Shown one piece after another: positions 1 to 64,000 of a DNA stretch of 64,000 nt. Under the pieces are notes generated by a model, which saw only the letters and a list, made by a program, of their open reading frames with translations, ran no database searches and had not been told where the DNA came from. How positions within the stretch are numbered: the stretch's first letter is position 1; every line of letters begins with the position of its first letter. The translations under genes and the position numbers were made by a program. Location: contig JAWCCZ010000001.1 in the NCBI GenBank assembly GCA_038861545.1, positions 352,001 through 416,000 on the forward strand, written 5' to 3'. The DNA is from Thermofilaceae archaeon (GTDB lineage Archaea; Thermoproteota; Thermoprotei; Thermofilales; Thermofilaceae).

Positions 1-377
1 TCGAAGTTTTCTCGAGTATAGCTTCAGGTCCAGAGCTATCTCTCCTTGATGAGAAGATTATAGCCAGCATAAGCGGATACATTATAGCTGGAGCAGTGAT
101 TATGGCTGCGGGTAACGTGTTCGAGGGTGTAGCTTCTCTTGATCTAGGATTCTCAACGAAGGAAAATGTGTTAATAGTAGGCTCACTACTTTACCTGGTA
201 TCGGTTACGGTATCGGTTTTATCTCAAGTGAGCCGAGAGCTTGGGATTATAAGCCCTATAGTTTCATTAGCAGGCAATGTTTTTCTCGTCGCGGGGTATC
301 ATACCGCTAAGAAGCATTTTATCGTCTCTTCACCGCAAACTGCTGCGGCTACAGTAGCTCAAGGAAGCGGCGGTTGA
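1..377 (+). CDS. 5'-truncated hydrophobic membrane protein, function unknown
   Basis: Frame is open from position 3 (EVFSSIASGPELSLLDEKIIASISGYIIAGAVIM...) to TGA at 375-377; several hydrophobic helices; abuts sppA. Confidence 0.7.
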   Translation, partial: EVFSSIASGPELSLLDEKIIASISGYIIAGAVIMAAGNVFEGVASLDLGFSTKENVLIVGSLLYLVSVTVSVLSQVSRELGIISPIVSLAGNVFLVAGYHTAKKHFIVSSPQTAAATVAQGSGG

Positions 378-378
378 C

Positions 379-1317
379 ATGGAGTTAAATGAAAAGAAAC
401 TCATAGCTATAAGCGTAGTCATACTCACACTCATCGCAGCGCTGGCTTTCTTATTGGCTCAGGCTACACTACCAGAATCGCAGTTCACACCATCTACGGG
501 TTACATTGCCGTGATTAAAATTGAGGGGACAATCGCATACCAGACTTCTCAGTTGACGCTCTTCGGTGCTGCGTCAAACCCTGACAGTATATCCGACTTG
601 ATCGATCGTGCGCGGAAAGATAATTTTGCAAAAGCAGTGGTTCTCTGCATTGATAGCCCAGGCGGGTCAGCTGCCGCCTCAGAGGCTTTGTATTTTAAAG
701 TAAAGGAGCTTGCGAGCTCAAAACCTGTGGTAGCATTTATTCGGGAATACGGGACTTCTGGAGCGTATATGGTAGCGCTTCCATCTAAATTCATAATAGC
801 GGCTAATAGCAGTATCGTCGGTTCAGTGGGAGTCTATACCTCTGTGCTCACCTACAATAGCCTTTTAGAAAAACTTGGCGTGAAGGTATATGTCTATAAG
901 TCCGGCGAGCTGAAGGATATTGGTTCACCTTACAGAGAGCCAACGCAAGAAGAGATGGAAATTTTCGAGAAAATGGTTTCCGAGATCTTCTCCTCTTTTA
1001 AGGAACGCGTCCTAGCCCACAGGAATATAACCAACTCAGACGAGGTTTTTAGCGGGAGACCATTTACAGCTAGGGAGGCTTTAAAGCTAGGTCTAGTGGA
1101 TCGCGTTGGAACATATAATGATGCAATAGCTTTAGCACGGAATCTAGCAGGACTACCTGCAGATACTCCAGTACGCGAGCTTACTCCCCCGAGACCAGGG
1201 CTACTTCAACTCTTACTGAGTGGTATTTCCTACTATCAGAAGCCACCAGTTGTACCGAGCGTCGAAATTTTAACCGTCTGGCCTCCCCTTACAGGTCTTC
1301 AAGCTTTTCCAGACTAG
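379..1317 (+). CDS. sppA: Signal peptide peptidase SppA (S49 family)
   Basis: N-terminal TM; motifs IDSPGGS, GTSGAY (catalytic Ser), VGSVGV, YKSGELKD, LGLVDRVG. Confidence 0.93.
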   Translation: MELNEKKLIAISVVILTLIAALAFLLAQATLPESQFTPSTGYIAVIKIEGTIAYQTSQLTLFGAASNPDSISDLIDRARKDNFAKAVVLCIDSPGGSAAASEALYFKVKELASSKPVVAFIREYGTSGAYMVALPSKFIIAANSSIVGSVGVYTSVLTYNSLLEKLGVKVYVYKSGELKDIGSPYREPTQEEMEIFEKMVSEIFSSFKERVLAHRNITNSDEVFSGRPFTAREALKLGLVDRVGTYNDAIALARNLAGLPADTPVRELTPPRPGLLQLLLSGISYYQKPPVVPSVEILTVWPPLTGLQAFPD

Positions 1318-2011
1318 CCAGTAACCTCGAAGGCATGAAGTTAGAGCGAAGCAAAGCTTCGCCGTATGTAGCTCCGATAAGGTATCCCCTAATCTTTGCT
1401 AACCCTTCAACATAATTTAATATGTCCCCGAGTACAGATATCTGAGATTCATAGCAACGAAGTGCTTCTGTTTTCCTCTGGAAAGTTTGAGTTATATCAG
1501 TTATGTGTGTGGGCCGAGTAAAGAGCTCAAAAATCTCGTAGAAGAACAGCGCTTCACCCCTCCAGGGTTGACCCAAGTCTACTAGAACATTTTCTGAAGC
1601 TTTCCACCATGCTTCCTCGACGATCTGTGAAACCGCCCTGTGATCCCTATGTTTATCCTCATAGTAGTGAGTAAAGATAGCAAAAGGTTTGACCTGCCGA
1701 ATCAATCTTACTACACGTTGATAGATGGCGCGGTCATTGATAACGCCTTGGGTAGGTATACCCAAGCCTATCCGCTCCTTTATACCTAAAGTTTTATCGG
1801 CAGCTTCAGCTTCACGCCTTCTCATTTCTTCAATTTTTACTTTCCACTCCACTTGAGAATACCCTGTGTCACCCCACTCAGCTTGTTTACTCCAACAGAA
1901 AGTAACCACGTAGACCTCGTAGCCTACTTCGCTTAATAGCGCTATTGTACCGCCCAATCCTATTGTCTCATCATCCGAATGGGCACCAAAGACCATTATT
2001 CTTTTTGTCAA
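1289..2011 (-). CDS. PIG-L/LmbE family N-acetylglucosaminyl deacetylase
   Basis: GAHSDDE and HRDH metal motifs, RRREA, DIT...K..AL..Y.SQ. Confidence 0.88.
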   Translation of the reverse strand: MTKRIMVFGAHSDDETIGLGGTIALLSEVGYEVYVVTFCWSKQAEWGDTGYSQVEWKVKIEEMRRREAEAADKTLGIKERIGLGIPTQGVINDRAIYQRVVRLIRQVKPFAIFTHYYEDKHRDHRAVSQIVEEAWWKASENVLVDLGQPWRGEALFFYEIFELFTRPTHITDITQTFQRKTEALRCYESQISVLGDILNYVEGLAKIRGYLIGATYGEALLRSNFMPSRLLASLEKLEDL

Positions 2012-2128
2012 ACTGGAACCCCGGTTAGTGAAAATTATCGGAATTTATACTTCATTCTTTAGGGCTTTGATTAAGTGCGCGGTCAAGTGTTAAACGTTTA
2101 TTAGGTACCAGGCTGCAAAATGTGCTAA

Positions 2129-3886
2129 GTGGTTATGAGTAACAACCCCTTCGCCGAGACTGAGCTTTACCGTAGGGTATCCCAAAGACTAATAGGAAGA
2201 ATTAAAGAAGTGAGTGTCGTCTTAGCAGCTCTCGCAGCGGGTAAAAATATCCTTCTATTGGGACCACCAGGCACGTCTAAATCAACACTGCTTAAGGTAA
2301 TCGCGGAGGAATCAAATGTGCCTTTTTTGTAGTGGAAGGCTCCGCTGACTTAACGCCACAAAAGCTTGTAGGGATTTTTAACCCGGCTAAAGTTATGGAG
2401 CAAGGCTTTAAACCGGAGTTCTTCGAACCAGGTCCTCTTATTCAGGCTATGGTATCCGGCGGTCTTCTCTACATTGAGGAGTTTAATAGGATGCCTGAGG
2501 ATGCCGCAAACGTGCCTATAAGGGCTGCCGAAGAAGGCGAGATCTCAGTACCTAGGTTGGGGACCATAAGGGCGAAACCGGTTTTCAGGATTGTGTGCGC
2601 GATGAACCCGTATGATGACGTTGGGACAAGCAGAGTGAGTAGGGCTCTTCTTGATCGTTTTGTGATGTTACGTATGGACTATCAGAGTAGAGAGGAGGAG
2701 ATTGAAATAGTTAAACGGAAGACAGCTTCTCGCTTTGAGTGGTTGGTTCAGCTAGCGGTAGACCTAGCAAGGGCGACTAGGGATCATCCAGCCGTGCGAA
2801 TGGGGTCTTCGGTAAGAGGCGCTATTGACATGGTTCTCATAACTGAGCAGCTGATCCGGCTTAAAGGTGTAATTGTTCGTGAGGATCTGAGAACTACGGC
2901 ACGCATGGCTTTTTCCCCAAAAATATGGTTGAAAGATCCTACACGAAACCCGGAAAACATAATAGACGAACTTTTTGACCGCATGTTTGGAAGTGTAACT
3001 TTTAAGCAGGAAAATAATGGGAGTTCCCAGTTTGAAGAAGGTAAGAAATCCAACGATTTCACAGAGCTTTTCAAAGGCTCGCCCCAAAGAGTAGCGCTTG
3101 AATTGTTGGAAGATCCCAACTTAATTCAAGCAATGAAGGGTTTAGGTGTAAAAAGGCTTAGAGGCTATAAGTAAAGCTCTCCCCTTTCTTTCAAGCTCCC
3201 TTCGGAATGAAGCGAGAAGTATAGCGTGCGAGTTGATGGTTAAGTTATCCCAAGGCTATGCTGGAAAAAAGAGCTTAAGCAGAGCTGCCTGGAACGATGG
3301 GCTGGTTGACATTGATGTAGAGAAAACTCTCGAGAACGTGCTTGAATCACGCCTAAGGACGCCTGAACAAGTCGCAACGTTCGCGATGAGGAGAAGAGGA
3401 GTGGCCTACGCGCTGCTAGTAGATCATAGTTCTTCGATGAATGGGTTTAAGCTGTTACTAGGGGCCTTCATAGGTTCAGTGCTAGCCTACTCGGCCAGTA
3501 GAGTTCACGATTACTGTGTCTTAGCCTTTAACACAGAGGTTGAAATTTTAAAGCATTTACGTGAGAGGAGGGATCCGGAAAGCGTAGTAACATCAATTCT
3601 CGCGCTAGATGCTGAGGGCTACACGGATATCTATAAAGCTCTTGAAGCAGCCCGTTTTGAGCTGTTAAGCGCTGGATACGAGCCACGGGCGATACTCGTC
3701 ACCGATGCTGAGTGGACGGCGGGAGAGAGCCCTTTAAAAGTGGCTCCAATGTTCAGGGAACTTAACGTAGTATGTGTTCCGAGTAAATGGGTTGGCTTCG
3801 CTAAAACGATAGCCGAGCTGGGCAGAGGGTCGTTTACCCTTATTAGGTCTATTGAAGAAGTTCCAGAAAAACTAGGATTCTTGTAG
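2129..3886 (+). pseudogene. MoxR-like AAA+ ATPase fused to a VWA domain, broken by two compensating single-base indels (pseudogene or sequencing error)
   Basis: Walker A GPPGTSKS, Walker B LYIEEFNR, AMNP, ALLDRF, then MIDAS DHSSSM/YTDI/VTDAE. Adding one T to T6 at 2323-2328 and removing one A from A5 at 3150-3154 joins ORFs 2129, 2332 and 3233 into one ~585-aa frame. Confidence 0.8.
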
Positions 3887-4011
3887 TCATCGCAGCTACT
3901 ACAAACCGACTGCACAAGATCCTCAGTACAGAAGGTTAGTTGTTCTAACTTAGTAACCGAGTCCTCAAGAAAATAGATAACCATTTAATCGGAAGCCCCG
4001 TTGAAGCTTTG

Positions 4012-5025
4012 ATGAAACCCAAAGTATTCGTAACAAGGCAAATACCACACGAAGGGTTGAACCTTATTTCCAAGTACTACGAAGTAGAAGTCTGGGATTA
4101 TTATACTCCGCCGCCTCGGGGAATTCTTCTCGAGAAAACTAAGGAAATTGATGCACTAATAAGCCTGCTCACAGATAAGGTTGATAAGGAGTTACTTGAT
4201 CATTCGACTAGGTTAAGGATAATAGCGCAGTACGCTGTGGGCTACGATAATATTGATATAGAGTCCGCTACTCGAAGAGGGGTATATGTCACCAACACGC
4301 CAGGAGTTTTAACTGATGCAACAGCAGACCTAGCATGGGCTCTCCTTCTCGCAACAGCTAGGAGAGTAGTAGAAGCTGATAGGTTCGTTAGGGAAGGTAA
4401 TTATTGGCGTACTGGAACTGGTTGGCACCCGATGATGATGCTTGGCTACCACGTTACTGGTAAAACTTTAGGGATTATCGGGATGGGTAGGATAGGACAA
4501 GCAGTGGCTAAACGAGCGAAAGGCTTCGAAATGAAGATCTTATACTACCAAAGACATCGATTGCCAGAAGAGTTGGAGTATGAGTTAAGCGCAAAGTACG
4601 TTGGCCTTGACACTTTATTACAGGAGAGCGATTTCATAACTATTCATGTTCCTCTTACCAAGGAGACATATCACATGATTGGAGAACACCAGCTTCGCTT
4701 GATGAAGCCTACTGCTATTTTAGTTAACACTGCTAGGGGAGCCGTGATCGACACTGATGCTCTTATCAGAGCTTTAAAGGAAGGTTGGATCGCAGCTGCT
4801 GGCTTAGATGTGTTCGAAGAGGAACCACTTTCCCCAGATCATCCTCTTGCCCAGCTTAACAACGTTGTGCTGGCACCGCATATAGGCAGTGCTACGCATG
4901 AGACTAGGAGGAAGATGGCCGAAATTGTAGCACAAAACCTCATTGCATTCTATAAAGGGGAAGTTCCACCCAATTTAGTGAATAAAGAGGTTATAAATTA
5001 CAGCCCACCCGGTTTTAAATTATAA
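4012..5025 (+). CDS. gyaR: Glyoxylate reductase / D-2-hydroxyacid dehydrogenase
   Basis: [45 protein letters not shown]. Confidence 0.9.
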
Positions 5026-5032
5026 AAATTAT

Positions 5033-6709
5033 TTAGACAATAATTGTTTGCAGGAATTCCTCAACACTTAAGGGGGCTGAGCTTAGATCTAAACCAAGTT
5101 TGAGATAAAGCCTGAGGGTTTGAGGCATTACAAGCCTACCTTCCTCTGCGCTTTTAGAAAGCATTACCTCTCTTGGAGACCCTTCAGCGATAACCAATCC
5201 GTTTTTCATGACTACAAGACGATTAGCATAGCGCGCGAATAGTGGAACAGAATGTGTTATGACAACTACAGCTCTTCCCTCATCTGCGAGTTTTCTAAGC
5301 ATTGAAGCAAGTGTTTCGCTAAACTTCATATCTTGACCTGTTGTTGGTTCATCGACGATTAGAACTTTAGGATTTAAGGCATACACGGAGGCTAACGCTA
5401 ATCTTCTCTTTTCGCCTTTACTCAGAAAGAAGGGATGCTCGTTCTCTAATCCAGTCAATCCGAAAAGTTTCAGAGCTTCCTCTACTCTCCTTTTAATTTC
5501 CTCATCTGAGAGTTTCCTGAGCCTTAACCCGAAAGCTATTTCTTCATGAACGGTTTTATTGAAAATCTGGTGATCCGGATTCTGGTACACGTAACTAACC
5601 AGCGAGGATAGTTGAAGCCTATCATACTCATCCAACTTTTTACCCAGCAGCTCGATTTTACCGCTTGTAGGTTGAAGCAAACCGCACATGGCTTTCGCCA
5701 GTGTCGTTTTTCCACTACCGTTAGGTCCTACAAGCGCTATCAGCTCGCCACTGTGCACCTCTAACGATGCACCCCGCAAAGCTTTAACACCATTAGGGTA
5801 TGCATAATGTACATCTATACATTTTAGGAGAACCTCTCTGAGCTGTTTATCCTCCATTTTTTCGGATTTTCTCACTCCTTTAACTAAATCTTTCAGGGTT
5901 TGAGCTACCTGTTCGAACCTATACATGTTTGAATTTAATCCCAATTTAGCAGCGATTTCCGCAGCTTCAGGCGGGTAAACGCCGTTTTCTCTTAACTCGC
6001 TGAACCTCGTTAATATTGATCCAGGGTCACCCTCCATTACTACGCGGCCGTTACCTAGAACCGCAACCCGGTCCGCGAATTCGGCGACGTGCTCTGACTC
6101 ATGATCAATTAAAATTATAGTTGTATCCAACTCGTCCCTAAGTCTCCTGATAGCCGATACAACTTCCTCCTTACCCACTGGATCCAAGTCCGATGTTGGC
6201 TCGTCAAGAACTAACACCTCCGGCTCTCGAGCGAGCGCTGTAGCTATTGCAACCCTTTGCTTTTCTCCGCCTGAAAGCTGAAGGGGGGATCTACCCAAGA
6301 AATCATTTGAAAGACCAACTAACTCTAAACTCCACGTAATTCTGTCCTTTATATCATCTCTATGTAACCCTAGAGGCTCCAATGCCAGTACAATCTCGTC
6401 CTCAACAGTGCTCATGACGAACTGTATCTCCGGGTCTTCAAAGACTATCGCTACTTTTCTAGCTAACTCAGTGACATCGCTTGACAGCGTATTTTCGCCG
6501 AAGATTTCAACTTTACCCTTAAACTCCCCTGGAATTCTTTGAGGTATAATTCCACTAATCGTCAGCGCCAACGTAGTCTTACCGGCCCCCGAGTGTCCCA
6601 TTATTGCAAAGAACTCTCCCTTTTCAACCTCTAGGCCCGCTCCCTTAAGCGCGTAATCTGATCTTCCTACATACCTCCACCATACGTCTTCAACGCGAAC
6701 AGCTTTCAT
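5033..6709 (-). CDS. ECF transporter tandem (fused) ATPase
   Basis: Two ABC cassettes (GHSGAGKT/LSGGEKQR/LDEPT and GPNGSGKT/LSKGEKRR/VDEPT); ATG at 6709 overlaps the ecfT stop (ATGA). Confidence 0.92.
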   Translation of the reverse strand: MKAVRVEDVWWRYVGRSDYALKGAGLEVEKGEFFAIMGHSGAGKTTLALTISGIIPQRIPGEFKGKVEIFGENTLSSDVTELARKVAIVFEDPEIQFVMSTVEDEIVLALEPLGLHRDDIKDRITWSLELVGLSNDFLGRSPLQLSGGEKQRVAIATALAREPEVLVLDEPTSDLDPVGKEEVVSAIRRLRDELDTTIILIDHESEHVAEFADRVAVLGNGRVVMEGDPGSILTRFSELRENGVYPPEAAEIAAKLGLNSNMYRFEQVAQTLKDLVKGVRKSEKMEDKQLREVLLKCIDVHYAYPNGVKALRGASLEVHSGELIALVGPNGSGKTTLAKAMCGLLQPTSGKIELLGKKLDEYDRLQLSSLVSYVYQNPDHQIFNKTVHEEIAFGLRLRKLSDEEIKRRVEEALKLFGLTGLENEHPFFLSKGEKRRLALASVYALNPKVLIVDEPTTGQDMKFSETLASMLRKLADEGRAVVVITHSVPLFARYANRLVVMKNGLVIAEGSPREVMLSKSAEEGRLVMPQTLRLYLKLGLDLSSAPLSVEEFLQTIIV

Positions 6710-7533
6710 GCTACCCACCACCATACAGCGTAAACTATTGATAAAAGTACCGAGACCACTATTACTAGGTAATCTTTATGCTTAAGGAAGTACTCATGAT
6801 ATGTTGACGAAGCCCTGCTACTAGGAGCTATACCTCTTGATTCAAGAGCCAGGGAAACCTCAAAGCTTCTTGTAATCATCAGCGATAAAAGAGGAATTAG
6901 AGCGTTAACATATAGAAGGAACCTCTTGGCTAGCGGTGTCTTTGCAAACTCTATACCCCTAGCCATCATAGCCTCTCTGACAGTGTAAAAGTCAGATACG
7001 AACATCTGGATTCCTCTAAAGAATAGTGAGGCAGCTACACATGCACCAAGGGGGAGTTTTAATGATCTGAGACCCCATACTAAATCTCGATCAGTTAACG
7101 TAGCAAGCAGTAACGTAGCTGAGAGAACCATAGCGAAGATTCTTAACACAAAAACGGTCGCATACATAAGCCCGGAGTCCGTAATCCGGATCTTCCATTC
7201 AAAGACACCTTTTTCCGCGTGAACACTCCACAGAACTGCCTCATAAAGCGGCCGTCCAGGTATATATGTGAACAACGAAAAAGTTAACACTATAAAAGCG
7301 CTCATACTAACTATCACCGCAATATACCTGTTTAGAGTTGACAGAGAAATACCAGCAGCGAAGCAAGATGCAGCGGCAATTAAGACTATGCTAAGAGCCG
7401 AAAGGGGGTCTTTTACAAATAAAATTGCAACAGATATAGAAAAAGGTAATGAAAATTTAGAAATAACATGCAAATTCATGTACCAGAATGATTTACTTTC
7501 TACACCTGCTAGTTCTCCTAGAATTGTTGGCAT
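6706..7533 (-). CDS. ecfT: ECF transporter transmembrane T component
   Basis: Polytopic protein with two X-R-G coupling motifs (MARG, ESRG); in an operon with the ECF ATPase. Confidence 0.9.
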   Translation of the reverse strand: MPTILGELAGVESKSFWYMNLHVISKFSLPFSISVAILFVKDPLSALSIVLIAAASCFAAGISLSTLNRYIAVIVSMSAFIVLTFSLFTYIPGRPLYEAVLWSVHAEKGVFEWKIRITDSGLMYATVFVLRIFAMVLSATLLLATLTDRDLVWGLRSLKLPLGACVAASLFFRGIQMFVSDFYTVREAMMARGIEFAKTPLAKRFLLYVNALIPLLSLMITRSFEVSLALESRGIAPSSRASSTYHEYFLKHKDYLVIVVSVLLSIVYAVWWWVA

Positions 7534-7536
7534 TAG

Positions 7537-8334
7537 CTATAGCCACCATCCCCTGACTAGCAGGCCGGTCCGCTTAAATACTGGAGTTAACGCGACGAGT
7601 AACGCTGTACCTAGAGCTGAGAGCACGATTAAGTCGCCTAGAACCCAACCGACAAAAACCGGCCAGAACAAGTCAGCTGGAAGCGGTGGCGGTACATTCC
7701 ACAACGTTAGGGAGCCGGCCCCCCATATCCCGCTGCAGATAGCCGAGCCGATAATGCCGCCTATTATCTGGGCTATCCAAGTTTTCGCGTGGCCAGCTAG
7801 CAGGCCCATCAATATGCCGATAGCAGCTAGCACGGTACCTAAGTATACGAGGGCTACATAAGCTGTGGTGAATGGTTCGCCGTAATACTGTCCCCATAGT
7901 ACTTGGATTACCACGCCAACTAGAATAAAGATTGAGCCCGTGGAGATGAATACGGGTAGGAGTTTGGCAGCTAAAGGTCTTTTAGCCGTGAAATCCGGAT
8001 CTACTTTCAAGGCCCTGAAGACTAGTGCAGGAACGAATGCCTCGATAAAGTCTGCCCAAGACCATATGAATGATTGGAGTGGAGTATAACCGCTGGGATA
8101 TAAACCTAGGAAGAAGCAGCTGATATAGCCGGCCAGACAACCCCACATGCCCATCCAGACTCCTAGGGGGACATAGATAGCCGCTGCTACATAGAGTGCC
8201 GATACTCCTGGGGCTCCAAGCACAGGGAATATCATGCTCGAGATTACTGCTAGTACATACGAAATCGCTGTTGCGAAAGCGAAAGTCACAATATGCATCC
8301 AGCTTAATCTACGTTTAACAACATTTTTTTCCAT
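7537..8334 (-). CDS. ECF transporter substrate-binding S component, substrate unknown
   Basis: About 7 TM helices; first gene of the S-T-AA operon, 3 nt from ecfT. Confidence 0.75.
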   Translation of the reverse strand: MEKNVVKRRLSWMHIVTFAFATAISYVLAVISSMIFPVLGAPGVSALYVAAAIYVPLGVWMGMWGCLAGYISCFFLGLYPSGYTPLQSFIWSWADFIEAFVPALVFRALKVDPDFTAKRPLAAKLLPVFISTGSIFILVGVVIQVLWGQYYGEPFTTAYVALVYLGTVLAAIGILMGLLAGHAKTWIAQIIGGIIGSAICSGIWGAGSLTLWNVPPPLPADLFWPVFVGWVLGDLIVLSALGTALLVALTPVFKRTGLLVRGWWL

Positions 8335-8422
8335 GTTTTTTCGAGCGCTGGTCTTGATAAATACTTAAATTTGTTTCGTTGATACAAAATGTATTTTAAT
8401 CAGAAATTATCAAGTTTTACTA

Positions 8423-9160
8423 ATGCGGAAGCACGAGTCGGGTAAGGTTCAGCTACTAGCAGCAGAATCTTTGAGAGCTTTAAGAGGCTTTATGAGCGGA
8501 AAGGAGGTTCTTGGACTCCTTAAAGAAAGTGGGTTGCACTTAACACCGGTTGACCTTAGTAGGTATGTTACTGGTGCAGTTCTTCCAAGTACACAGAGGG
8601 CGCTTGAAATAATTCAACTCTTAGCTGAAAAGAATGCGTTGGGTATTGCGATTAAAAGGTCGTTGGTTGTAGACGAAAAGGGGGTAGTGAATATACCAAG
8701 AGTAGCTTATGATACGAAAATATTACGTTTAGCGGCTGCAAGAGCATATTTTGAAATCGGTAACTCGGAGATAGATAAGGTCTTAACAGCTGCGGTTAAC
8801 GGTTTACCTTTAGCTGCTTTCATAGCAGACGCGCTCGACATTGATCTTTGCGTAGCTAGACAGGAAGTGGAGCCTGGAATTGATAATTATATAGAAGCTA
8901 AGTACTTTGCACCAGATCCTCCACGCTACACACGCCTTTATCTACCTTCTTTTATGTTAGGGAACTCAGATAGAATAATTGTCGTTGATGATCTTCTTCG
9001 GACGGGAAGAACTTTAAAAGCGCTCTACGAACTCGCGTCGGCCAAAGGTGCATCTGTTGAAGCAGTCTTATCTTTAGTTGCGGTTGGAGAAGAGTGGAGA
9101 CGAGCAGTTCCTGAAGGTACTAAAGTTATAATAGGAATCGAGGTAAAAAAATCATCATAA
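8423..9160 (+). CDS. HTH + phosphoribosyltransferase-domain protein (PurR-like regulator or PRT)
   Basis: N-terminal HTH-like segment (DLSRYVTGAVLPS), PRPP-binding loop VVDDLLRTGRTL. Confidence 0.8.
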   Translation: MRKHESGKVQLLAAESLRALRGFMSGKEVLGLLKESGLHLTPVDLSRYVTGAVLPSTQRALEIIQLLAEKNALGIAIKRSLVVDEKGVVNIPRVAYDTKILRLAAARAYFEIGNSEIDKVLTAAVNGLPLAAFIADALDIDLCVARQEVEPGIDNYIEAKYFAPDPPRYTRLYLPSFMLGNSDRIIVVDDLLRTGRTLKALYELASAKGASVEAVLSLVAVGEEWRRAVPEGTKVIIGIEVKKSS

Positions 9161-9210
9161 TAATGGTTCTGTGATTTCATCACACTCATATAAGATCTTC
9201 AATATTTTTC

Positions 9211-9310
9211 AACCATAGTCGCTTCCTCGAAGATCAAGCCCACACGTATATCTTCATAGTTTTCTTGAATGCGTTCTCAGCCAGTTGCTTCAGAGAAAAC
9301 GACTATGGTT
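9211..9310 (-). repeat. Long imperfect inverted repeat / structured RNA hairpin (~22-bp stem)
   Basis: AACCATAGTCG (9211-9221) is the exact reverse complement of CGACTATGGTT (9300-9310); on the minus strand the stem continues TTTTCTC/GAGGAAG with two G-U pairs, a 1-nt bulge and GAAG/CTTC. Confidence 0.75.
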
Positions 9311-9325
9311 TTATTGTTTTCGTTT

Positions 9326-9472
9326 TCACCTAAGGAGTAACGCAAGCAAAGATGAAGATAGTAAGAGCAGTACTAGAAGTAAGACAACCCATCTCATTGC
9401 TTGTTTTTCTTGCCTTTTTCGTTCACGCTTCCTCCTTTCCATCTCAGCCCGCAGTTTATCGGAATTTGACAT
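9326..9472 (-). CDS. Small 48-aa membrane protein (charged N-terminus, C-terminal TM helix), not in ORF track
   Basis: ATG 9472 to TGA 9326: MSNSDKLRAEMERRKRERKRQEKQAMRWVVLLLVLLLLSSSLLALLLR. Confidence 0.65.
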   Translation of the reverse strand: MSNSDKLRAEMERRKRERKRQEKQAMRWVVLLLVLLLLSSSLLALLLR

Positions 9473-9557
9473 ATAATCGCCTTCTCTACATGTTTAACTG
9501 GCCAGTATAACTTTTTCGCTTCCAAAAGAATATAGTTCTCTTTCAACTAAATACCGA

Positions 9558-10790
9558 GTGCTTAATCCATATGAAATTCGAAAAGATTTTCCATTACTCG
9601 AGGATCGTGGTATAATTTACCTAGATAACGCTGCTACTTCCCAGAAGCCTATTCAGGTAATAAAAGCTGTAGAAAGGTTCTACAGGGTTTACAATGCGAA
9701 CATACATAGAGGTTTACACGTATTAAGTAGAGAAGCGAGCAGGGAGTACGAGGAGGCACATGATGTGGTAGCACGTTTCATTAATGCAAAAAGTTGGAGG
9801 GAGGTTATATTTGTTAGAAATACAACTGAAGCAATAAACCTGGTAGCATATTCTTGGGCGATTGACAAGCTGAAGAGTAATGATGAAATCATAGTTACAG
9901 TGATGGAGCATCATAGTAATTTACTCCCTTGGGTAGCTGTCGCGAAAAAACTTGGTGTAAAGATCAAGATGATAGGTTTAACCAGTGATTATACGCTCGA
10001 CTATGAAACATTAAATGAGACGGTTACAGAAAGAACGCGTATAATAGCGGTCTCACATGTATCTAATGTAATCGGCACGGTAAACGATGTTAAAAACATC
10101 GCTACATTGGCACACGAAGTGGGGGCCATATGTATAGTGGACGGGGCTCAAAGCGTACCCCATATGCCTGTGAATGTAAGGGGGTTAGACTGTGACTTCT
10201 TAGCGTTTAGTGGCCATAAAATGCTTGGACCGACCGGGATAGGGGTTCTCTATGGAAAGGAGGATCTGCTCGAGGAAATGAAGCCCTTCATGTACGGTGG
10301 TGACATGGTGAAGGAAGTGAAATATTATAGCGGCGTTGTAGAACCGGTTTGGAACGATCTCCCGTGGAAGTTCGAGGCAGGGACGCCGAACATAGCTGGA
10401 GGTGTAGGGTTAGCGGAAGCTGTAAGGTACCTTGAAAAAATAGGTATGGAAAGTGTCCGAGCACATGAAGTAGAGCTTACAAATTATGCGGTGAAGAGGC
10501 TTTCTGAGATAGAGGAGTTAAAATTATTTGGACCTAGTTCCTCCGCCTACCGATGTGGTATAATTTCATTTAACTTGACCGGCTTAGATCCGCATTCACT
10601 TGCTGCGATATTAGACAACCGGAAGATAGCTGTGAGAAGCGGTTTTCATTGTGCACAACCTCTTCATGAATACCTTGGGTTGAAGGAAGGAACCGTGAGA
10701 GCCAGTTTTTACATTTACAATACAAGGGAGGAGGTGGACCTGCTCCATGAATCGCTAACTGAGGTAGCTAAAATAGTCAAAGGCGCGTAG
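9558..10790 (+). CDS. sufS: Cysteine desulfurase, SufS subfamily
   Basis: YLDNAATSQKP, RNTTEAIN, MEHHSN, DGAQS, FSGHKM (PLP Lys), RSGFHCAQP (catalytic Cys). Confidence 0.95.
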   Translation: MLNPYEIRKDFPLLEDRGIIYLDNAATSQKPIQVIKAVERFYRVYNANIHRGLHVLSREASREYEEAHDVVARFINAKSWREVIFVRNTTEAINLVAYSWAIDKLKSNDEIIVTVMEHHSNLLPWVAVAKKLGVKIKMIGLTSDYTLDYETLNETVTERTRIIAVSHVSNVIGTVNDVKNIATLAHEVGAICIVDGAQSVPHMPVNVRGLDCDFLAFSGHKMLGPTGIGVLYGKEDLLEEMKPFMYGGDMVKEVKYYSGVVEPVWNDLPWKFEAGTPNIAGGVGLAEAVRYLEKIGMESVRAHEVELTNYAVKRLSEIEELKLFGPSSSAYRCGIISFNLTGLDPHSLAAILDNRKIAVRSGFHCAQPLHEYLGLKEGTVRASFYIYNTREEVDLLHESLTEVAKIVKGA

Positions 10791-10794
10791 ATCG

Positions 10795-10861
10795 CTTTGG
10801 GGTCACTCGCGAAAAGATTCTTCACGCATCATAAAGACCGTCGCTCGATCATCCCCCAAAG
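10795..10861 (-). ncRNA. Box C/D 2'-O-methylation guide sRNA (candidate)
   Basis: Minus strand: CTTTGGGG-G-ATGATCG(C)-AGCGACGGTCTTT-ATGA(D')-TGC-GTGAAGA(C')-ATCTTTTCGCGA-GTGA(D)-CCCCAAAG; 8-bp terminal stem, 12-13 nt guides, TTAAAAAA box upstream. Confidence 0.75.
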
Positions 10862-10959
10862 TAATAAGACAAGGATTTTTTAAGTGCTCTGCTTCATGCG
10901 TATTTTCGGCGAACTGTTTAATAAGGCGTGTTAATACCGTAATATAAGGAGGCGGCCCC

Positions 10960-11625
10960 ATGTACAGCTGGGGGTTAAGGACAGCTTTAGTTAATGCAAT
11001 TGCAGGGAGAATTCGCGAGGAGTTCGCGGGCATGGGTAAAACAGAGGAGGGTTTCATGTCTAAAATCGCGCTAAGCGACTTTCTTAACTATGTGGAAGTA
11101 GATCGCGGATTTATTTATGATTACTCTCCGGATGAGAGGCTGGAGTTTTACCTTGAAAGCTTGGCTGACAGGAAGCCGACTACGATAGCTACAATGCTTG
11201 AGGAATGGTTTGTTCTTTGGATATCGAAATGGAGGCAGAGGGTAAAGTTAACTATGAAAAGCGAAGTTGGAGAAGAAGAATTAATGAAGAAAATAGAGGA
11301 GAAGACAAGGGCCTATATGGGTCTACCTCTAATCGCGGAGGCTAAATTGTTTGCGCTTGGGTCGCTCGTGAAGAGCGGCGAGGTTTGTTTTACGAATCTT
11401 CTCTCCGATAGCGTGTTAAAAGGAACGCTTTACTATATAGCCTCGCGCTCGAATAGCCTCGATGAGGTAGTTAAGGTGTTGGAAAAGAACCCAGTTCTAC
11501 TTATAAGCGAGATAGTTAAGAGGGTTAGGTCAATGTCTAGGTTTAAAGGACCTTTAGTTACACTGAAGCTTGAACAAGCTCTTTTCAGCGAGGAAGGGGC
11601 TCGTTTTATGGGGTTCAAAAGCTAG
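10960..11625 (+). CDS. Hypothetical helical protein
   Basis: 221-aa ORF with GGAGG 7 nt before the ATG and TTTAATA upstream; no recognised motif; start could be 11032 or 11056. Confidence 0.7.
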   Translation: MYSWGLRTALVNAIAGRIREEFAGMGKTEEGFMSKIALSDFLNYVEVDRGFIYDYSPDERLEFYLESLADRKPTTIATMLEEWFVLWISKWRQRVKLTMKSEVGEEELMKKIEEKTRAYMGLPLIAEAKLFALGSLVKSGEVCFTNLLSDSVLKGTLYYIASRSNSLDEVVKVLEKNPVLLISEIVKRVRSMSRFKGPLVTLKLEQALFSEEGARFMGFKS

Positions 11626-11678
11626 TACCTTGAGGGACTCAATGCTTAAATTGAACCTATTGGAGCAATTCTATAGGT

Positions 11679-12167
11679 ATGGACGAAGAAGAATATAGGG
11701 AAAAATACATTGAAGCCGAGCTAGTAGGAGTTTATAGTATTATGGTCAAGTCGGCCGGTGTTGAGTACCCATATGGAGCAGTTATGCTCTTAAAAGGTAG
11801 GGAATGGGGGAATCAAGTATTACCGATATACATAGGGAAACCGGAGGCAGAGGCTATAGCTAGAGCGTTTTACGGCACGCCAGTTCAGAGACCTTTAACG
11901 CATGACCTTATAGTTTCGATTTTAGAATCTTTAGATATTAAAGTCGAAAGAATAACCATAGACGCGTTGATAAACAACGTGTATACTGCCACTATAGTTT
12001 TACTTCAGGAAGTTAACGGAAAGCTGAAGCGTCATTATATAGATGCGAGGCCTAGTGATTCAGTGGCTATAGCAATAAGGACTGGTGCGCCTATATTCCT
12101 TAGCGAACGGCTCAAGGTTTATACAGAAAGTGAGGAAAGGTTCAGCGAGGGGACAGTCGACGTATGA
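11679..12167 (+). CDS. Bifunctional nuclease family protein (DUF151)
   Basis: LPIYIG..EA.AI, RPLTHDL, IDARPSDSVAIAIR. Confidence 0.9.
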   Translation: MDEEEYREKYIEAELVGVYSIMVKSAGVEYPYGAVMLLKGREWGNQVLPIYIGKPEAEAIARAFYGTPVQRPLTHDLIVSILESLDIKVERITIDALINNVYTATIVLLQEVNGKLKRHYIDARPSDSVAIAIRTGAPIFLSERLKVYTESEERFSEGTVDV

Positions 12168-13009
12168 ACCTAAAAGAGCTAAGTAACAAACAGCTCGTTG
12201 AGGTATACATTGCACATTTATCCGCAAGGAATAGATCGCCTCGAACAATTAAAACTTTCAAAAGCTTGTTGAATATGTTCATTGAACACCTAGCCGGTAA
12301 ACATGTAAGTGGCACAACTACATGGGATGTAGACTTGTTTTTAGCTAAGCTGAAGGAAAAAGGGTATACTGAGAGGAGCATTTATACTGCCGCGGTAGCA
12401 GTTAAACGCTTTATAGAGTATTTAGGGCTTCGCGAGAATCTTAAAGGATTCGAGTTACCTAAAAGACCCTCCGAGCTGCCTCGCTACTTAACGCCAGGAG
12501 AGGTTGAAGCAATGATTAACGCGGCAAAAAATGCCCGAGATAAGCTGGTCGTATCGCTTCTGTATAGCACCGGTATGCGCGTTAGCGAATTAGTGAATGT
12601 CAAAGTATCAGACATTAATTTAGAGGAAGGAAGTATAAGGGTAAAAGGCAAAGGTAATAAAGAGCGTGTAGTATTTTTCGATAATAGAACCCGACGTCTT
12701 TTACTGGAATACTTATCTTCAGCTGAACCGGATAGCTACTTGCTTCCAGGCAGGCAAGAGGGTCATATGCATTACGTCACTGTGGAGCGTATAGTCAAGT
12801 CCTTAGCGGATGTGGCTGGGTTAAAAAAGAAAGTTACGCCTCATATTCTTAGACATAGTTTTGCTACTTTCTCCCTTTCCCGAGGTATGGACGTAAGAGA
12901 AATACAGGAGCTCTTAGGTCATGCTAGCCTTAGAACTACGCAAGTTTACACTCACATAGCTAAGGGCAGGCTACTAGAGGATTACCGGCGAGCTTGGACT
13001 CAAACGTAG
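12164..13009 (+). CDS. xerA: Tyrosine recombinase XerA
   Basis: Complete catalytic set: TGMRVSE, VKGKGNKER, TPHILRHSFAT, LLGH, TQVYTH; 281 aa, XerC/D-like. Confidence 0.88.
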   Translation: MNLKELSNKQLVEVYIAHLSARNRSPRTIKTFKSLLNMFIEHLAGKHVSGTTTWDVDLFLAKLKEKGYTERSIYTAAVAVKRFIEYLGLRENLKGFELPKRPSELPRYLTPGEVEAMINAAKNARDKLVVSLLYSTGMRVSELVNVKVSDINLEEGSIRVKGKGNKERVVFFDNRTRRLLLEYLSSAEPDSYLLPGRQEGHMHYVTVERIVKSLADVAGLKKKVTPHILRHSFATFSLSRGMDVREIQELLGHASLRTTQVYTHIAKGRLLEDYRRAWTQT

Positions 13010-13581
13010 CATCCACTCGGCGGAACACTTAATTCTTTCTTAAGTTTCTCAATTAGCTCGCAGCTATTTAAAAGCTCGGCACCAAGGAAGGATCTCATGT
13101 ATTCAAGTCCCCTTTCATGCCAATCTCTGCTAGCTGCTGCTACACAATCAACCGGTACGATTACGTCGTAACCTCTATAGAAGGCGCTTACAGCAGTTTG
13201 CTGAACGCAAATATGAGTGTGGATACCGGTTATTATTATGTTTTTTACTTTTAACTCTCTAAGTAATATATCTAGGTCTGTTCCGAAAAACGCGTCGTAC
13301 CGTCTCTTATATACAATATAGTCACTGTTAAACGGCTCTAACTCCCTTATCACTTTTGACTTGGGACTGCCCTTGAGAGCATGGGGACCCCATAATTCAA
13401 GCTCCTTATCTATTCCCTGATAATGTCTGTCAACAGCATATATAACCGGAATACCTCGGCTTCGAGAGAAGTCAGCCAGTTTCCTAATGTTTGGAACTAT
13501 TGCTTCAGCGGCTTCAGCTCGCAGCCTTCCTCTGACAAACTCCTCTAACATATCTATTATCAGGAGAGCGTAATTCGTCAC
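13000..13581 (-). CDS. Isochorismatase-family cysteine hydrolase (nicotinamidase-like)
   Basis: IIDMLEEF, KRRYDAF, GIHTHICV (D-K-C triad). Confidence 0.88.
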   Translation of the reverse strand: MTNYALLIIDMLEEFVRGRLRAEAAEAIVPNIRKLADFSRSRGIPVIYAVDRHYQGIDKELELWGPHALKGSPKSKVIRELEPFNSDYIVYKRRYDAFFGTDLDILLRELKVKNIIITGIHTHICVQQTAVSAFYRGYDVIVPVDCVAAASRDWHERGLEYMRSFLGAELLNSCELIEKLKKELSVPPSGCYV

Positions 13582-13768
13582 ACGTTTAGAAGTGATCTTT
13601 AAGCTATAAAAGTTTCCTATTGGAAAAAGTTTTCAAAGCTGAACAACGAGTGTACTACTACTTCTGCAACGACTTTATGTATTTCAGCAGAACTCCCAGT
13701 CAGTAGAACCTTAACGGATCGAAGTTGGTGAGGTAGGCTTTTTATTTCGAATACTAGCTATAATCTAC

Positions 13769-14320
13769 GTGTCCAAGCTCTGCATGCTATTGGCAGTATT
13801 GTCGGCTGTATTTCCACTAGCATTTATAGCATTAGCCGTCACTCTCTCGGGCTGGTTCAATATATACAACAACGCGCTAAGCGATTTGGGGCATTCAACC
13901 AGGAGTAATGTTGCCTCTATTTTCAACTTCGGCTTAAGCGTTGGCGGCTTTATGGTAGCTACTGTAGGTGAAATATGTGCACTAAAGGGCTCGAAACCTA
14001 TTGGCGTAACTCTCTTGTTTACTGGCTTTTGTCTTGTGCTGATAGCCGTTTTCGATGAAGTCTACGGGAGACTACACTTTTACGTGTCAGTGGCTTTTTT
14101 CCTCTCTATCGCTATTTTACTTTTAGAATATACTATAGTTCAGAGAAGCTTAACCCGGAGGTTGTTAAGTTTGTCAGCTCTTATTATTGCCGTGCTTTCT
14201 TGGGTATCTCATCTTATATACGGGATTCCGAGAGGGGCAGCGATACCTGAGCTAGTCTCAATAGTAGCTTCACTCCCGTTTTACTTTGACTATATAAGGT
14301 GTAGCGATACTAGCAGGTAA
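13769..14320 (+). CDS. DUF998-like membrane protein
   Basis: WF..YNNALSDLG, IFNFGL, LHFYVS..FF, AIPE; about 6 TMs. Confidence 0.75.
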   Translation: MSKLCMLLAVLSAVFPLAFIALAVTLSGWFNIYNNALSDLGHSTRSNVASIFNFGLSVGGFMVATVGEICALKGSKPIGVTLLFTGFCLVLIAVFDEVYGRLHFYVSVAFFLSIAILLLEYTIVQRSLTRRLLSLSALIIAVLSWVSHLIYGIPRGAAIPELVSIVASLPFYFDYIRCSDTSR

Positions 14321-14525
14321 TGAAGAAAATATTTCTTTTTTAACAACTAAATACATCCTTAATTTCATAAACTCCCTCAGCCGAAGGATAAATCCTGTTT
14401 ACCCTTTGGAATTCCTTTAGATTATGCTCTGCTAAAACAGTAATCCTTAGAACCATTAAGCAAAGGTTTTTCAATCAACTCTAGAGTCGAGTTTAAGTTA
14501 AAGGTTAACATGCATAGTTATATGC

Positions 14526-15209
14526 GTGGGCATACTAATAGAACGCAAGGATCTCAGGGATAAATTCCTAATTTTTGAAGAGAGGAGGGAGGCAGGTAAA
14601 ATTCTAGCCGAGTATATTAAGGACGAAGGACTAATTTTCGATACGATTTTAACTATTCCTAATGGTGGCGTAGCGGTAGGCTATAAGGTTTCTATCGAAC
14701 TGGGGATTCCTCTTTTCCTCGCGGTGGTGAGGAAAGTCACGTATCCTTGGACCACCGAGGCAGGCTTCGGCGCCATCTCATGGCTTGAAGATGTAGTAGT
14801 AGATGAAAGAAATAAAGCGGCTTTCAATGAGAGGGAATATTTGCGGTGTCTTGAAAAAGCTAAGGAAAGTGTGCAAAAAAGAGCAGAGTTGTTTAAAGCT
14901 TTTCTTCCTAAAACCCTTAACGGCTTGAAAGTTTCCATTATCGACGATGGCTTGGCCACTGGTTATACAATGGTCGCTGCTGTTAAAGCTGCTAGAAAGC
15001 TGGGTGCTAGAGAGGTTACCGCAACTGTTCCTACTTCATCGATTTCTGCAGCTTACTTCGTGCTCGAATATGTAGACTCTCTAGTAGTCCTGAATATCAG
15101 GACTTGGCTACCTTATTCTGTTGCGGATGCATACAGGAACTGGGTCGATATAACTGAAAGCGAAGTTCTAACCATGCTTAATTGCCTAAGAGAAAAGGGC
15201 CTTGCATGA
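14526..15209 (+). CDS. Phosphoribosyltransferase family protein
   Basis: F..R..AG..LA, IPNGGVAVG, EAGFGAI, IIDDGLATGYTM. Confidence 0.85.
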   Translation: MGILIERKDLRDKFLIFEERREAGKILAEYIKDEGLIFDTILTIPNGGVAVGYKVSIELGIPLFLAVVRKVTYPWTTEAGFGAISWLEDVVVDERNKAAFNEREYLRCLEKAKESVQKRAELFKAFLPKTLNGLKVSIIDDGLATGYTMVAAVKAARKLGAREVTATVPTSSISAAYFVLEYVDSLVVLNIRTWLPYSVADAYRNWVDITESEVLTMLNCLREKGLA

Positions 15210-15285
15210 AAAGAATTACGTAGCTACAGTTCCTTGATCTGGACTTAAGGTTCACTCGGCTTTTAAACTCTGGAAATAAATCAGA

Positions 15286-15807
15286 GTGGTGGCTAAAGTG
15301 AAGAGCATAATAATACTAGGGGTCACCACCCTTGTAGCGGTTTTAATTGGGCTAACTTTAGTGGAATTGTTACCGTTAAGCGAAGCTGGTTTAATTAAAT
15401 CATCAGGTGTAAAGCTGACTCTACCTGCTTCAGAGGATGAACCGCATATCCTACAATACTTTAACTATACTTGGAGATGGGGGTTCGGAAAAGGTTTTGC
15501 GCGAGGTTTTAGCAAAGGATTAGTTCGAATCGAAGTTAGTGATGAATTCAAATCAAATGTGGTTAAAATTATTCAAAACGACTTTGATGTTGCAAAAATG
15601 CTAGAAGAAGGTTATAATGTCACCTGTATCGAACCGATTTTAGTGGCTACGGTTACAAGTAATGGAGAGGTATCATGGAAAGCAACAAAGGCTATCGTAA
15701 CTCTAGTTAAAGATAGGGTTAGTTTTGCTGAGGTAATCGTGAATATCGAACAGGGTAAGGTAACAAAAATTGTAACAATAACTCGAAACGTAATTAAGAA
15801 GGACTAG
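15286..15807 (+). CDS. Hypothetical membrane-anchored/secreted protein
   Basis: N-terminal TM, GFGKGFARGFSKG low-complexity linker, beta-rich C-terminus; TTTTAAA box upstream. Confidence 0.7.
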   Translation: MVAKVKSIIILGVTTLVAVLIGLTLVELLPLSEAGLIKSSGVKLTLPASEDEPHILQYFNYTWRWGFGKGFARGFSKGLVRIEVSDEFKSNVVKIIQNDFDVAKMLEEGYNVTCIEPILVATVTSNGEVSWKATKAIVTLVKDRVSFAEVIVNIEQGKVTKIVTITRNVIKKD

Positions 15808-15920
15808 ATAATATCTTATTTTTTCTATTGTTTTTAGATTCAACTTTATCGGGAAATTCTCTTCCTTAGAGAATAAACCAGTAGCGTAGTCATTTTATAC
15901 TATTACTAATAATACCTCTG

Positions 15921-17165
15921 ATGAGTAAAGTAGCAGAGTACGCCTATGAAATAGCAGTTAAGCTGGCTTCTCAATCTAGGTTTGCAGGAAGCGAGGGGGA
16001 AAGTATAGCAAGGGAAATCGTTTATCGTGAACTGGAAAGCTTCGGTTACGAGGTTAAGCTTGAAGCTTTCTTAACTAAAGTCTATGAGGTGAAAAAAGCT
16101 GAGCTTAGAGTAATTTCGCCCGAAAGTTATGCCATCGAGTGCTCAGCTATCGGTTTTAGTGGGGAAACAGCTGAGGAGGGAGTTGAAGGTGAAATTGTAT
16201 ATATTGAGAGCGGCGATACGGCGCTCCTACCGGAAAATATAGGTTGGATAGGCCTCGCCAGCTCTAGGCCAAATAAAGATGCATGGAAGAAGCTGGTGGG
16301 CAAAGCCTCTGGGCTAATTGTCGCAGAAAATTCACCTTTCCGTGATCTGAGCAGAGTCGACATCCCTTACGAGTGGAGGGAAAGGTTCGGCAATTTACCT
16401 GCAGTCTATGTCCGTTACAGTGATGCTGTTAAACTTTTTTCCGCTAAACGTGTAATGTTAACGCTGCTCCAGGAGTACAGAGATGCGCAATTGTTTAACG
16501 TAGTGGCTGAGCTTAAAGGGACTAAGTATCCGAGTGAGGTGGTTTACGTGGTAGCGCACCTGGACAGCGAATACGGCGTTCCAGGCGCAACGGATAACGC
16601 AGCCGGCGTAGCGCTTGCATTGGCTGTTGCCCGAGAGTTGAGTAAAGAGAAACCCAAGCGGACTGTAAGGTTTGTCTTATTCAGCGGCGAGGAACTGGGG
16701 CTTCGCGGCTCTTTAGCATACGTTGAAGCACATAAAGGCGAGCTTGAGAAAACAGTGCTTGTAGTGAATCTGGACGTGCACGGCGCGGCACTGGGGACTA
16801 CTAGCGCGGTTATTACAGGGTCAAAGAGTTTACGCTACGCGTTTGAGTACGTTGCGAAAAAGCTTGGAATTAACATCAATGTAAGCGAGGACGTTATGTC
16901 AAGTGACAGCGCGAGTTTCGCCCGCCGAGGAGTGCCATCGATAAGTATTTTCCGCTCAAGCGGAACTGGGCATTTAATACATACGGTACAGGATTCCATC
17001 AGTCTCTTACACCCGAAAGGGTTTGGCTTAGTTTCTCTTTTAGCATTTGAGTTCATAAGAGAAGTAACTAACTCTGAAGAGGTGCCGTTCGAGAAAGAAA
17101 TTCCAGAAGATGTTAGAAGAAAAGTGGATGATTACTTTAGAAAAAGGCTTGGAATCTATGAGTAG
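15921..17165 (+). CDS. M28 family aminopeptidase with PA-like insertion
   Basis: Intact metal ligands: VAHLDS, GATDNAAG, SGEELGLRGS, NLDVHG, IHTVQD. Confidence 0.9.
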   Translation: MSKVAEYAYEIAVKLASQSRFAGSEGESIAREIVYRELESFGYEVKLEAFLTKVYEVKKAELRVISPESYAIECSAIGFSGETAEEGVEGEIVYIESGDTALLPENIGWIGLASSRPNKDAWKKLVGKASGLIVAENSPFRDLSRVDIPYEWRERFGNLPAVYVRYSDAVKLFSAKRVMLTLLQEYRDAQLFNVVAELKGTKYPSEVVYVVAHLDSEYGVPGATDNAAGVALALAVARELSKEKPKRTVRFVLFSGEELGLRGSLAYVEAHKGELEKTVLVVNLDVHGAALGTTSAVITGSKSLRYAFEYVAKKLGININVSEDVMSSDSASFARRGVPSISIFRSSGTGHLIHTVQDSISLLHPKGFGLVSLLAFEFIREVTNSEEVPFEKEIPEDVRRKVDDYFRKRLGIYE

Positions 17166-17265
17166 CCGTTAAATCATATTATGTATTTGAAGCTGAGAAT
17201 TTTTAAGCAAGCTGACCTTTACGAATACATTTATACCTTTCTTAAAAAATCAGAGATGAAGAAGT

Positions 17266-18237
17266 TCATGAATGTTTTCTGGATCTCAGAAGGAAGAACA
17301 ACAGCGCTAAAGCGCCTACTATAGCTACTGCTATATAAGCTATTAACATAAGCGGTGGACCCTGAGCACGCCTAAGTTCGGCAGCCTCCTCGATGTGCAT
17401 ATCCTTAATCAATTGTTCTTTTATTAACCCAACGTCGTAACCGGATGCTAAACGCTTCGCTGTTTCCGTCACTTTCAGGGTCGCCGCCTCTTGTTCTTCA
17501 GGAGTAGTGTAGGGTTGTATATAAGCAAGGATTCTCAGCATTTGCCCTTCACTCATCGTAAAATCAAAAAACAACCAACTTCTAAGAGCGTACACTGAAC
17601 CACCCCATTCTCTTTCGTCTTCAATTTGTGCATCCATTCCAGTCGGCCATGCGTCACCGAAAACCGCTAAAACAACACCCGTTTTCTCATCGAACGGAAC
17701 GATCCAACCTATCGTTCCTGGCTGTAAGATTATCACCCATTCTCCTGGAACGCGTTCTTCCCTTAACCGTACGTTCACAGAGCTTCCGTTAGCGAATAGC
17801 ATTGTCACGTTCATACCCTTAAAGAGACCTACAGGGATATCGTAGTCCCAAGCCATGCCTGAGAAACTGCTTTCTTGGGTTGCCGTGATGTTTAGCTCGA
17901 TCAAAACGGCGTTTAAGCCTATCCACGCTCTCTCCCACCATGAAGCTTTTGCGAATCCGCACTGAAACGCGCCATTGAATTCGCCTTCTACGTCACCCAA
18001 CCTGTACTGCAAGGCAGCCCAGTTGTTTTGATAACTGCACGCGTCTTCCCAATCCCAGGTTGGACCCCAAGTATTGAATCCTCCCGTGACAAGCACCATG
18101 TTCTCGTAACTAACGGTAACAATCCCTTTATTATTGAAGTTCAACTCGATGCTCCCATACTTATATTGTGCTAGAACTAAACACGCAGAAATCATGAGCA
18201 AGGTGAATGTCAATCCAGCGATCTTCGCTTTCAACAT
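17266..18237 (-). CDS. Trp-rich surface protein with signal peptide and C-terminal TM anchor (paralog of 59738-60706)
   Basis: Signal peptide, C-terminal TM + RSRKH tail; shared motifs WGPxWxW, SSFSG.xW, VRLREE.VPGE, DAWP.GM, DEREWGGSVY. Confidence 0.8.
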   Translation of the reverse strand: MLKAKIAGLTFTLLMISACLVLAQYKYGSIELNFNNKGIVTVSYENMVLVTGGFNTWGPTWDWEDACSYQNNWAALQYRLGDVEGEFNGAFQCGFAKASWWERAWIGLNAVLIELNITATQESSFSGMAWDYDIPVGLFKGMNVTMLFANGSSVNVRLREERVPGEWVIILQPGTIGWIVPFDEKTGVVLAVFGDAWPTGMDAQIEDEREWGGSVYALRSWLFFDFTMSEGQMLRILAYIQPYTTPEEQEAATLKVTETAKRLASGYDVGLIKEQLIKDMHIEEAAELRRAQGPPLMLIAYIAVAIVGALALLFFLLRSRKHS

Positions 18238-18305
18238 ATTGTATTAAAACGGAAGTTCGAGATAAAAAAGCTTTACATAACTCGATACCGTATCTTGTTA
18301 CACAT

Positions 18306-18863
18306 ATGTTCAACGTAGGCTTCAATGATTCGCGAAGCCTTAAGGTGGCTCTCGTTGCTCATTGCATACTGAATCAGAATACTGTTGCTCGCGGCTTAGC
18401 TATAGCACCCGGCTTACTTAGCAGCGTGGTTCGCGTACTAGAATCCCTTAATTATGGAGTAGTTCAGTTACCGTGCCCTGAAACACTTTATTCAGGGTTA
18501 CTTAGATGGTGGCAGACAAAAGAGCAGTATGAAAGCATAGGTTATAGGCTCCATTGTCGGAAATTAGCGCGGAACGTTACTGTACTATCTGGAGAGCTAA
18601 CTCGTTGTGGAGTAAGGATTGAAGCGGTAATCGGCTTACGGGGAAGCCCGTCCTGCGCAGTAAGTGAGGTCTCAGTCGGATGGCACGGCGGCGATCCCCT
18701 TAAAGCTGAACCAAGGAATAGGGTCTCCGGTATGGGTATTTTCATGTACGAACTTAAGCGAAGGCTTGAAAAAATTGGCGTTAAACCAATTTTCATAGAT
18801 ATTGAACGAAAGACGTTAGATAGGTCTGTAAGTGAAATGATCAAAGCCCTAACCCAGTCATAA
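18306..18863 (+). CDS. DUF523/TudS-related putative Fe-S desulfidase
   Basis: VAHCILNQN, QLPCPE, GSPSCA cysteine motifs; ATG 18306 preferred to 18207 because a TATA-like box lies at ~18272. Confidence 0.75.
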   Translation: MFNVGFNDSRSLKVALVAHCILNQNTVARGLAIAPGLLSSVVRVLESLNYGVVQLPCPETLYSGLLRWWQTKEQYESIGYRLHCRKLARNVTVLSGELTRCGVRIEAVIGLRGSPSCAVSEVSVGWHGGDPLKAEPRNRVSGMGIFMYELKRRLEKIGVKPIFIDIERKTLDRSVSEMIKALTQS

Positions 18864-18954
18864 ACCTTACAGAATAACATAAACACTATTTTTCTCTTAG
18901 CACACTACTGGAAAAAATAGGCTATTTATGTTTTACACGTAAATCCACTAAAGA

Positions 18955-19770
18955 CTAGAAAAGGCTTTTTTGGGCTACGCCTCTAGTAAGCTTGAGCGAA
19001 TCACCCAGCGAGAGGTGAATTACACTCACATTGGTTTCCCACGCTCTTGCTATCGTTTCCACAAGTTTAGGATCTTCTCTAGTCTTCTTCCACATATCGA
19101 AGTGCAACGGCACAATAACTTTCGCGTTAAGGTCTATCGCCGCTCGAACAGCATCACAAGGCGTCATATAGTCGTCTCTCCCCCTAAGGTTTCTGCCAAT
19201 ACAAAGGAAGGCAAGGTCTACAACGTAGTGGTCCCCTATATCCTTCAATCCGGGGAAATAGGAGGAATCTCCGCTATGGAAAATACTTCCTCCAGGGGTT
19301 TCAAGTAGATATGTTACAGCATGTTCTGAGTATAAGTCCCTAGCTTCAAATACTCTTAGCAGCATGTCGGTGCTCACCTTTAGCGAATCGCCTGGCTGTA
19401 CTTCTATTACGTTACCCTTAATTTTCTCGCTTGCTAACCAAGCCCTTACTCTTCCGGCAGAAGACGCAGGGCCGATGAATTTCGCACCAGTTTGTGCTAA
19501 TACAGGTACTATTGTCTCCCGGTGACAATGATCGGTATGCTCGTGTGTTGAAAGAATAGCCGTAGCTACCTTAATATCCGTTACGTCGACCGGCACCGCG
19601 ATCATGCGTAACCATTCCCTTGAGGGTGAGCCGCCGAAGTATGGGTCGACGTATATGAGTGACTCGCTACTCCTAACTGCAATACCGGCTCCTCCAAGAA
19701 ACCAAGCGATAACCTCGTTATGGCCTGGCTCGGCGTTTTCTATTTCCTCTATTAGATACCGCCCCCACAT
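18955..19770 (-). CDS. Metallo-beta-lactamase-fold hydrolase, UlaG-like
   Basis: WFLGGAG, VDPYF, STHEHTDHC, FHSGDS, PLHFDMW. Confidence 0.85.
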   Translation of the reverse strand: MWGRYLIEEIENAEPGHNEVIAWFLGGAGIAVRSSESLIYVDPYFGGSPSREWLRMIAVPVDVTDIKVATAILSTHEHTDHCHRETIVPVLAQTGAKFIGPASSAGRVRAWLASEKIKGNVIEVQPGDSLKVSTDMLLRVFEARDLYSEHAVTYLLETPGGSIFHSGDSSYFPGLKDIGDHYVVDLAFLCIGRNLRGRDDYMTPCDAVRAAIDLNAKVIVPLHFDMWKKTREDPKLVETIARAWETNVSVIHLSLGDSLKLTRGVAQKSLF

Positions 19771-19973
19771 ATGCTTCGAATCACCTATGGAATCTTATCT
19801 TAAGTTTAATGTTTCCTAGTACTTTACCGGGACTTTTCAATATCCATTGTACCCTATAAATGTAAACCTCGCTTTGAGCAACTTAAAGTATTTTAGTCAT
19901 ATCTCATCTTTTTAATATTTCTTGCTAAATTATTTATCGAAAATAATAAAAATGTTTGAATCTTCTAAAATAC

Positions 19974-21865
19974 ATGGATGATAGAGACTCTTACCTGTGG
20001 CTTGAAAATATTGAAGAGCCTGTTGTAGTCAAGTGGGCTCTTGAAAGAGACAGTAAGACTAGGGAAAACTTCACGGGTTTTCGGAGAAACTCGAACCACG
20101 AGTTTCTAAGTACTTCTCATTACCTAGGATTCTTTCCGTTAAATGTACGGGCAAGGGTTGCTTCATCCTTAAAAGGGAGGCAATGAAATTTAGTACAGAG
20201 CTGCTATACCGAGACGGCGATAGAAAGGTTCTCGTAAGCTCTGATGAAATAGGTGAAGGCATAATAATAACCAGTTTATATGCTTCGCAGGATGGAGAGT
20301 TATTTGCCTACTTCTTCACGAAGGGGTCTGATGAAGGAGTGCTTAGAATTGCTGAGACGGAAAGTGGTGAAAAAGTCGACGAGATCAAAGGAGTTGTAGG
20401 GTCTATAGTGTTTCTCGATGATGGTAGCTACTACTACATTAGACAGTATAGAAAAGATAGAACGCCAGATGGCATCAAGCCGCCAGCCGAGCGGGTCTTT
20501 CATAGGGCGGACGGGGGCGAGGAGATGGTTTTCGGTAAGGGTATACCTACTCAATACCATATGTGGCTCGAGGCCTCGAGCGACGCCTCTAAGGCATTAC
20601 TGACCCTGATGCGCGGTTGGAGTTCAAGTAAGGTATATGGAGGAGACTTAAAAGAGCCAGCACAGTGGAAGCACATTTACGGAACGGGAGAGTTTTTGGT
20701 CAACCACATAGATTATTCAAGTGGATTCTACTTCATCGCCTCATACGAGGGAGCGGGTCGGGGCAGAGTGCTCTCCGTGAGAGAAGATGGATCAATCAAA
20801 TTGTTAGTTAGAGAAAGCTCATGTGTGCTCAAAGACGCTATGCTGGTTGAAAAAGAACTTTTACTACATTACCTCGTCGACTGTTCCTCAGAACTTGTAT
20901 CTTTTAATCTCACTAGTCGAAAGCGGCACAAACTGCCCATTGAGCACCCAGGATCTATCACGACGGTATCCTCAGGATTAAGGGAGGCGGTACTCGTATT
21001 TGAATCGTTCAACGTTCCATTTAAGCTTTACAGGTACTCAAAAGGCAAACTTAAACTGCTTTTGTCTGAAGAGTTAAGCAACGGTTTCATCGTAGAGGAA
21101 TGCTGGGTTACATCTAGAGATGGAACGAAAGTTCACGCATTTGTATTCAGGAAAGATGGAGTGAGTGCCGATAAAATCCTGCTATACGGGTACGGAGGAT
21201 TCGGGATTTCGCTGACACCTACATTTTCACCTGGAACGGTGGTTTTTGTGGAAGATGGGGGTACATACGTGGTAGCTAACCTGCGCGGTGGTGGAGAGTA
21301 TGGCGAAGAGTGGCATAGAGCAGGTATGGGTAGGAATAAGCAAAATGTTTTTGAAGACTTTATCGCTTGTGCTGAATATTTCAAAAGTAAAGGGGCTAAA
21401 GTGGTGGCTCACGGTGTAAGTAACGGCGGACTACTTGTTGGGGCTGTTTTAACTCAGAATCCGGAGTTACTTGATGGAGCGGTAATCGGATACCCGGTGC
21501 TTGACATGCTCAGGTTTCCCAAGCTACACATAGGTAAACTCTGGGTATCAGAGTACGGGAACCCTGACGATCCTGAAGAGAGGGAGTATTTACTCAGGTA
21601 TTCACCTTACCATAATATAAGAGTCGTAGAATATCCCCCAGTATTGGTGTATACTGGTCTGCAGGATGATCGGGTTCACCCAGCACATGCGTTAAAATTC
21701 GTCGCAAAATTAGAAGAAGTTGGAGCTAAGGTTCTGCTAAGAGTAGAGCAGGCTAGCGGCCACATGGGAGCCGCTCCTCGGCTTAAAGCTAAGGAAGCCA
21801 GCGATATTTTAGCGTTTATTTACAAGGTTCTGGGTTTAAAACCAAGGTTAGGTATACACGAGTAA
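19974..21865 (+). CDS. Prolyl oligopeptidase (S9A), with one frameshift near 20065
   Basis: D.YLWLEN N-terminus, YGYGGF, NLRGGGEYG, GVSNGGL (Ser), DDRV (Asp), SGHMG (His); adding one A to A4 at 20065-20068 joins ORFs 19956 and 20183. Confidence 0.88.
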
Positions 21866-21912
21866 ATATAATTAAAAACCTACTATAGCAAAAGTATTGG
21901 AAAAGTGTGGAG

Positions 21913-22966
21913 TTGAAAAAAAGGTTTCTGGGTCAATTTACCAGAGGTTCTTGAAAAGGGAGTCGAAAAATCAGTTAGGCAATTAAAGTCGATTGGTGCA
22001 GAGGAGGTTTATATTCTTATTTCAAGTGGCTCTGGGACTCTTTATCCCAGTGTTATACGGCCGCAGGAAGAGAGGTTCACGGGTAAGGATTTAGTCACTC
22101 CTTTTGTTAAAGAAGCTAAAAGGCAAGGGTTAGAGGTGCATGCTTGGGTAGTTTCCTTAAACTTCTATAACTCCAAATTTATTCAGGGAAGAGCGAACTT
22201 ATACGTTGTAAACAAAGAAGGTATTACTTGCTTAAAAGATCCACCTTACGTAACCTATTACAAATGGCTTTGCTCAAGTAGGGCAGAAGTGCGAGACAAC
22301 CTAACAGATCTACTAATTGAAATTATCTCAAAGTACGAGGTCGATGGAGTACACCTTGATTACATAAGATTCCCGGATGTGATTCTTCCCAAGGCTTTGA
22401 GAAGCAAATACGAGGGAGTACCCAGCGAAGAAATCATCCTCCCCAAATTTGACTATTGTTATTGTGCTGTTTGCAGAGATGGATTTGAGAAGGATTTCGG
22501 CGTAAATCCTATGAAGCTGAGGATACTGGAGCCAGCTTATGGGAAATGGTTTGGATGGCGTGCGAGGAAAATAACAGAGCTTGTCAAATTTGTGTATAGA
22601 AAAGTAAAAAATATGACCTAAATATTCAAGTTTCTGCCGCCGTCTTCGCATCCCCTAAACTAGCTTACGAGTATGTTTTACAGGACTGGCCGCATTGGGA
22701 GTTAGACCACTACAATCCGATGATTTATCATAAATATTATGACATGGATTACAGGTGGATTGGGAAAGCTGTGAGGGAGGGTGTGCTGAGAGGTACTGAG
22801 GTTCGAGCCGGTATTCTGTTAGACTTTTTTTGAATCTAAGGGGGAATTAAAGGAGTCCCTGAGTCAAATTAAAGATAATAGTGCATCGGGAGTAACATTC
22901 TTTATCTATCCGCTCCCCAGAGCCAAGCTTCTAGACTGGGTTAAGGAAAGCTGTGCCGCTGTCTGA
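21913..22966 (+). pseudogene. GHL10 (DUF187-like) glycoside hydrolase broken by three homopolymer indels
   Basis: Reconstructed KKGFWVN...GLEVHAW...YEVDGVHLDYIRFP...VSAAVF...QDWPHW...PMIY; breaks at A7 21916-21922, A6 22606-22611 and T7 22825-22831. Confidence 0.78.
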
Positions 22967-23066
22967 GTTTCTTGTGTACAGTTAACCTTGCCGGAAATTC
23001 TACCGCTGGATATATGTAGTTAATGTTATGTTTTTTTACCACGGTAGCTCTTTTTATACGATAAGG

Positions 23067-25238
23067 ATGGTGACAATAGACCAGCTCGAAAAATTACTTT
23101 CTCAAATGAATTTGGAGGAAAAAGCTAAACTCCTCGTAGGCATAGGGATGCCTGGTTGGTTTGGGAATCCTCATTCAAGAGTTCAAGGCGCTGCTGGAGA
23201 GACGCACCCTATAGAGAGGTTAGGTATATCTTCTGTGGTTATGGCTGATGGACCAGCTGGTGTTAGAATTAATCCTACACGAGAAGGCGATGTTAGGACT
23301 TTTCATGCTACAGCTTTCCCAGTAGCCACCATGCTGGCTTCAACTTGGAATCTTGAATTGGTGGAGAAAGTCGGAGAAGCTATGGGTGAGGAGGCAAGAG
23401 AGTACGGCGTTGATATTCTTCTTGCACCGGGTATAAATATACACAGGAATCCCTTGTGTGGGAGGAATTTCGAGTACTACAGCGAGGATCCATTGCTTAC
23501 TGGGGAGATAGCTGCCGCTTTTGTTAAAGGTGTGCAATCGCGGGGAGTTGGCGCGTGTTTAAAGCATTTTGTGGCTAATGAGCAAGAGACGAATAGGTTT
23601 ATCGTAGATACAATAGTTTCAGAGAGAGCTTTAAGAGAGATTTACCTAAAGGGGTTTGAGATAGCTGTCAAGAAAGCTAAACCTTGGGTTGTGATGAGTG
23701 CTTACAATAAGCTTAATGGTAAATATTGCTCGCAAAACGAGTGGCTATTAACAAAAGTCCTTAGGGAGGAATGGGGCTTCGATGGGTTCGTTGTTACTGA
23801 CTGGTTCGCAGGAGAAGACCCCGTAGAGCAACTGAAAGCCGGTAACGATATGATCATGCCTGGGAGAGCCCACCAGATAAACCCAAATAGGAAGGATGAA
23901 GTAACCGAGCTAGTAAACGCTGTAAAAGAGGGAAGGCTGAGCGAAGATACTCTTAATGCCAGTTTAAAACGTGTGTTAAGTGTACTTTCAAGAACTTTGG
24001 CTTTCAAAGGTTACAGGTGCTCTAACGCTCCTGATCTCAATGCCCACGCTAAGATCGCATATGAAGCAGGAGCAGAAGGGGTTATTCTATTGAAAAACGA
24101 AAACGTGCTTCCGTTAAAGGAGAACACAAGAGTTGCCTTATTCGGGACTGGACAAATCGAGACGATTAGAGGTGGCACAGGAAGTGGCTGGACTCATCCA
24201 AGGTATGCCGTAACAATTCTAGAGGGTATGAGAAGTAGCAGGCTGAAGGTGGACGAAGAGTTGGCTAAAACATACGAGAGCTACGTGCGAGAGATGCGAG
24301 AAAGGGAGGAGTATAAGGTGAAAACATTCTTCGGTCAGCCAGTCTTAACACCTTTACCGGAGGATTTCTTAGACGAAAAGTCTGTGAAAATGTATGCGGA
24401 AAGGAATGATGTCGCCGTCATAGTCATAAGCAGAATATCGGGCGAAGGAGCTGATAGGAAACCAGAAGAAGGGGATTTTTACCTATCTAAGAGCGAGCGA
24501 GTACTTTTAACGAAGGTAACTTCAGCTTTTCACGCTCTCGGCAAGAAAGTTATCGCTGTTTTAAACATCGGTTCTCCTATCGAAGTAGCGAGCTGGAGGG
24601 ATCAGGTAGACGCTATACTGTTAGTGTGGCAAGCTGGTCAGGAAATCGGCCGGGTAGTAGCCGATGTCATAATTGGAGTAATAAACCCTTCAGGTAAGCT
24701 TCCCACGACTTTTCCCAAGGATTACGAGGACGTTCCATCTTGGACTTTCCCTGGCGAGCCTAGGGATAACCCGAAGAAGGTTGTATACGAAGAAGGCATT
24801 TACGTAGGTTACAGGTTCTATGATACGTTTGGTGTAGAACCTGCTTACGAGTTTGGATACGGGCTCAGCTACACGACTTTCGAGTACAGGAACCTCAAGG
24901 TAACGGTTGAAGGCGACTCGGCGAGGGTATCGTTTGAGGTTTTAAACACGGGGAAGTATCCCGGAAAGGAGGCTGCTCAGGTTTACGTGAAAGCGCCAAA
25001 AGGTAGAATTGATAAACCGTTTCAAGAGCTGAAAGGTTTCCGTAAAACAAAGCTTCTTAACCCCAATGAGGTCGAGACAGTTGAGATAATTATCGGTATC
25101 AAATCTCTTGCTAGCTTTGACGGTACAGAATGGATTGTGGAAAAAGGAGACTACGAGGTTAGAGTTGGTTCTTCTTCTAGAGATATAAGGCTGACAGGAG
25201 TTTTCAATATAGATAAGGACATTAGGTTTAAACCCTAG
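23067..25238 (+). CDS. GH3 beta-glucosidase
   Basis: ADGPAG, RNPLCGRNFEYYSEDP, LKHF, MSAYN, VTDW (nucleophile), SGEGADR, C-terminal FnIII-like domain; ATG 23067 chosen. Confidence 0.93.
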   Translation: MVTIDQLEKLLSQMNLEEKAKLLVGIGMPGWFGNPHSRVQGAAGETHPIERLGISSVVMADGPAGVRINPTREGDVRTFHATAFPVATMLASTWNLELVEKVGEAMGEEAREYGVDILLAPGINIHRNPLCGRNFEYYSEDPLLTGEIAAAFVKGVQSRGVGACLKHFVANEQETNRFIVDTIVSERALREIYLKGFEIAVKKAKPWVVMSAYNKLNGKYCSQNEWLLTKVLREEWGFDGFVVTDWFAGEDPVEQLKAGNDMIMPGRAHQINPNRKDEVTELVNAVKEGRLSEDTLNASLKRVLSVLSRTLAFKGYRCSNAPDLNAHAKIAYEAGAEGVILLKNENVLPLKENTRVALFGTGQIETIRGGTGSGWTHPRYAVTILEGMRSSRLKVDEELAKTYESYVREMREREEYKVKTFFGQPVLTPLPEDFLDEKSVKMYAERNDVAVIVISRISGEGADRKPEEGDFYLSKSERVLLTKVTSAFHALGKKVIAVLNIGSPIEVASWRDQVDAILLVWQAGQEIGRVVADVIIGVINPSGKLPTTFPKDYEDVPSWTFPGEPRDNPKKVVYEEGIYVGYRFYDTFGVEPAYEFGYGLSYTTFEYRNLKVTVEGDSARVSFEVLNTGKYPGKEAAQVYVKAPKGRIDKPFQELKGFRKTKLLNPNEVETVEIIIGIKSLASFDGTEWIVEKGDYEVRVGSSSRDIRLTGVFNIDKDIRFKP

Positions 25239-25241
25239 CAC

Positions 25242-26768
25242 TTAGGCGATTTGAGCTAACTCCTTAAATTTTTCTTTAAGAGCTGGATAAAGTTCCCTGT
25301 ACAGTTTATAATAACTGTTATACAATTCTCCGTTAACAGGGTTGTACTTAATATAATCTTTCGTTCTCACCATTCCTTTAACTGCGTCCTTAACTGAACT
25401 GTAAGCACCAACGCCTACGCTGGCGAGTATAGCTGCGCCAAATGAAGAACCTTCATCTACCTCCATCGTGTACGCATCTGCTCCGAGCACGTCTGCAAGT
25501 ATCTGCCTCCACAAAGCGCTGCGAGCGCCACCGCCTAAAACCCTTATTTCCCTAGCCTTTACCCCTAGAGAGCCCATAAGCTCTAGGGAATCCCTTAACC
25601 CATAACAAACACCCTCCAGTATTGCTCGTATGATATGCGTACGGCCATGCTTTAAAGAAAGCCCGAAAAACACCCCACGGGCATAAGGATCGGCATGCGG
25701 TGTGCGTTCTCCGCTTAAGTACGGTAGGAAGATAAGGCCTTCAGAGCCAGGCGGAGTATTTTCAGCTTCCTTGCATAAAACATCATAAGGGTCTACTCCG
25801 ATAATCTCTGCTAAGCTTTTCTCAAGCTGGCCTAGCTTATCTCGGAACCATCTAAAGCTTCCCCCTGCAGCCAGCATAACCCCCATCAAATGCCAAGCGC
25901 CTGGTACGGCATGACAAAAGCCGTGGAGCCTTCCTAGGGGATCATACCTATAAGCGTCGCTGTGAGTGAACACGACGCCTGAGGTACCAATGTTTACAGA
26001 GACTATACCTTCTTCTATAACACCAGCTCCCACGCCAGCAGCCCCTTGATCGCCCGCGCCAGCTACCACAGGTATTCCTTTCCGCAATCCAATTTCTTCA
26101 CTGGCCTCCGCAATAACTTCACCTCTAACTTCAGGAGACTCTAGGAACTCTGGCAAGGACTCGTAAGGTATGCCGAGCTCTTCAACCATCTCATCAGACC
26201 ATCTCCTGTTTTTAACGTCGAAAAGGGATGTACCTGACGCATCGTTAACATCGGTCTTAACCTCGCCCGTTAGCCTGAACCCCACGTAGTCTTTAGGTAG
26301 CATGAATTTCCACATAGCGTTAAAGTTCTCTGGTTCATGCCTTTTAACCCATAAAAGCTTCGGCGCCGTAAAACCGGTATGTGCTATGTTCCCCGTGATC
26401 GAGACTAGCCGTTCCAGGCCTATTTTCTTGTTTATGTACTCAGCTTCCTCACCTGTGCGTTGGTCATTCCACAAGATAGCTGGCCTTATAACCTTCATCC
26501 CACGGTTTAACATTACCAGCCCGTGCATCTGCCCAGTCAAGCCTATTCCTTCCACATACTCAGGCTTAATGCGGCTTTTCTCTAACACTGTTTTGGTCGA
26601 TCTAACAGTAGCTGCCCACCATTCATCGGGATGTTGCTCAGTCCAGCCAACTTTAGGAGTGTATAACGGGTACTCGGAGGTGTGGGAGGTTACAACAACA
26701 CCCTGTTCATTGATTAGCAAAACTTTAGTGCCAGTCGTCCCCACGTCGATTCCGAGGAAATATGGCAA
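25242..26768 (-). CDS. xylB: Xylulokinase (FGGY family)
   Basis: GIDVGTTGTK, GLTGQMHG, ILWNDQRT, GFTAPKLLW, FLPYLSGERTP, GGGARS. Confidence 0.85.
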   Translation of the reverse strand: MPYFLGIDVGTTGTKVLLINEQGVVVTSHTSEYPLYTPKVGWTEQHPDEWWAATVRSTKTVLEKSRIKPEYVEGIGLTGQMHGLVMLNRGMKVIRPAILWNDQRTGEEAEYINKKIGLERLVSITGNIAHTGFTAPKLLWVKRHEPENFNAMWKFMLPKDYVGFRLTGEVKTDVNDASGTSLFDVKNRRWSDEMVEELGIPYESLPEFLESPEVRGEVIAEASEEIGLRKGIPVVAGAGDQGAAGVGAGVIEEGIVSVNIGTSGVVFTHSDAYRYDPLGRLHGFCHAVPGAWHLMGVMLAAGGSFRWFRDKLGQLEKSLAEIIGVDPYDVLCKEAENTPPGSEGLIFLPYLSGERTPHADPYARGVFFGLSLKHGRTHIIRAILEGVCYGLRDSLELMGSLGVKAREIRVLGGGARSALWRQILADVLGADAYTMEVDEGSSFGAAILASVGVGAYSSVKDAVKGMVRTKDYIKYNPVNGELYNSYYKLYRELYPALKEKFKELAQIA

Positions 26769-26860
26769 GATGGATCCCCAGTAATTTTCAGCACGCTCGT
26801 AATTATTATTAGCGCCAACTTACTGTATATACGGGATTACAAATGAATTGGAAGGCTAAC

Positions 26861-27535
26861 ATGCGCAAGATTCTGATCTCAGGATCTATATTGGATGCCG
26901 ATTTTTCGAACTTAGCTGCCCAGGTCGCCACCGCGGTGAAAGGCGGCTTAGATTTACTGCATTTTGACATAGCTGATACGACGTTTACACCAACTATCAG
27001 CTTTGGACCAAAGGTAGTTTCCTCTATTCTTAAAGCGGTGGGAGTCCCAGGTGAAGCGCACCTAATGGTCTCCTCTCCTATGCAACTTGTGCAACAGTTA
27101 GCTGGTTTAGACTTAACACGTATATATTTCCACGTAGAAGCAACCTCAACACCTTATCGAGTAATATCCAAGATAAAAAACATCGGCGCCGACGCAGGCT
27201 TGGTCCTAAACCCCTCGACCAGCTTAAGCGCCGTAGAGTATCTGCTAGCCGATGTAGACTCTATTCTGGTTTTGCTTGTTGAGCCAGGGTTAGGGGGTCA
27301 AGAAATGATGGATCGACTATTAAACAAGGTGCGTGCTCTCCAATTGCTAAAAGAGAAAGAAGGTTTCAAATACTCGATAGCTGTTGACGGCGGGATCAAA
27401 CCGCATAACGTAGTAGAGGTAGCTAGAGCTGGCGCGGATATTGTAGTCATAGGTTCTGCGATATTCGGAAGTAAGGACCCCCTTGCATCGGTTGCCGGGA
27501 TAAGAGAAAAGCTCCGTGAAGCTGGTTTTCTTTAA
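26861..27535 (+). CDS. rpe: Ribulose-phosphate 3-epimerase
   Basis: SILDADF, LHFDIAD, EAHLMV, VEPGLGGQ, VDGGI, GSAIF. Confidence 0.88.
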   Translation: MRKILISGSILDADFSNLAAQVATAVKGGLDLLHFDIADTTFTPTISFGPKVVSSILKAVGVPGEAHLMVSSPMQLVQQLAGLDLTRIYFHVEATSTPYRVISKIKNIGADAGLVLNPSTSLSAVEYLLADVDSILVLLVEPGLGGQEMMDRLLNKVRALQLLKEKEGFKYSIAVDGGIKPHNVVEVARAGADIVVIGSAIFGSKDPLASVAGIREKLREAGFL

Positions 27536-28440
27536 AACTCTATTAACCGGGCCGGCCCCCACTCAATATTGCTTACTAAAACTTTAGCCTTAAGTTTTCT
27601 TAGACATTCAGCAACCTGCTCCGCACAGTCTCTATAGGCTAATGCGAAAACGGTTTCTCCTATCATGGCTTGCGATGCACCTATCGCACCAGTTCTCTCA
27701 GCCTTGATTATAGCGTCCCGCACCCGCTCAGTTACGAAACCTGCTTGCTCGGTGAAAATCCTACAGCAATTTATAAAGTTCTCAAGGGTCGGGTTATCAA
27801 CCAGCTTACTCACTAGTTTCTGCCCGAGTTCGTTTACTTTGTTAATGTTAGTTTTTGAGAGAGCTACCCGCTTATCGATACTTGAGAAGAAGCCGATAAC
27901 TACCTTCAAGCCTGGATCCACGAGTATCCTGTCGACTTTATCAAATCCAGGGGCACCGGGTTCCCGTACCACGACAACACCACCAACAACTAGACCCGAT
28001 ATAGTTCCCAAACCAGTACCCTCCTCGATTTCCGCTACATGGGCTTCCCGGGCTAGCTCGTAATAACTCATTTTAACATTCAAGGCTTTTCCTAATGCGA
28101 TTGCCATGGCGAGAGCGCACGCACCACTGGTTCCTAGACCACCCCCTATCGGTACTTTCACGTACTGTTTTACAGTAACCCTATAGTTTCCTTCGACTTT
28201 ACCTTTCTCTAAAACTCTTTGGAGAATTCTTTTAGCGAGACCCAGCTCGACTTTACTACCATTCAAGTAGGTATCAAGGGACCATTTTTTCCCCTCTTCA
28301 ATTTCCACGATCACTTCTACTCCTTTAGTCAGCACTATACCGGCTCCTCTGGCGCCTTTGCAGTAGGGGTCTAAAGGATCGGTATAAGCGGAGAAAATAC
28401 CTGACAAACCAGCAGGTGAGTATGCTTTCACGGCTTTCAT
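27532..28440 (-). CDS. Pantoate kinase (archaeal GHMP kinase)
   Basis: GARGAG, PIGGGLGTSGA, AHVAEI..GTGLG, R.PGAPG, SQAMIGETVF. Confidence 0.8.
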   Translation of the reverse strand: MKAVKAYSPAGLSGIFSAYTDPLDPYCKGARGAGIVLTKGVEVIVEIEEGKKWSLDTYLNGSKVELGLAKRILQRVLEKGKVEGNYRVTVKQYVKVPIGGGLGTSGACALAMAIALGKALNVKMSYYELAREAHVAEIEEGTGLGTISGLVVGGVVVVREPGAPGFDKVDRILVDPGLKVVIGFFSSIDKRVALSKTNINKVNELGQKLVSKLVDNPTLENFINCCRIFTEQAGFVTERVRDAIIKAERTGAIGASQAMIGETVFALAYRDCAEQVAECLRKLKAKVLVSNIEWGPARLIEF

Positions 28441-29150
28441 TTATTCGCACCTGGCAAAATTCTCCCAACGGTTTTCATTATGGGTGGAACAAGAGCAGTC
28501 ATAAACGGTATTTCGGTTGCGTAAGTCCATACAAACCAGGCTAGCGCTGCCGAGACGGCTAACCGTGAAGTTCCCGAGGGCAATGTGAAAAATTGGCTGT
28601 AAGCGTAAACCCCAAGGCCGATGATCCCAGATCCCAGTATCAAGCCAGTATTGCAAGCCAGCGCTATGCTCGGAGAGCCTATGCTGCTGTAAGCTATGGT
28701 AAAAAAGGCAGCTACTCCGACGCCAAGCAAGTATGCAATAGCCTCAGGCCAGGTAAGTAGTCCACTTTGTAGGAGTGCAATTATTAGGGCGGCTACTCCA
28801 AACTCTTCAAGAATTGCTGCAAGTAACCATGTCTTGCCGCTGTTTTTAATACGCTCATGGAGAGCACCGATAACGAAAAAGCAGAGAAAATTAGCAGGAA
28901 CACCAACAGTTAAGCTGAGAAGCATGTTGCCATGAATTAGCATGTCACTGATGAAAATACCAATAGCTGCTCCTAACCCTCCGATTAAACCTCCGAAAAG
29001 GACAGCGAAGAGTGCTGGTACAAAAACGGATGGCCAAAACCTCACTACTCCGATAACCGGGGTGAATAAACCTAGGTAGCTAGCGTAGCCTAGCGTTGCG
29101 TAAAGAGCTGCGTTTAGGGAGACGAGCGATACAAGCCTGCTTAACCTCAC
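28437..29150 (-). CDS. Solitary ECF S-component-like membrane protein
   Basis: AALYA start, VRFWP, GGLGAAIGIFISD; 4-nt ATGA overlap with pantoate kinase. Confidence 0.72.
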   Translation of the reverse strand: MRLSRLVSLVSLNAALYATLGYASYLGLFTPVIGVVRFWPSVFVPALFAVLFGGLIGGLGAAIGIFISDMLIHGNMLLSLTVGVPANFLCFFVIGALHERIKNSGKTWLLAAILEEFGVAALIIALLQSGLLTWPEAIAYLLGVGVAAFFTIAYSSIGSPSIALACNTGLILGSGIIGLGVYAYSQFFTLPSGTSRLAVSAALAWFVWTYATEIPFMTALVPPIMKTVGRILPGANK

Positions 29151-29183
29151 AGCATACTATGCTGACCCCGAACTATAAACATC

Positions 29184-29212
29184 GTGTTCAAGAAGTTTAA
29201 TTTCTTGAACAC
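29184..29212. promoter_or_regulatory. Perfect 11-bp palindrome between divergent promoters (candidate operator)
   Basis: GTGTTCAAGAA-N7-TTCTTGAACAC, between TATA-like boxes at ~29174-29179 (minus) and ~29221-29227 (plus). Confidence 0.6.
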
Positions 29213-29248
29213 AGGTACGCTTTTATTTCAGGAGCTTTACGTTGAAAC

Positions 29249-30118
29249 ATGCCAAATGAAGAGCATAAAGGACTGTACAGAGGCTACGCCGAAGGGTATA
29301 CACCTAAGCTTATTTGGAAATCAAAGCCCTCGGTTACAGGATTTTCGCGGAAATACTTGCTAAGCTGCGCTCCCATAATAGCGTATGCTGTATCGGTCCT
29401 TGTTCAGCAGGCCGCTGCTGAAAAGTTCCCGTTTATTCCAGGGACAACTTGGGCAGCGCTTACAATATTACTGTTTCTAGCACTTTCATGGGTTTTAAGA
29501 AGCCCTGAGGCTATGGGGTCAACACTGCTCTCCCTGATCCTACCTGTAATTCTTTCGCTTCTGCAGGGAATTCTGGAAGGCCGCGAGCCCGCGTCATTAT
29601 TTACTTACACGCTAAGCATATACGCCTCCAACTTTGAATGGGGGCTACTCACTGCATCTGTATTAGTGCTGCTAGCTACTGAAGCACGTAGGCAAAGCTT
29701 CACGTATGTGATCACTGAAGCGGGTGTAACTATAAAAGGTGGTATCTGGAGGCGGCAGGAGCACACCATAGTTTATGGATCGATCGGAAGGGTAATATTG
29801 GAGCAGAGCCCCTTTGGGAGGCTTTTTAACTATGGCACAGTAATCCTAGTAAGCCCAGCTGAGTGGGGGTCGGAGTACTATGCTAGATCGACTGGAGTAG
29901 ACTTCGGTAAGGGGACTGCCAAAATGGAGGTAGGCTACGCTAGAGTGCTCAAAGAAGTAAGCAGAGACCCGGGTAAGTGTCTTTACGGGGTTAAAGAGCC
30001 ACGTAAAGTTAAGGAAGCCATCGAGACAATGATTCAGGCTCCCTATAGAGCGGAGATAGATCAAGTAAGGCTTTTAAAAGATATAAAGGAGAACCTTTTC
30101 AAAGATCAAACATCGTAA
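29249..30118 (+). CDS. Membrane protein with bacterial PH (bPH_2) domain
   Basis: LIWKSKPS, 4 TMs, then YVITE..V.IKGG...R...I.Y.SI..V.LEQ..FGRLFNYGTV. Confidence 0.75.
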   Translation: MPNEEHKGLYRGYAEGYTPKLIWKSKPSVTGFSRKYLLSCAPIIAYAVSVLVQQAAAEKFPFIPGTTWAALTILLFLALSWVLRSPEAMGSTLLSLILPVILSLLQGILEGREPASLFTYTLSIYASNFEWGLLTASVLVLLATEARRQSFTYVITEAGVTIKGGIWRRQEHTIVYGSIGRVILEQSPFGRLFNYGTVILVSPAEWGSEYYARSTGVDFGKGTAKMEVGYARVLKEVSRDPGKCLYGVKEPRKVKEAIETMIQAPYRAEIDQVRLLKDIKENLFKDQTS

Positions 30119-30159
30119 AGCAGGCGTTGGAATGAAGCACGGTTAAACTTTTTGAGGGG

Positions 30160-31131
30160 TTAGCCGGGAGTGCTTCGCAAGAGCTTCACCAGCCTCTTTA
30201 GGTTTACATCTCTATCTTCAATAAAGCGTGCGACATCATCGGCTGTTGGAAGACCCGCCTGAGCTCCTTTTCTCGTAACCTTTAAGGAGGCGACAACGTT
30301 AGCGAAGGTCACGGCTTCTTCTATACTAACCCCCCCAGCGAGGGCGAACGCTAAAGCTCCATTGAACGCGTCACCAGCTCCCACTGTATCAACCACGGGC
30401 ACGTCGAAAGCTGGCACAACTTTTGAAGCATTTTTACTCGCTACCAACGCTCCCCTCTTACCGAGAGTTACGATAACTGAATCCACTCCCCTGTCAAGTA
30501 GCAACAAAGCGCTGTGTTCAGCATCCTCCGTAGATTCTATTTTTTCACCTGTAAGCGCTTCAAGTTCTCTAGCATTCGGCGTAATAATGTTAATGTAATT
30601 GTAAATCTCAGGCGGTAAGGGTTTCACGGGGGCTGGATTAAGTATTGCCAGCTTCCCGTACTCCTTAGCGAGCTTCATCGCCCGCAGCGCGGTCTCTACT
30701 GGGACCTCCAGTTGAGCTATTACAACATTTGATTCTTTAATCGCTGGGAGTGCTTCCTCTACGTCACTTGGAGAAATACACTCGTCAACGCCAGGAGCGA
30801 CTGCGATAACGTTCTCCCCGTGTGCGTCCACGATTATCATAGCTACACCGCTGTGGGATTCACGGTCAACCTTTACATAAGATGTTTCCACCCGGTTCTT
30901 AGCTGCGTTATCTAGGAGCAGCTTACCTACGTAATCCCCACCAACCCGGCTAACGAGATTGCTACAGGCTCCAAGTCTCGCTGCGGCGACTGCTTGGTTT
31001 GCACCCTTACCCCCCGGCTGCATCTCAAAACCGCTGCCGATTACTGTTTCACCAGGTCTAGGCAGGCTCCTTACGTAGACGATGAAATCCATGTGCATCG
31101 TTCCGATGACGCATACACTTGGGCGTTTCAC
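30160..31131 (-). CDS. rbsK: Ribokinase (PfkB family)
   Basis: PGGKGANQAVAAARLG, QLEVP, LNPAP, VTLGKRG, DTVGAGDAFNG. Confidence 0.9.
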   Translation of the reverse strand: MKRPSVCVIGTMHMDFIVYVRSLPRPGETVIGSGFEMQPGGKGANQAVAAARLGACSNLVSRVGGDYVGKLLLDNAAKNRVETSYVKVDRESHSGVAMIIVDAHGENVIAVAPGVDECISPSDVEEALPAIKESNVVIAQLEVPVETALRAMKLAKEYGKLAILNPAPVKPLPPEIYNYINIITPNARELEALTGEKIESTEDAEHSALLLLDRGVDSVIVTLGKRGALVASKNASKVVPAFDVPVVDTVGAGDAFNGALAFALAGGVSIEEAVTFANVVASLKVTRKGAQAGLPTADDVARFIEDRDVNLKRLVKLLRSTPG

Positions 31132-31205
31132 AGGACATTACAGATAAGCATTATATTAAAGGTGCTCGCGCGAAGAGCTTATATCTTCGCCGCTATAGAG
31201 CATGC

Positions 31206-31978
31206 GTGAGCGATAGTGATAACTACGCCCTATACTACGATCTACTATATTCGCATCGCGACGTTAAAAACGAGACGAATTTCCTAGAACAAGTATTCAG
31301 GAGTACTCTTCCGTTAACGTAAAGAGAATCCTTGACGTGGGTTGCGGTACAGGCATCCATGCGATCGAGCTCGGTAAAAGGGGTTACGAAGTACTAGGCA
31401 TCGACTTTTCCCCAGAGATGATTAAAATAGCCTTTTCGAAAACTAAAGCGGCAGGGCTCTTTAACGTGCATTTCATACAGGCCGATGCCACTCAATGCAA
31501 GCTTGAGGAGGAATTCGACGCGGCTATCGCCATGTACGGTGTACTCAGCTACTTCACCTCCGATGACCTTCTCTTACGCTTTTTCCGCTCTCTCAGAAAA
31601 GCGTTAAAACCGGGCTCGGTATTCGTTTTCGATACTTGGAACCTAATTGGTGTACACAGTAAAAGGGTGTATTATGAAACCCCCTTCGCCAGTTTCAGGA
31701 AATCCGGTTCAATGCTTGCAGTTAAGGAGGAGGAATGGAGAATAGACTTCTTAGAACAAGTGGCGGACGCGGATATCTCGTGGTCTATCATAGACCTGGC
31801 AAAGGGTCTAGTAGATGTTTTCGAACATAAACTTAAGCTCAGGCTTTTTACTCCTAAAGAGCTTACACATGTGCTGAGGGAAACCGGTTTCACCCTTTGC
31901 AAAATCTACGAAGACTACACCTTACGCCCATTCAGTGAGGAAAGCTCTGAGCTTGTGGCTATCGCTAAGGCTATTTAA
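31206..31978 (+). CDS. Class I SAM-dependent methyltransferase, with one frameshift near 31300
   Basis: YALYYDLLY.HRD...ETNFL joins FREYSSVNVKRILDVGCGTG if one G is added at 31300-31301; GIDFSPEM, LKPGSVFVFD. Confidence 0.82.
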
Positions 31979-32181
31979 CCTAGGGTTATGTATCTCAAAA
32001 TTGCATTGAATTTTACTACACCGCTTTAGGTCTGTGAACTAAATACAGCGAATCAGTTTTTACTATAGCACGCGAAGCATGCTATAGCGAAAGCAGGGAT
32101 ATCTATTGCTTTGGACCGAGCTAGCGGAGAGCGCTGTACATAGCGAAGCGTACATAAGGATCCTCTAAAATATATCAAACT

Positions 32182-32910
32182 ATGTCCCTTAAATCTTTAA
32201 AGGGGTGCTTTATTATTGTAGCTCACAGAGGGGCTAGCGGCTACGAGCCTGAGAACACGCTAAGGTCTGTACGTAAAGCCTTGGAAATGGGAGTGGACGC
32301 GGTTGAGGTCGACGTGCGGTTAAGCAGAGACGGAGTGCCTGTTGTGATCCATGATGAGACTGTAGATAGGACGACTAATGGGAGCGGGCGCGTAAGCGAC
32401 ATGACCTTGAAAGAGCTGAAACGCCTTGACGCGGGAGCGGGTGAGCAAATACCTTTACTGGAGGAGGTCTTAGAGGTTGTGAAGGGTCACGCGCCTCTTT
32501 TCGCAGAAATTAAGGAGCTAGAGGTTGTTAAGCCATCACTTGGGGTAGTCAGAAAGAAGGAGATGCTAGATGACGTGCTTTTCATATCGTTTTACTCAGA
32601 GGCTCTATCCGTACTGAGAGAGTTGGAGCCAGCCGCTCACTTAGGCCTTATTTACGCTAAACCTGATAACGGTATCGTAGGTGCGAGAAAACTGGGCTGC
32701 GAGTTCGTTCTACCCTTCTACAGGCTCGCGACTGAGAAAGCTATAGCTTTGGCTCATCGCCTCAAGCTCGGCGTAGTAGCATGGACAGTAGACGAATTAG
32801 AGACAGCGGTTGAGCTGAAGAAACACGGGGTGGACGGCGTTGCGAGCAATTACCCCGATAGGCTTTTCCCGCTGAGGGATACTAGCGTTGCGAGAAGGAG
32901 AATAGGATAA
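32182..32910 (+). CDS. Glycerophosphodiester phosphodiesterase
   Basis: VAHRGAS, PENTL, VEVDV, IHDETVDRTT, AWTVD, GVASNYPD. Confidence 0.92.
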   Translation: MSLKSLKGCFIIVAHRGASGYEPENTLRSVRKALEMGVDAVEVDVRLSRDGVPVVIHDETVDRTTNGSGRVSDMTLKELKRLDAGAGEQIPLLEEVLEVVKGHAPLFAEIKELEVVKPSLGVVRKKEMLDDVLFISFYSEALSVLRELEPAAHLGLIYAKPDNGIVGARKLGCEFVLPFYRLATEKAIALAHRLKLGVVAWTVDELETAVELKKHGVDGVASNYPDRLFPLRDTSVARRRIG

Positions 32911-32923
32911 ATTATTTTTCAGC

Positions 32924-35896
32924 CTAGTCGTAGAGTAATAGTTTCAAGCTTTTGAATCCGAATGGTCTCAATACGTATTCATCCGTCCAATGCATCTCAT
33001 CGTAAAACGTTTCGGGACCAGTCCATGAAGGATCTCCATCTTTGTAGTGAAGGGGGCCGAAAAAATTCCTCAAAGTGCCGACGAGTACAACCTTTACTTC
33101 GTTTGAGCCAGCCTTGACTAATCCTGTTAAATCTACTTTGTAAGGTGGTACGAAAACGGTGCCTGCTCTAGCCCCATTAACATGGACTTCGGCTACCGCG
33201 GCGCTCAACTCCTCGAACACAAGTACAGCCTTCCTCGGTTCGAAAGGTACGTGAAAGGTTTTCGCGAGCTCTACAACACCAGCGTAGAAGGGCAACCCCT
33301 CTTTACAGAGATCGGAGGAGTTAACAGTACCTTTACCCTCAACTATCCTAGAGGCCCCTCGAGCTCCTGTCTCAACAGCAAAATCTCCAATAACGTATAG
33401 CTGTTCTAACTCCGGTTCAATACCTACCGCTCCATGTACTTCAACTATGTTCATACCATACCGGAGCTGATTCGAGATTTGCGCCATACCGAAGCGGGGG
33501 TCAAACCACACACATTCCCAGTTCTTTATCACTCTTCCATTCACGAAGATATCGTACAGATGCGGCGTTTCAACAATTAGGTAGATGTCGTGTTCACTCG
33601 GGTTAATGAGGCACTCGAATTCAAAGCGGAGTGCGAATCGGGCTCCCACACCCCCGCTCGTTACCTCCCTTTGGGCTTTCCCTATCGGAACTATCTCGCT
33701 CCAGGAGTCTCCCTCAAGCCTATACCTGCAGTAATCCAGTACTAGTGCGTTCGGGCCAAGCTTCCTCAGCGCCCAACCCTCTTCATCCCCAGTGATCACA
33801 AGCGCAGGTTTCTGCTCGGTCTTCGTTTTCTTGCGAGGTACATTTGAGGATAGGGTAAGGAGGGTTGAGCCGACCGGCTCGAGATCTAGCTCTATCCACG
33901 TTCTTCCGTTTTTCAGCTGTGCCCCCAAATTTTCCGCTTTTCCGGAAAGCGCATCCCACAGTATTGGTTCCCACGATCCTTCGATGCCCACTTTGAGTGA
34001 ACGGGCTGAACTCCTATCGGTATTCGCTACGAAGAGGATGAAGCCACCGTCTACCTTCCTTAAGTGATAGAGAACCACCCCCTCTGGGTCTCCTTCGATG
34101 ACCACCGGTCGGGGAACTCCCTTGAGAGCCTCTTCAAGGACGCCGCGGTTGATGGATTGCGCGAACCTCGCGCGGTTAACAAGTTTCGCCAACTCATTCG
34201 AATGGTGACAATCAACCATCTCCGGGGCTTTTTCAGTGAACACCACAGTACCACCAGCTTCAATGAATTCTTCTAACAACTTTAACGTAGTTGAAGCGAG
34301 GGTGATGCAAGGCGGTATAATTACAGCGTCGTAGGAGGCTTCACCCACTCTAAGCCTAGAACCGTCAACGTAAGCATACTTGGCCATGATTATTTCGTCG
34401 CCGAGCTCGAAGTCCACGTGCAGGGCTATTAACTCCTTTAACAGGTTCCCGAGCTTCTCATCGAGCTCAGCGACGCGCTTTTCGGAGAGAGGTGTGTACA
34501 GGGCCCAGGCGCTGCCGATAGGGTGCAACACAAGCACGTTAGCGACGCGCGATCCCCTAGATAAAGCATAGCTAAGTCTAGCGAAATAATCTTCAACAAG
34601 TCTGTTGTAATTCCACCAGGGTTGCGCCCAGTGGAAATTTAGTCCATAGTCTTTCTTCCTCCTACCTCTGAGCGAGTACGGGACTAAGTGGTGATTAAGG
34701 AAGTTGACACCCAAAGCGTAGAGAAAATCCCCAATCCACTTCCTATCAGCAAACGTTGGGTAGTTTCCAGTACACCCGTAGGTCTCGCACAGCACCCGCG
34801 TTTTACCGAGCTGGTTCGCAACACTAGCTACCTGCTTCACTGTAAGTAGGCTATGCCAGATTTGGAAGCCCAGGTGGTCGATACCGGGTATATGCATATA
34901 CTCGTAATGCGGCATTACAGCGCCGCCACACCTCAATTGGCTCAACATAGTATCCTCAGCCAGGTAATGACCAGTAAACTTCAACCCTCTCTCTTCACAC
35001 CATTCGTAGATTTGCTTGGAAAAGGCTTCAACGAAGAGTAGCGTGACGGTTTTCCAAAAATCATACCGGGTTTTCAGGTAATCACCCACGTTAAAGAAGA
35101 GTTCTGGGAGGCGTAGTATAACATCGTATCCGTTTAACTCCCTAAATTTCTCCGGTAAATTGCTTGTCCAAGGTATCGAGAAAGGTGGGAACCTAGGGCC
35201 TCTCGGCGGTAACCTAGGGCGTAGGTGTGGCCTACTAGATTCAATGTTAGGTTCGTCGGTGAAAACCCCTGGGACAGTTTTGCCGAACTCGGCACGGAAT
35301 CTTTCATACGGTTTGTATGCAGCTTCAATGAAAGCTTTCACAGCTTTAGGGTCTAGTAGGTCAACATAGCTGAAACCCTCATACCAGGTATCACCAATAG
35401 GCGCAATGTACTCTAGGAATGTGAGGTAAAAAGGCGACTTCCCCGCTTCACCGGGTAAAGCTCGCTCATAGCCTATTGGAACCCCCCGCTCATCTAGTAG
35501 CAGCCGAAAAGTGGCTATAACTTCATCCCCAATAAAGCTCCTTTCCGAGACAACCATCACGAGCGCTTTAGCTCTCATCTCTGGCCCTAAAGCTGGAACC
35601 AGTCCACCAGCGAAACCTGAAGGCCACCGCAACTCATCGTACACCCAGACATAGGCTCCAAGCTTGCTAGCTTCATCGACTGCCGCCTCGAAAGACTTGA
35701 ACCATTCCTCAGCGAGAAATGGTGTAGCTAATCCCTCCCTTGCATGGAAGAAAGCCCCGCCAAAACCGGCCTCAGCCATTAAACGTACTTGCTTCCTAAC
35801 TTCATCAGGATCAAGGGCATCGTTTATCGACCAGAAAGGAGCTCCCCTGAACTCGGTTGGCGTTTTCTCAAATAAGGATCGATCTAGTATGCTCAC
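32924..35896 (-). CDS. Large glycoside hydrolase, GH106 (alpha-L-rhamnosidase)-like
   Basis: APFWSIN, YDELRWPSGFAGG, GVFTDEP, PGIDHL, LCETYG, GVNFLNHH; C-terminal beta-sandwich; no signal peptide. Confidence 0.78.
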   Translation of the reverse strand: MSILDRSLFEKTPTEFRGAPFWSINDALDPDEVRKQVRLMAEAGFGGAFFHAREGLATPFLAEEWFKSFEAAVDEASKLGAYVWVYDELRWPSGFAGGLVPALGPEMRAKALVMVVSERSFIGDEVIATFRLLLDERGVPIGYERALPGEAGKSPFYLTFLEYIAPIGDTWYEGFSYVDLLDPKAVKAFIEAAYKPYERFRAEFGKTVPGVFTDEPNIESSRPHLRPRLPPRGPRFPPFSIPWTSNLPEKFRELNGYDVILRLPELFFNVGDYLKTRYDFWKTVTLLFVEAFSKQIYEWCEERGLKFTGHYLAEDTMLSQLRCGGAVMPHYEYMHIPGIDHLGFQIWHSLLTVKQVASVANQLGKTRVLCETYGCTGNYPTFADRKWIGDFLYALGVNFLNHHLVPYSLRGRRKKDYGLNFHWAQPWWNYNRLVEDYFARLSYALSRGSRVANVLVLHPIGSAWALYTPLSEKRVAELDEKLGNLLKELIALHVDFELGDEIIMAKYAYVDGSRLRVGEASYDAVIIPPCITLASTTLKLLEEFIEAGGTVVFTEKAPEMVDCHHSNELAKLVNRARFAQSINRGVLEEALKGVPRPVVIEGDPEGVVLYHLRKVDGGFILFVANTDRSSARSLKVGIEGSWEPILWDALSGKAENLGAQLKNGRTWIELDLEPVGSTLLTLSSNVPRKKTKTEQKPALVITGDEEGWALRKLGPNALVLDYCRYRLEGDSWSEIVPIGKAQREVTSGGVGARFALRFEFECLINPSEHDIYLIVETPHLYDIFVNGRVIKNWECVWFDPRFGMAQISNQLRYGMNIVEVHGAVGIEPELEQLYVIGDFAVETGARGASRIVEGKGTVNSSDLCKEGLPFYAGVVELAKTFHVPFEPRKAVLVFEELSAAVAEVHVNGARAGTVFVPPYKVDLTGLVKAGSNEVKVVLVGTLRNFFGPLHYKDGDPSWTGPETFYDEMHWTDEYVLRPFGFKSLKLLLYD

Positions 35897-35977
35897 GTGA
35901 AAGCGTAGCTGTACTTGCTAAAATAGTTGACCTTCCTCAGCGGAATCGTCTTTAACCACTAAAGGTATACTAAGATT

Positions 35978-36541
35978 GTGTCAGGAAACATTAGCATCGG
36001 TTCTGAGAAACTAAGGGGTATAAATAGGTTGAAAGAATTGGCTATAAAGCTGGGAGCGGAGGACGCGGTCGAGCTACCGGCCGAGAAGATCATTGTAAGG
36101 GATTGGGTCCGATGGAAATGCAGGTTCGGGTGCGGAGAATACGGTCGAAGGTTGACTTGTCCGCCTTTCAGCCCCAGCCCAGAGGAGACCCGGAGAGTTC
36201 TCCGAGAGTATGGTTTATGCCTTTTAGTTAGGTTCGGCCCTTGCATCGAGGCGGGGTATGGGGAGGGGGTTAACATACATGAAGTTATGTTCGAGCTCGA
36301 ACGCACGGCTTTCCTTATGGGCTACTACCCAGCTTTCGCCTTAGCGAGCGGGCCTTGCCCCTACTGCGAGGAATGCGTTTTAAAGGAAGGTTTATGCAGG
36401 CACCCGGAGAAAGCCAGACCCTCGATGGAGGCTTGCGGCATCGATGTTTATGCTACCTCGAAAAACGCGGGTTATGATCTTAATGTAGTTACATCACGCA
36501 ATCAACGGCCAACTTTCTTCGGGCTTCTTCTCCTCGCATAA
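35978..36541 (+). CDS. DUF2284 Cys-rich metal-binding protein
   Basis: WVRWKCRFGC..YG..LTCPP, GPCPYCEEC, CRHPEKARPSMEACGIDV. Confidence 0.85.
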   Translation: MSGNISIGSEKLRGINRLKELAIKLGAEDAVELPAEKIIVRDWVRWKCRFGCGEYGRRLTCPPFSPSPEETRRVLREYGLCLLVRFGPCIEAGYGEGVNIHEVMFELERTAFLMGYYPAFALASGPCPYCEECVLKEGLCRHPEKARPSMEACGIDVYATSKNAGYDLNVVTSRNQRPTFFGLLLLA

Positions 36542-36577
36542 CGTCGATTCGACTTACTTTGACTATGTGTAGTGCAT

Positions 36578-37620
36578 TTGAGTAGCTTTATCCGAGAGCT
36601 AGATCACGGGATCTACTTCGACGAGGTTTACAGGAGGTGACTAGGTAAGTGTATCGGAGGTGCGGTAGGCGCGCAAGTAGAAGGTAGAAAACAGAAGTTC
36701 AACTTTACGGAGGAGGATGCTTTCTCCGAAAAGTGGCCGTCTAACGATGACTTAGGCCTGCAAGTGTTATAGCTACATGCGATTGAGGAGAGGGGTATTT
36801 ACTTGGTAAGCGGGGACTTTTTGATATTACTTCAACTAGTACAGCCGTTTCTTAAAGAACTATGCTAAAGGTATTGAACCGCCGCTATCTGGCTGGTTCA
36901 ACAACGATTACTTTAAAGAGTCGATAGGTTAAGCCTATTAGATCCGAGATTTGGGGCTTTTATCCGTCCTGGAAATCCGGGGCTCGCAACAGATTACGTC
37001 AAAAGAGATGCAGTGCTTGACTACTCTCAAGGCTCGGTGTGAGCAGAGTGGTTTTATGCAGCTACAGAAGCTGAAGTCTTTTTCGAGGATGGAGTGGAGA
37101 ACCTTGTTCAGTTAATGATTAACTGCAGGATTTGGGAGTCCTGATGCAACTTCGGTTTACCAGAACGTGGATTTTACACTCATAGCTCTCCTCTGAGTGA
37201 AAAGAATTTCAAAAAACCATGTTAAAGGCGTTGAATTGTGGATACGATACCGATTACACTTGCGCGACAGCCGGTGCGATTCTAGGGGATTCTTGGGGAA
37301 GGCGAGATTTCTGTTATCTTCTTCAGAATGTCTATGCGCTTTACAGTAAACAGGAATCGCTTGTAATCGGCGCCTCAGGTGAGGTTAAAGTTTGGCTTAA
37401 TAGTCAGGTTTTAGGGGATGGGCGCTCTAAAAGCTGTTTTTGGAACCTTAATGTACTGGTTCACCACGCACCTAGAGAAAGATATTAACACCCTGACAAT
37501 TAATATGTTAAGAAAACTCTAAAGCCAAAGCTTGGCTTAGATACATACGCTGAAAACTCAACGAAAGCGCTGGAGGTACTCAGTTTGGCAGGTAGATCTG
37601 GGAAGCTTCCTAGATTGAAA
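36578..37620 (+). pseudogene. Decayed ADP-ribosylglycohydrolase-family gene
   Basis: Remnants *LGKCIGGAVGAQVEG, NDDL.LQVL*LHAIEERG, KNY.KGIEPPLSGWFNN, PIRSEIWG, NCGYDTDYTCATAGAILG; stops at 36638, 36770, 36837 and 37040 plus frameshifts and apparent deletions. Confidence 0.82.
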
Positions 37621-37819
37621 CCAATCTTCACTGTATAGCACCTTAAATTGACAGCTACTGAGTCTGCAGTAGTTTTAACTATTTAAGGCTTAGATAAGTA
37701 AAGAAAATATAGGCTGTGACTAAACCTCGACAAAAGCAAGGTTGGTACTTCCATCTTCCGGACAGAAAAGTATGAAAAGTGTGGGGAATGCTCAGAGCTA
37801 ATTACCTAGCGCGTAAGCT

Positions 37820-40800
37820 TCAAGCTACTTCGATGAGCTCCCCGCCCCTACCTCGAGATAGCGCCCTAACGCCTGATTCTTTCGCAGCTTTCAGGGCTAA
37901 AGAACTTAGGCTCTTATCGTCAGAATTTATATAAACGATATCCACCTCTTGCAGCTTATCTTTCACCTCGTAGGGAACTTTTTCAAACTGAACCTGGCTA
38001 AGGGATCTAACCTCCAATGCCGCTCGGTAGCCAAGTCTCTTTAAAGACTGGTCAAGAATCTTTTTAAGCCGCTCTGAATCTTCTGGCGTGAACACTAGTA
38101 AGTAACGTGGAGAGAGAAGTGTTACAGCTTCCTTGACTAATTCTTGAGAGGAGCGGATGAAGAGGGCTACACGCCCACTTCTAGCACTCCACTGCAAGGC
38201 TAGCTCGCGTACGAGAGAAGCCACATCTCTTAAGCATTGATTTGCAAAAGATGTGAAAATCGTCACTACTCTCGAATGAAGTTCGACTGTATAGTACTTG
38301 TCGGTTTTCTTCACGGCGATGGTGTTGTAGGATTTAAAGGCCCTTCCTTCAACTTGAGCATACTCGAAGTAAACTTTATAGTTTCTACCTTGCTCGAAAC
38401 TTTCCTCAAAAACTTCAACATTAAAAACGCTGACTTTATGCGCCCGCATCTCTTCAAGCCTTGAAGCGACAAACTTAGTGAAGGATTCAGCTTCTTGGGA
38501 ATCCCTAATAACAACCGGTATAGTTGTTACTAGTTCAACCGCTCTTTCTGCATCCTCTCTTCCAACTACTTCACTCTCAGGAGTCCATCTCCGCTTTAAA
38601 GAGGGGACAGCCAGTAGCACGGCTCTCATAGCCGGCTGTAAAGAGCCGAAGATCGATATAACTATAGAGGCGAGCACGGAAAATACCGCAGATGGAAGAT
38701 CCACTTTAGCGTCGACGGGCACCTGCAAATTAAATACATGAAACATGCGGAAAACCGCTAAACCCAACATGTATCCGGTAACGCCGCCTGCAAAGCCTAC
38801 AATGCAAGCACCGGTTATAAACAACACCGATAATTGATCTGGAGTAGCGCCAAGCGTTGAAAGCGTGTAGACTTCTCTTCTTAACTCATAGACAAACCCA
38901 ATAAACGACAGGAAAAGCATGAGTAATGCTATCACCGCGGGGACCACCATTTCTCCACCTCGAATTTCCAGCCTCGTACCTGGATAATAGACGCGCACAA
39001 TTTCACCCGGTTCGGATACATACACAGTGTAGCCACCGAGAACGCTTAGGCTTTCAGCAAGTTCATCGCTTTGGAATCGGTCGCTTAACTCAACGTATAC
39101 CTTGTTAGTATTTGCCCCAAGGAGTAGTGAATCCATATAATTCACGACGATTGTGCTTTCTGGAGCGACTTTCGTGGCGCTCATGCCGAATACAACAGTG
39201 GGAATCAGATCTTCACCATCGAGGTCCTTCAGCTGGGAGAACTTTCTACTGTCGAACACTCCCACAATTGTGAACTCCACTCCCTGTATTGATATTACAT
39301 CACCAACGCTTTTCTCCGTGCGCTTGGCAACTAGGTCACTGACTATTACCTTCCCTCTATCGCAGACGTCTTCGACTGCGCCCGCTATTAGCGTGCCTTT
39401 TAGAAGTTCTAAAACCGGAGAACCTCTTGATACTCCTATTATCCCACTTATCGGTACGCCTTGCAGGGTTTCTATCGGATTCATTGGGAAAAGCGCCAAA
39501 GCGTTGGGTGCAACCCAAGTAACTCCTTCTCTACCACTAATGAAACCAAGGCCCAATGGGTTTAAAGGCCCTGCTGGGGAAAGGCCCCTAGCGATCAGAA
39601 AAGTCTTACCAAGGAATTGAGAAACCCATCCGGCTTCTTGGTAACTGAGTGAAGAATAAGCAGCGAACGACGTTAAACATGTAAGGCCCGCTGACACCGC
39701 TGTAACCATCAATAGCATTAAAGTGGCTCTAGCTCTTCTCTTAGAGAAGAAGTTAACCGCGAAGTTGAAAATCGAGGAAGCCAGTCCCTCAAGTGAAGCG
39801 CCACTGGCAGTGCGCACTCCCCTTACAGTTACTACTTTCACTACACCAAGCCCCACTAAGGTAAGGCCTGCCGCTGCCGTGGTTACCGCTGCGGCTTCTG
39901 AACTCACGGTCAGCCCAGGGGTCACGGAGTAAGCAGCTAGGGTTAAAGTCACAACTAGCGCTAGAAAGGCTGTTACTCTTTTCCCTTTTTCACTGAAGAA
40001 TAGGCAAGCCATCAAGAAGCTGGCTATACCGCCGACTACGAGAAGGAAAATCGTGTACCACGGAGAGGGTCCAGTGGCTATTCTAGCTAGACGTTCGGAT
40101 ATCTCCATTAGCAAGGTAAAAGCTAGTTTTTGGTCAATGCTTACCCTTAGTCTATCTCCCTCTTTAAGCTTCAACTGCTCTACTGCTTGCGAGATCAAAA
40201 TGTTAGTGGATCCTAGGTAGTAACCATTTTCCTCTAGTTTTCTGACATTAGCCGTTAAGTTGAGTATAACCCGCTGCAGGTTTTCATTATTAGACGCGAA
40301 TATTCGCTCTGCTATAGTTGCAATACGTAGCGTCTCGTTTAGGCGTGCCGCGACGTGTTCAATAATTGTACCCCGGAATCCATCGATCTCATAATGTACA
40401 GTTAGTTCTACCTCTCTATCTGGGGGTAGTATAATGGAATTAGACATAAAATACAGCTCAGAAGCATAAGCTCCTAAAGCTAGCTGCTCCTTTGGGGAGA
40501 GGATCCTAAACATACTGTTTTCGAGAATAGGGGTATAGTTAGTTTCAACCGTGAAAATTGGAAGCTCTCCACTTAAAGAGGGGAGCGTCTCTAGAATTAC
40601 TCTGCCACCATACTCAACAGGCCATTCAATCACGAGCCCTTGCGCTAAGGAGTTTTCGTCAAGAGATAGCACGTAAGGGACAAAGTTGACTTCTCTTGAA
40701 AATGGCCCTAAAACCGCGAAGCTCTTAAAACCGGAAGGTAAACTTATTTCTGCTTGAGCCCCTTTCACTTCTACAACCAGGAGCAATGGTACTTCCACGG

Positions 40801-41092
40801 TGAACTGCCGCCGCCCCGGGAATCTTGGAAACATTGTCCTCGTAACAGTTACATTTATAGCGAAAAACCCCTCTACAGGTTTAGTGAAAAGGATTTTAAT
40901 AGTCTGTTTAGAAGTATCAAGCTCTAAATTCTGAGTAGTGAAATTACCAGGGGAAGAATATAACTGAATATTGGGAGTTGCGTAGGCAAAGCTATCTGAG
41001 GTTAAATAATGTGAAACATTAGCTAAGAGAGCTGGTTGAAAAGATAGCACGACGATCAGCAGCAGGGCCTTCAATAGCCGGAAACTTAGCAT
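37820..41092 (-). CDS. Giant FtsX/MacB-type permease (1090 aa) with N-terminal ectodomain and C-terminal cytoplasmic extension
   Basis: Signal peptide, TM bundle, MacB-like extracellular core, FtsX motif ELRREVYTLSTLGATPDQL..LF, AVPSLKRRW. Confidence 0.8.
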   Translation of the reverse strand: MLSFRLLKALLLIVVLSFQPALLANVSHYLTSDSFAYATPNIQLYSSPGNFTTQNLELDTSKQTIKILFTKPVEGFFAINVTVTRTMFPRFPGRRQFTVEVPLLLVVEVKGAQAEISLPSGFKSFAVLGPFSREVNFVPYVLSLDENSLAQGLVIEWPVEYGGRVILETLPSLSGELPIFTVETNYTPILENSMFRILSPKEQLALGAYASELYFMSNSIILPPDREVELTVHYEIDGFRGTIIEHVAARLNETLRIATIAERIFASNNENLQRVILNLTANVRKLEENGYYLGSTNILISQAVEQLKLKEGDRLRVSIDQKLAFTLLMEISERLARIATGPSPWYTIFLLVVGGIASFLMACLFFSEKGKRVTAFLALVVTLTLAAYSVTPGLTVSSEAAAVTTAAAGLTLVGLGVVKVVTVRGVRTASGASLEGLASSIFNFAVNFFSKRRARATLMLLMVTAVSAGLTCLTSFAAYSSLSYQEAGWVSQFLGKTFLIARGLSPAGPLNPLGLGFISGREGVTWVAPNALALFPMNPIETLQGVPISGIIGVSRGSPVLELLKGTLIAGAVEDVCDRGKVIVSDLVAKRTEKSVGDVISIQGVEFTIVGVFDSRKFSQLKDLDGEDLIPTVVFGMSATKVAPESTIVVNYMDSLLLGANTNKVYVELSDRFQSDELAESLSVLGGYTVYVSEPGEIVRVYYPGTRLEIRGGEMVVPAVIALLMLFLSFIGFVYELRREVYTLSTLGATPDQLSVLFITGACIVGFAGGVTGYMLGLAVFRMFHVFNLQVPVDAKVDLPSAVFSVLASIVISIFGSLQPAMRAVLLAVPSLKRRWTPESEVVGREDAERAVELVTTIPVVIRDSQEAESFTKFVASRLEEMRAHKVSVFNVEVFEESFEQGRNYKVYFEYAQVEGRAFKSYNTIAVKKTDKYYTVELHSRVVTIFTSFANQCLRDVASLVRELALQWSARSGRVALFIRSSQELVKEAVTLLSPRYLLVFTPEDSERLKKILDQSLKRLGYRAALEVRSLSQVQFEKVPYEVKDKLQEVDIVYINSDDKSLSSLALKAAKESGVRALSRGRGGELIEVA

Positions 41093-41179
41093 GCTAAGCT
41101 ACCCGAATCTCATTCTGAGAGAATCCTAATTAAGTTTTCTGTTATACTTAATTATCTTTGTATATTGTTTACTTATTAA

Positions 41180-42271
41180 CTATGAGCATTCCAAGTGAAG
41201 CTTAGAATGTTTCTCCAGTGCGTTAAGTAAGGCCTCAATGTTACTAAGTGGTACATCTTGGAGTATCTCTGCTGTAAATAGTAAACCCCCCCGTTTAAAA
41301 CCGAGTTCCTGTATTATTTTCTTGACCCGTATGTCTATCTCTTTGGGGGTGCCAAAAGGTAGGAGGCGTTGCCTATCTACATCAATATCGATAGCTACTT
41401 TCCCCTTTAAAACATTTTTAATTTCCTCTAACCTATTGATGTTTTCCTGTATGTTTAAAATATCAACGCCGGATGAAACAATATCTTCGACTATATTCAT
41501 CACGTATCCATCAGTATGCAGCCTAACTTTAGCTCCCTTACGTTTTGCTTCCGAGAATATTTTTTTGTAGCGTGGTAGAATGTATTGTCTAAATTTCTGA
41601 ATAGAATAAGGAAATCCTTTCTGAATACCGAGGTCATCTCCAAAGGAGACTACATCTACTCTCAGCTTCACCAGTTTTTTAACAACTTCAACATTATACT
41701 CTGTCACAATATCTATCAATTTTTCTAGTTGTGGAGGTTGTGTAACTAAATCTCTTAAAAAATTTAAATAACCTCTTAAATAGGTTAACCTAAGGAACAG
41801 GAAACCATGAGGCATAAAACCGATAGTTAACCCACCTAAGCTTCTAACATGATCTATAAAAGCTTCAACATCACTCCAGGGTATCGGGGGTTCCCCTTCC
41901 CTCGGTAATCCTAGTTCGGGATCTGGGATTTTTAGATCCTTCAACTTGCTCCAATCCTTTAGCGGAGCTTCCACTACGATGCCTTGCAAACCGTCAACTG
42001 CGTACTTCCATACGCACCCCCATTCATCCCTATACGTAGACGACGGCCTCGTGGGAGTATCGTAGTTGATCATACCCCTTTTAAACCCCGGGAAAATCAG
42101 TCTATGTTTTTCAACTATTTTCTCCAGTTTTTCGCGGTACCTCTTCCATGTGGGCAGCGGAATTGAAACAAAGCTAGGGATAAACCATGGATACTCAAAG
42201 TTTACAGCTTTTAGGTAGTTTTCTCTGAAAACCCTGAAGTCAACACCCATGGAAAGCCCTATGTTAATCAA
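41180..42271 (-). CDS. Uroporphyrinogen decarboxylase/MtaA-superfamily protein
   Basis: DEWGCVW, LRG...FL.DL, FGDDLGIQ, LHTDG, GTPKEI, DVPLSNI. Confidence 0.8.
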   Translation of the reverse strand: MINIGLSMGVDFRVFRENYLKAVNFEYPWFIPSFVSIPLPTWKRYREKLEKIVEKHRLIFPGFKRGMINYDTPTRPSSTYRDEWGCVWKYAVDGLQGIVVEAPLKDWSKLKDLKIPDPELGLPREGEPPIPWSDVEAFIDHVRSLGGLTIGFMPHGFLFLRLTYLRGYLNFLRDLVTQPPQLEKLIDIVTEYNVEVVKKLVKLRVDVVSFGDDLGIQKGFPYSIQKFRQYILPRYKKIFSEAKRKGAKVRLHTDGYVMNIVEDIVSSGVDILNIQENINRLEEIKNVLKGKVAIDIDVDRQRLLPFGTPKEIDIRVKKIIQELGFKRGGLLFTAEILQDVPLSNIEALLNALEKHSKLHLECS

Positions 42272-42394
42272 GTTATTCTCGCTGATATATTTTGCCTTTT
42301 AGAATCAGAAGGGAAATAGTAGTAAGGTTCCAGCTCATTTAAATACTAAATGCGACTTGATATTTTATAAAAATAAAAATTATTAAATTTTTAT

Positions 42395-43876
42395 TTACTT
42401 TCTCCGACGTCTAAGCATCAGTAGAATTACCACGGCTATTACGGCAACCACACCTATTGACGCGTACATAGTTATAGGCACACCTTTTTCCATTAGTTCT
42501 GGTACCTCGGGATAGCTTGCCTCGATGTCCAGGGTTTCTATCAAGTAGCTGCCCCACTTATTCCAACCGATTCCTGGAGCCACTACCTGTATAATTAGGT
42601 AGTTGGCTCCCTTTACGGTGTGAACACCGCTACCTAAAATCACGAATTGATCCCGTGCAAGTCTTCTTTCCTCTCCATCGATGGTAGCTGTCTGATCTGC
42701 GGGCGAGAATACTATTGCTGTAGAAGGTGTGAAAAAGCGAACCTCCTGCCCAGGTCGCGAACCTATGAACGTGATACCATCGCCTATAAAGTCCTCAGTT
42801 ACTTCTCCACCGTATGTCTGCGCTGCGAGCACGGTTATATCCCCTGTGCTTTCTATTATCATGTCGAACCTGCCGATACCTAAAGGTAGGAACCAGTAAG
42901 CTTTCTGGGCTACATCTGTATCTGTAAATGAGTGCTCATTCATTACGCTAAGGTCGCTCGCCTTGTATACAGTAACCTTGCCCGCTTCTAAAGGCACGAC
43001 AACAAGAGCAGCGCTTCTACCGGTTTGCTGGTACGTTGCATGGTTGGGGAAGAAGAAAAGTTTGCCAACGTAGCCTCCAGTAATAGAAGGTACGTAAACG
43101 AACATCCCTAAAGCGGCGCTACATACTAACACGTCCCCTGTAGTTGTAAGCTCGAAGACGGAATCGTATCCCGCTGCAGCGCTAATACCGCCTTGCACCA
43201 CTCTGGATTGTATAATTGCGCGGGCGGTTCCCCTAGGGTCAACGGAACCGCTGGTTTCGAATTTGCCTACCCTATCTTTTAAACGCCATTCACTTTTTCC
43301 CAACGCTAAGAGGTAGAAGTTATGATGAACTAAATCCATAGAGTAACCGTACTGGTGAGTTGCTGGAGCCGGCATGAAAATGTAATGAGTGCCCCTAAAC
43401 CCCCCGTTTATGCTCGGATAAAACGTAGCTACTCCGGAAAACGGGTCGTCTTCGTAAGCGGCACTACCGCCGGTCAGTAATACGCCGACTCGCTTGTTTG
43501 AGACAACCTTGAAGTATATACCATACGACACGTAGAAAGTTGCCTTATCGAGCGCGTTAATCCGCGTGGAGTTTATCAGTAGCCCTGAAGTTATATCATA
43601 TATCTCTACCCTGGTATCGTCCTGATAAGCGACTATATCAAGGAGTGCATACCCGCCTGGAGGCGTGAAGTTAATTGCTTTCCCCCAAACTAGTTCAGCT
43701 AAGCTTGGCAGGTCGGTTGACGGAGGCACATAGCCGTAGTAAACATGCTGGTTAGCTTGAGCCGCGACTCTTTGAATAGGGGCTAGAAATGCTGGGAGAG
43801 AGGCTAGCATTAGAACTATAACCAGTAACTCCCTAGTAAGAAATCTTCTAAGTGAAAAAGCATTAAAAAATTTCAT
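42395..43876 (-). CDS. Surface protein with signal peptide, beta-rich (IgGFc-binding-like) ectodomain and C-terminal TM anchor
   Basis: Start moved to ATG 43876 (GGTGG upstream, 17 nt after upstream stop); IVAYQDDTRVEI, VVSNKRVGV repeats typical of IgGFc-binding-like domains; TM + RRRRK tail. Confidence 0.72.
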   Translation of the reverse strand: MKFFNAFSLRRFLTRELLVIVLMLASLPAFLAPIQRVAAQANQHVYYGYVPPSTDLPSLAELVWGKAINFTPPGGYALLDIVAYQDDTRVEIYDITSGLLINSTRINALDKATFYVSYGIYFKVVSNKRVGVLLTGGSAAYEDDPFSGVATFYPSINGGFRGTHYIFMPAPATHQYGYSMDLVHHNFYLLALGKSEWRLKDRVGKFETSGSVDPRGTARAIIQSRVVQGGISAAAGYDSVFELTTTGDVLVCSAALGMFVYVPSITGGYVGKLFFFPNHATYQQTGRSAALVVVPLEAGKVTVYKASDLSVMNEHSFTDTDVAQKAYWFLPLGIGRFDMIIESTGDITVLAAQTYGGEVTEDFIGDGITFIGSRPGQEVRFFTPSTAIVFSPADQTATIDGEERRLARDQFVILGSGVHTVKGANYLIIQVVAPGIGWNKWGSYLIETLDIEASYPEVPELMEKGVPITMYASIGVVAVIAVVILLMLRRRRK

Positions 43877-43893
43877 ATTTTTATCCACCGCCC

Positions 43894-45903
43894 CTAGTAA
43901 GTGCCGAATACCATGTACCTCGCGATGTTGACTATACTCACCAGCACTATACCCAGTATCTCGCCCGCGATAATTCCAACCGCTACCGGAACGCCAACTT
44001 CCTCGTAAGCTTTCCTGCCCCCGACTTTCAGTAGAGCGTACTTTACTGCCCAGACGATTAAAGGAGTAAATGTCCCCACGTGCCATGTATAGAAGTCATG
44101 TAGGCCTAGCATGAAGCCCAGCGGCTCAAGCGGCCACCATGGGAACCTTAACCTTAAGAAGACTAAAGCGCCAGCGAGTAGGAAGCCTACTAGACCAGGT
44201 ATAGAGGCGATGCTGAGTCTCGGATTATAGAATCCAGCGTCTCCATCCCAGAAGTAATCCCATTCTTTAGCTACTGGTAATTCCATGAATCCCCACGCGT
44301 GTAACGCGATGAATGTTAACGGTATTGCGATGACAGCCGTTATTATACTCCCTATAACCAGTAGTTTGTAGACAGTGTCAGCTCTAACGCCAGCCATCTG
44401 CGCGACCTTAAAGCTATCCATTGCACCCATCATCGTTGAGTAGTAGGGGCCGTAGGTATCGCATCCTGTGCCCCACCTGCATGTATGCGAAATTATGAAG
44501 AGCTTACCAGCAGGGTACTGAGGAGCGGCTGGCAGGGTATCTCCCACGAAGGGTTTCCAGTAGTAAGCGCCTCTCAGGAACGTGACGTTAGCAGTGTAAG
44601 CCCTAGCCCTTGTCAACACAACTACCTGAAGCCAAATAACGAATAATCCTAGGATAGCATCCTGAGGTTCTACGTTGGAAGCGATGAAGAGGGCGATTAA
44701 GCCTACTGCACCGAGTAGAACTAGAAGGTATGCCAGCCGGTATGATACTTCGCCCTCCGCGGATTTACCACCAGAAGTTGTTAACTTAAATGTTTGTGCA
44801 AAGTATTTCCAGTTAACTAGGATGAAGAATACTAGGATGCCGAGCGCCATGCCGGCAGAGATTACTTCAAAGTAGAATGGTTCACCGTAGTATATCATCC
44901 ACCACTTGCTCCACTGGCCGACCGTATATATACCCGTATAGTACCCGAAGTAGGACATTATCTGGGGCAGTAACGTGGTGAACACTAGGTGCGCGAACCA
45001 CATCGAGAACAGAGCATCCAGGGGGACGAGGAAGAAGAATGCATAGCGAAGCGGGTCTGTAGAGAACACTACGACTTGAGCTAGGCTCGACTGGAGCACA
45101 GGATATGCCTGGGTCATCTGGAACTGGCCAGTGGACCATGATAGGTAGTTCGGGCTCGTCAGCCATCCGTAAAAGTCCGGCAATCCCGGATAAGCTGAGT
45201 AAATCATGTAGGGTACGTAGAAAAGCACACCAAGCAGAAAAGCAATCTTAAAGTACTTCTTGAACTTGGTTGGGCTCGGCGTTAAAGCAGCCTCGGCAAT
45301 AAGCCATCCTTGCGCGTGTGGGAACGGCAGCACCTCTATCTCAACCCATAGTCTTCGAAAAACTCCGGCCCATCCTAGGAAGAAAGCTGCAGTAACGACG
45401 TACCAGAAGACGTACGTGCCAATTACAGGCATCCACTCATTGGCATACACAGAGAATAAGTTGTTAAGCGAGTTTCGGTAGAACATGCCCCTAACTGCAT
45501 CTGCCGACGGCATCCATATCATCGGTAGAGCATAACCGTGTGTCTCTGCTGTGGCAACCCGTATATTAAAGAGGGCTGCAGGTGTAGTATAGAAGCCTTT
45601 GAATACCGTGTACCAAGTAGCTATACCGGTCCCTATATAGATGAGGCAAAACATCTGTCTATCAATTTTCAACAGCCCTCTCTCCATGAGGAGCATCATT
45701 ATCGCGGCAACAGACCAGGGTAACGCGATTGCGCATAGAAGCCCGCCGGAGGGGCCGATGTTAATTCCTCCCGTACCCCAGGCGGCTGGCAGGAACAGGG
45801 TTTCAATAGTTATTAATGCCGATAGTAGAGCGGTGTAAACAATTACTACAAGCCATTGCTTGCTCGTTAAAACCCGGATTTCCTCACTTTTTGTCGCCAT
45901 CAC
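43894..45903 (-). CDS. OPT-superfamily-like polytopic membrane protein (DUF6785/DUF6784-like)
   Basis: About 15 TMs; FRRLWVEIEVLPFP and RLRFPWWPLEPLGF motifs; LKVGGRKAYE. Confidence 0.7.
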   Translation of the reverse strand: MMATKSEEIRVLTSKQWLVVIVYTALLSALITIETLFLPAAWGTGGINIGPSGGLLCAIALPWSVAAIMMLLMERGLLKIDRQMFCLIYIGTGIATWYTVFKGFYTTPAALFNIRVATAETHGYALPMIWMPSADAVRGMFYRNSLNNLFSVYANEWMPVIGTYVFWYVVTAAFFLGWAGVFRRLWVEIEVLPFPHAQGWLIAEAALTPSPTKFKKYFKIAFLLGVLFYVPYMIYSAYPGLPDFYGWLTSPNYLSWSTGQFQMTQAYPVLQSSLAQVVVFSTDPLRYAFFFLVPLDALFSMWFAHLVFTTLLPQIMSYFGYYTGIYTVGQWSKWWMIYYGEPFYFEVISAGMALGILVFFILVNWKYFAQTFKLTTSGGKSAEGEVSYRLAYLLVLLGAVGLIALFIASNVEPQDAILGLFVIWLQVVVLTRARAYTANVTFLRGAYYWKPFVGDTLPAAPQYPAGKLFIISHTCRWGTGCDTYGPYYSTMMGAMDSFKVAQMAGVRADTVYKLLVIGSIITAVIAIPLTFIALHAWGFMELPVAKEWDYFWDGDAGFYNPRLSIASIPGLVGFLLAGALVFLRLRFPWWPLEPLGFMLGLHDFYTWHVGTFTPLIVWAVKYALLKVGGRKAYEEVGVPVAVGIIAGEILGIVLVSIVNIARYMVFGTY

Positions 45904-46045
45904 GCATTTTCAACGAAGCTTAATTTAAATTTTACGCATAGGTTTAAAAAGGGTATGAAATAGGCGAATCTTATTTATCTTTCTGTTGATTAGTATAAAA
46001 AGAGGAGAGAAAGCTTTAAAGCGTATCCAGTTGTCGAGTGCTTGC

Positions 46046-49000
46046 ATGAACCTTAGAGTTAGCGGTAGGGAAAAGAAATCAATTCTAAGTGAAACCCTCG
46101 TACCTGCGGCACTAATGCTATTACTTACAGCTACTCCGATTCTAAATCCTCTAACCGCGGCTCAACCCACGCTAACTCCTACCCCTCACGGATTTGAGAA
46201 AATAATAGTTCATTTTAACAAGAGTTTATTTATTGAAGATGTTCAAGCTCTTTCGAAAAGCTCTAGGTTTACAGGCTATCCGGGTTTCTTTGAAGCGGCT
46301 AACTATATCGCAGATGTTTTTAAGGGAGCTGGTATTGCGCCATTAGGTAAAGATTACTTTGAATGGTTTGAGGTGACCGTACCTATTACGGGAGATTCCT
46401 GGATATCTGTAGAGGACGGCTTGAAGGTAGCCGTATACCCGCTGTACCCCAACCTTGTGAATCCGAGCCCATATAGAAGCGACGATTGGGATTACCTAGT
46501 TTATGTAGGGAAAGGCGAGCTTGAAGACTTTAACGGGAAAAATGTCTCAGGGAAATTCGTGTTAATGAATTTCGCCTGCGGGTGGAACTACTACTATGCA
46601 TTAATGCTCGGCGCTAAGGGAGTGGTTTTTGTGCCGGAATCGTCAGACGCTGTTACCAGACCAGAAGCCGACCAAAAGCTGACTCTTGTTCCAGTATATT
46701 TCCCCAAGCTGTACATGCCGCTTGAAAGAGAAGGGATTCAGCTGCTCGAGTTGGCGAAAAAAGCTGGTGATACTGGTATTAAGGTAAAAATCTTTTCTCA
46801 GATGCGGTGGGACTCAGTAAAGGTACCGAATGTCGTCGGTTTTATTAAGGGGAAAAATCCAGCAAAATCCAATAAAGTTGTTGTTATAGCGAGTTACTAT
46901 GACTCTTACTCGGTTGTCCCCTCGCTTTCCTTTGGTGCTGAGGATGCTTTAGGGATAGCTACTCTGTTACAATTTGCCAGGTTCCTAGCTGAAAACCCGC
47001 CAGAATACTCAGTGGCTTTAGTAGCTTTAGCCGGTCATTACCAAGCTCTCTGGGGAGCGAGAGAATTTGTAGAACGCCGTTTCGACGATGGGAGGGAGTA
47101 TGTTGCATTCGCCTCCATAGATTTGTCGAGCGAATCCGATCAGGTCGGAATTTATGTCCTCGGCTCGGCCTACTCTTATAGATACGCTGATATTCTAGTC
47201 AGGCGGTACACTTGGCTGGTCAGCAGAGCTTTTGGTCCTTGGTTAGCCGAAATACGGATGTTACTGGGAAGTAAATTTGGAGAAAACTTTGTCGATGGAG
47301 TTTTAGCAAGCTATCCCGGCTATATAAGGTCAGTACCAATGTACGAACCATACCGTTACGGGTTCTTACCTTCTTCTGCAGTCTTCCCATCCCATAATTG
47401 GTATCTTGCATCTCAAGTATACCTTTTCGATTCAGAACCCTTTACATTAGCAATGTACGGTGGAGGCTTCACATTTAGAACCACTAACGCCTTTAAAACT
47501 CGCCGCTGGACTCCCGCCGACAGGCTGGATTATGTGAATTTTGAAAATGTGTGGCCACAGGCTTACTTTATCCACTGCATACTTTGGGCAATGTTAAATG
47601 AAGATATCAACCTGCCAACTTCAAAGGAGAGGCTTCGCGACGATTGGGGGTACGTGACGTTGCGAGTCAAAGTTACAACCTATAACATGCTTACATCGTA
47701 CTGGGATACTATTAATTTTACGGAAAAACCAGAGTTGAAGGGTAAGCTTATAGCTTATGTAACTAGTGGTGGGCTCAGAATAGCCCAGAAAGTCAGCGAT
47801 GATGGTACAGTTACAATACACGGCTTAAAACCATACGCCGGAGGTGGAGTTGACATTTTCGCTATTGAGGATAACGGAAAGATTACTTGGACCACGGATG
47901 TCGGTGTATGGCAAGCTCCGGGATGGAAGGGTATACCTTTAACTACTCATCCTCATGAGAAGTTAATAGCGATCTTCGAGTGCGCTAGTATATTCATACC
48001 TTTCGTCTTCCAACCGACAGATTTTAGGACTCTATCCCTTACCTCGATCAATGATGCTAGGGCACACAGTCCTATGATTCGGCAGAACAGTTTGCAGACC
48101 GACATGTTCGCTATGGCGTTTGTTCAGCCAGGTGTTCCAGCCGAAGTAACTTTCACCATAGGGACTGGATTACCAAGCATAGTTCTGAATAATGCTTCGC
48201 CAGCAAAACCTGAGGGGTTCGGTTATACTTTGAACAAAGGCGAGCAAATTGTTTTAACCCCATTAGATGCTTTCAAAAACCTTTATACAATTGTTGACAA
48301 CAGGTACAATAATATAAAGAGCAGAAATGTTATAATACCTACAATTGAATTTTACGCTAACGCAACCCTCAAGCTGAAGAGCGAATTCGAGAAAATGCTC
48401 GAAGAGAGAAACTACTCCAAAGCTTTTGGTGCATGCCTCTTCGCCTGGGCCGCGCTTATCAACTGGTATAACACTGTTATGAGCGCAATAGGGCAAGTAA
48501 TTACATCGATTGCAGTTTTCTTCCTTATTTCATTACTATTCGCGCTCTTGTTTGAGCGGCTTGCTTTTAAGGCAGAGGGTAGCCGGAGACTATTCACCCT
48601 GCTACTTATCTTAGTGGTTGCAAATGCCGTACTTTATACACTTCACCCCGCCTACCACATAGCTACCAACTGGACAATCGTGCTACTTACAGTCACTTTC
48701 CTAGCATTTAACATCATCATGCTTTATATAGCTATCATGAATGCTTATTCAGCAGCTAAAATAATTCGAGAATCTAGAGTTGGTAAACACTTTGTTGAAG
48801 TCAGTCGAAGCGGATTAATGGTTGAAAGCATGACTCTTGCGATCGAAAACATAAAGAAAAGGAAACTGAGGACAATCTTAATCTTGGTTGCAACGACCGC
48901 GATCACGTTCGCTATGATTTCGCTCGCGTCGGTAACTTCTTCACCTGTAATGCTTCCTCAAGGTGTAAATACAACTCGGATGCCGGACTTTGAAGGTTTA

Positions 49001-50521
49001 CTAATTAGGGCCTACCCATGGGATCAATTGAACTTCCTTACCTACGAAATGTATAACAATTACCTAGAAGGTAAATGTTACATAGCCCCTAGAGCATTCT
49101 TATACCCTCCACCCTTACTGGTGGCTATGCCGGGTGTAACTACCGGGCTTCTCTACTTAGGTTTCAGCCCACAGCTAAAAACGCAGATCTACGGTATGCT
49201 TGTTTTATCTCCTAATGAAGTTAACGTATCCGGGTTAGATAGGTTAATAGTTAGGGGTAGGTGGTTTAGCGAGGGCGATGTATATGCCGTGATACTCACG
49301 GAGTCGGTTTCATCCAGCTTAAGCCAAGAGCTGGGTAGACCGATCGACGCGGGGTCAACCATAAAATTATGGGGTCTAGAGCTTCGGGTAGTCGGCATAA
49401 TCAGTGACCGCGTTGCAAACTTTACAAACCCGGACGGTGAACCAGTAACTCCCATAGACCCTCAATCCCCCGTAGCAACTCCTCTCCACTTATCCGCAAG
49501 GAATATAATGGTAATCCCGTATTCGCTGTACAGGCTAATAGCTGTACCTCCAACAGTTACCAATATCGCCGTAAAACCTCTCAATGAACGGCAGTTAATC
49601 GAGTTGAAGGGTTTACTTCCTTCAATAGTATCCTACCCGATTTACTTACACTGGGGCGGGGAACTGAGAGCTTGGGTTATGAGGCAGTGGGTTAGTGCGA
49701 TAGGTTTCGAGTTTATAATAATTCCAGCCATTTTAGCAGCTGCATCCATACTGGACTTAATGCTCGCCTCTGTTTACGAGCGGAGAAGGGAGTTGTATGT
49801 TTTCACGGCCGTCGGCATGGCGCCATCTCATGTCACAACCGTTTTCTTAACTGAAGCATTAACCTACGTAGTACCAGCAGTATTCTTTGGATACGTAACA
49901 GGAATTCTAGCTACTAATGCTATGTTAGCTGTGGGTGCATTTCCAAGCGGGCTTTACCCCAACTTTACTTCGTTAGCGATACTAGTTGTTGTAGGTCTCT
50001 GCACTTTACTTGTCGTAGTTGCAGCTTACTATCCGTCAACCTTAGCCAGCAGGCTTGCTATTCCATCTCATGTGAGAAGGTGGTTATCCGCTGAGAAAGG
50101 CCCTGCAGGGGATGAGTGGAGGATAACGTACCCATTAATCCTTTCTTCGGCGGGAGAAGTCTACGGCTTTATGAATTTCTTAAGTGAGTACATGAGGGCT
50201 CTTGAGTTGAGAGAGAGCGCCTTCTTCGCGGAAAAAATAGAAATATCTGAAGAGGAGAAGGGTGGAGACCACGTTATCCGGTTGCACGCGCACTGCAGAT
50301 TTGCGCCCTATGATCTGGGTATAAGGAGTGACATATTAATCACAGCCATCAGGAAGAAGGATGCAAGCAATTACGTCTTTGACGCTCTAATCAAGCGTGT
50401 GGAGGGCTACTGGCAGGCTTGGAGGGGCACAGCACTTACAGTCGCGGGTGATCTTCGGAAGGAGATAATAGCATGGAGGGCTTTAAGCCCTGAAGAAAGG
50501 AAGAAGTACACGCCCAGATAG
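46046..50521 (+). CDS. Giant FtsX/MacB-type permease with M28-peptidase-fold/PA ectodomain (~1490 aa)
   Basis: SRFTGYPG, VYVGKG (PA), ASYYDS, GAEDALG; TM bundle; SVYERRRELYVFTAVGMAP FtsX motif; ATG 46046 lies 26-31 nt after TTTAAA (ORF track starts at 45986). Confidence 0.82.
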   Translation: MNLRVSGREKKSILSETLVPAALMLLLTATPILNPLTAAQPTLTPTPHGFEKIIVHFNKSLFIEDVQALSKSSRFTGYPGFFEAANYIADVFKGAGIAPLGKDYFEWFEVTVPITGDSWISVEDGLKVAVYPLYPNLVNPSPYRSDDWDYLVYVGKGELEDFNGKNVSGKFVLMNFACGWNYYYALMLGAKGVVFVPESSDAVTRPEADQKLTLVPVYFPKLYMPLEREGIQLLELAKKAGDTGIKVKIFSQMRWDSVKVPNVVGFIKGKNPAKSNKVVVIASYYDSYSVVPSLSFGAEDALGIATLLQFARFLAENPPEYSVALVALAGHYQALWGAREFVERRFDDGREYVAFASIDLSSESDQVGIYVLGSAYSYRYADILVRRYTWLVSRAFGPWLAEIRMLLGSKFGENFVDGVLASYPGYIRSVPMYEPYRYGFLPSSAVFPSHNWYLASQVYLFDSEPFTLAMYGGGFTFRTTNAFKTRRWTPADRLDYVNFENVWPQAYFIHCILWAMLNEDINLPTSKERLRDDWGYVTLRVKVTTYNMLTSYWDTINFTEKPELKGKLIAYVTSGGLRIAQKVSDDGTVTIHGLKPYAGGGVDIFAIEDNGKITWTTDVGVWQAPGWKGIPLTTHPHEKLIAIFECASIFIPFVFQPTDFRTLSLTSINDARAHSPMIRQNSLQTDMFAMAFVQPGVPAEVTFTIGTGLPSIVLNNASPAKPEGFGYTLNKGEQIVLTPLDAFKNLYTIVDNRYNNIKSRNVIIPTIEFYANATLKLKSEFEKMLEERNYSKAFGACLFAWAALINWYNTVMSAIGQVITSIAVFFLISLLFALLFERLAFKAEGSRRLFTLLLILVVANAVLYTLHPAYHIATNWTIVLLTVTFLAFNIIMLYIAIMNAYSAAKIIRESRVGKHFVEVSRSGLMVESMTLAIENIKKRKLRTILILVATTAITFAMISLASVTSSPVMLPQGVNTTRMPDFEGLLIRAYPWDQLNFLTYEMYNNYLEGKCYIAPRAFLYPPPLLVAMPGVTTGLLYLGFSPQLKTQIYGMLVLSPNEVNVSGLDRLIVRGRWFSEGDVYAVILTESVSSSLSQELGRPIDAGSTIKLWGLELRVVGIISDRVANFTNPDGEPVTPIDPQSPVATPLHLSARNIMVIPYSLYRLIAVPPTVTNIAVKPLNERQLIELKGLLPSIVSYPIYLHWGGELRAWVMRQWVSAIGFEFIIIPAILAAASILDLMLASVYERRRELYVFTAVGMAPSHVTTVFLTEALTYVVPAVFFGYVTGILATNAMLAVGAFPSGLYPNFTSLAILVVVGLCTLLVVVAAYYPSTLASRLAIPSHVRRWLSAEKGPAGDEWRITYPLILSSAGEVYGFMNFLSEYMRALELRESAFFAEKIEISEEEKGGDHVIRLHAHCRFAPYDLGIRSDILITAIRKKDASNYVFDALIKRVEGYWQAWRGTALTVAGDLRKEIIAWRALSPEERKKYTPR

Positions 50522-50523
50522 GG

Positions 50524-52476
50524 GTGAATCATATGGGAAGTCCGTTGGTTACAGCTCAGAGTAAGGCTTTAACCAGTAAGGTCGTTTTAATGTTCCTGTT
50601 CTCTGCACTTGTACTACAGCCTCTCGTAGTTTACTACTACCTGTTGACTAACAGCTACTACGCTTTCTCGTACTGGATAACCGTACTTTTATTTGCGGAA
50701 ATTGCCAGCTTAGCTAGAGCTGACTTCACCAGCAGGGAACTGTATCTCGTTCTTACGTTTCAGCCTGTCGCTTTTGCCTATTCTCTGTTTTTCATCAACT
50801 TTATTAGGAACATGTACTTCGCTTACAGTGAACCTTCCAAATACTTCGGGATCGCCCAGCACGTGCCTAGCTGGTGGGTCCCTCCAGAAAACGTGGTACA
50901 ATCCATTTACCTGTCTAAACTACTTTTCTTCGAACCAGCATGGGCACTACCGATAGGGTTATCACTTGCCTTCCTAGCGTTGACTGTGTTAACTGATGTT
51001 TCGCTAGGTTACTTAAGTTACACCATATTCGTAGTCGAAGAGAAGCTCGAGTTCCCATTTGCTCGAGCCTCTGTAGCTATGGTTGAAACCCTAGCGTCTA
51101 GAGATCCGAACTATTTAAGGACTCTATTCGCATCCTGCATTATAGGCATACTACTCAACATAGGCTTAAAGTTCCTACCCTACATAATGTCAGTATTTAT
51201 GTTAGGAGGAGTGTTCGTCGCTGTCGGAACTCCTTTCTACGGTTACGACTTTACCCCCTACCTCGATTACATACTACCCGGCGCCGGGTTTGTTTTAGTA
51301 ACAGATCCCTTAGCTTTTGTAAGCGGTTTCCTTATTCCCCCAGCAGTGGCTGTGGTTCAGTTCCTAGCATCATTTCTCCTCTACTTCGTTGGAACTCACA
51401 TGATAACTCGCTTTAAACTTTGGCCTGAAGAAAGCCTATGGACAACAGGCTGGGGGTATTGGACGCTACAGTACAGATCTATGATATACTTCTACGTATC
51501 GTTTTTCATCGGGCTAAGCTTAGCCGCCATGTTAATCCCCCTGGCTGTTAACCCAACTCCTCTAAAGCGGGCATTTAAAGCGCTTGGCAAAGCTGGGGGG
51601 AAAGGCTTCTCAGCTAAGATGTTACTAGGGGTTTTCTTCGTTTCATCTATCTCGATGACCATGCTATCCTGGGCGTTAACCGACTTCTCCTTCCCAGTGT
51701 ATATTTTACTTTTATTAATAGTCGGCGGGACTTTCTTTGCAACTTATATAGCAACGGCATCCGCAGGTGTTACTGTTTTCGGTACAAATGTCCCATACTT
51801 AAGAGAGTTGTCGATATACTTCTCCGGCTACCAAGGCAAGGAGATATGGTTCGTCCCGCTTCCAGCCACCCTTTCCAGTGCTCCTGTGGGAACGATCGGC
51901 GTGACCCTAGCTTCTCCCTTGGGGGGGTCATCAGTTGCACAAGCCTTGCTTCAAGCTGATGTACTGGGAGTTGAGCATAGGGAGTTTTTCAAAGCTTATG
52001 CGATACTGGTGTTGGTAAGCATAGTCAGCGGCTTTTTCTTGACTAACTTGTTCTGGTACATTTCGCCTATACCCTCAAGTGCTTACCCATATACAATAAC
52101 AGGATGGCCTGTTGACGCGTTGAGCTGGGCTAGGATGATGGTCTGGGTGTGGAGTGGTTACCTTTTCAGACCTATCTGGATCGCTGCGGGCTTCGCTGTG
52201 GGAACTGCCTTGTACGCAGCAGCCAATTTCGTTCTGCGAGCACCGTATCTCCTGATAGTGGCGATAACGGGAGCTGGTATGGGTATACCATGGGCTTTCT
52301 CGCAGATGATAGGTTCCATTATTGGAAGGCGAGCCTTAAGGTCGGCGTTGGGAGAAAACTGGGGCAGGTACTTGTATTTGTTAGTCACCGGCATTTTCCT
52401 CGGAGATGCCATCATGGAAACGATGAGGATACTGTTGATAGTGCTGGCTAGATCACAATGGCTACTGCCGTTCTAA
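50524..52476 (+). CDS. OPT-superfamily-like polytopic membrane protein
   Basis: About 15 TMs; VVEEKLEFPFA and PIPSSAYPY motifs; starts 2 nt after the M28-FtsX stop. Confidence 0.72.
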   Translation: MNHMGSPLVTAQSKALTSKVVLMFLFSALVLQPLVVYYYLLTNSYYAFSYWITVLLFAEIASLARADFTSRELYLVLTFQPVAFAYSLFFINFIRNMYFAYSEPSKYFGIAQHVPSWWVPPENVVQSIYLSKLLFFEPAWALPIGLSLAFLALTVLTDVSLGYLSYTIFVVEEKLEFPFARASVAMVETLASRDPNYLRTLFASCIIGILLNIGLKFLPYIMSVFMLGGVFVAVGTPFYGYDFTPYLDYILPGAGFVLVTDPLAFVSGFLIPPAVAVVQFLASFLLYFVGTHMITRFKLWPEESLWTTGWGYWTLQYRSMIYFYVSFFIGLSLAAMLIPLAVNPTPLKRAFKALGKAGGKGFSAKMLLGVFFVSSISMTMLSWALTDFSFPVYILLLLIVGGTFFATYIATASAGVTVFGTNVPYLRELSIYFSGYQGKEIWFVPLPATLSSAPVGTIGVTLASPLGGSSVAQALLQADVLGVEHREFFKAYAILVLVSIVSGFFLTNLFWYISPIPSSAYPYTITGWPVDALSWARMMVWVWSGYLFRPIWIAAGFAVGTALYAAANFVLRAPYLLIVAITGAGMGIPWAFSQMIGSIIGRRALRSALGENWGRYLYLLVTGIFLGDAIMETMRILLIVLARSQWLLPF

Positions 52477-52492
52477 AGATAGGTAAGGCGAA

Positions 52493-54889
52493 ATGCCCAG
52501 CGGGCAGATCAGCAAGAGTACATGGAATCGCAATGACAAATCATTACTGTCTAACAGGAAGTTTATAACGGTTTTAACCTTATTTTCTATAACTGCTCTA
52601 TCCCTCTTTTCGGTTAGAACAGTAGCCGTCGGTGGCGAGATAGCTGGTTGGGATCACTCCTTTCACTACACTAATGCATACCTGATATACTACTTCTTCT
52701 TGCCAGATGGTAGCCCGCTGGGTTATGATCCTTGGCACATGTTAGGCTGGAGCCCGAACCTCTACTACAATTTAGGGACTTCGCTTTTCGTCACGTTATC
52801 CTACAGCTTTCTATCACCACTGTTGGATATGAAATCAGTCTACAGCCTATGCGTCGCGCTCAGTTACGCGCTTCTAGCTCCAGCGACGTTTATTCTAGTG
52901 TACGCAATGACCGGGTCGTACACCACCGGCCTCATAGCTGCTCTCATCAGCGTTGCAGTCTTCGACGAAGAAGATTCATGGATATCGGCAGGGTGGAGGC
53001 AGGTTCACTATATAGCTATGTGGCCCCAACGGTGGGGGATCGTTACAGGTATCTCAGCCCTAGGTTTGTTTATACTCGCTTTACGCTATAAGCGAGCCGG
53101 TGTGTGGGAATTTCTCCTGGCCTCCTTAGCTGCTCTCCTGCTAGCTTGGGCGACTCTTTCGCACGTTGTAATGGGTGCGGCCACCCTTATCCTAATGTTA
53201 GTGGCCGCTGTTTTCAAGCTAGCCGAGGACATAATAGTTAGAGGAAAGAGGGAAGCATTAAACCATATTTACTTGCTGTTATTCACAATTATGCTTTCCT
53301 TTGGTTTAATGGCATTCTGGGCTGTTCCGTTACTGGAGACCAACCAAGAGTTTCACGGGTTGTATACGCTTACATGGGAGCTCGGAGTTGGAGTTATAGG
53401 TACGATAACTTCCTCCTACCCATTCTATTTTAACTTACTTGTACCATTAGGGCCAGCTCTTTCTCTTTTTAAACAGCGGGAGAAAAAAGCATCAATCTGG
53501 GCTTTGTACGCAGGTTGGCTTTTATTCACACTTACAGTTCTCTTCGCGTCAAGGGTAATACCCGGCAACATGATAGGTTCGCTCAGCATCTACACTATGC
53601 TTTTAGCCCTAGCTCTTTATTTGAAAACCCGAGGCGGTTTAGCCCATATTTTACTTCCTACATCGGCTACTCTGCTGCTGTGGTTGGCTACTGGACCTAG
53701 CACATACGTGGTTAACCTCTTAGGCTTACCGCTAGACCTGAGAAAGCTCCCACTCGTAGAATGGTTGGGTTACGGTAAGTTCGCAGGTTACGCCAGGTAT
53801 ATTTTCTTAGCTTACTACTCAGTTACGGTCTCCAGCTTAGCATCTTGGGCGGTGGATCACTTGAAAAGTGAGAGCGACTCTAGAACCCCCGAGTTGCGAA
53901 CGGTGGCGCTCCTCCTTCTTTCTCTTATCGTGGCAGGGTTTCTAGGACCAGTTTTACAGAGTTTCCCTAAAAACACCGATTTACTGGGTTCTTCTGAAAG
54001 TAAAAAGTTCTGGCTCATCGAAGAATTTCCGCTTTACCAGAACGTAAGTCTGTTCGTAAACTCGCTCAGCTTGCTAGGGATCGAGGATAACACGTACTTG
54101 CTTGTCCAGGATCTAAGCGACAACTTCGCCGACTGGAGCACTTTCTGTCACAACCATTTCGTATACGAGTTCCCGTTGTACATCGGGAAACCAGTAATCG
54201 GCGGGATTGTTTGGACAAGGTACGTCACCCAGCCTATCTCAACTACCGAATACTCTAGGATGTTTTCAATGGATAATGCCTACTGGGCTGAAAATATCGA
54301 GATATTTTATTCGCAGCTGAAAGAACTCGGCATCTCCTATGTTGCCGTGTTTGATTCACGATTAAAAGATTCCTTGAAAAAAAGCGATCTCTTTGAAGAA
54401 GTCCTCTCAATCCCCCCTTACACGCTGTTTAGAACTAGAGAGTTCAACCAAATAGTAACCATCAACTCGTCCAGTGCACGTATTGAGAACGTTGTTATTC
54501 GACCAAACCTTATCCGCTTTACGATTAGAGCTAAGCCGATGGAGGTTTACCGAGTTAAAATAAAGTTGGTAGCTTTCCCTCGCTGGGTTGTAACAACGCA
54601 GCCGGAGGCTTTTTTCCTCAAGATCTTGACGTACAACCCCTGCATAGTTGAGGAAACCTCTCGAGCGTGGGGGTATCCAGTCGGTTCGAAAATACCATTC
54701 TTCGACCTGTTGATAGTTCCAGCGTCAGAAGCTACGACAGTTGAATTGAGGTACAATCCACACACCATCGGCGACTGGATTACGACCCTAGCGCTACTTG
54801 TAGTAAGTGCAGCTGTAATTACCTTTTTGGCGTCGCGGCCAGTATTCTTTAAACTTTTCATTAGAAGGCTCTCCAAACAGCAGTACTAA
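52493..54889 (+). CDS. GT-C-fold-like membrane protein (PTPS-related membrane domain family)
   Basis: First loop GWDHSFHY...YDPWHMLGWSPNLYY, about 13 TMs, C-terminal extracellular domain and final TM. Confidence 0.65.
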   Translation: MPSGQISKSTWNRNDKSLLSNRKFITVLTLFSITALSLFSVRTVAVGGEIAGWDHSFHYTNAYLIYYFFLPDGSPLGYDPWHMLGWSPNLYYNLGTSLFVTLSYSFLSPLLDMKSVYSLCVALSYALLAPATFILVYAMTGSYTTGLIAALISVAVFDEEDSWISAGWRQVHYIAMWPQRWGIVTGISALGLFILALRYKRAGVWEFLLASLAALLLAWATLSHVVMGAATLILMLVAAVFKLAEDIIVRGKREALNHIYLLLFTIMLSFGLMAFWAVPLLETNQEFHGLYTLTWELGVGVIGTITSSYPFYFNLLVPLGPALSLFKQREKKASIWALYAGWLLFTLTVLFASRVIPGNMIGSLSIYTMLLALALYLKTRGGLAHILLPTSATLLLWLATGPSTYVVNLLGLPLDLRKLPLVEWLGYGKFAGYARYIFLAYYSVTVSSLASWAVDHLKSESDSRTPELRTVALLLLSLIVAGFLGPVLQSFPKNTDLLGSSESKKFWLIEEFPLYQNVSLFVNSLSLLGIEDNTYLLVQDLSDNFADWSTFCHNHFVYEFPLYIGKPVIGGIVWTRYVTQPISTTEYSRMFSMDNAYWAENIEIFYSQLKELGISYVAVFDSRLKDSLKKSDLFEEVLSIPPYTLFRTREFNQIVTINSSSARIENVVIRPNLIRFTIRAKPMEVYRVKIKLVAFPRWVVTTQPEAFFLKILTYNPCIVEETSRAWGYPVGSKIPFFDLLIVPASEATTVELRYNPHTIGDWITTLALLVVSAAVITFLASRPVFFKLFIRRLSKQQY

Positions 54890-54983
54890 TTTAGAAGGAA
54901 GATTGAATGCAGTCCATGACATGTCTTCTTGGGTATTTTTAACGTTAGTCTTTTTCCCTCCTGCAAAGCGATAGGGGGGCGGG

Positions 54984-56564
54984 ATGCTTTTTAAGGATCT
55001 TGCCGAGCTGGCGAGGAAACTAGAGGGACTAAAAAGCAGAACTGAAAAGGTAAGTATTCTAGCGCAAACTCTGCGCGGCCTTTCGCCGGAGGAGGGGGAA
55101 GTCGCGATCCGCCTATTGACCGGTAGGGTATTCCCCGAGTATTCTGAAGCAAATTTAGGGGTTGGGTGGAGCCTGTTAAGCACAGCATATAGAAATGTAA
55201 AAGGGTCGCCTGCGCTTTTTCTAAGGCAGCTAACGGTCAACGATGTATATAAACGCTTATCCGAGATAGCAGAAGCCACCGGCGAAGATTCTCGAAAAAG
55301 GAAGCTAAGGTTGCTTCAAGCTTTGCTCGCCAACATGGATAAACTGGAGTTCGAGTACTTCATAAGATTCATAACTGGGGAACCGAGGATCGGGGCAAAT
55401 GAGGGCATAGTTCTCGAAGCCTTGGCTAAAGTTGCTAACGTGGATTATGACACTGTACGTAGAGCATACATGTTCACAGGGGACCTAGGTGATTTGACTA
55501 AAAGTATTTTAGAGGGCGCGAGACTTGAAGAAATTACGCTCCAGCTTTTTCGGCCTGTAAGACCAATGCTAGCCGAGATGGCTAGCGATGTTAGACGGGC
55601 TTTAAAAGAGTGTGGCGGGCAGGCTGCTCTCGAATTCAAGTACGACGGTATAAGAATTCAAGTCCATAAGAGAGGGAAAGAAGTAAGACTTTTCACGAGA
55701 AGGCTTAGCAATGTAACTCACAGTTTGCCGGATGTGGTAAACCAGGTTACCGAGCACGTCCATGCGGAAGAAGCAGTTCTCGATTCTGAGGCTATAAGCT
55801 TCCAAGACGGCAAACCTCTCCGATTTCAAGATCTTGTCAGAAGGGTTAGGAGGAAAAATGATGTCTGGTCAATGATAAAGGAGATGCCCTTCGCCATTAA
55901 AGTGTTTGACTTAATCTACTTAGATGGCAGAGTTTTTGTCAATGAAGCCTACGAGGCCCGATGGGAAAGGCTATTAGAGAAAGTTGACCAGGAAATATTG
56001 ATAGAAAGGATCGTTACCAGTGATGTAGAAGAAGCTGAGAAATTTTACAGGGAAAGTGTTGAGAAGGGTAATGAAGGTCTCGTAGTAAAAAACCTTCGTT
56101 CTCCCTATACTCCCGGAGTAAGAGGTAGGTACTGGTTTAAGGTAAAGCCGGCTGAAACTATTGACCTAGTTATAGTAGGCGCTGAGCGCGGTCATGGACG
56201 CAGAAGTAGGTGGTACAGCGACTATTACCTAGCGGTTTTAGACGTGAAACGGGGGGAGTATCTCGTAGTGGGTAAAACTTTCAAAGGATTAACAGACGTC
56301 GAGTTTGAAGAGGTTACACGCAAGCTTTCCGAGCTTAAAGTAAGGGACGAGGGCTGGAGGATATGGGTTAAGCCCACGATGGTGGTTGAAGTTGCATTTA
56401 ACGAAATTCAGCGAAGCCCAAAATATCGATCCGGCTTCGCGCTTCGCTTCGCCCGTATCTTGCGCTTCAGACCTGATAAATCACCGCAAGATATAGCTAC
56501 TTTAGAGGATGTTAAAAAAATGTATGAGGACCAATTTAAGCGAAGGGCTCGAGTCTCCTTTTAA
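54984..56564 (+). CDS. lig: ATP-dependent DNA ligase
   Basis: RPMLA, EFKYDGIRIQVH (adenylated Lys), FDLIYLDG, EGLVVK, WFKVK, LRFARI.RFRPDK. Confidence 0.93.
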   Translation: MLFKDLAELARKLEGLKSRTEKVSILAQTLRGLSPEEGEVAIRLLTGRVFPEYSEANLGVGWSLLSTAYRNVKGSPALFLRQLTVNDVYKRLSEIAEATGEDSRKRKLRLLQALLANMDKLEFEYFIRFITGEPRIGANEGIVLEALAKVANVDYDTVRRAYMFTGDLGDLTKSILEGARLEEITLQLFRPVRPMLAEMASDVRRALKECGGQAALEFKYDGIRIQVHKRGKEVRLFTRRLSNVTHSLPDVVNQVTEHVHAEEAVLDSEAISFQDGKPLRFQDLVRRVRRKNDVWSMIKEMPFAIKVFDLIYLDGRVFVNEAYEARWERLLEKVDQEILIERIVTSDVEEAEKFYRESVEKGNEGLVVKNLRSPYTPGVRGRYWFKVKPAETIDLVIVGAERGHGRRSRWYSDYYLAVLDVKRGEYLVVGKTFKGLTDVEFEEVTRKLSELKVRDEGWRIWVKPTMVVEVAFNEIQRSPKYRSGFALRFARILRFRPDKSPQDIATLEDVKKMYEDQFKRRARVSF

Positions 56565-57328
56565 GGAGCTTCGCTCCGTTCATCCTCCAGCGCTTTTTTC
56601 AATTCGTCTCTGAGTTTCTCCTGCGTCTTTTTTAATTCTTCTAATTTTCCCATAAGCTCTTGAAGGACTGGTCTGATACTTTCAACACCTTTATGGGCTA
56701 GGAAGGCAACCGCCTCGCTTCTGCTCTTGAATACGCCTGCCTCTACAAGCGCGTCAGTTACATCTAAATCGCCCTGCGGTAACCTAACCGAGACTACGTA
56801 CGAGGGGCCTATGATAGACTCGCCTTTCAAAGCTTTATCCAACTTTTTCATTGCTTCATCCAAACTCTTCATAGCCACACCTATGCTCTTTTCAATAACC
56901 CTGCTAACTTCCTCCCCTATATTCTCAAATCCTCTATCTAGGTGAACCACACTAGCCTCTACCCTAGTCGGTCTCGCTTGCCGTGCAAGATCCCTAACAC
57001 TGTCAAGGAAATCTTCTACAGTATCACTCCACTTTTCAAAAAACTCGTCTACGCTCTCTCTTAACTCCTCCAGTTCGCTCCTTTCACCGGGATTCATTTT
57101 TAACCACGCTTCTCTAATAGAGCCCCGGATTTCGAGTCGCGATTCTAGTAATCGTCTCCTAAAATCGTGGAGTTTTCTTCTAAGATCCGTAACCTGCTCT
57201 ATCTGTTTTTCTTCTCCACTTAGTATTTTTCTCTCAAGTGTTTTTAGTTCTTCATTTAGATCATTTAGAGTCTTAGAGAATTCCGCATCTAGTTCCTTCA
57301 ATTTAGACCTAATATTTTCTATTGACAT
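56561..57328 (-). CDS. Coiled-coil protein with C-terminal ribbon-helix-helix-like domain
   Basis: Long heptad-rich N-terminus; VVSVRLP...TDALVEAGVFKSRSEAV RHH-like signature. Confidence 0.72.
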   Translation of the reverse strand: MSIENIRSKLKELDAEFSKTLNDLNEELKTLERKILSGEEKQIEQVTDLRRKLHDFRRRLLESRLEIRGSIREAWLKMNPGERSELEELRESVDEFFEKWSDTVEDFLDSVRDLARQARPTRVEASVVHLDRGFENIGEEVSRVIEKSIGVAMKSLDEAMKKLDKALKGESIIGPSYVVSVRLPQGDLDVTDALVEAGVFKSRSEAVAFLAHKGVESIRPVLQELMGKLEELKKTQEKLRDELKKALEDERSEAP

Positions 57329-57338
57329 ACCGATTCTA

Positions 57339-57349
57339 TGTAAGTTACA
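57339..57349. promoter_or_regulatory. Palindrome TGTAA-G-TTACA between TATA box and start of the RHH gene
   Basis: 11-21 nt upstream of ATG 57328; TTTAAAAA box on minus strand at ~57354-57361. Confidence 0.4.
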
Positions 57350-57436
57350 ACATTTTTTAAAGTTTTCTCACATATCATGGTATGCTCCACCCCATGCGCG
57401 CCTAGAAGTCGTAAACATTTTACAATGCCTAGTAAC

Positions 57437-59713
57437 TTACTCCTCAAGTATTACGTCGGCCTGAGTTAAGAAGAGACGACGCGAGGCCACTTCCAAAGTT
57501 TTTCCTACTACTTTCAACTGACCCTCCAAGACTGTATCCTCTGCATGCCTAGCTACAATCACTCTATACTCTCCAGGCTCTACAACAAGCCTTGCATTTC
57601 TATCGTAAAAGGCGAGTAGTTCAATAGGAAGCTTGAAAGTGACCTGCACTCTCTTACCCGGTTCTATCGTTATGCGTTTAAAGCCTCTGAGTTCCCTTAC
57701 CGGTCTAGTAACGCTTGAGCGTTTTTTGGTAATATACAGCTGAACCACTTCATCGCCTTTAATTTCACCTATATTCTCTACAGTTACAGAAACTTCAACA
57801 GTATTTCCGTTTTCGATTACTTCCGGTTTAATCCGCAAATCACTGTACTTGAATTTCGTATAGCTCAATCCGAAGCCGAGTGGGAATAAAGGCTTTGAAT
57901 CTAGTTCTACATAGGGGTTAAAGGAAGCCCCCCTCCTGTAGTAATATACCGGTATCTGGCCCGCTTCCTTAGGCACCGAAATCGGTAACCTACCACCCGG
58001 GCTGTAAATTCCGAATATTATCTCGGCTAATGCTAACCCTCCTTCTTCACCAGGGTACCAGGCCTCAATTAGAGCATTCAATCTCTCTAGGATATCGGGT
58101 GGCAGCGATATAGGCCTTCCATTCACCAGAACCAGCACCGTTGCTTTACCGAGCGAAAGTATCCTCCGAAGCAGTTCCTCCTGGACTCCTGGTAACCCTA
58201 AGCTTACCCTATCCACCCCTTCCCCCGACGAGAGTTCAGGGTTGGATAGCCAGAAGCCACCGGAGCGTTCTCCCATGACAGCTATCACAACGTCCGCGTT
58301 TTGGGAAACTTTCAAAGCTTCCTCGAAGCCATCTGTTCGATGGGAGCGGACACTGCAACCCTCGGCATAGGATACTTTAGTCCCAGGTGGAGCTAAGCTC
58401 TTTAGCCCCTCGAGTACTGAGGTTACTTTGACCGTGGGTTCGGGTAAACCCACATGCGCTGCATAGTGGTAGTCTCCTAAAAGCGCTGTTCCACTGGCGG
58501 CGTTAGGGCCTATAACAGCTACATTTCTAACATGTTTTCTAAGTGGAAGGATCCCGTCATTCTTGAGTAACACGATCGATTCCCTGGCGGCTTCTCGAGC
58601 CAAGTTCCTAGCTTCATGGGTGTCAAGCGTCTCTGGCACTTCTTCATTTACGTACGGGTTCTCAAATAACCCGAGCAAGAACTTCAAGGTAAGGACTCTT
58701 TCGACAGCCCTGTCTATGTCATTTGCCGAAACTAAGCCTTCATGCACGCCGTCGATAAGGCGTAAATAACAGTCAGGATGAGGCAGCTCTATATCTACTC
58801 CCGCTTCAAGCGCCTGAATAGCTGCATCTAAATCCCTTTCCGCAACTCGATGTGCAGTTTCAAGTTGACGAACCGCAAAGTAGTCTGAAACAACTATCCC
58901 CTTAAAACCCCATTCACCCCTTAAAAGATCTGTAAGAAGCCAGCGGTTTGCATGACAAGGCACACCATCGATTTCATGGTAAGCAGGCATAACCGATAAC
59001 GCACCAGCCTCCTTTACGGCCGCTTCAAAGGGGAAGAGGAATACCTCTCGGAGTTCTCGGATACCTACCTGTACTCGAGCAGTATTTCTCCCTCCTTCAG
59101 GAAAACCGTGAGCAGCAAAGTGTTTAAGGGTTGCAACAATACCCTTACGCAAATCGTCGGACTGCAAGCCCATTACATATGCAACGCCCATTGCTGCAAC
59201 CAAGTAGGGATCCTCACCATAAGTTTCTTCGGTCCTCCCCCAACGAGGATCCCTGCATACATCAAGGACGGGCGCTAAGCATTGGTTTGTGCCCACAAGC
59301 CTAGCTTGCCTTCTAATTTCATCTGCTACCCTGAAGACCAGCTCAGGATTCCATGTGCTGGCTAAACCTATAGCTTGAGGGAAGCAAGTTGCCGTGCTAG
59401 CCATTAAACCCGCGAGCGATTCCTCGTGTACTATAGCTGGTATGTGGTGCGGTGTCTCCTCGACTAGGAACCATTGAATATCGTTTACAAGCTTGGCCGC
59501 TTCTCTAGGTCTTAGAGCTAACCTGCTACCAGATACTCTGGTAATCTCCCCTATTCCATACTTTAACACTTCTAGAGCTTTCGCTTTTGAGAAACTTTTC
59601 CCTTCAACTAGAGCTTCTACCGGAAGCGAGACAAGTTGAGCCACTTTTTCTTCGAGGCTCATCTCCGAGAGGAGGCTTCTTACCCTCCTCTCCACCCCCT
59701 CTCCATGCGTCAC
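57437..59713 (-). CDS. GH3 beta-xylosidase/beta-glucosidase
   Basis: HEESLAG, RDPRWGRTEETYGEDP, LKHFAAHG, VSDY (nucleophile), SGEGVDR, FnIII-like C-terminus. Confidence 0.92.
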   Translation of the reverse strand: MTHGEGVERRVRSLLSEMSLEEKVAQLVSLPVEALVEGKSFSKAKALEVLKYGIGEITRVSGSRLALRPREAAKLVNDIQWFLVEETPHHIPAIVHEESLAGLMASTATCFPQAIGLASTWNPELVFRVADEIRRQARLVGTNQCLAPVLDVCRDPRWGRTEETYGEDPYLVAAMGVAYVMGLQSDDLRKGIVATLKHFAAHGFPEGGRNTARVQVGIRELREVFLFPFEAAVKEAGALSVMPAYHEIDGVPCHANRWLLTDLLRGEWGFKGIVVSDYFAVRQLETAHRVAERDLDAAIQALEAGVDIELPHPDCYLRLIDGVHEGLVSANDIDRAVERVLTLKFLLGLFENPYVNEEVPETLDTHEARNLAREAARESIVLLKNDGILPLRKHVRNVAVIGPNAASGTALLGDYHYAAHVGLPEPTVKVTSVLEGLKSLAPPGTKVSYAEGCSVRSHRTDGFEEALKVSQNADVVIAVMGERSGGFWLSNPELSSGEGVDRVSLGLPGVQEELLRRILSLGKATVLVLVNGRPISLPPDILERLNALIEAWYPGEEGGLALAEIIFGIYSPGGRLPISVPKEAGQIPVYYYRRGASFNPYVELDSKPLFPLGFGLSYTKFKYSDLRIKPEVIENGNTVEVSVTVENIGEIKGDEVVQLYITKKRSSVTRPVRELRGFKRITIEPGKRVQVTFKLPIELLAFYDRNARLVVEPGEYRVIVARHAEDTVLEGQLKVVGKTLEVASRRLFLTQADVILEE

Positions 59714-59737
59714 ATAGGGTAGCCGTATCTCAGATAT

Positions 59738-60706
59738 TTATCGGTTAGCTCTCTTTTTAGCCGTTAAATACACGAATATTGTTGCGGCGATTACGGTGAC
59801 AGCCACGAATGCTAGTAGAGTGTATAGGAGCGCAGACCCTGCTCTTTTCTCGCCGACTTCTTGGAGGCTTAACTCGCTTATTATCTTCGACTTCAGCTCA
59901 TTGAGCGGTGCGCCAGCTGATAACTCTCCATAAATCAATGCAAGTTTTTCAACACCGGATGAAGGCGTATTAGAGTAGGGTAGCAGGTACACGATAAACC
60001 TGACCGTCTGTCCGGCTGACAACGTAAATTGTTGGGCTATCCAATTCCTTAGAGAGTAAACGCTTCCACCCCACTCTCTTTCATCGTCTATGCTAACCGG
60101 CATCCCCTGCGGCCAAGCATCAGAGATCACCGAAAAAATTAACCCGTTTTCTTCATCTACCGGAACTACATAACCGATTGCCTCATTCATCCAAGTGAGC
60201 TGGAATTCCCCAGGTACACTTTCTTCCCTAAGCCTTACAGGGATCAAACTTCCATTCATTAAGGCGATGTACACGTTTTTACCCGAAAATCGGTTTATAG
60301 GTAGCTGAAGGGTCCACGAAAGGCCAGAGAAGCTTGAGTCCGAGACTACGGTGAAATTAATCTCTAGAAGGGATTCAGCAAGCCCTAGCCAGTACTTAAC
60401 TTTTGGTCTAATTTCTGCGTACTCGCACCTAGCATAACATTCTAATTCAACTTCGGTTTCAGATCCCGTAGGGCCAGATACTAGCCTCCACTCACTTTGA
60501 GAGCTACAAGCGCTAACCCAGCTCCAACCTGGCCCCCAGTTCATCAAGCTGCCAGTACCCACGCTAATCCCCTCTTTACTGAGGCCGAGAACCCCTCTAT
60601 TGGATATATTGAAGGTTAAGGGTCCAACTTCATAGTTAGGTTGGGCTGGGGCAGATGCCGCTACAACCACGAAAAATAAAAGTAGAAGTTCCCATGCGCG
60701 TTCCAC
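59738..60706 (-). CDS. Trp-rich surface protein with signal peptide and C-terminal TM anchor (paralog of 17266-18237)
   Basis: WGPGWSWVSACS, SSFSGLSW, VRLREESVPGEF, DAWPQGM, DDEREWGGSVYSLRNW; TM + KKRANR. Confidence 0.8.
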   Translation of the reverse strand: MERAWELLLLFFVVVAASAPAQPNYEVGPLTFNISNRGVLGLSKEGISVGTGSLMNWGPGWSWVSACSSQSEWRLVSGPTGSETEVELECYARCEYAEIRPKVKYWLGLAESLLEINFTVVSDSSFSGLSWTLQLPINRFSGKNVYIALMNGSLIPVRLREESVPGEFQLTWMNEAIGYVVPVDEENGLIFSVISDAWPQGMPVSIDDEREWGGSVYSLRNWIAQQFTLSAGQTVRFIVYLLPYSNTPSSGVEKLALIYGELSAGAPLNELKSKIISELSLQEVGEKRAGSALLYTLLAFVAVTVIAATIFVYLTAKKRANR

Positions 60707-60736
60707 AACAGCTTTAGCAATGCATGCCTATAAAAG

Positions 60737-63562
60737 TTAAGCTGACTTTATGCGCGATTTTTTCCACTCTACGTAATGCAGTAGATCGTCCCGCAGTGAG
60801 GTTAGGAAATCTTTAACGCAAGCTTTGTGATCAACCGTCCACTCTCCGGTCGAGGAGTAGGCTACGGCTTTTACCGTTTCCCCGGGATCCCTTGGCAGGT
60901 AAATACGAGTCAGGTAAACAGCCGCTCTCTCAGACCTAAAGCTAACAACCGCTTCTATCTCGCTCACATGTTGATCTTGCTTTTTCACACGTACGTCCAG
61001 GTATATCGGACCCCAGCCGATTGGAGGAGGCCTGTTGCAAAGCGATTTAACATACTCAGCGAAGAGGTCTTCGTCCCCAGTTATGCGAAGCGGTATACTG
61101 GTCTCAGCCATATCCTCCATCAAATTAACTTCAGCTTTCTTCCTTAGCATTAACCGGCTAGGTACAACCCTTAAAGCCGCTTCTCTAGCCGGGATTAAGC
61201 TACCCACGAGGGAAGGGATTACAGCTACTAAGATACTAGTAACCATAGGACTGAAAACGTGCGGTTTAAGCTGCACAACTTTCGCCGGAATTGATACTTG
61301 GAGGAATTCTCCCAACAGGTAGCCAACAACTCCCCCAAGCACACCGTAGCTTAAACCTTCGACGATAACCATAGCCGAAATCATACCAGGGCTAGCGCCT
61401 AGAGCACTGGCTGTCGAATACTCCCTTCTCCTTTCATGCATGGAGCCCAGCAGCGATACAGCTACGGTTAAGGAAGCTATAGCGACAACCACGGTGAACT
61501 CAGGTATCCCTGCTAACTGCTGGAATTCGCCGACGATTAACATGCATTGGGTTACACTACCGTCCCCTGAGCAGACGCGGTAGGACTCGTAGACATAAGT
61601 TGTCACCTGAGCCCCTCCCACTGCAGACATGTTCCCGCTCCATACGTAGCTCATCCTCACAAGCCTCTCGGCAGCTTCCGGAGGCGGTGTACCGACTAAG
61701 ATAACCCTGTACACTTGAGACCCCTCGGGGGCGAGATCCATATCACCTAGCAGAACGTACCCGCCGACTTCATCTAATTGAACGCCGTCAACCAACTTTG
61801 GGATAGACAACGCGTTAAACACGTCGAGAACGGGAACGGTTTTCCCATTCACTTTGATAATATCTCCCTTGTTGAACCCAAGTCTTCTAGCTAACTCCTC
61901 CGAGACAGCAACCCCCTCAAGATCAGAAGCGTTTGCCGTAACCATTGCCGCGAATAGCTTAGAGCCCCCATATTCCACCACAACCCTGCCTACAGCTACA
62001 GTGTAGAGCCCTTCAACCCAGTCCAGGCTTGCCAGCCATTTAATCTCGGCTTCTGTAAATGGAGTATACTTTTCCTCGATTATGACTTCGTTAGCTTGAT
62101 CCATTCCTCTAAATATAATCCTCTGAATAGTAGCATGACGGCTAAAACTTAACCCTTTGAACTCAGAGGTATGGCTTTCTTCCCTGATTACTGTGTTTGT
62201 CCCTATAGCTAGGAAAGCACTTGCAACCGCTGTAACAACAGCTATGGTTAAAATTGTCAGTATAGATCTTAACTTTCTACTCTTCATGCTTTTAACCGAG
62301 TACCAGAAGAAGTCGCTGACCGCTGTTCCTTTCGCTGAAAGCACAACCATTGATACGACTGCGAGCGATAAAGCAGCCGTGAAAATAGAGAGAGTCATCG
62401 TGGAGGGAGACGCGGCTCTTAACACGTCAGGGTTAAGGAATTGCAAAGCCATTCGAGCGTAGGGTAGAAGTGCCACTTCAAGCACAGTTAAACTAGCAAA
62501 AGCCATTAAACTTGTAGCTCCCTTTCTTCTCTCTACGAGTTGGCCAATTATCGAGGAAAGGAAGAACGTGAAAGTTAATAAAAACAAGAAAGCCGGTACG
62601 CTGTCGCTTTTTATCTGGCTTAGAGTGTCTAGAGCAGAGCCAGCTTTTGAAAGGCTTTTGGCTAAAAGCTCGTTAGCAACTCCGAGCTCCCCGAGTTTCA
62701 AAGCGTCCTCGCTTTGTTTTAAAAGCTCTACAGCGAATTCGAGATCACTAGTATAAGCCCTTGCATCGAAGCCTGCTTTGGATAACAGGTTTTCTTCGTA
62801 AGTTATATGCCTTTCAAGTCCTTCTCGGACGCTTTTAATAGTTAAGTAAGCAAGGCTGACGTTCCCATCATCGCATGAAATACTGCATGTTAACCCCAAC
62901 CCTCTATCGAAATCCCTCCAGGCAATACCGTAGGTTGATACTCTACCCAGTAGCTTGCCTACAGCGGCAGAAGCATCAATCGTTAGTGGTACTTGTATGG
63001 AAGATGAAACCGGAAGCACAAGAGGGTAATAGTAGTAACCCTCCATTTCTACTAATCTTAGACCGTACCGCCATCGGCTTATAGTGGATAGCCCGACACC
63101 TTCGATTGTTTCATTAACATTTATTAGAAGTAAACAAGCTTTCCCCACCTCGATTTCAAGGTTAAAGCCCTCAGCCGTGCTAGCTGGTATCACGTTTAAG
63201 ATAGCCGAAAAAGATCCGAGCCCTGTAAGGGTATACGTGATCTCGTTGCTAGATCTGAAGGTTACCCACTCACCACTCCAGATCGCCTCGTTAACTCCTT
63301 TGGCGCGTAGCGCTACAAAATTACCGTCAAAGCGCACGGCCAAAATGGTGCTACTCCCTACACCATCGATACTGCATAGGCCATTACTCAGCTTACAAGA
63401 GACCTCGTAGCGGTTTCCTTTTTCATCTAGAGTTAGATAAAGAGTAGAGTTCAGAGCCCCCTTTTCACCAGTTACCTTTACTAGGAGAACCTCCGGTGCA
63501 GCGGCTACAATTACGGACGCCCACACAGCTATTATAAATGCCGAAGCGGGTTTACATGCCAT
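60737..63562 (-). CDS. Giant FtsX/MacB-type permease (941 aa)
   Basis: Signal peptide, ectodomain, TM bundle, SRKLRSILTIL, ERRREYSTASALGASPG FtsX motif, VVPSR, C-terminal extension. Confidence 0.8.
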   Translation of the reverse strand: MACKPASAFIIAVWASVIVAAAPEVLLVKVTGEKGALNSTLYLTLDEKGNRYEVSCKLSNGLCSIDGVGSSTILAVRFDGNFVALRAKGVNEAIWSGEWVTFRSSNEITYTLTGLGSFSAILNVIPASTAEGFNLEIEVGKACLLLINVNETIEGVGLSTISRWRYGLRLVEMEGYYYYPLVLPVSSSIQVPLTIDASAAVGKLLGRVSTYGIAWRDFDRGLGLTCSISCDDGNVSLAYLTIKSVREGLERHITYEENLLSKAGFDARAYTSDLEFAVELLKQSEDALKLGELGVANELLAKSLSKAGSALDTLSQIKSDSVPAFLFLLTFTFFLSSIIGQLVERRKGATSLMAFASLTVLEVALLPYARMALQFLNPDVLRAASPSTMTLSIFTAALSLAVVSMVVLSAKGTAVSDFFWYSVKSMKSRKLRSILTILTIAVVTAVASAFLAIGTNTVIREESHTSEFKGLSFSRHATIQRIIFRGMDQANEVIIEEKYTPFTEAEIKWLASLDWVEGLYTVAVGRVVVEYGGSKLFAAMVTANASDLEGVAVSEELARRLGFNKGDIIKVNGKTVPVLDVFNALSIPKLVDGVQLDEVGGYVLLGDMDLAPEGSQVYRVILVGTPPPEAAERLVRMSYVWSGNMSAVGGAQVTTYVYESYRVCSGDGSVTQCMLIVGEFQQLAGIPEFTVVVAIASLTVAVSLLGSMHERRREYSTASALGASPGMISAMVIVEGLSYGVLGGVVGYLLGEFLQVSIPAKVVQLKPHVFSPMVTSILVAVIPSLVGSLIPAREAALRVVPSRLMLRKKAEVNLMEDMAETSIPLRITGDEDLFAEYVKSLCNRPPPIGWGPIYLDVRVKKQDQHVSEIEAVVSFRSERAAVYLTRIYLPRDPGETVKAVAYSSTGEWTVDHKACVKDFLTSLRDDLLHYVEWKKSRIKSA

Positions 63563-63677
63563 TATAATTCACAAGCCTACTAAGGGGTTCTCAGGTTAAT
63601 AACATTACCCATTCAATTAAATATCTTCTGAACAATGTTACCTTAATACCTTTATGCAGCGGGGTAGAGTGCGCCTG

Positions 63678-64000
63678 TTAATTGCTCCCCCAGTCTTCTC
63701 CGTTGGTTAAGTACAAGTCGCTTAGCCTCGCGATTAGTAACTTCTTAGAACGCGATCGGCTCCTCGTTTTAATACTTACACTAAAGGGCATTTCCAAATC
63801 CTTGGGGGTGTACTCCAAGCAGCCCGTCGTTATGTATCCACCGTTTGCCTCGACGTAGAGTCGCACACATTTACCCTCAACTAAAAAGTACCTTATGCCA
63901 CCATTCGACACCCAAGCCAAAGCCCCCTCCTTTTCGAAAACGCGTGCATTTTCAGTAAAAGGTCCTACGATAGCTTTTAATCCCTCAGACCTGCTAGCTT
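63678..64000 (-). CDS. 5'-truncated hypothetical protein
   Basis: Frame stays open from the window end (ASRSEGLKAIVGPFTENARVFEKEGALAWVSNGG...) to stop at 63678. Confidence 0.6.
   Translation of the reverse strand, partial: ASRSEGLKAIVGPFTENARVFEKEGALAWVSNGGIRYFLVEGKCVRLYVEANGGYITTGCLEYTPKDLEMPFSVSIKTRSRSRSKKLLIARLSDLYLTNGEDWGSN

What the first reader, a model, noticed from the sequence alone, without database searches (positions are those of the whole stretch)
37820..63562. Candidate uncharacterised multi-subunit uptake machine: giant FtsX permeases, OPT-like transporters and anchored surface proteins, interleaved with glycosidases
Seen in sequence: three very large FtsX/MacB-type permeases (37820-41092, 46046-50521, 60737-63562) and two ~15-TM proteins sharing an E-x-L-x-F-P motif (43894-45903, 50524-52476). 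There are also two signal-peptide/C-terminal-TM surface proteins (42395-43876, 59738-60706) and a GT-C-like protein. The core is a divergent pair of tight operons (gaps 2, 16 and 17 nt), plus an FtsX-surface protein-GH3 run. Known: MacB/FtsX proteins are mechanotransducers or extractors rather than solute pores, and OPT-family proteins are proton-coupled importers; no characterised system pairing them is known to me. Inference: surface receptors capture glycans or glycopeptides, FtsX subunits hand them to OPT-like channels, and signal-peptide-less GH3/GH106-like enzymes and pentose kinases finish catabolism. This would be an archaeal functional analogue of SusCD polysaccharide-utilisation loci. 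Alternative: a surface-protein export/glycosylation machine.
Basis: partly seen in the sequence, partly recalled or inferred. Interest (0 to 1): 0.88.

Follow-up and report, generated by a model that had tools for sequence, protein, structure and literature searches.

The report
Archaeal FtsX-giant plus OPT-fold permease module
A hot-spring archaeon carries six copies of an undescribed gene module that pairs a giant surface protein on a MacB/FtsX-type membrane base with one or two oligopeptide-transporter-fold permeases; it is probably a new kind of nutrient-uptake machine, but its cargo and energy source are unproven.

Summary
All listed genes exist at the stated coordinates with the stated features. 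The two ~15-TM proteins are full-length homologues of each other. A confident model of one has the fold of the barley Yellow Stripe 1 (OPT/YSL) transporter.

The core is a conserved module. The window's Thermofilaceae genome has six paralogous pairs of a ~1500-aa pseudo-M28/FtsX giant and an OPT-fold permease, four of them with a second, DUF6785-type permease. The permease family occurs in 48 of 201 sampled genomes of the phylum. It lies next to a giant in 17 of 20 loci checked, and the two genes co-diverge. The window's seven-gene version recurs in other lineages.

No ABC ATPase is fused or adjacent. However, a mini-FtsX gene, usually beside a MacB-type ATPase, is present in every module-bearing genome sampled. 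The motor is therefore probably encoded in trans.

The glycan link is suggestive only. Glycosidases recur near modules in several lineages, but enrichment in this genome is weak.

The FtsX-surface protein-GH3 run, the DNA ligase and a coiled-coil gene are not part of the conserved unit.

I found no literature on the pairing. Earlier notes of this scan describe the same module on other genomes.

The parts
46046..50521 (+). Giant FtsX protein (P0004). Order of parts: N-terminal anchor, ~780-aa ectodomain with a pseudo-M28 domain, three extra TMs, MacB-type TM1-PCD-TM2-4 core, conserved ~140-aa cytoplasmic alpha/beta domain.
   Evidence: Pfam Peptidase_M28, MacB_PCD and FtsX. TM map. Model of the last 560 aa has pLDDT 81.6 and matches MacB, LolCE and HrtB (Foldseek E 2.5e-12; VIA Z 13-16). 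The catalytic Glu-Glu pair and the last His ligand are lost in 22/22 family members.
50524..52476 (+). OPT/YSL-fold permease of the 'F2' type (P0005). It has no Pfam match and starts 2 nt after the giant.
   Evidence: AF2 model pLDDT 86.4. Barley YS1 (7wsr/7wst): Foldseek E 3e-8, TM 0.60-0.67; VIA Z 22.5, rmsd 3.7 A over 539 residues, next best Z 7.3. hhalign to DUF6785 proteins E 3e-32.
43894..45903 (-). Second OPT/YSL-fold permease, DUF6785+DUF6784 type (P0003), divergent from the giant.
   Evidence: Pfam PF20581 and PF20580 above cut-off. An 80%-identical orthologue is named 'OPT/YSL family transporter' by NCBI.
45904..46045 (.). 142-nt AT-rich divergent intergenic region between the two operons. 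Presumed promoters.
   Evidence: Sequence read. No shared operator was recognised by eye among the module upstream regions.
52493..54889 (+). 798-aa polytopic GT-C-like protein (P0006), 16 nt after the F2 permease.
   Evidence: The Atlas's own model (pTM 0.83) matches PTPS_related and YfhO clusters at TM 0.68-0.71 over 620-640 residues. No Pfam hit. Orthologue kept next to the module in L017, L037, L038 and L039.
42395..43876 (-). 493-aa anchored surface protein (P0002): signal or anchor segment, beta-rich body, C-terminal TM.
   Evidence: TM map. No family match. Orthologues kept in the same position in L037-L039 and L027. Paralogues at own C6 (next to a module) and at C1:322036.
41180..42271 (-). 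URO-D / MtaA-like TIM-barrel protein. Role unknown. A conserved member of this module variant.
   Evidence: Pfam URO-D E 3e-21. NCBIfam MtaA/CmuA hits far below cut-offs. Conserved adjacency in L037, L038 and L039.
37820..41092 (-). Second FtsX protein (P0001, 1090 aa): ~320-aa ectodomain, three extra TMs, MacB-type core, ~270-aa cytoplasmic tail.
   Evidence: Pfam FtsX and MacB_PCD. Orthologue kept in L037-L039; in L038 it is 1715 aa with a weak Glyco_hydro_2_N hit. Similar ~1000-aa FtsX genes sit in or near modules in L021, L022, L026, L033 and L062.
60737..63562 (-). Third FtsX protein (P0008, 941 aa), first gene of a separate FtsX-surface protein-GH3 run.
   Evidence: Pfam FtsX only. Distant paralogue of the others. 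Not syntenic with the core in L037.
59738..60706 (-). 322-aa Trp-rich anchored surface protein (P0007).
   Evidence: Four paralogues in the genome, one more beside a GH3 at C2:144267-147447. Family found in only 4 of 201 genomes.
57437..59713 (-). Cytoplasmic GH3 glycosidase.
   Evidence: Pfam GH3 N-terminal, C-terminal and Fn3-like domains. No signal peptide.

Best explanation
The core of the finding (37820-54889) is one copy of a conserved, undescribed archaeal membrane module. Its invariant pair is a ~1500-aa protein and an OPT/YSL-fold permease.

The large protein carries a catalytically dead M28-like ectodomain on a MacB/FtsX (type VII ABC) transmembrane base. A second OPT-fold permease (DUF6785/6784) is usually present as well. 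Variable accessories occur; in this window they are a second FtsX protein, an anchored surface protein, a GT-C-like protein and a URO-D-like protein.

Most likely mechanism (inferred):
- The big ectodomains capture an oligomeric nutrient at the cell surface.
- The FtsX bases are powered by a MacB-type ATPase encoded elsewhere, beside a mini-FtsX gene, and shared by all paralogous modules. They supply mechanical work or gating.
- The OPT-fold permeases carry the product across the membrane by cation symport.
- Cytoplasmic glycosidases and kinases then degrade it.

The cargo class is unsettled: oligosaccharide or glycopeptide is favoured by context, and peptide cannot be excluded.

Shown here: gene content, folds, conservation, co-divergence, loss of peptidase residues, and phyletic coupling to the mini-FtsX gene.

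Inferred: physical complex, direction of transport, substrate and energy coupling.
For: Module recurrence and linkage:
- Six giant+F2 pairs in the own genome, four with a DUF6785 gene.
- The F2 family is in 48 of 201 genomes of the phylum, often multi-copy.
- F2 is adjacent to a giant in 17 of 20 loci from diverse genomes.
- The seven-gene set is conserved in L037-L039, and in L038/L039 all seven lie on one strand.

Co-divergence:
- Mantel r 0.82, p 2e-4.
- Each own paralogue's nearest relative lies in another genome for both genes in several pairs.

Folds:
- F2 matches barley YS1 and is homologous to DUF6785 proteins.
- The FtsX core matches MacB and LolCE.
- All characterised OPT members are cation-coupled importers (PMC3061005). 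The same paper predicted xylo-oligosaccharide uptake for a Bacteroides OPT subcluster from gene context.

Pseudo-peptidase: catalytic residues are lost in 22/22 giants.

Motor in trans:
- A mini-FtsX (Pfam FtsX E 2e-18) lies beside an ABC ATPase at C3:19994-21492. A close orphan ATPase paralogue is at C5:60848.
- Short mini-FtsX orthologues occur in 48 of 48 F2-positive genomes and in 8 of 153 F2-negative ones. At least 2 of those 8 carry DUF6785 genes.
- Within-family contrasts in f1, f7, f20 and f30 agree.
- Mini-FtsX is adjacent to an ABC ATPase in 7 of 10 loci.
- Mini-FtsX plus two ATPases lie about 3 kb from the single module of G046 and G198.
- The ERxRE coupling-helix region is invariant in the giants.

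Carbohydrate context:
- Glycosidases near modules: GH3 and GH106-like (window), GH29, GH127, GH31, GH57, GH35/42, GH51, GH130.
- Other sugar-related neighbours: Gfo/Idh/MocA oxidoreductases, xylose-isomerase-like barrels, ROK and SIS.
Against: - No experiment or expression data bears on function.
- Own-genome glycosidase enrichment near FtsX genes is weak (about 38% against about 20% expected, n=13). Many neighbours are unrelated (RuBisCO, MttB-like, IMPDH, CPSase, DNA ligase).
- All characterised MacB-type systems export, extract or transduce force outwards. None assists import.
- GT-C-type genes recur (YfhO/PTPS-like here, PMT-like in L021) and a DegT aminotransferase sits in L018. These point towards glycan assembly rather than catabolism.
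- In f30 genomes the mini-FtsX is followed by 277-aa and 324-aa non-ABC proteins.
- Phyletic co-occurrence among related genomes overstates independence.
- Bacterial loci were not examined here.
Confidence: 0.5

Rival explanations
1. Envelope-assembly or surface-glycosylation machine. The FtsX proteins, acting like LolCDE or FtsEX, extract, position or activate anchored surface proteins or lipid-linked glycans. The GT-C-like enzyme glycosylates them outside the cell. The OPT-fold proteins export or recycle a precursor.
For: - A GT-C-like gene is conserved in the window's module variant. A PMT-type GT-C lies between the FtsX and permease genes in L021, and a DegT sugar aminotransferase lies in L018.
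- Anchored surface proteins are conserved inside the module.
- All solved structural relatives of the FtsX core act outwards: MacB, LolCDE, FtsEX, HrtBA.
Against: - Six to eight paralogous copies per genome with divergent ectodomains fit specificity variants of a nutrient system better than a housekeeping assembly machine.
- GT-C-like genes are absent from the other five own modules.
- All characterised OPT members are importers.
- The recurrent neighbours are signal-peptide-less glycosidases and sugar kinases.
Confidence: 0.2
2. Linked but mechanistically separate functions. The OPT-fold proteins are ordinary stand-alone proton-coupled importers. The FtsX giants are independent ABC-type exporters, sensors or surface receptors (Bce-like or ADOP-like) that use a trans ATPase. 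The genes are kept together only by co-regulation.
For: - No interface evidence exists.
- DUF6785-family genes are very numerous: 5364 clusters at E<=1e-3.
- In 3 of 20 loci the F2 gene has no adjacent giant.
- Orphan FtsX permeases without adjacent ATPases are a known annotation class (ADOP, TIGR03434; own knowledge; weak hits).
Against: - Adjacency with 2-nt gaps or overlaps is kept across deep divergence (25-58% identity). The two genes co-diverge (r 0.82), and paralogues are inherited as units. This is tighter than typical regulon-level linkage.
- All six own giants have an F2 neighbour.
Confidence: 0.18
3. Peptide-foraging system. The M28-like head binds peptide or protein termini, as other inactive peptidase folds act as receptors. 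The OPT-fold permeases import oligopeptides. The glycosidase neighbours are coincidental in a sugar-rich genome.
For: - An M28-derived ectodomain is present in every giant.
- Characterised OPT substrates are peptides and metal chelates, and prokaryotic OPT context often points to peptides.
- Peptidase neighbours occur in some loci: TldD/PmbA in own C1b, Peptidase_U32 in L062, an intact M28 in L037.
- Glycosidase enrichment is weak in this genome.
Against: - Glycosidases or sugar-catabolic genes lie beside modules in at least six independent lineages.
- The L038 orthologue of the second FtsX has a weak sugar-binding-domain hit.
- Peptidase neighbours are fewer.
Confidence: 0.12

Closest known systems
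OPT/YSL transporters (TC 2.A.67; Pfam PF03169; barley Yellow Stripe 1, PDB 7wsr/7wst)
   Same: Same overall fold for the ~650-aa permeases (VIA Z 22.5 over 539 residues). Some homologues carry PF03169 hits, and NCBI names one orthologue OPT/YSL.
   Different: The window proteins do not reach PF03169. P0005 matches no Pfam family at all. The NPG and KIPPR motifs are absent. The genes are obligatorily linked to FtsX-type giants, which is not reported for any characterised OPT. The substrate is unknown.
Type VII ABC systems (MacB, LolCDE, FtsEX, HrtBA, BceAB, YbbAP)
   Same: Four-TM FtsX bundle with a periplasmic core domain between TM1 and TM2, an elbow helix and an ERxRE coupling-helix region.
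   Different: No fused or adjacent nucleotide-binding domain. Three extra TMs. A ~780-aa pseudo-peptidase ectodomain. A conserved C-terminal alpha/beta domain of unclear fold (best Z 8-9). Constant pairing with secondary-transporter-fold proteins. The candidate motor is encoded in trans beside a mini-FtsX.
Binding-protein-dependent secondary transporters (TRAP, TTT) and SusCD polysaccharide-utilisation loci
   Same: Functional analogy only: a surface receptor plus a non-ABC translocator, multiplied per genome, with catabolic enzymes nearby.
   Different: No homologous parts. Receptor function of the ectodomains and glycan specificity are not shown. An ATP-driven component is probably involved as well.
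Inactive M28-fold receptors (transferrin receptor, nicastrin; own knowledge)
   Same: An M28-like domain that has lost the catalytic Glu and metal ligands, displayed outside the cell.
   Different: Fused to an FtsX membrane base. The conserved replacement motif S-G-H-[WY]-Q has unknown meaning. Ligand binding is untested.
YfhO / PTPS_related GT-C glycosyltransferases
   Same: P0006 shares their overall predicted architecture (TM 0.68-0.71).
   Different: No sequence-family match. Donor, acceptor and catalytic residues were not examined. Present in only one of the six own modules.

Membership tests
OPT/YSL family (PF03169, TC 2.A.67) | Polytopic ~16-TM fold as in HvYS1 | tested here: met
   P0005 model (pLDDT 86.4) against 7wsr: VIA Z 22.5, rmsd 3.7 A, 539 residues; Foldseek E 3e-8
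OPT/YSL family (PF03169, TC 2.A.67) | Sequence match to PF03169 above the gathering score | tested here: not met
   No PF03169 hit for P0003 or P0005, even at E 10. Weak or partial hits occur in some homologues only
OPT/YSL family (PF03169, TC 2.A.67) | Conserved NPG and KIPPR motifs (PMC3061005) | tested here: not met
   Neither string is present in P0003 or P0005
OPT/YSL family (PF03169, TC 2.A.67) | Cation-coupled uptake of peptides or metal chelates | not testable with these tools
   Needs transport assays
DUF6785/DUF6784 (PF20581/PF20580) | Match above the Pfam gathering scores | tested here: met
   P0003 scores 40.2 and 53.3 bits against cut-offs of 25 and 26.4. P0005 is related only by profile-profile comparison (hhalign E 3e-32)
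Type VII ABC transporter (MacB/LolCDE/FtsEX) | FtsX four-TM domain | tested here: met
   PF02687 in all three proteins. P0004 model against MacB, LolE and HrtB: Foldseek E 2.5e-12, VIA Z 13-16
Type VII ABC transporter (MacB/LolCDE/FtsEX) | Periplasmic core domain between TM1 and TM2 | tested here: met
   P0001 scores 29.1 bits (cut-off 27). P0004 scores 24.3 bits, but its model matches the MacB periplasmic domain 3ftj at Z 13.6, rmsd 3.8 A, 185 residues. P0008 has no Pfam PCD hit
Type VII ABC transporter (MacB/LolCDE/FtsEX) | Cognate ABC nucleotide-binding domain, fused or encoded alongside | tested here: not met
   No ABC_tran hit in the proteins. No ABC ATPase lies beside any of the ten large FtsX genes of the genome, and none is directly adjacent to the module in 20 other loci. 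A trans candidate exists: mini-FtsX plus ATPase at C3:19994-21492
Type VII ABC transporter (MacB/LolCDE/FtsEX) | ATP-driven mechanotransmission | not testable with these tools
   Needs biochemistry
M28 metallopeptidase | Catalytic Glu and the two-zinc ligand set (His, Asp, Glu, Asp, His) | tested here: not met
   Glu-Glu is replaced by His-[Tyr/Trp/other] and the last His is lost in 22 of 22 giants. The first His is Tyr in about half. An intact M28 of the same window (15921-17165) served as reference
GT-C glycosyltransferase (YfhO / PTPS_related) | GT-C membrane fold with extracytoplasmic C-terminal domain | tested here: inconclusive
   Atlas model of P0006 matches YfhO and PTPS_related clusters at TM 0.68-0.71. 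No Pfam hit. No comparison with solved GT-C structures was made
GT-C glycosyltransferase (YfhO / PTPS_related) | Catalytic acidic residue in the first external loop; polyprenyl-phosphate sugar donor | not tested
   A G-W-D-H motif follows TM1 (read) but was not aligned to known enzymes
SusCD-type polysaccharide utilisation locus | SusC TonB-dependent barrel plus SusD lipoprotein | tested here: not met
   No such families among the Pfam results for the region. Functional analogy only
ADOP duplicated orphan permease (TIGR03434) | Match above the NCBIfam cut-off; duplicated FtsX domains | tested here: not met
   20.8-26.1 bits against a cut-off of 622. There is a single FtsX domain per protein

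The most novel reading that the evidence does not exclude
The module is a categorically new hybrid transporter. Type VII ABC mechanotransducers (specific giant FtsX subunits, a shared mini-FtsX and shared MacB-type ATPases) are physically coupled to OPT-fold secondary carriers. ATP-driven movements of a giant receptor ectodomain would load or gate a proton-coupled permease. This would be an archaeal answer to SusCD and TonB for harvesting large oligomers, with six to eight specificity variants per genome sharing one motor.
Probability: 0.3. Interest if true: 0.9.

Novelty: new variant of a known kind. Interest (0 to 1): 0.68.

Why it matters
Many uncultured Thermoproteota, including Bathyarchaeia-like lineages, are thought to live on polymers and detrital organic matter, yet how they take up large substrates is largely unknown.

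This module is widespread: a quarter of the sampled genomes of the phylum, and thousands of protein clusters in metagenomes. It is multi-copy and completely uncharacterised.

It joins two transporter classes that are not known to work together. It also offers a concrete case of FtsX-type proteins that appear orphaned but may share a motor encoded elsewhere.

If it is a real complex, it would define a new transport architecture. It would also give a handle for predicting substrate use from archaeal genomes, as polysaccharide-utilisation loci do for Bacteroidota.

Tried and rejected
- **Complex prediction** (giant-FtsX TM pieces 828-985 and 1238-1352 with the F2 permease): no verdict, score 0.03 against a mark of 0.32. 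Not evidence either way.
- **Sequencing runs:** no RNA holder is listed. The stretch is held only by DNA runs of hot-spring metagenomes from two studies, so co-transcription could not be examined.
- **The search for related loci** with alignments A2 and A3 failed for lack of a conserved stretch. Bacterial genome context was therefore not examined.
- **Context look-ups on distant DUF6785 representatives** landed on contigs too short to show neighbours.
- **Exact look-up of the window's own F2 protein:** not on record.
- **Profile searches of A1 and A2 against PDB sequences:** nothing significant.
- **C-terminal cytoplasmic domain of the giant:** only middling structural matches, Z 8-9 (spermine synthase N-domain, KA1, Bet v 1) plus a weak Foldseek hit to ZhuI. 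No fold assignment is made. It is not an ABC ATPase.
- **Shared operator in module upstream regions:** none seen by eye. No motif program was run.
- **jackhmmer from P0006:** found only direct orthologues, not the ~790-880-aa neighbours in other loci. Pfam shows those as GH57, GH127-like or unassigned.
- **Literature searches** for DUF6785, for FtsX with OPT and archaea, and for FtsX with Bathyarchaeota found no description of the pairing.
- **Idea rejected:** that the whole 37820-63562 span is one system.
Full report
**1. Checking the observation**

FtsX proteins:
- P0001 (37820-41092, minus strand, 1090 aa) has Pfam FtsX and MacB_PCD.
- P0004 (46046-50521, plus strand) has Peptidase_M28, MacB_PCD and FtsX.
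- P0008 (60737-63562, minus strand, 941 aa) has FtsX only.
- No ABC_tran domain is found in any of them.
- The three are paralogous only over the FtsX core.

Other genes:

| Protein | Coordinates | Result |
|---|---|---|
| P0003 | 43894-45903 | DUF6785 and DUF6784 above cut-off |
| P0005 | 50524-52476 | no Pfam or NCBIfam match |
| P0002 | 42395-43876 | N-terminal hydrophobic segment and C-terminal TM |
| P0007 | 59738-60706 | same topology; unrelated to P0002 |

- The gaps of 2, 16 and 17 nt are as stated.
- The GH3 and the GH106-like protein have no signal peptide.
- Sugar kinases and a ribulose-phosphate epimerase lie upstream.
- The span also holds an ATP-dependent DNA ligase and a coiled-coil protein. 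These have no evident link to the rest.

**2. What the two polytopic proteins are**

- BLASTP does not relate P0003 and P0005 (E 0.016).
- Alignments of each family built from related loci (A1, A2) match over their full length by profile-profile comparison: probability 99.9, E 3e-32.
- Both families share the E-x-[LIVM]-x-F-P motif.
- An AlphaFold2 model of P0005 from a 35-sequence alignment is confident (pLDDT 86.4, pTM 0.86).
- Its only strong match among solved structures is the barley Yellow Stripe 1 transporter. Foldseek gives E 3e-8 and TM 0.60-0.67. VIA-align gives Z 22.5, rmsd 3.7 A over 539 residues, with the next chain at Z 7.3.
- Atlas neighbours are 'peptide transporter' clusters, one with OPT on 21% of members, and a DUF6784/6785 cluster.
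- Some homologues carry PF03169 hits, and NCBI names an 80%-identical orthologue of P0003 'OPT/YSL family transporter'.

'OPT-like' is therefore right at the level of fold and distant homology. Neither window protein reaches PF03169, and both lack the NPG and KIPPR motifs (motifs from PMC3061005).

The superfamily is large. A profile of A2 finds 5364 clusters at 50% identity with E<=1e-3.

**3. The core is a recurring module**

Searching the window's own 1.63-Mb genome showed six paralogous pairs of a ~1500-aa M28-FtsX giant with an adjacent P0005-type ('F2') permease. Four pairs also have a DUF6785 gene, and two have a P0002-like surface protein.

Across 201 genomes sampled from the phylum:
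- F2 homologues occur in 48 genomes, often in several copies.
- They were not found in the three complete genomes of the sister genus.
- In 20 loci fetched from diverse genomes, F2 lies next to a giant in 17, usually with a DUF6785-type gene.
- In the other three loci it lies near a ~1060-aa FtsX gene and a ~697-aa polytopic gene.

Named close homologues come from Thermofilaceae MAGs, and all are annotated 'hypothetical'.

Two Pfam-annotated look-ups show that the window's version is conserved as a seven-gene set. The first is a Thermofilaceae relative (L037). The second is a lineage at 58% identity (L038, L039), where all seven genes lie on one strand. The set is:
1. GT-C-like protein
2. giant
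3. F2 permease
4. DUF6785 permease
5. 490-aa surface protein
6. second FtsX
7. URO-D-like protein

Distance matrices of the giant's FtsX core and of F2 over 20 modules correlate (r 0.82, Mantel p 2e-4). Several own paralogues have their nearest relative in another genome for both genes. The pair has therefore been inherited and duplicated as a unit. Physical linkage contributes to this signal.

**4. The giant**

Topology:
- an N-terminal anchor
- a ~780-aa ectodomain
- three extra TMs
- a cytoplasmic elbow
- TM1, a periplasmic core domain and TM2-4
- a ~150-aa cytoplasmic tail

A model of the last 560 residues (pLDDT 81.6) matches MacB, LolC/E, HrtB, FtsX and BceB. Foldseek E goes down to 2.5e-12 and VIA Z is 12-16. 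The MacB periplasmic domain matches at Z 13.6.

The tail is a conserved alpha/beta domain with invariant Trp and Pro positions. It has only middling structural matches (Z 8-9), so I assign no fold. It is not a nucleotide-binding domain.

The M28-like domain was aligned to the intact M28 peptidase of the same window. It lacks the catalytic Glu-Glu pair and the last His ligand in all 22 giants examined. A conserved S-G-H-[W/Y]-Q stands in their place. It is a pseudo-peptidase family-wide. This agrees with the scan's own note on this window.

**5. The missing ATPase**

- A motif scan finds 28 ABC-type ATPases in the genome. None lies beside any of the ten large FtsX genes.
- In the 20 other loci no ATPase is directly adjacent to the module.
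- Yet the elbow and the ERxRE coupling-helix region are strongly conserved. In solved relatives that region docks the nucleotide-binding domain (own knowledge of MacB and LolCDE structures).

Earlier notes of this scan on other genomes suggested a shared motor elsewhere and mentioned a 'mini-FtsX' with MacB/LolD ATPases. I tested that lead here.

| Test | Result |
|---|---|
| Own genome | 238-aa FtsX-domain protein without a periplasmic domain at C3:19994-20710 (Pfam FtsX E 2e-18), followed by a 242-aa ABC ATPase |
| Own genome | That ATPase has a close orphan paralogue at C5:60848-61594 |
| F2-positive genomes (48) | Short full-length mini-FtsX orthologues in all 48 |
| F2-negative genomes (153) | Present in 8; at least two of these carry several DUF6785-type genes |
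| Within-family contrasts | Presence and absence agree in families f1, f7, f20 and f30 |
| Adjacency | Mini-FtsX directly beside a ~240-aa ABC ATPase in 7 of 10 loci |
| G046 and G198 (complete genomes, one module each) | Mini-FtsX and two ATPases sit about 3 kb from the module |
| Family f30 | Mini-FtsX lies 1-10 kb from the module but is followed by non-ABC proteins |

These genomes are related, so the counts overstate independence. The pattern still makes a trans-encoded, shared motor the best reading. 'ATPase-less' then applies to the locus, not to the system.

**6. Accessory genes**

- **P0006.** It has no family match by sequence. The Atlas's model of it (pTM 0.83) aligns to PTPS_related and YfhO clusters at TM 0.68-0.71 over 620-640 residues. 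Both families belong to the GT-C glycosyltransferase clan (own knowledge). This is a lead, not a membership proof.
- **Other glycan-assembly genes.** A PMT-type GT-C sits inside the L021 cluster, and a DegT aminotransferase sits in L018.
- **URO-D-like protein.** It resembles MtaA/CmuA methyltransferases, but far below the family cut-offs. Its role is unexplained.
- **P0002.** It belongs to an uncharacterised archaeal family.

**7. Carbohydrate link**

Glycosidases or sugar-catabolic genes lie within about 10 kb of modules in several lineages:

| Locus | Neighbours |
|---|---|
| Window | GH3, GH106-like |
| Own C7 | GH29, Gfo/Idh/MocA oxidoreductases |
| Own C6 | Gfo/Idh/MocA oxidoreductases, xylose-isomerase-like barrel |
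| Own C1:129533 | GH127, beside a stand-alone FtsX gene |
| L038 | GH31 |
| L020 | GH57 |
| L062 | GH35/42, ROK, SIS |
| L063 | GH51, GH130 |

Points against a strong link:
- A partial census of the own genome found five GH3 genes, one GH31, four GH57 and no GH1, in addition to the GH106-like, GH29 and GH127 genes.
- Only about 5 of these 13 lie within 15 kb of a large FtsX gene. About 20% would be expected from the share of the genome those windows cover. That is not significant.
- Other neighbours are plainly unrelated.

All characterised OPT members are cation-coupled importers of peptides or metal chelates. Prokaryotic members were uncharacterised in 2011, and gene context had already suggested xylo-oligosaccharide uptake for one Bacteroides subcluster (PMC3061005).

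**8. What is not part of it**

- Synteny with the Thermofilaceae relative ends after the DNA ligase.
- The P0007 family occurs in only 4 of 201 genomes.
- P0007 recurs beside a GH3 without any FtsX gene at C2:144267-147447.
- The P0008-P0007-GH3 run is therefore a separate, lineage-specific unit.

**9. Mechanism and rivals**

| Reading | Confidence |
|---|---|
| Receptor-assisted import system: pseudo-peptidase ectodomains on FtsX bases, driven by a shared trans ATPase and mini-FtsX, serving OPT-fold permeases | about 0.5 |
| Envelope-assembly or glycosylation machine, supported by the GT-C-type genes and the outward action of all known MacB-type systems | about 0.2 |
| Co-regulated but mechanically independent proteins | about 0.18 |
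| Peptide rather than glycan cargo | about 0.12 |

The complex prediction gave no verdict, and no RNA data are available.

**10. Novelty**

- Literature searches found nothing on DUF6785 and nothing on an FtsX-OPT pairing.
- The scan itself has noted the same module on at least four other genomes, including bacterial ones. Follow-up agents reached similar readings. Those notes are not independent evidence. I did not examine bacterial loci.
- I class the finding as a new variant built from known kinds of parts.
- There is about a 30% chance that it is a new hybrid transporter architecture.

Noticed in passing
window 36540-37820: About 1.3 kb without any long ORF lies between a small Cys-rich ORF and the first FtsX gene. 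One frame near 37240-37300 reads C-G-Y-D-T-D-Y-T-C-A-T-A-G-A-I-L-G. From memory this resembles the ADP-ribosylglycohydrolase family, so it may be a decayed gene.
   Followed up: no
G000:C1:247455-249563 (outside the window; L001): The DUF6785-type gene of another own module is interrupted by an in-frame TGA and reads as 173-aa and 490-aa pieces. It may be a pseudogene, a sequencing error or a read-through.
   Followed up: no
G000:C3:19994-21492 and G000:C5:60848-61594: A mini-FtsX (238 aa, no periplasmic domain) lies beside a 242-aa ABC ATPase. A close orphan paralogue of that ATPase (phmmer E 8e-115) has no neighbouring permease. Together they are candidates for a shared heterodimeric motor.
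   Followed up: partly
L075-L078 (family f30 genomes): Here the mini-FtsX gene is followed by conserved 277-aa and 324-aa cytoplasmic proteins with no ABC motifs and no similarity to the own ATPase. This may be a different partner in that lineage.
   Followed up: no
window 59738-60706 and 17266-18237; G000:C2:139763-147447: The Trp-rich anchored surface protein family (P0007) has four copies in the genome. Two sit directly beside GH3 genes. The family was found in only 4 of 201 genomes of the phylum.
   Followed up: partly
window 41180-42271; G000:C2:227733-229001; L037-L039: A URO-D / MtaA-like protein is kept next to this module variant in distant lineages. An MttB-superfamily gene lies beside another own module (C1:467708-469135). 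No link between methyltransferase-like genes and the module could be explained.
   Followed up: partly
window 54984-56564: The ATP-dependent DNA ligase sits directly after the GT-C-like gene here and also in the Thermofilaceae relative L037, but not in L038 or L039. This is probably local synteny without functional meaning.
   Followed up: partly
window 15921-17165: A stand-alone M28 peptidase retains the catalytic motifs (H-x-D, G-A-T-D, E-E, H-T-x-x-D). It served as the reference for the pseudo-peptidase call.
   Followed up: yes
G000:C1:466193-467614: A RuBisCO large-subunit homologue lies next to one of the modules. It was not examined further.
   Followed up: no

Follow-up and report, generated by a model that had tools for sequence, protein, structure and literature searches.

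Bacterial M28 aminopeptidases that carry a PA domain, and the Aeromonas aminopeptidase, are soluble, di-zinc enzymes with the ligand set H-D-E-D-H and a glutamate as general base. In the Aeromonas enzyme, Asp117, Glu152, and His256 make up a catalytically sufficient metal site, and M28 sites bind a free alpha-amino group through acidic residues. The fold is also used without catalysis: the transferrin receptor (TfR) is a non-catalytic M28 receptor and, together with nicastrin and nicalin, indicates that M28 folds lacking metal sites can be binding modules. To our knowledge, catalytically dead M28 folds acting as receptors are known only from eukaryotes, in these three proteins. Among FtsX systems, EnvC supplies FtsEX with a dead metallopeptidase domain (a degenerate LytM). 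Known oligopeptide transporter (OPT) proteins are lone proton symporters, with neither an outer receptor nor an ABC-type partner. A literature search found no publication on the fusion family described below.

The locus lies in a window of 64,000 nucleotides, the stretch of DNA analysed (contig JAWCCZ010000001.1 of a Thermofilaceae archaeon, positions 352,001 to 416,000), and encodes an M28-fold head fused to a MacB/FtsX-type membrane protein. Our main reading, to which a probability of about 0.5 is given, takes the PA + M28 head to be a pseudo-aminopeptidase without catalytic function but with a remodelled and selected pocket, serving as the extracytoplasmic working head of a MacB/FtsX protein that operates with OPT-like proteins. 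The genes and protein segments concerned are listed here, with the basis of each assignment in brackets.

15921..17165, plus strand: intact PA + M28 aminopeptidase, outside the module, used as reference sequence (Pfam M28)
43894..45903, minus strand: divergent neighbour, a 669-aa DUF6785/DUF6784 membrane protein, second OPT-like component (Pfam, recurrence, Atlas)
45986..50521, plus strand: gene for the PA/pseudo-M28 + MacB/FtsX fusion, 1511 aa (ORF list, translation, Pfam M28/MacB_PCD/FtsX)
46091..46159, plus strand: N-terminal hydrophobic segment preceded by Arg/Lys, residues 36-58, membrane anchor or signal sequence (hydropathy scan)
46178..47782, plus strand: PA + M28-fold head, the pseudo-peptidase, residues 65-599 (AlphaFold, Foldseek, VIA-align, phmmer)
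47783..48475, plus strand: the first ectodomain beyond the head, residues 600-830, partly beta-rich and with three long helices that lead to the membrane (secondary structure of the model)
48482..48745, plus strand: three transmembrane helices, residues 833-920 (hydropathy, helices in a second predicted model)
48869..50059, plus strand: complete MacB-type unit, residues 962-1358 (Pfam, Foldseek, profile against PDB)
50060..50518, plus strand: conserved C-terminal cytoplasmic alpha/beta domain, residues 1359-1511 (without family match)
50524..52476, plus strand: partner gene, a 650-aa polytopic membrane protein, distant OPT relative (context, Pfam match of a paralogue, Atlas)

In the database version of the fusion protein (1491 aa, identical protein P0003), the start is the ATG at 46046. 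The interval given for the ectodomain in a preliminary description made from the sequence, 46200-47640, corresponds to residues 72-551 and falls within the head, whose PA insert spans approximately residues 138-263. A decayed pseudogene was considered and rejected, the 1511-codon frame and six paralogues in the host genome being intact and hundreds of relatives conserved.

The same preliminary description had called the ectodomain an M28 peptidase fold, and structure prediction followed by Foldseek searching bore this out: the head has a PA + M28 fold, and its best matches are bacterial PA-M28 aminopeptidases. The AlphaFold model of residues 65-599 has a pLDDT of 95 and a pTM of 0.92. By both sequence and structure, the closest entries are BSAP/YwaD of Bacillus subtilis (6hc6/6hc7; VIA-align Z 29.5), the Aneurinibacillus AM-1 aminopeptidase (2ek8; Z 29.1, Foldseek E 1e-23, with the PA part inside the phmmer alignment), and the core of the Aeromonas enzyme (1amp; Z 28.9, with 265 of its 291 residues aligned at an rmsd of 2.4 A). 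Structural matches from Foldseek and VIA-align cover model residues 7 to approximately 541-557, and residues 600-830 lie outside every VIA-align match in the search with the ectodomain model. The Pfam M28 profile (PF04389) matches the fusion protein with 41.6 bits against a cut-off of 21.3, over the first half of the profile only, whereas the reference enzyme at 15921-17165 matches the whole profile (E 4.5e-37). The M28 homology of the head is not due to chance. A membrane-anchored PA + M28 ectodomain is also the layout of TfR and glutamate carboxypeptidase II (M28B; Z 26-27.5), and the fusion protein shares with TfR (Z 26.4) the N-terminal anchor and a PA (apical) domain beside a protease-like domain without a metal site. 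The M28B proteins, in contrast, occur in eukaryotes as dimers that span the membrane once in type II orientation and carry a helical domain at the C-terminus; they have neither an FtsX module nor an OPT partner, and the residues that replace the metal ligands are different. No match to the M28B helical domain was seen; the structural matches end near model residue 557, and further helices lie at 701-771.

The former active site was compared with the reference enzyme, whose motifs are VAHLDS, TDNAAG, SGEELGLRGS, NLDVHG, and IHTVQD. Pairings of HLDS with YYDS, GEELGLRGS with GHYQALWGA, and NLD with SID were obtained by BLASTP, and that of IHTVQD with RWTPAD by MAFFT; the corresponding motifs of the head are IASYYDS, GAEDALG, AGHYQALWGA, SIDLS, and RWTPAD.

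46895..46903, plus strand: Y304-Y305-D306 in place of the H-x-D motif, first zinc ligand His replaced by Tyr (BLASTP, MAFFT, census)
46940..46945, plus strand: E319-D320, Glu319 aligned with the bridging Asp and followed by Asp320 (BLASTP, phmmer, census)
47036..47041, plus strand: H351-Y352 in place of the Glu-Glu pair of general base and zinc ligand (BLASTP, MAFFT, census)
47120..47122, plus strand: D379, the sole canonical ligand kept (BLASTP, MAFFT, census)
47507..47521, plus strand: W508-T-P-A-D512 in place of H-T-x-x-D, last zinc ligand His replaced by Trp (MAFFT column, census)

At the five ligand positions, where the enzymes have His, Asp, Glu, Asp, and His, the head thus has Tyr304, Glu319 (with Asp320 adjacent), Tyr352, Asp379, and Trp508. 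His351 occupies the place of the general-base Glu, and the whole is built into a membrane protein rather than being soluble. The substitutions first read from the sequence, His to Tyr, loss of the Glu pair, and His to Trp, all recur in the ORF translation and in the BLASTP and MAFFT alignments to 15921-17165. It had further been stated that only the Asp residues remain, which holds for Asp379; at the bridging position, the residue aligned by BLASTP and by phmmer (to 2ek8 and the Aeromonas enzyme) is Glu319 and not Asp320, a conservative Asp-to-Glu change with an Asp next to it (D-x-x-x-G register). Of the five ligands, strictly speaking, Asp379 is therefore the only one left as it was. The statement also passes over residues that are retained across the family, where Asp306 is invariant and His351, like Asp379, is highly conserved. 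Because the di-zinc ligand set and the general-base Glu are missing, the head cannot be a canonical M28 peptidase.

The ligand positions were then followed through 208 full-length relatives from archaea and bacteria, and the loss of the catalytic residues proved common to the whole family. None of the 208 has Glu at the catalytic position, where His is found in 186, so that the earlier view that the domain is no protease stands in the canonical M28 sense. The second Glu is replaced by W, Y, F, H, or N, and the last His by G, R, D, N, K, or W, with the neighbouring T, P, and D conserved. The same losses were found in 80 distant metagenome loci, all with His351, and in all six paralogues of the host genome; the catalytic loss is ancient and family-wide. 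When 222 core columns were ranked by conservation, Asp306 came first, Arg359 11th, His351 16th, and Asp379 19th, and the presence of His351 and Asp379 among the best-conserved columns indicates that the site has been remodelled, not decayed. The pocket in the main reading consists of Tyr304/Tyr305/Asp306, Glu319/Asp320, His351-Tyr352-Gln353, Arg359, Asp379, and Thr509-Pro510..Asp512. His351, Asp379, and the acidic residue at 319 or 320 form a conserved triad exactly at the M28 metal position, where a one-metal site is possible. At 50% identity the family forms at least 460 clusters, and it is present in at least 488 metagenome loci. For the gene itself, 10 of the 13 differences from near-identical metatranscriptome contigs are synonymous; in RNA library X9 only two short near-identical contigs fall within the gene, a weak hint of transcription for which DNA carry-over is a possible source.

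This pattern of conservation bears on an alternative that is unlikely but has to be taken seriously, namely that the head is a re-tooled enzyme. It would be a hydrolase or other catalyst, using either one metal held by Glu319/Asp320, His351, and Asp379 (with Tyr304, or the His of relatives) or His351 as general base, and its role would be to trim substrates that the OPT-like protein then takes up. The abundance and high ranks of His351 and Asp379 (the latter Asp in 178 of the 208) speak for it, as does the nearly universal acidic residue at position 319 or 320. The first His is kept in 71 of the 208 members, and one sub-family, with the pattern H-D-E-H-W-D-G, retains all three ligands (His/Asp/Asp) of zinc site 2. 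A His at the base position can also act, PDB entry 2anp being titled as a "functional" E151H mutant; that mutant, however, still has both zinc ions. In the present protein the first His is Tyr, the equivalents of Glu152 and His256 are gone in every member, so that two of the three ligands of the sufficient Aeromonas site are missing, and aromatic residues stand in for the ligand Glu.

Returning to the non-catalytic head of the main reading, the remainder of the protein defines the machinery to which it is attached. The hydropathy scan places the PA + M28 domain outside the membrane, as the extracytoplasmic head of a membrane protein of MacB/FtsX type. In the MacB-type unit, one transmembrane helix is followed by a MacB-like periplasmic core domain and three FtsX transmembrane helices, which is the layout of a type VII ABC permease. 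Pfam matches FtsX (PF02687) with 43.7 bits and MacB_PCD with 24.3 bits, slightly under its cut-off of 27; Foldseek returned MacB, LolCDE, YtrF, HrtB, YbbP, BceB, and isolated MacB periplasmic domains, and the profile search against PDB gave MacB at 4.5e-20. When the first three transmembrane helices (residues 815-935) were compared with the FtsX domain, the hhalign probability was 0.4% and not significant, so that a description as two fused MacB units is supported by topology alone. The protein resembles FtsEX-EnvC, FtsEX-PcsB, MacB, LolCDE, YtrEF, HrtBA, YbbAP, and BceAB in combining the FtsX/MacB permease fold with a working extracytoplasmic domain. It differs from FtsEX-EnvC in that the dead peptidase is of M28, not M23/LytM, type and is covalently fused, and from type VII ABC systems in its extra transmembrane helices, its C-terminal cytoplasmic domain, the lack in archaea of an ATPase in cis, and the OPT-like permease encoded alongside. 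No ABC ATPase gene adjoins any of the six host-genome copies or the copies in 40 archaeal loci, whereas 10 of 38 distant loci have an ABC ATPase of approximately 250 aa within 6.5 kb downstream, encoded on the strand of the fusion gene. Candidate free-standing ABC ATPases are present elsewhere in the host genome, at C3:20764-21492, C5:60848-61594, and C6:18904-19659.

The gene contexts of homologues were taken from related metagenome loci (narrow family alignment) and from the host genome. The partner gene starts 3 bases past the stop codon of the fusion gene, and the pairing recurs: an OPT-like homologue adjoins all six fusion paralogues, lies directly downstream in 30 of 30 other archaeal loci, and accompanies the fusion in 53 of 61 distant metagenome loci. 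The relation of the partner to the OPT/YSL oligopeptide and metal-chelate transporters (PF03169) is very distant. The copy in the window has no Pfam match, PF03169 included, and the partner-family profile found nothing among PDB sequences; PF03169 is matched by 3 of 30 family members. One paralogue (C1:473728-475716), related to the copy in the window at a BLASTP E-value of 3e-23, matches nearly the whole OPT model (35 bits against a cut-off of 25.8, E 8.5e-9), and Atlas links the partner family to OPT clusters with a score of 0.96. The divergent DUF6785 neighbour also recurs with the module, and Atlas links DUF6785 clusters to OPT. A complex prediction for residues 811-990 with the OPT-like partner scored 0.03, which has no bearing for or against contact. 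A GH3 glycosidase is found among the neighbouring genes of the window, which suggests glycans as much as peptides.

With its catalytic residues lost, a conserved pocket in their place, and an OPT-like gene paired with it, the fusion protein probably contributes a head for capture or control to an uptake machine not studied before. What has been observed is that the head has the M28 fold without its catalytic set, that the replacing residues are conserved throughout the family, that the protein has the membrane architecture described above, and that the fusion and OPT-like genes are strictly paired. The head would hold a terminal group of an external substrate without cleaving it, the simplest guess for the ligand being the N-terminus of an oligopeptide, given the binding of free alpha-amino groups by acidic residues in M28 sites. 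The FtsX module, presumably powered by an ABC ATPase whose gene in archaea lies elsewhere, would change conformation and thereby pass the substrate to the OPT-like permease or gate it. The function as a receptor suggested in the preliminary description is plausible. Tentatively, the head might serve as the subunit for substrate capture in an importer of a kind not known before, with an ABC-type mechanotransmission protein of the FtsX/MacB fold delivering peptides or metal chelates to secondary transporters of the OPT family; we regard this specific version as possible rather than probable.

Conservation across the six paralogues is 33% for the PA + M28 part, 36% for the FtsX helices, and 23% for the remaining ectodomain. 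The head is therefore not the fastest-diverging part, which fits a specificity-determining receptor less well. A head as conserved as the membrane core is what would be expected of a shared mechanical part, and a dead structural or regulatory domain without a small ligand might act as a protein-protein module, relaying FtsX movements so that the OPT-like permease is gated or a different surface protein is controlled. The EnvC/FtsEX precedent and the strict pairing with OPT-like genes would suit such a module, which we nevertheless judge rather improbable: the most conserved polar residues line the former active site and not the outer surface, PA domains are usually ligand- or peptide-binding inserts, and no contact partner was identified.

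The family profile ranks bacterial PA-M28 aminopeptidases first (E 4e-34 and 3e-24), with TfR at 2e-14, nicalin at 1.9e-10, and nicastrin at 6e-3. That the fusion is an archaeal forerunner of eukaryotic nicalin/nicastrin is very improbable, despite the shared M28 clan, the nicalin match, and a distant member (P0073) that exceeds the Pfam Nicastrin cut-off with 27.3 bits, since the bacterial enzymes, the Aeromonas enzyme, and TfR all outscore nicalin, the family is also found in Planctomycetota, WS1, and other bacteria, the His-aromatic-Gln replacement is specific to it, and Pfam gives no Nicastrin (PF05450) match at E<=1 for this ectodomain. Nicalin and nicastrin share with the head an M28-clan fold without a metal site and act within membrane complexes, but the sequence relation is weak and their partners (the translocon and gamma-secretase) are unrelated. 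Neither is among the best 50 structural matches of VIA-align, which does not speak against a match further down. The suggested relevance to nicalin/nicastrin origins is therefore unsupported, the bacterial PA-M28 aminopeptidases being the closest relatives, and the loss of catalysis in this family seems to be a separate, independent event.

The pseudo-aminopeptidase head belongs to a large prokaryotic family with an apparently independent loss of catalysis in the M28 fold, welded to an FtsX/MacB membrane engine. Its conserved His/Asp/acidic triad offers a clean test case for the re-purposing of a di-zinc site. If the head binds substrate, this would tie together two transporter families thought to operate independently and would allow a functional assignment for six large gene sets of a 1.6-Mb genome. 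Were the importer reading true, this hot-spring, Thermofilaceae-like archaeon, a scavenger of nutrients, would possess six copies of an OPT-family equivalent of binding-protein-dependent transport.

The fusion ORF opens with TTG; an identical database protein starts at an ATG 20 codons downstream and has 1491 aa. Residues are numbered here on the longer version, the layout of which was read from hydropathy unless Pfam is given.

Layout of the fusion gene and protein
45986-50521 (+): fusion ORF, 1511 codons, TTG start
Residues 36-58: N-terminal anchor
770 residues: first outer domain
Residues 282-386: Peptidase_M28 (Pfam, 41.6 bits, first half of the profile only)
Residues 833-920: three TM helices, followed by a basic cytoplasmic linker
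Residues 962-984: TM helix
About 250 residues: second outer domain, followed by three FtsX helices
Residues 1243-1357: FtsX (Pfam)
150 residues: C-terminal cytoplasmic tail
Within the fusion: MacB periplasmic core domain (Pfam, sub-threshold)

The membrane half (model pLDDT 87.5) gave structural matches to MacB, LolCDE, YtrF, HrtB, YbbP, and BceB, and no likeness between the first three TM helices and FtsX was detectable by profile comparison. The tail (50060-50518 (+), residues 1359-1511) is a conserved alpha/beta domain common to the whole family, with near-invariant W, R, Q, WR, and Y; it has no Pfam match, and the sole structural match that possibly belongs to it is a weak one to the aromatase/cyclase 3tfz (Foldseek, E 2e-3).

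All motifs quoted in the preliminary description were found in the fusion translation. The reference M28 at 15921-17165 has the canonical ligand set and a full-length Pfam match; BLASTP pairs its HLDS, GEELGLRGS, and NLD with YYDS, GHYQALWGA, and SID of the fusion, and MAFFT pairs IHTVQD with RWTPAD. By these alignments the proposed loss of ligands was borne out, with the first His replaced by Tyr304, the catalytic Glu by His351, the ligand Glu by Tyr352, and the last His by Trp508. The view that only Asp residues remain holds for Asp379, which is kept, but not for the bridging Asp, as that column, four residues ahead of a conserved Gly (BLASTP; phmmer against the PA-M28 aminopeptidase 2ek8 and the Aeromonas enzyme), is occupied by Glu319, with Asp320 one position after it.

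A word-indexed search returned 82 clusters of M28+FtsX proteins of 1450-1850 aa; their sources are Thermofilaceae, Bathyarchaeia, and other Thermoproteota, along with the bacteria WS1 and Planctomycetota. An exhaustive search with the PA+M28 part gave 2451 proteins at E<=1e-3, of which 460 reached E<=1e-30; the 150 top-scoring ones are almost all about 1500 aa long. P0059, a distant relative of 1830 aa, has a PPIC-type peptidyl-prolyl isomerase domain at residues 246-308, N-terminal to its M28 head, which may hint at the handling of peptides or proteins.

Residue census of the former active site in 208 full-length members
Site of the catalytic Glu: His in 186, Tyr in 12, Glu in none
Site of the ligand Glu: W, Y, F, H, or N
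Site of the first His: Tyr in 113, His in 71, Phe in 14
Site of the last His: G, R, D, N, K, or W
Residue 306: Asp in all
Residue 379: Asp in 178
Residue 320: acidic (Asp or Glu) in 175

With the catalytic Glu absent from every member, the loss is common to the family. Among 222 core columns, D306 ranks first and G357 second in conservation, followed by R359 (11), H351 (16), and D379 (19); positions 304, 319, 352, and 508 rank from 71 to 178. In one sub-family, with the pattern H-D-E-H-W-D-G, zinc site 2 still has its His/Asp/Asp ligands. The pattern in the 80 distant metagenome loci is Y/F-D-E-(S/Q/N)-H-(F/Y)-D-(D/N), the catalytic residue being replaced by His in 80/80, and the six paralogues of the genome all contain G-H-[Y/A/W]-[Q/N]. 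Judged from these residue patterns, canonical di-zinc chemistry is missing throughout the family. The loss of the catalytic set is old and family-wide, with the site remodelled, and a triad at the old metal centre (acidic residue 319/320, His351, and Asp379) is under selection and may form an alternative one-metal site. On sequence grounds, canonical M28 peptidase activity of the head is excluded.

Residues 59-830 were modelled with AlphaFold from an alignment of 66 relatives (mean pLDDT 95, pTM 0.92). Top structural matches (Foldseek, VIA-align) were PA-domain M28 aminopeptidases, with the Bacillus subtilis enzyme BSAP best (Z 29.5), ahead of 2ek8 (Z 29.1), the Aeromonas core (Z 28.9, rmsd 2.4 A, 265 residues), GCPII/III (about Z 27), transferrin receptor (TfR; Z 26.4), and glutaminyl cyclase (Z 25.9). 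The matches span model residues 7-541, behind which lie a beta-rich part and three long helices. The family profile scored bacterial PA-M28 aminopeptidases at 4e-34 and 3e-24 and the Aeromonas enzyme and TfR at about 1e-14; nicalin (1.9e-10) and nicastrin (6e-3) fell well below the aminopeptidases and TfR, and the fusion gave no match to the Nicastrin model. The suggested relevance to nicalin/nicastrin origins was therefore not upheld: this ranking, the Nicastrin-model miss, and the spread over bacteria and archaea argue against a forerunner of the eukaryotic proteins. The family is best seen, from its sequences, as a probable independent loss of catalysis. A literature search found no published description of an M28+FtsX fusion family; particular to this analysis are the residue-level census, the comparison of profile scores with those of TfR, nicalin, and nicastrin, the reassignment of the bridging-Asp column, and the recognition of the conserved His/Asp/acidic triad and of the sub-family with zinc site 2 retained.

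The genome around the window (1.63 Mb, 12 contigs) has 13 FtsX matches in all and six fusion paralogues, each of about 1480-1547 aa.

Other genes in the window
5036-6775 (-): sole ORF to carry Walker A and LSGGE motifs; 563 aa if counted from the first start codon, 580 aa between stops; 40 kb away from the fusion gene
37820-41092 (-) and 60737-63562 (-): giant FtsX proteins, 1090 and 941 aa, with FtsX/MacB_PCD matches; no M28 head, no adjoining ABC ATPase
42395-44086 (-): 563 aa, hydrophobic N-terminal segment, beta-rich body, C-terminal TM anchor then RRRRK; no family match
43894-45903 (-): DUF6785/DUF6784 protein
50524-52476 (+): 650-aa polytopic membrane protein, starting 3 bases downstream of the fusion gene
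52493-54889 (+): 798-aa ORF directly 3' of the preceding gene; no family match

A homologue of the 650-aa partner adjoins 6/6 fusion paralogues, and a DUF6785/DUF6784 protein also adjoins three or four of the six. One partner paralogue matches Pfam OPT above cut-off over nearly the whole model (E 8.5e-9), Pfam OPT matches occur in 3/30 members of the partner family, and the Atlas places the family next to OPT clusters (score 0.96); by Pfam and Atlas, the partners probably belong to the OPT superfamily and are called OPT-like here. Across 40 archaeal MAG loci (Thermofilaceae, Brockarchaeota, Bathyarchaeia, and Thermoprotei), the OPT-like gene lies <100 bases off on the same strand in all 30 with enough downstream DNA, and it is placed likewise in 53/61 loci of the distant, bacterial-type branch (80 loci). 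Further downstream on the same strand, 10/38 distant-branch loci with room encode a ~250-aa ABC ATPase; a recurrent order in this branch, on one strand, is fusion, OPT-like gene, ~2-kb gene, and ~250-aa ABC ATPase (L069, L075, L088, L101, L102, L110, L118, and others). No ATPase gene adjoins the fusion in the archaeal loci examined or in the six-paralogue genome, elsewhere in which small free-standing MacB-type ATPase candidates are encoded. Homologues of the 42395-44086 protein recur close to the module in numerous other archaeal loci (L037 has three in tandem), and those of the 798-aa ORF adjoin it in the two closest loci only, L017 and L023.

This DNA was recovered in hot-spring metagenomes from two studies. 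In a sediment metatranscriptome library, two short contigs match the fusion gene at 97.6-98.8% identity (46831-47170, covering the remodelled site, and 48576-49037), a weak hint of expression; 10/13 of their differences are synonymous, consistent with purifying selection.

At a probability of about 0.5, the head is a putative non-catalytic capture head, which would bind substrate and, controlled by the FtsX module, either hand it to the OPT-like permease or gate that permease. That it is instead a re-tooled hydrolase, one-metal or His-based, is less likely: the selected triad speaks for it, as does PDB 2anp, a match of the head titled as a 'functional' E151H mutant of the Aeromonas enzyme in which His can reportedly act as general base, but that mutant is said to retain both zinc ions. 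In the Aeromonas enzyme, the Asp117/Glu152/His256 site is enough for catalysis by itself; the fusion lacks the equivalents of two of these three ligands. Somewhat more doubtful still is a dead domain with an exclusively mechanical or regulatory role, proposed by analogy with the dead LytM domain of EnvC.

Conservation across the six paralogues is as high in the PA+M28 part (33%) as in the FtsX helices (36%), and lower in the rest of the ectodomain (23%) and the MacB-like domain (25%), which suggests that the head serves one shared function in every copy and not recognition specific to each paralogue. Taken together, the strongly conserved replacement residues of the former active site, the PA insert, and the constant pairing with OPT-like permeases point towards a pocket that is functional, not decayed, and serves a membrane machine.
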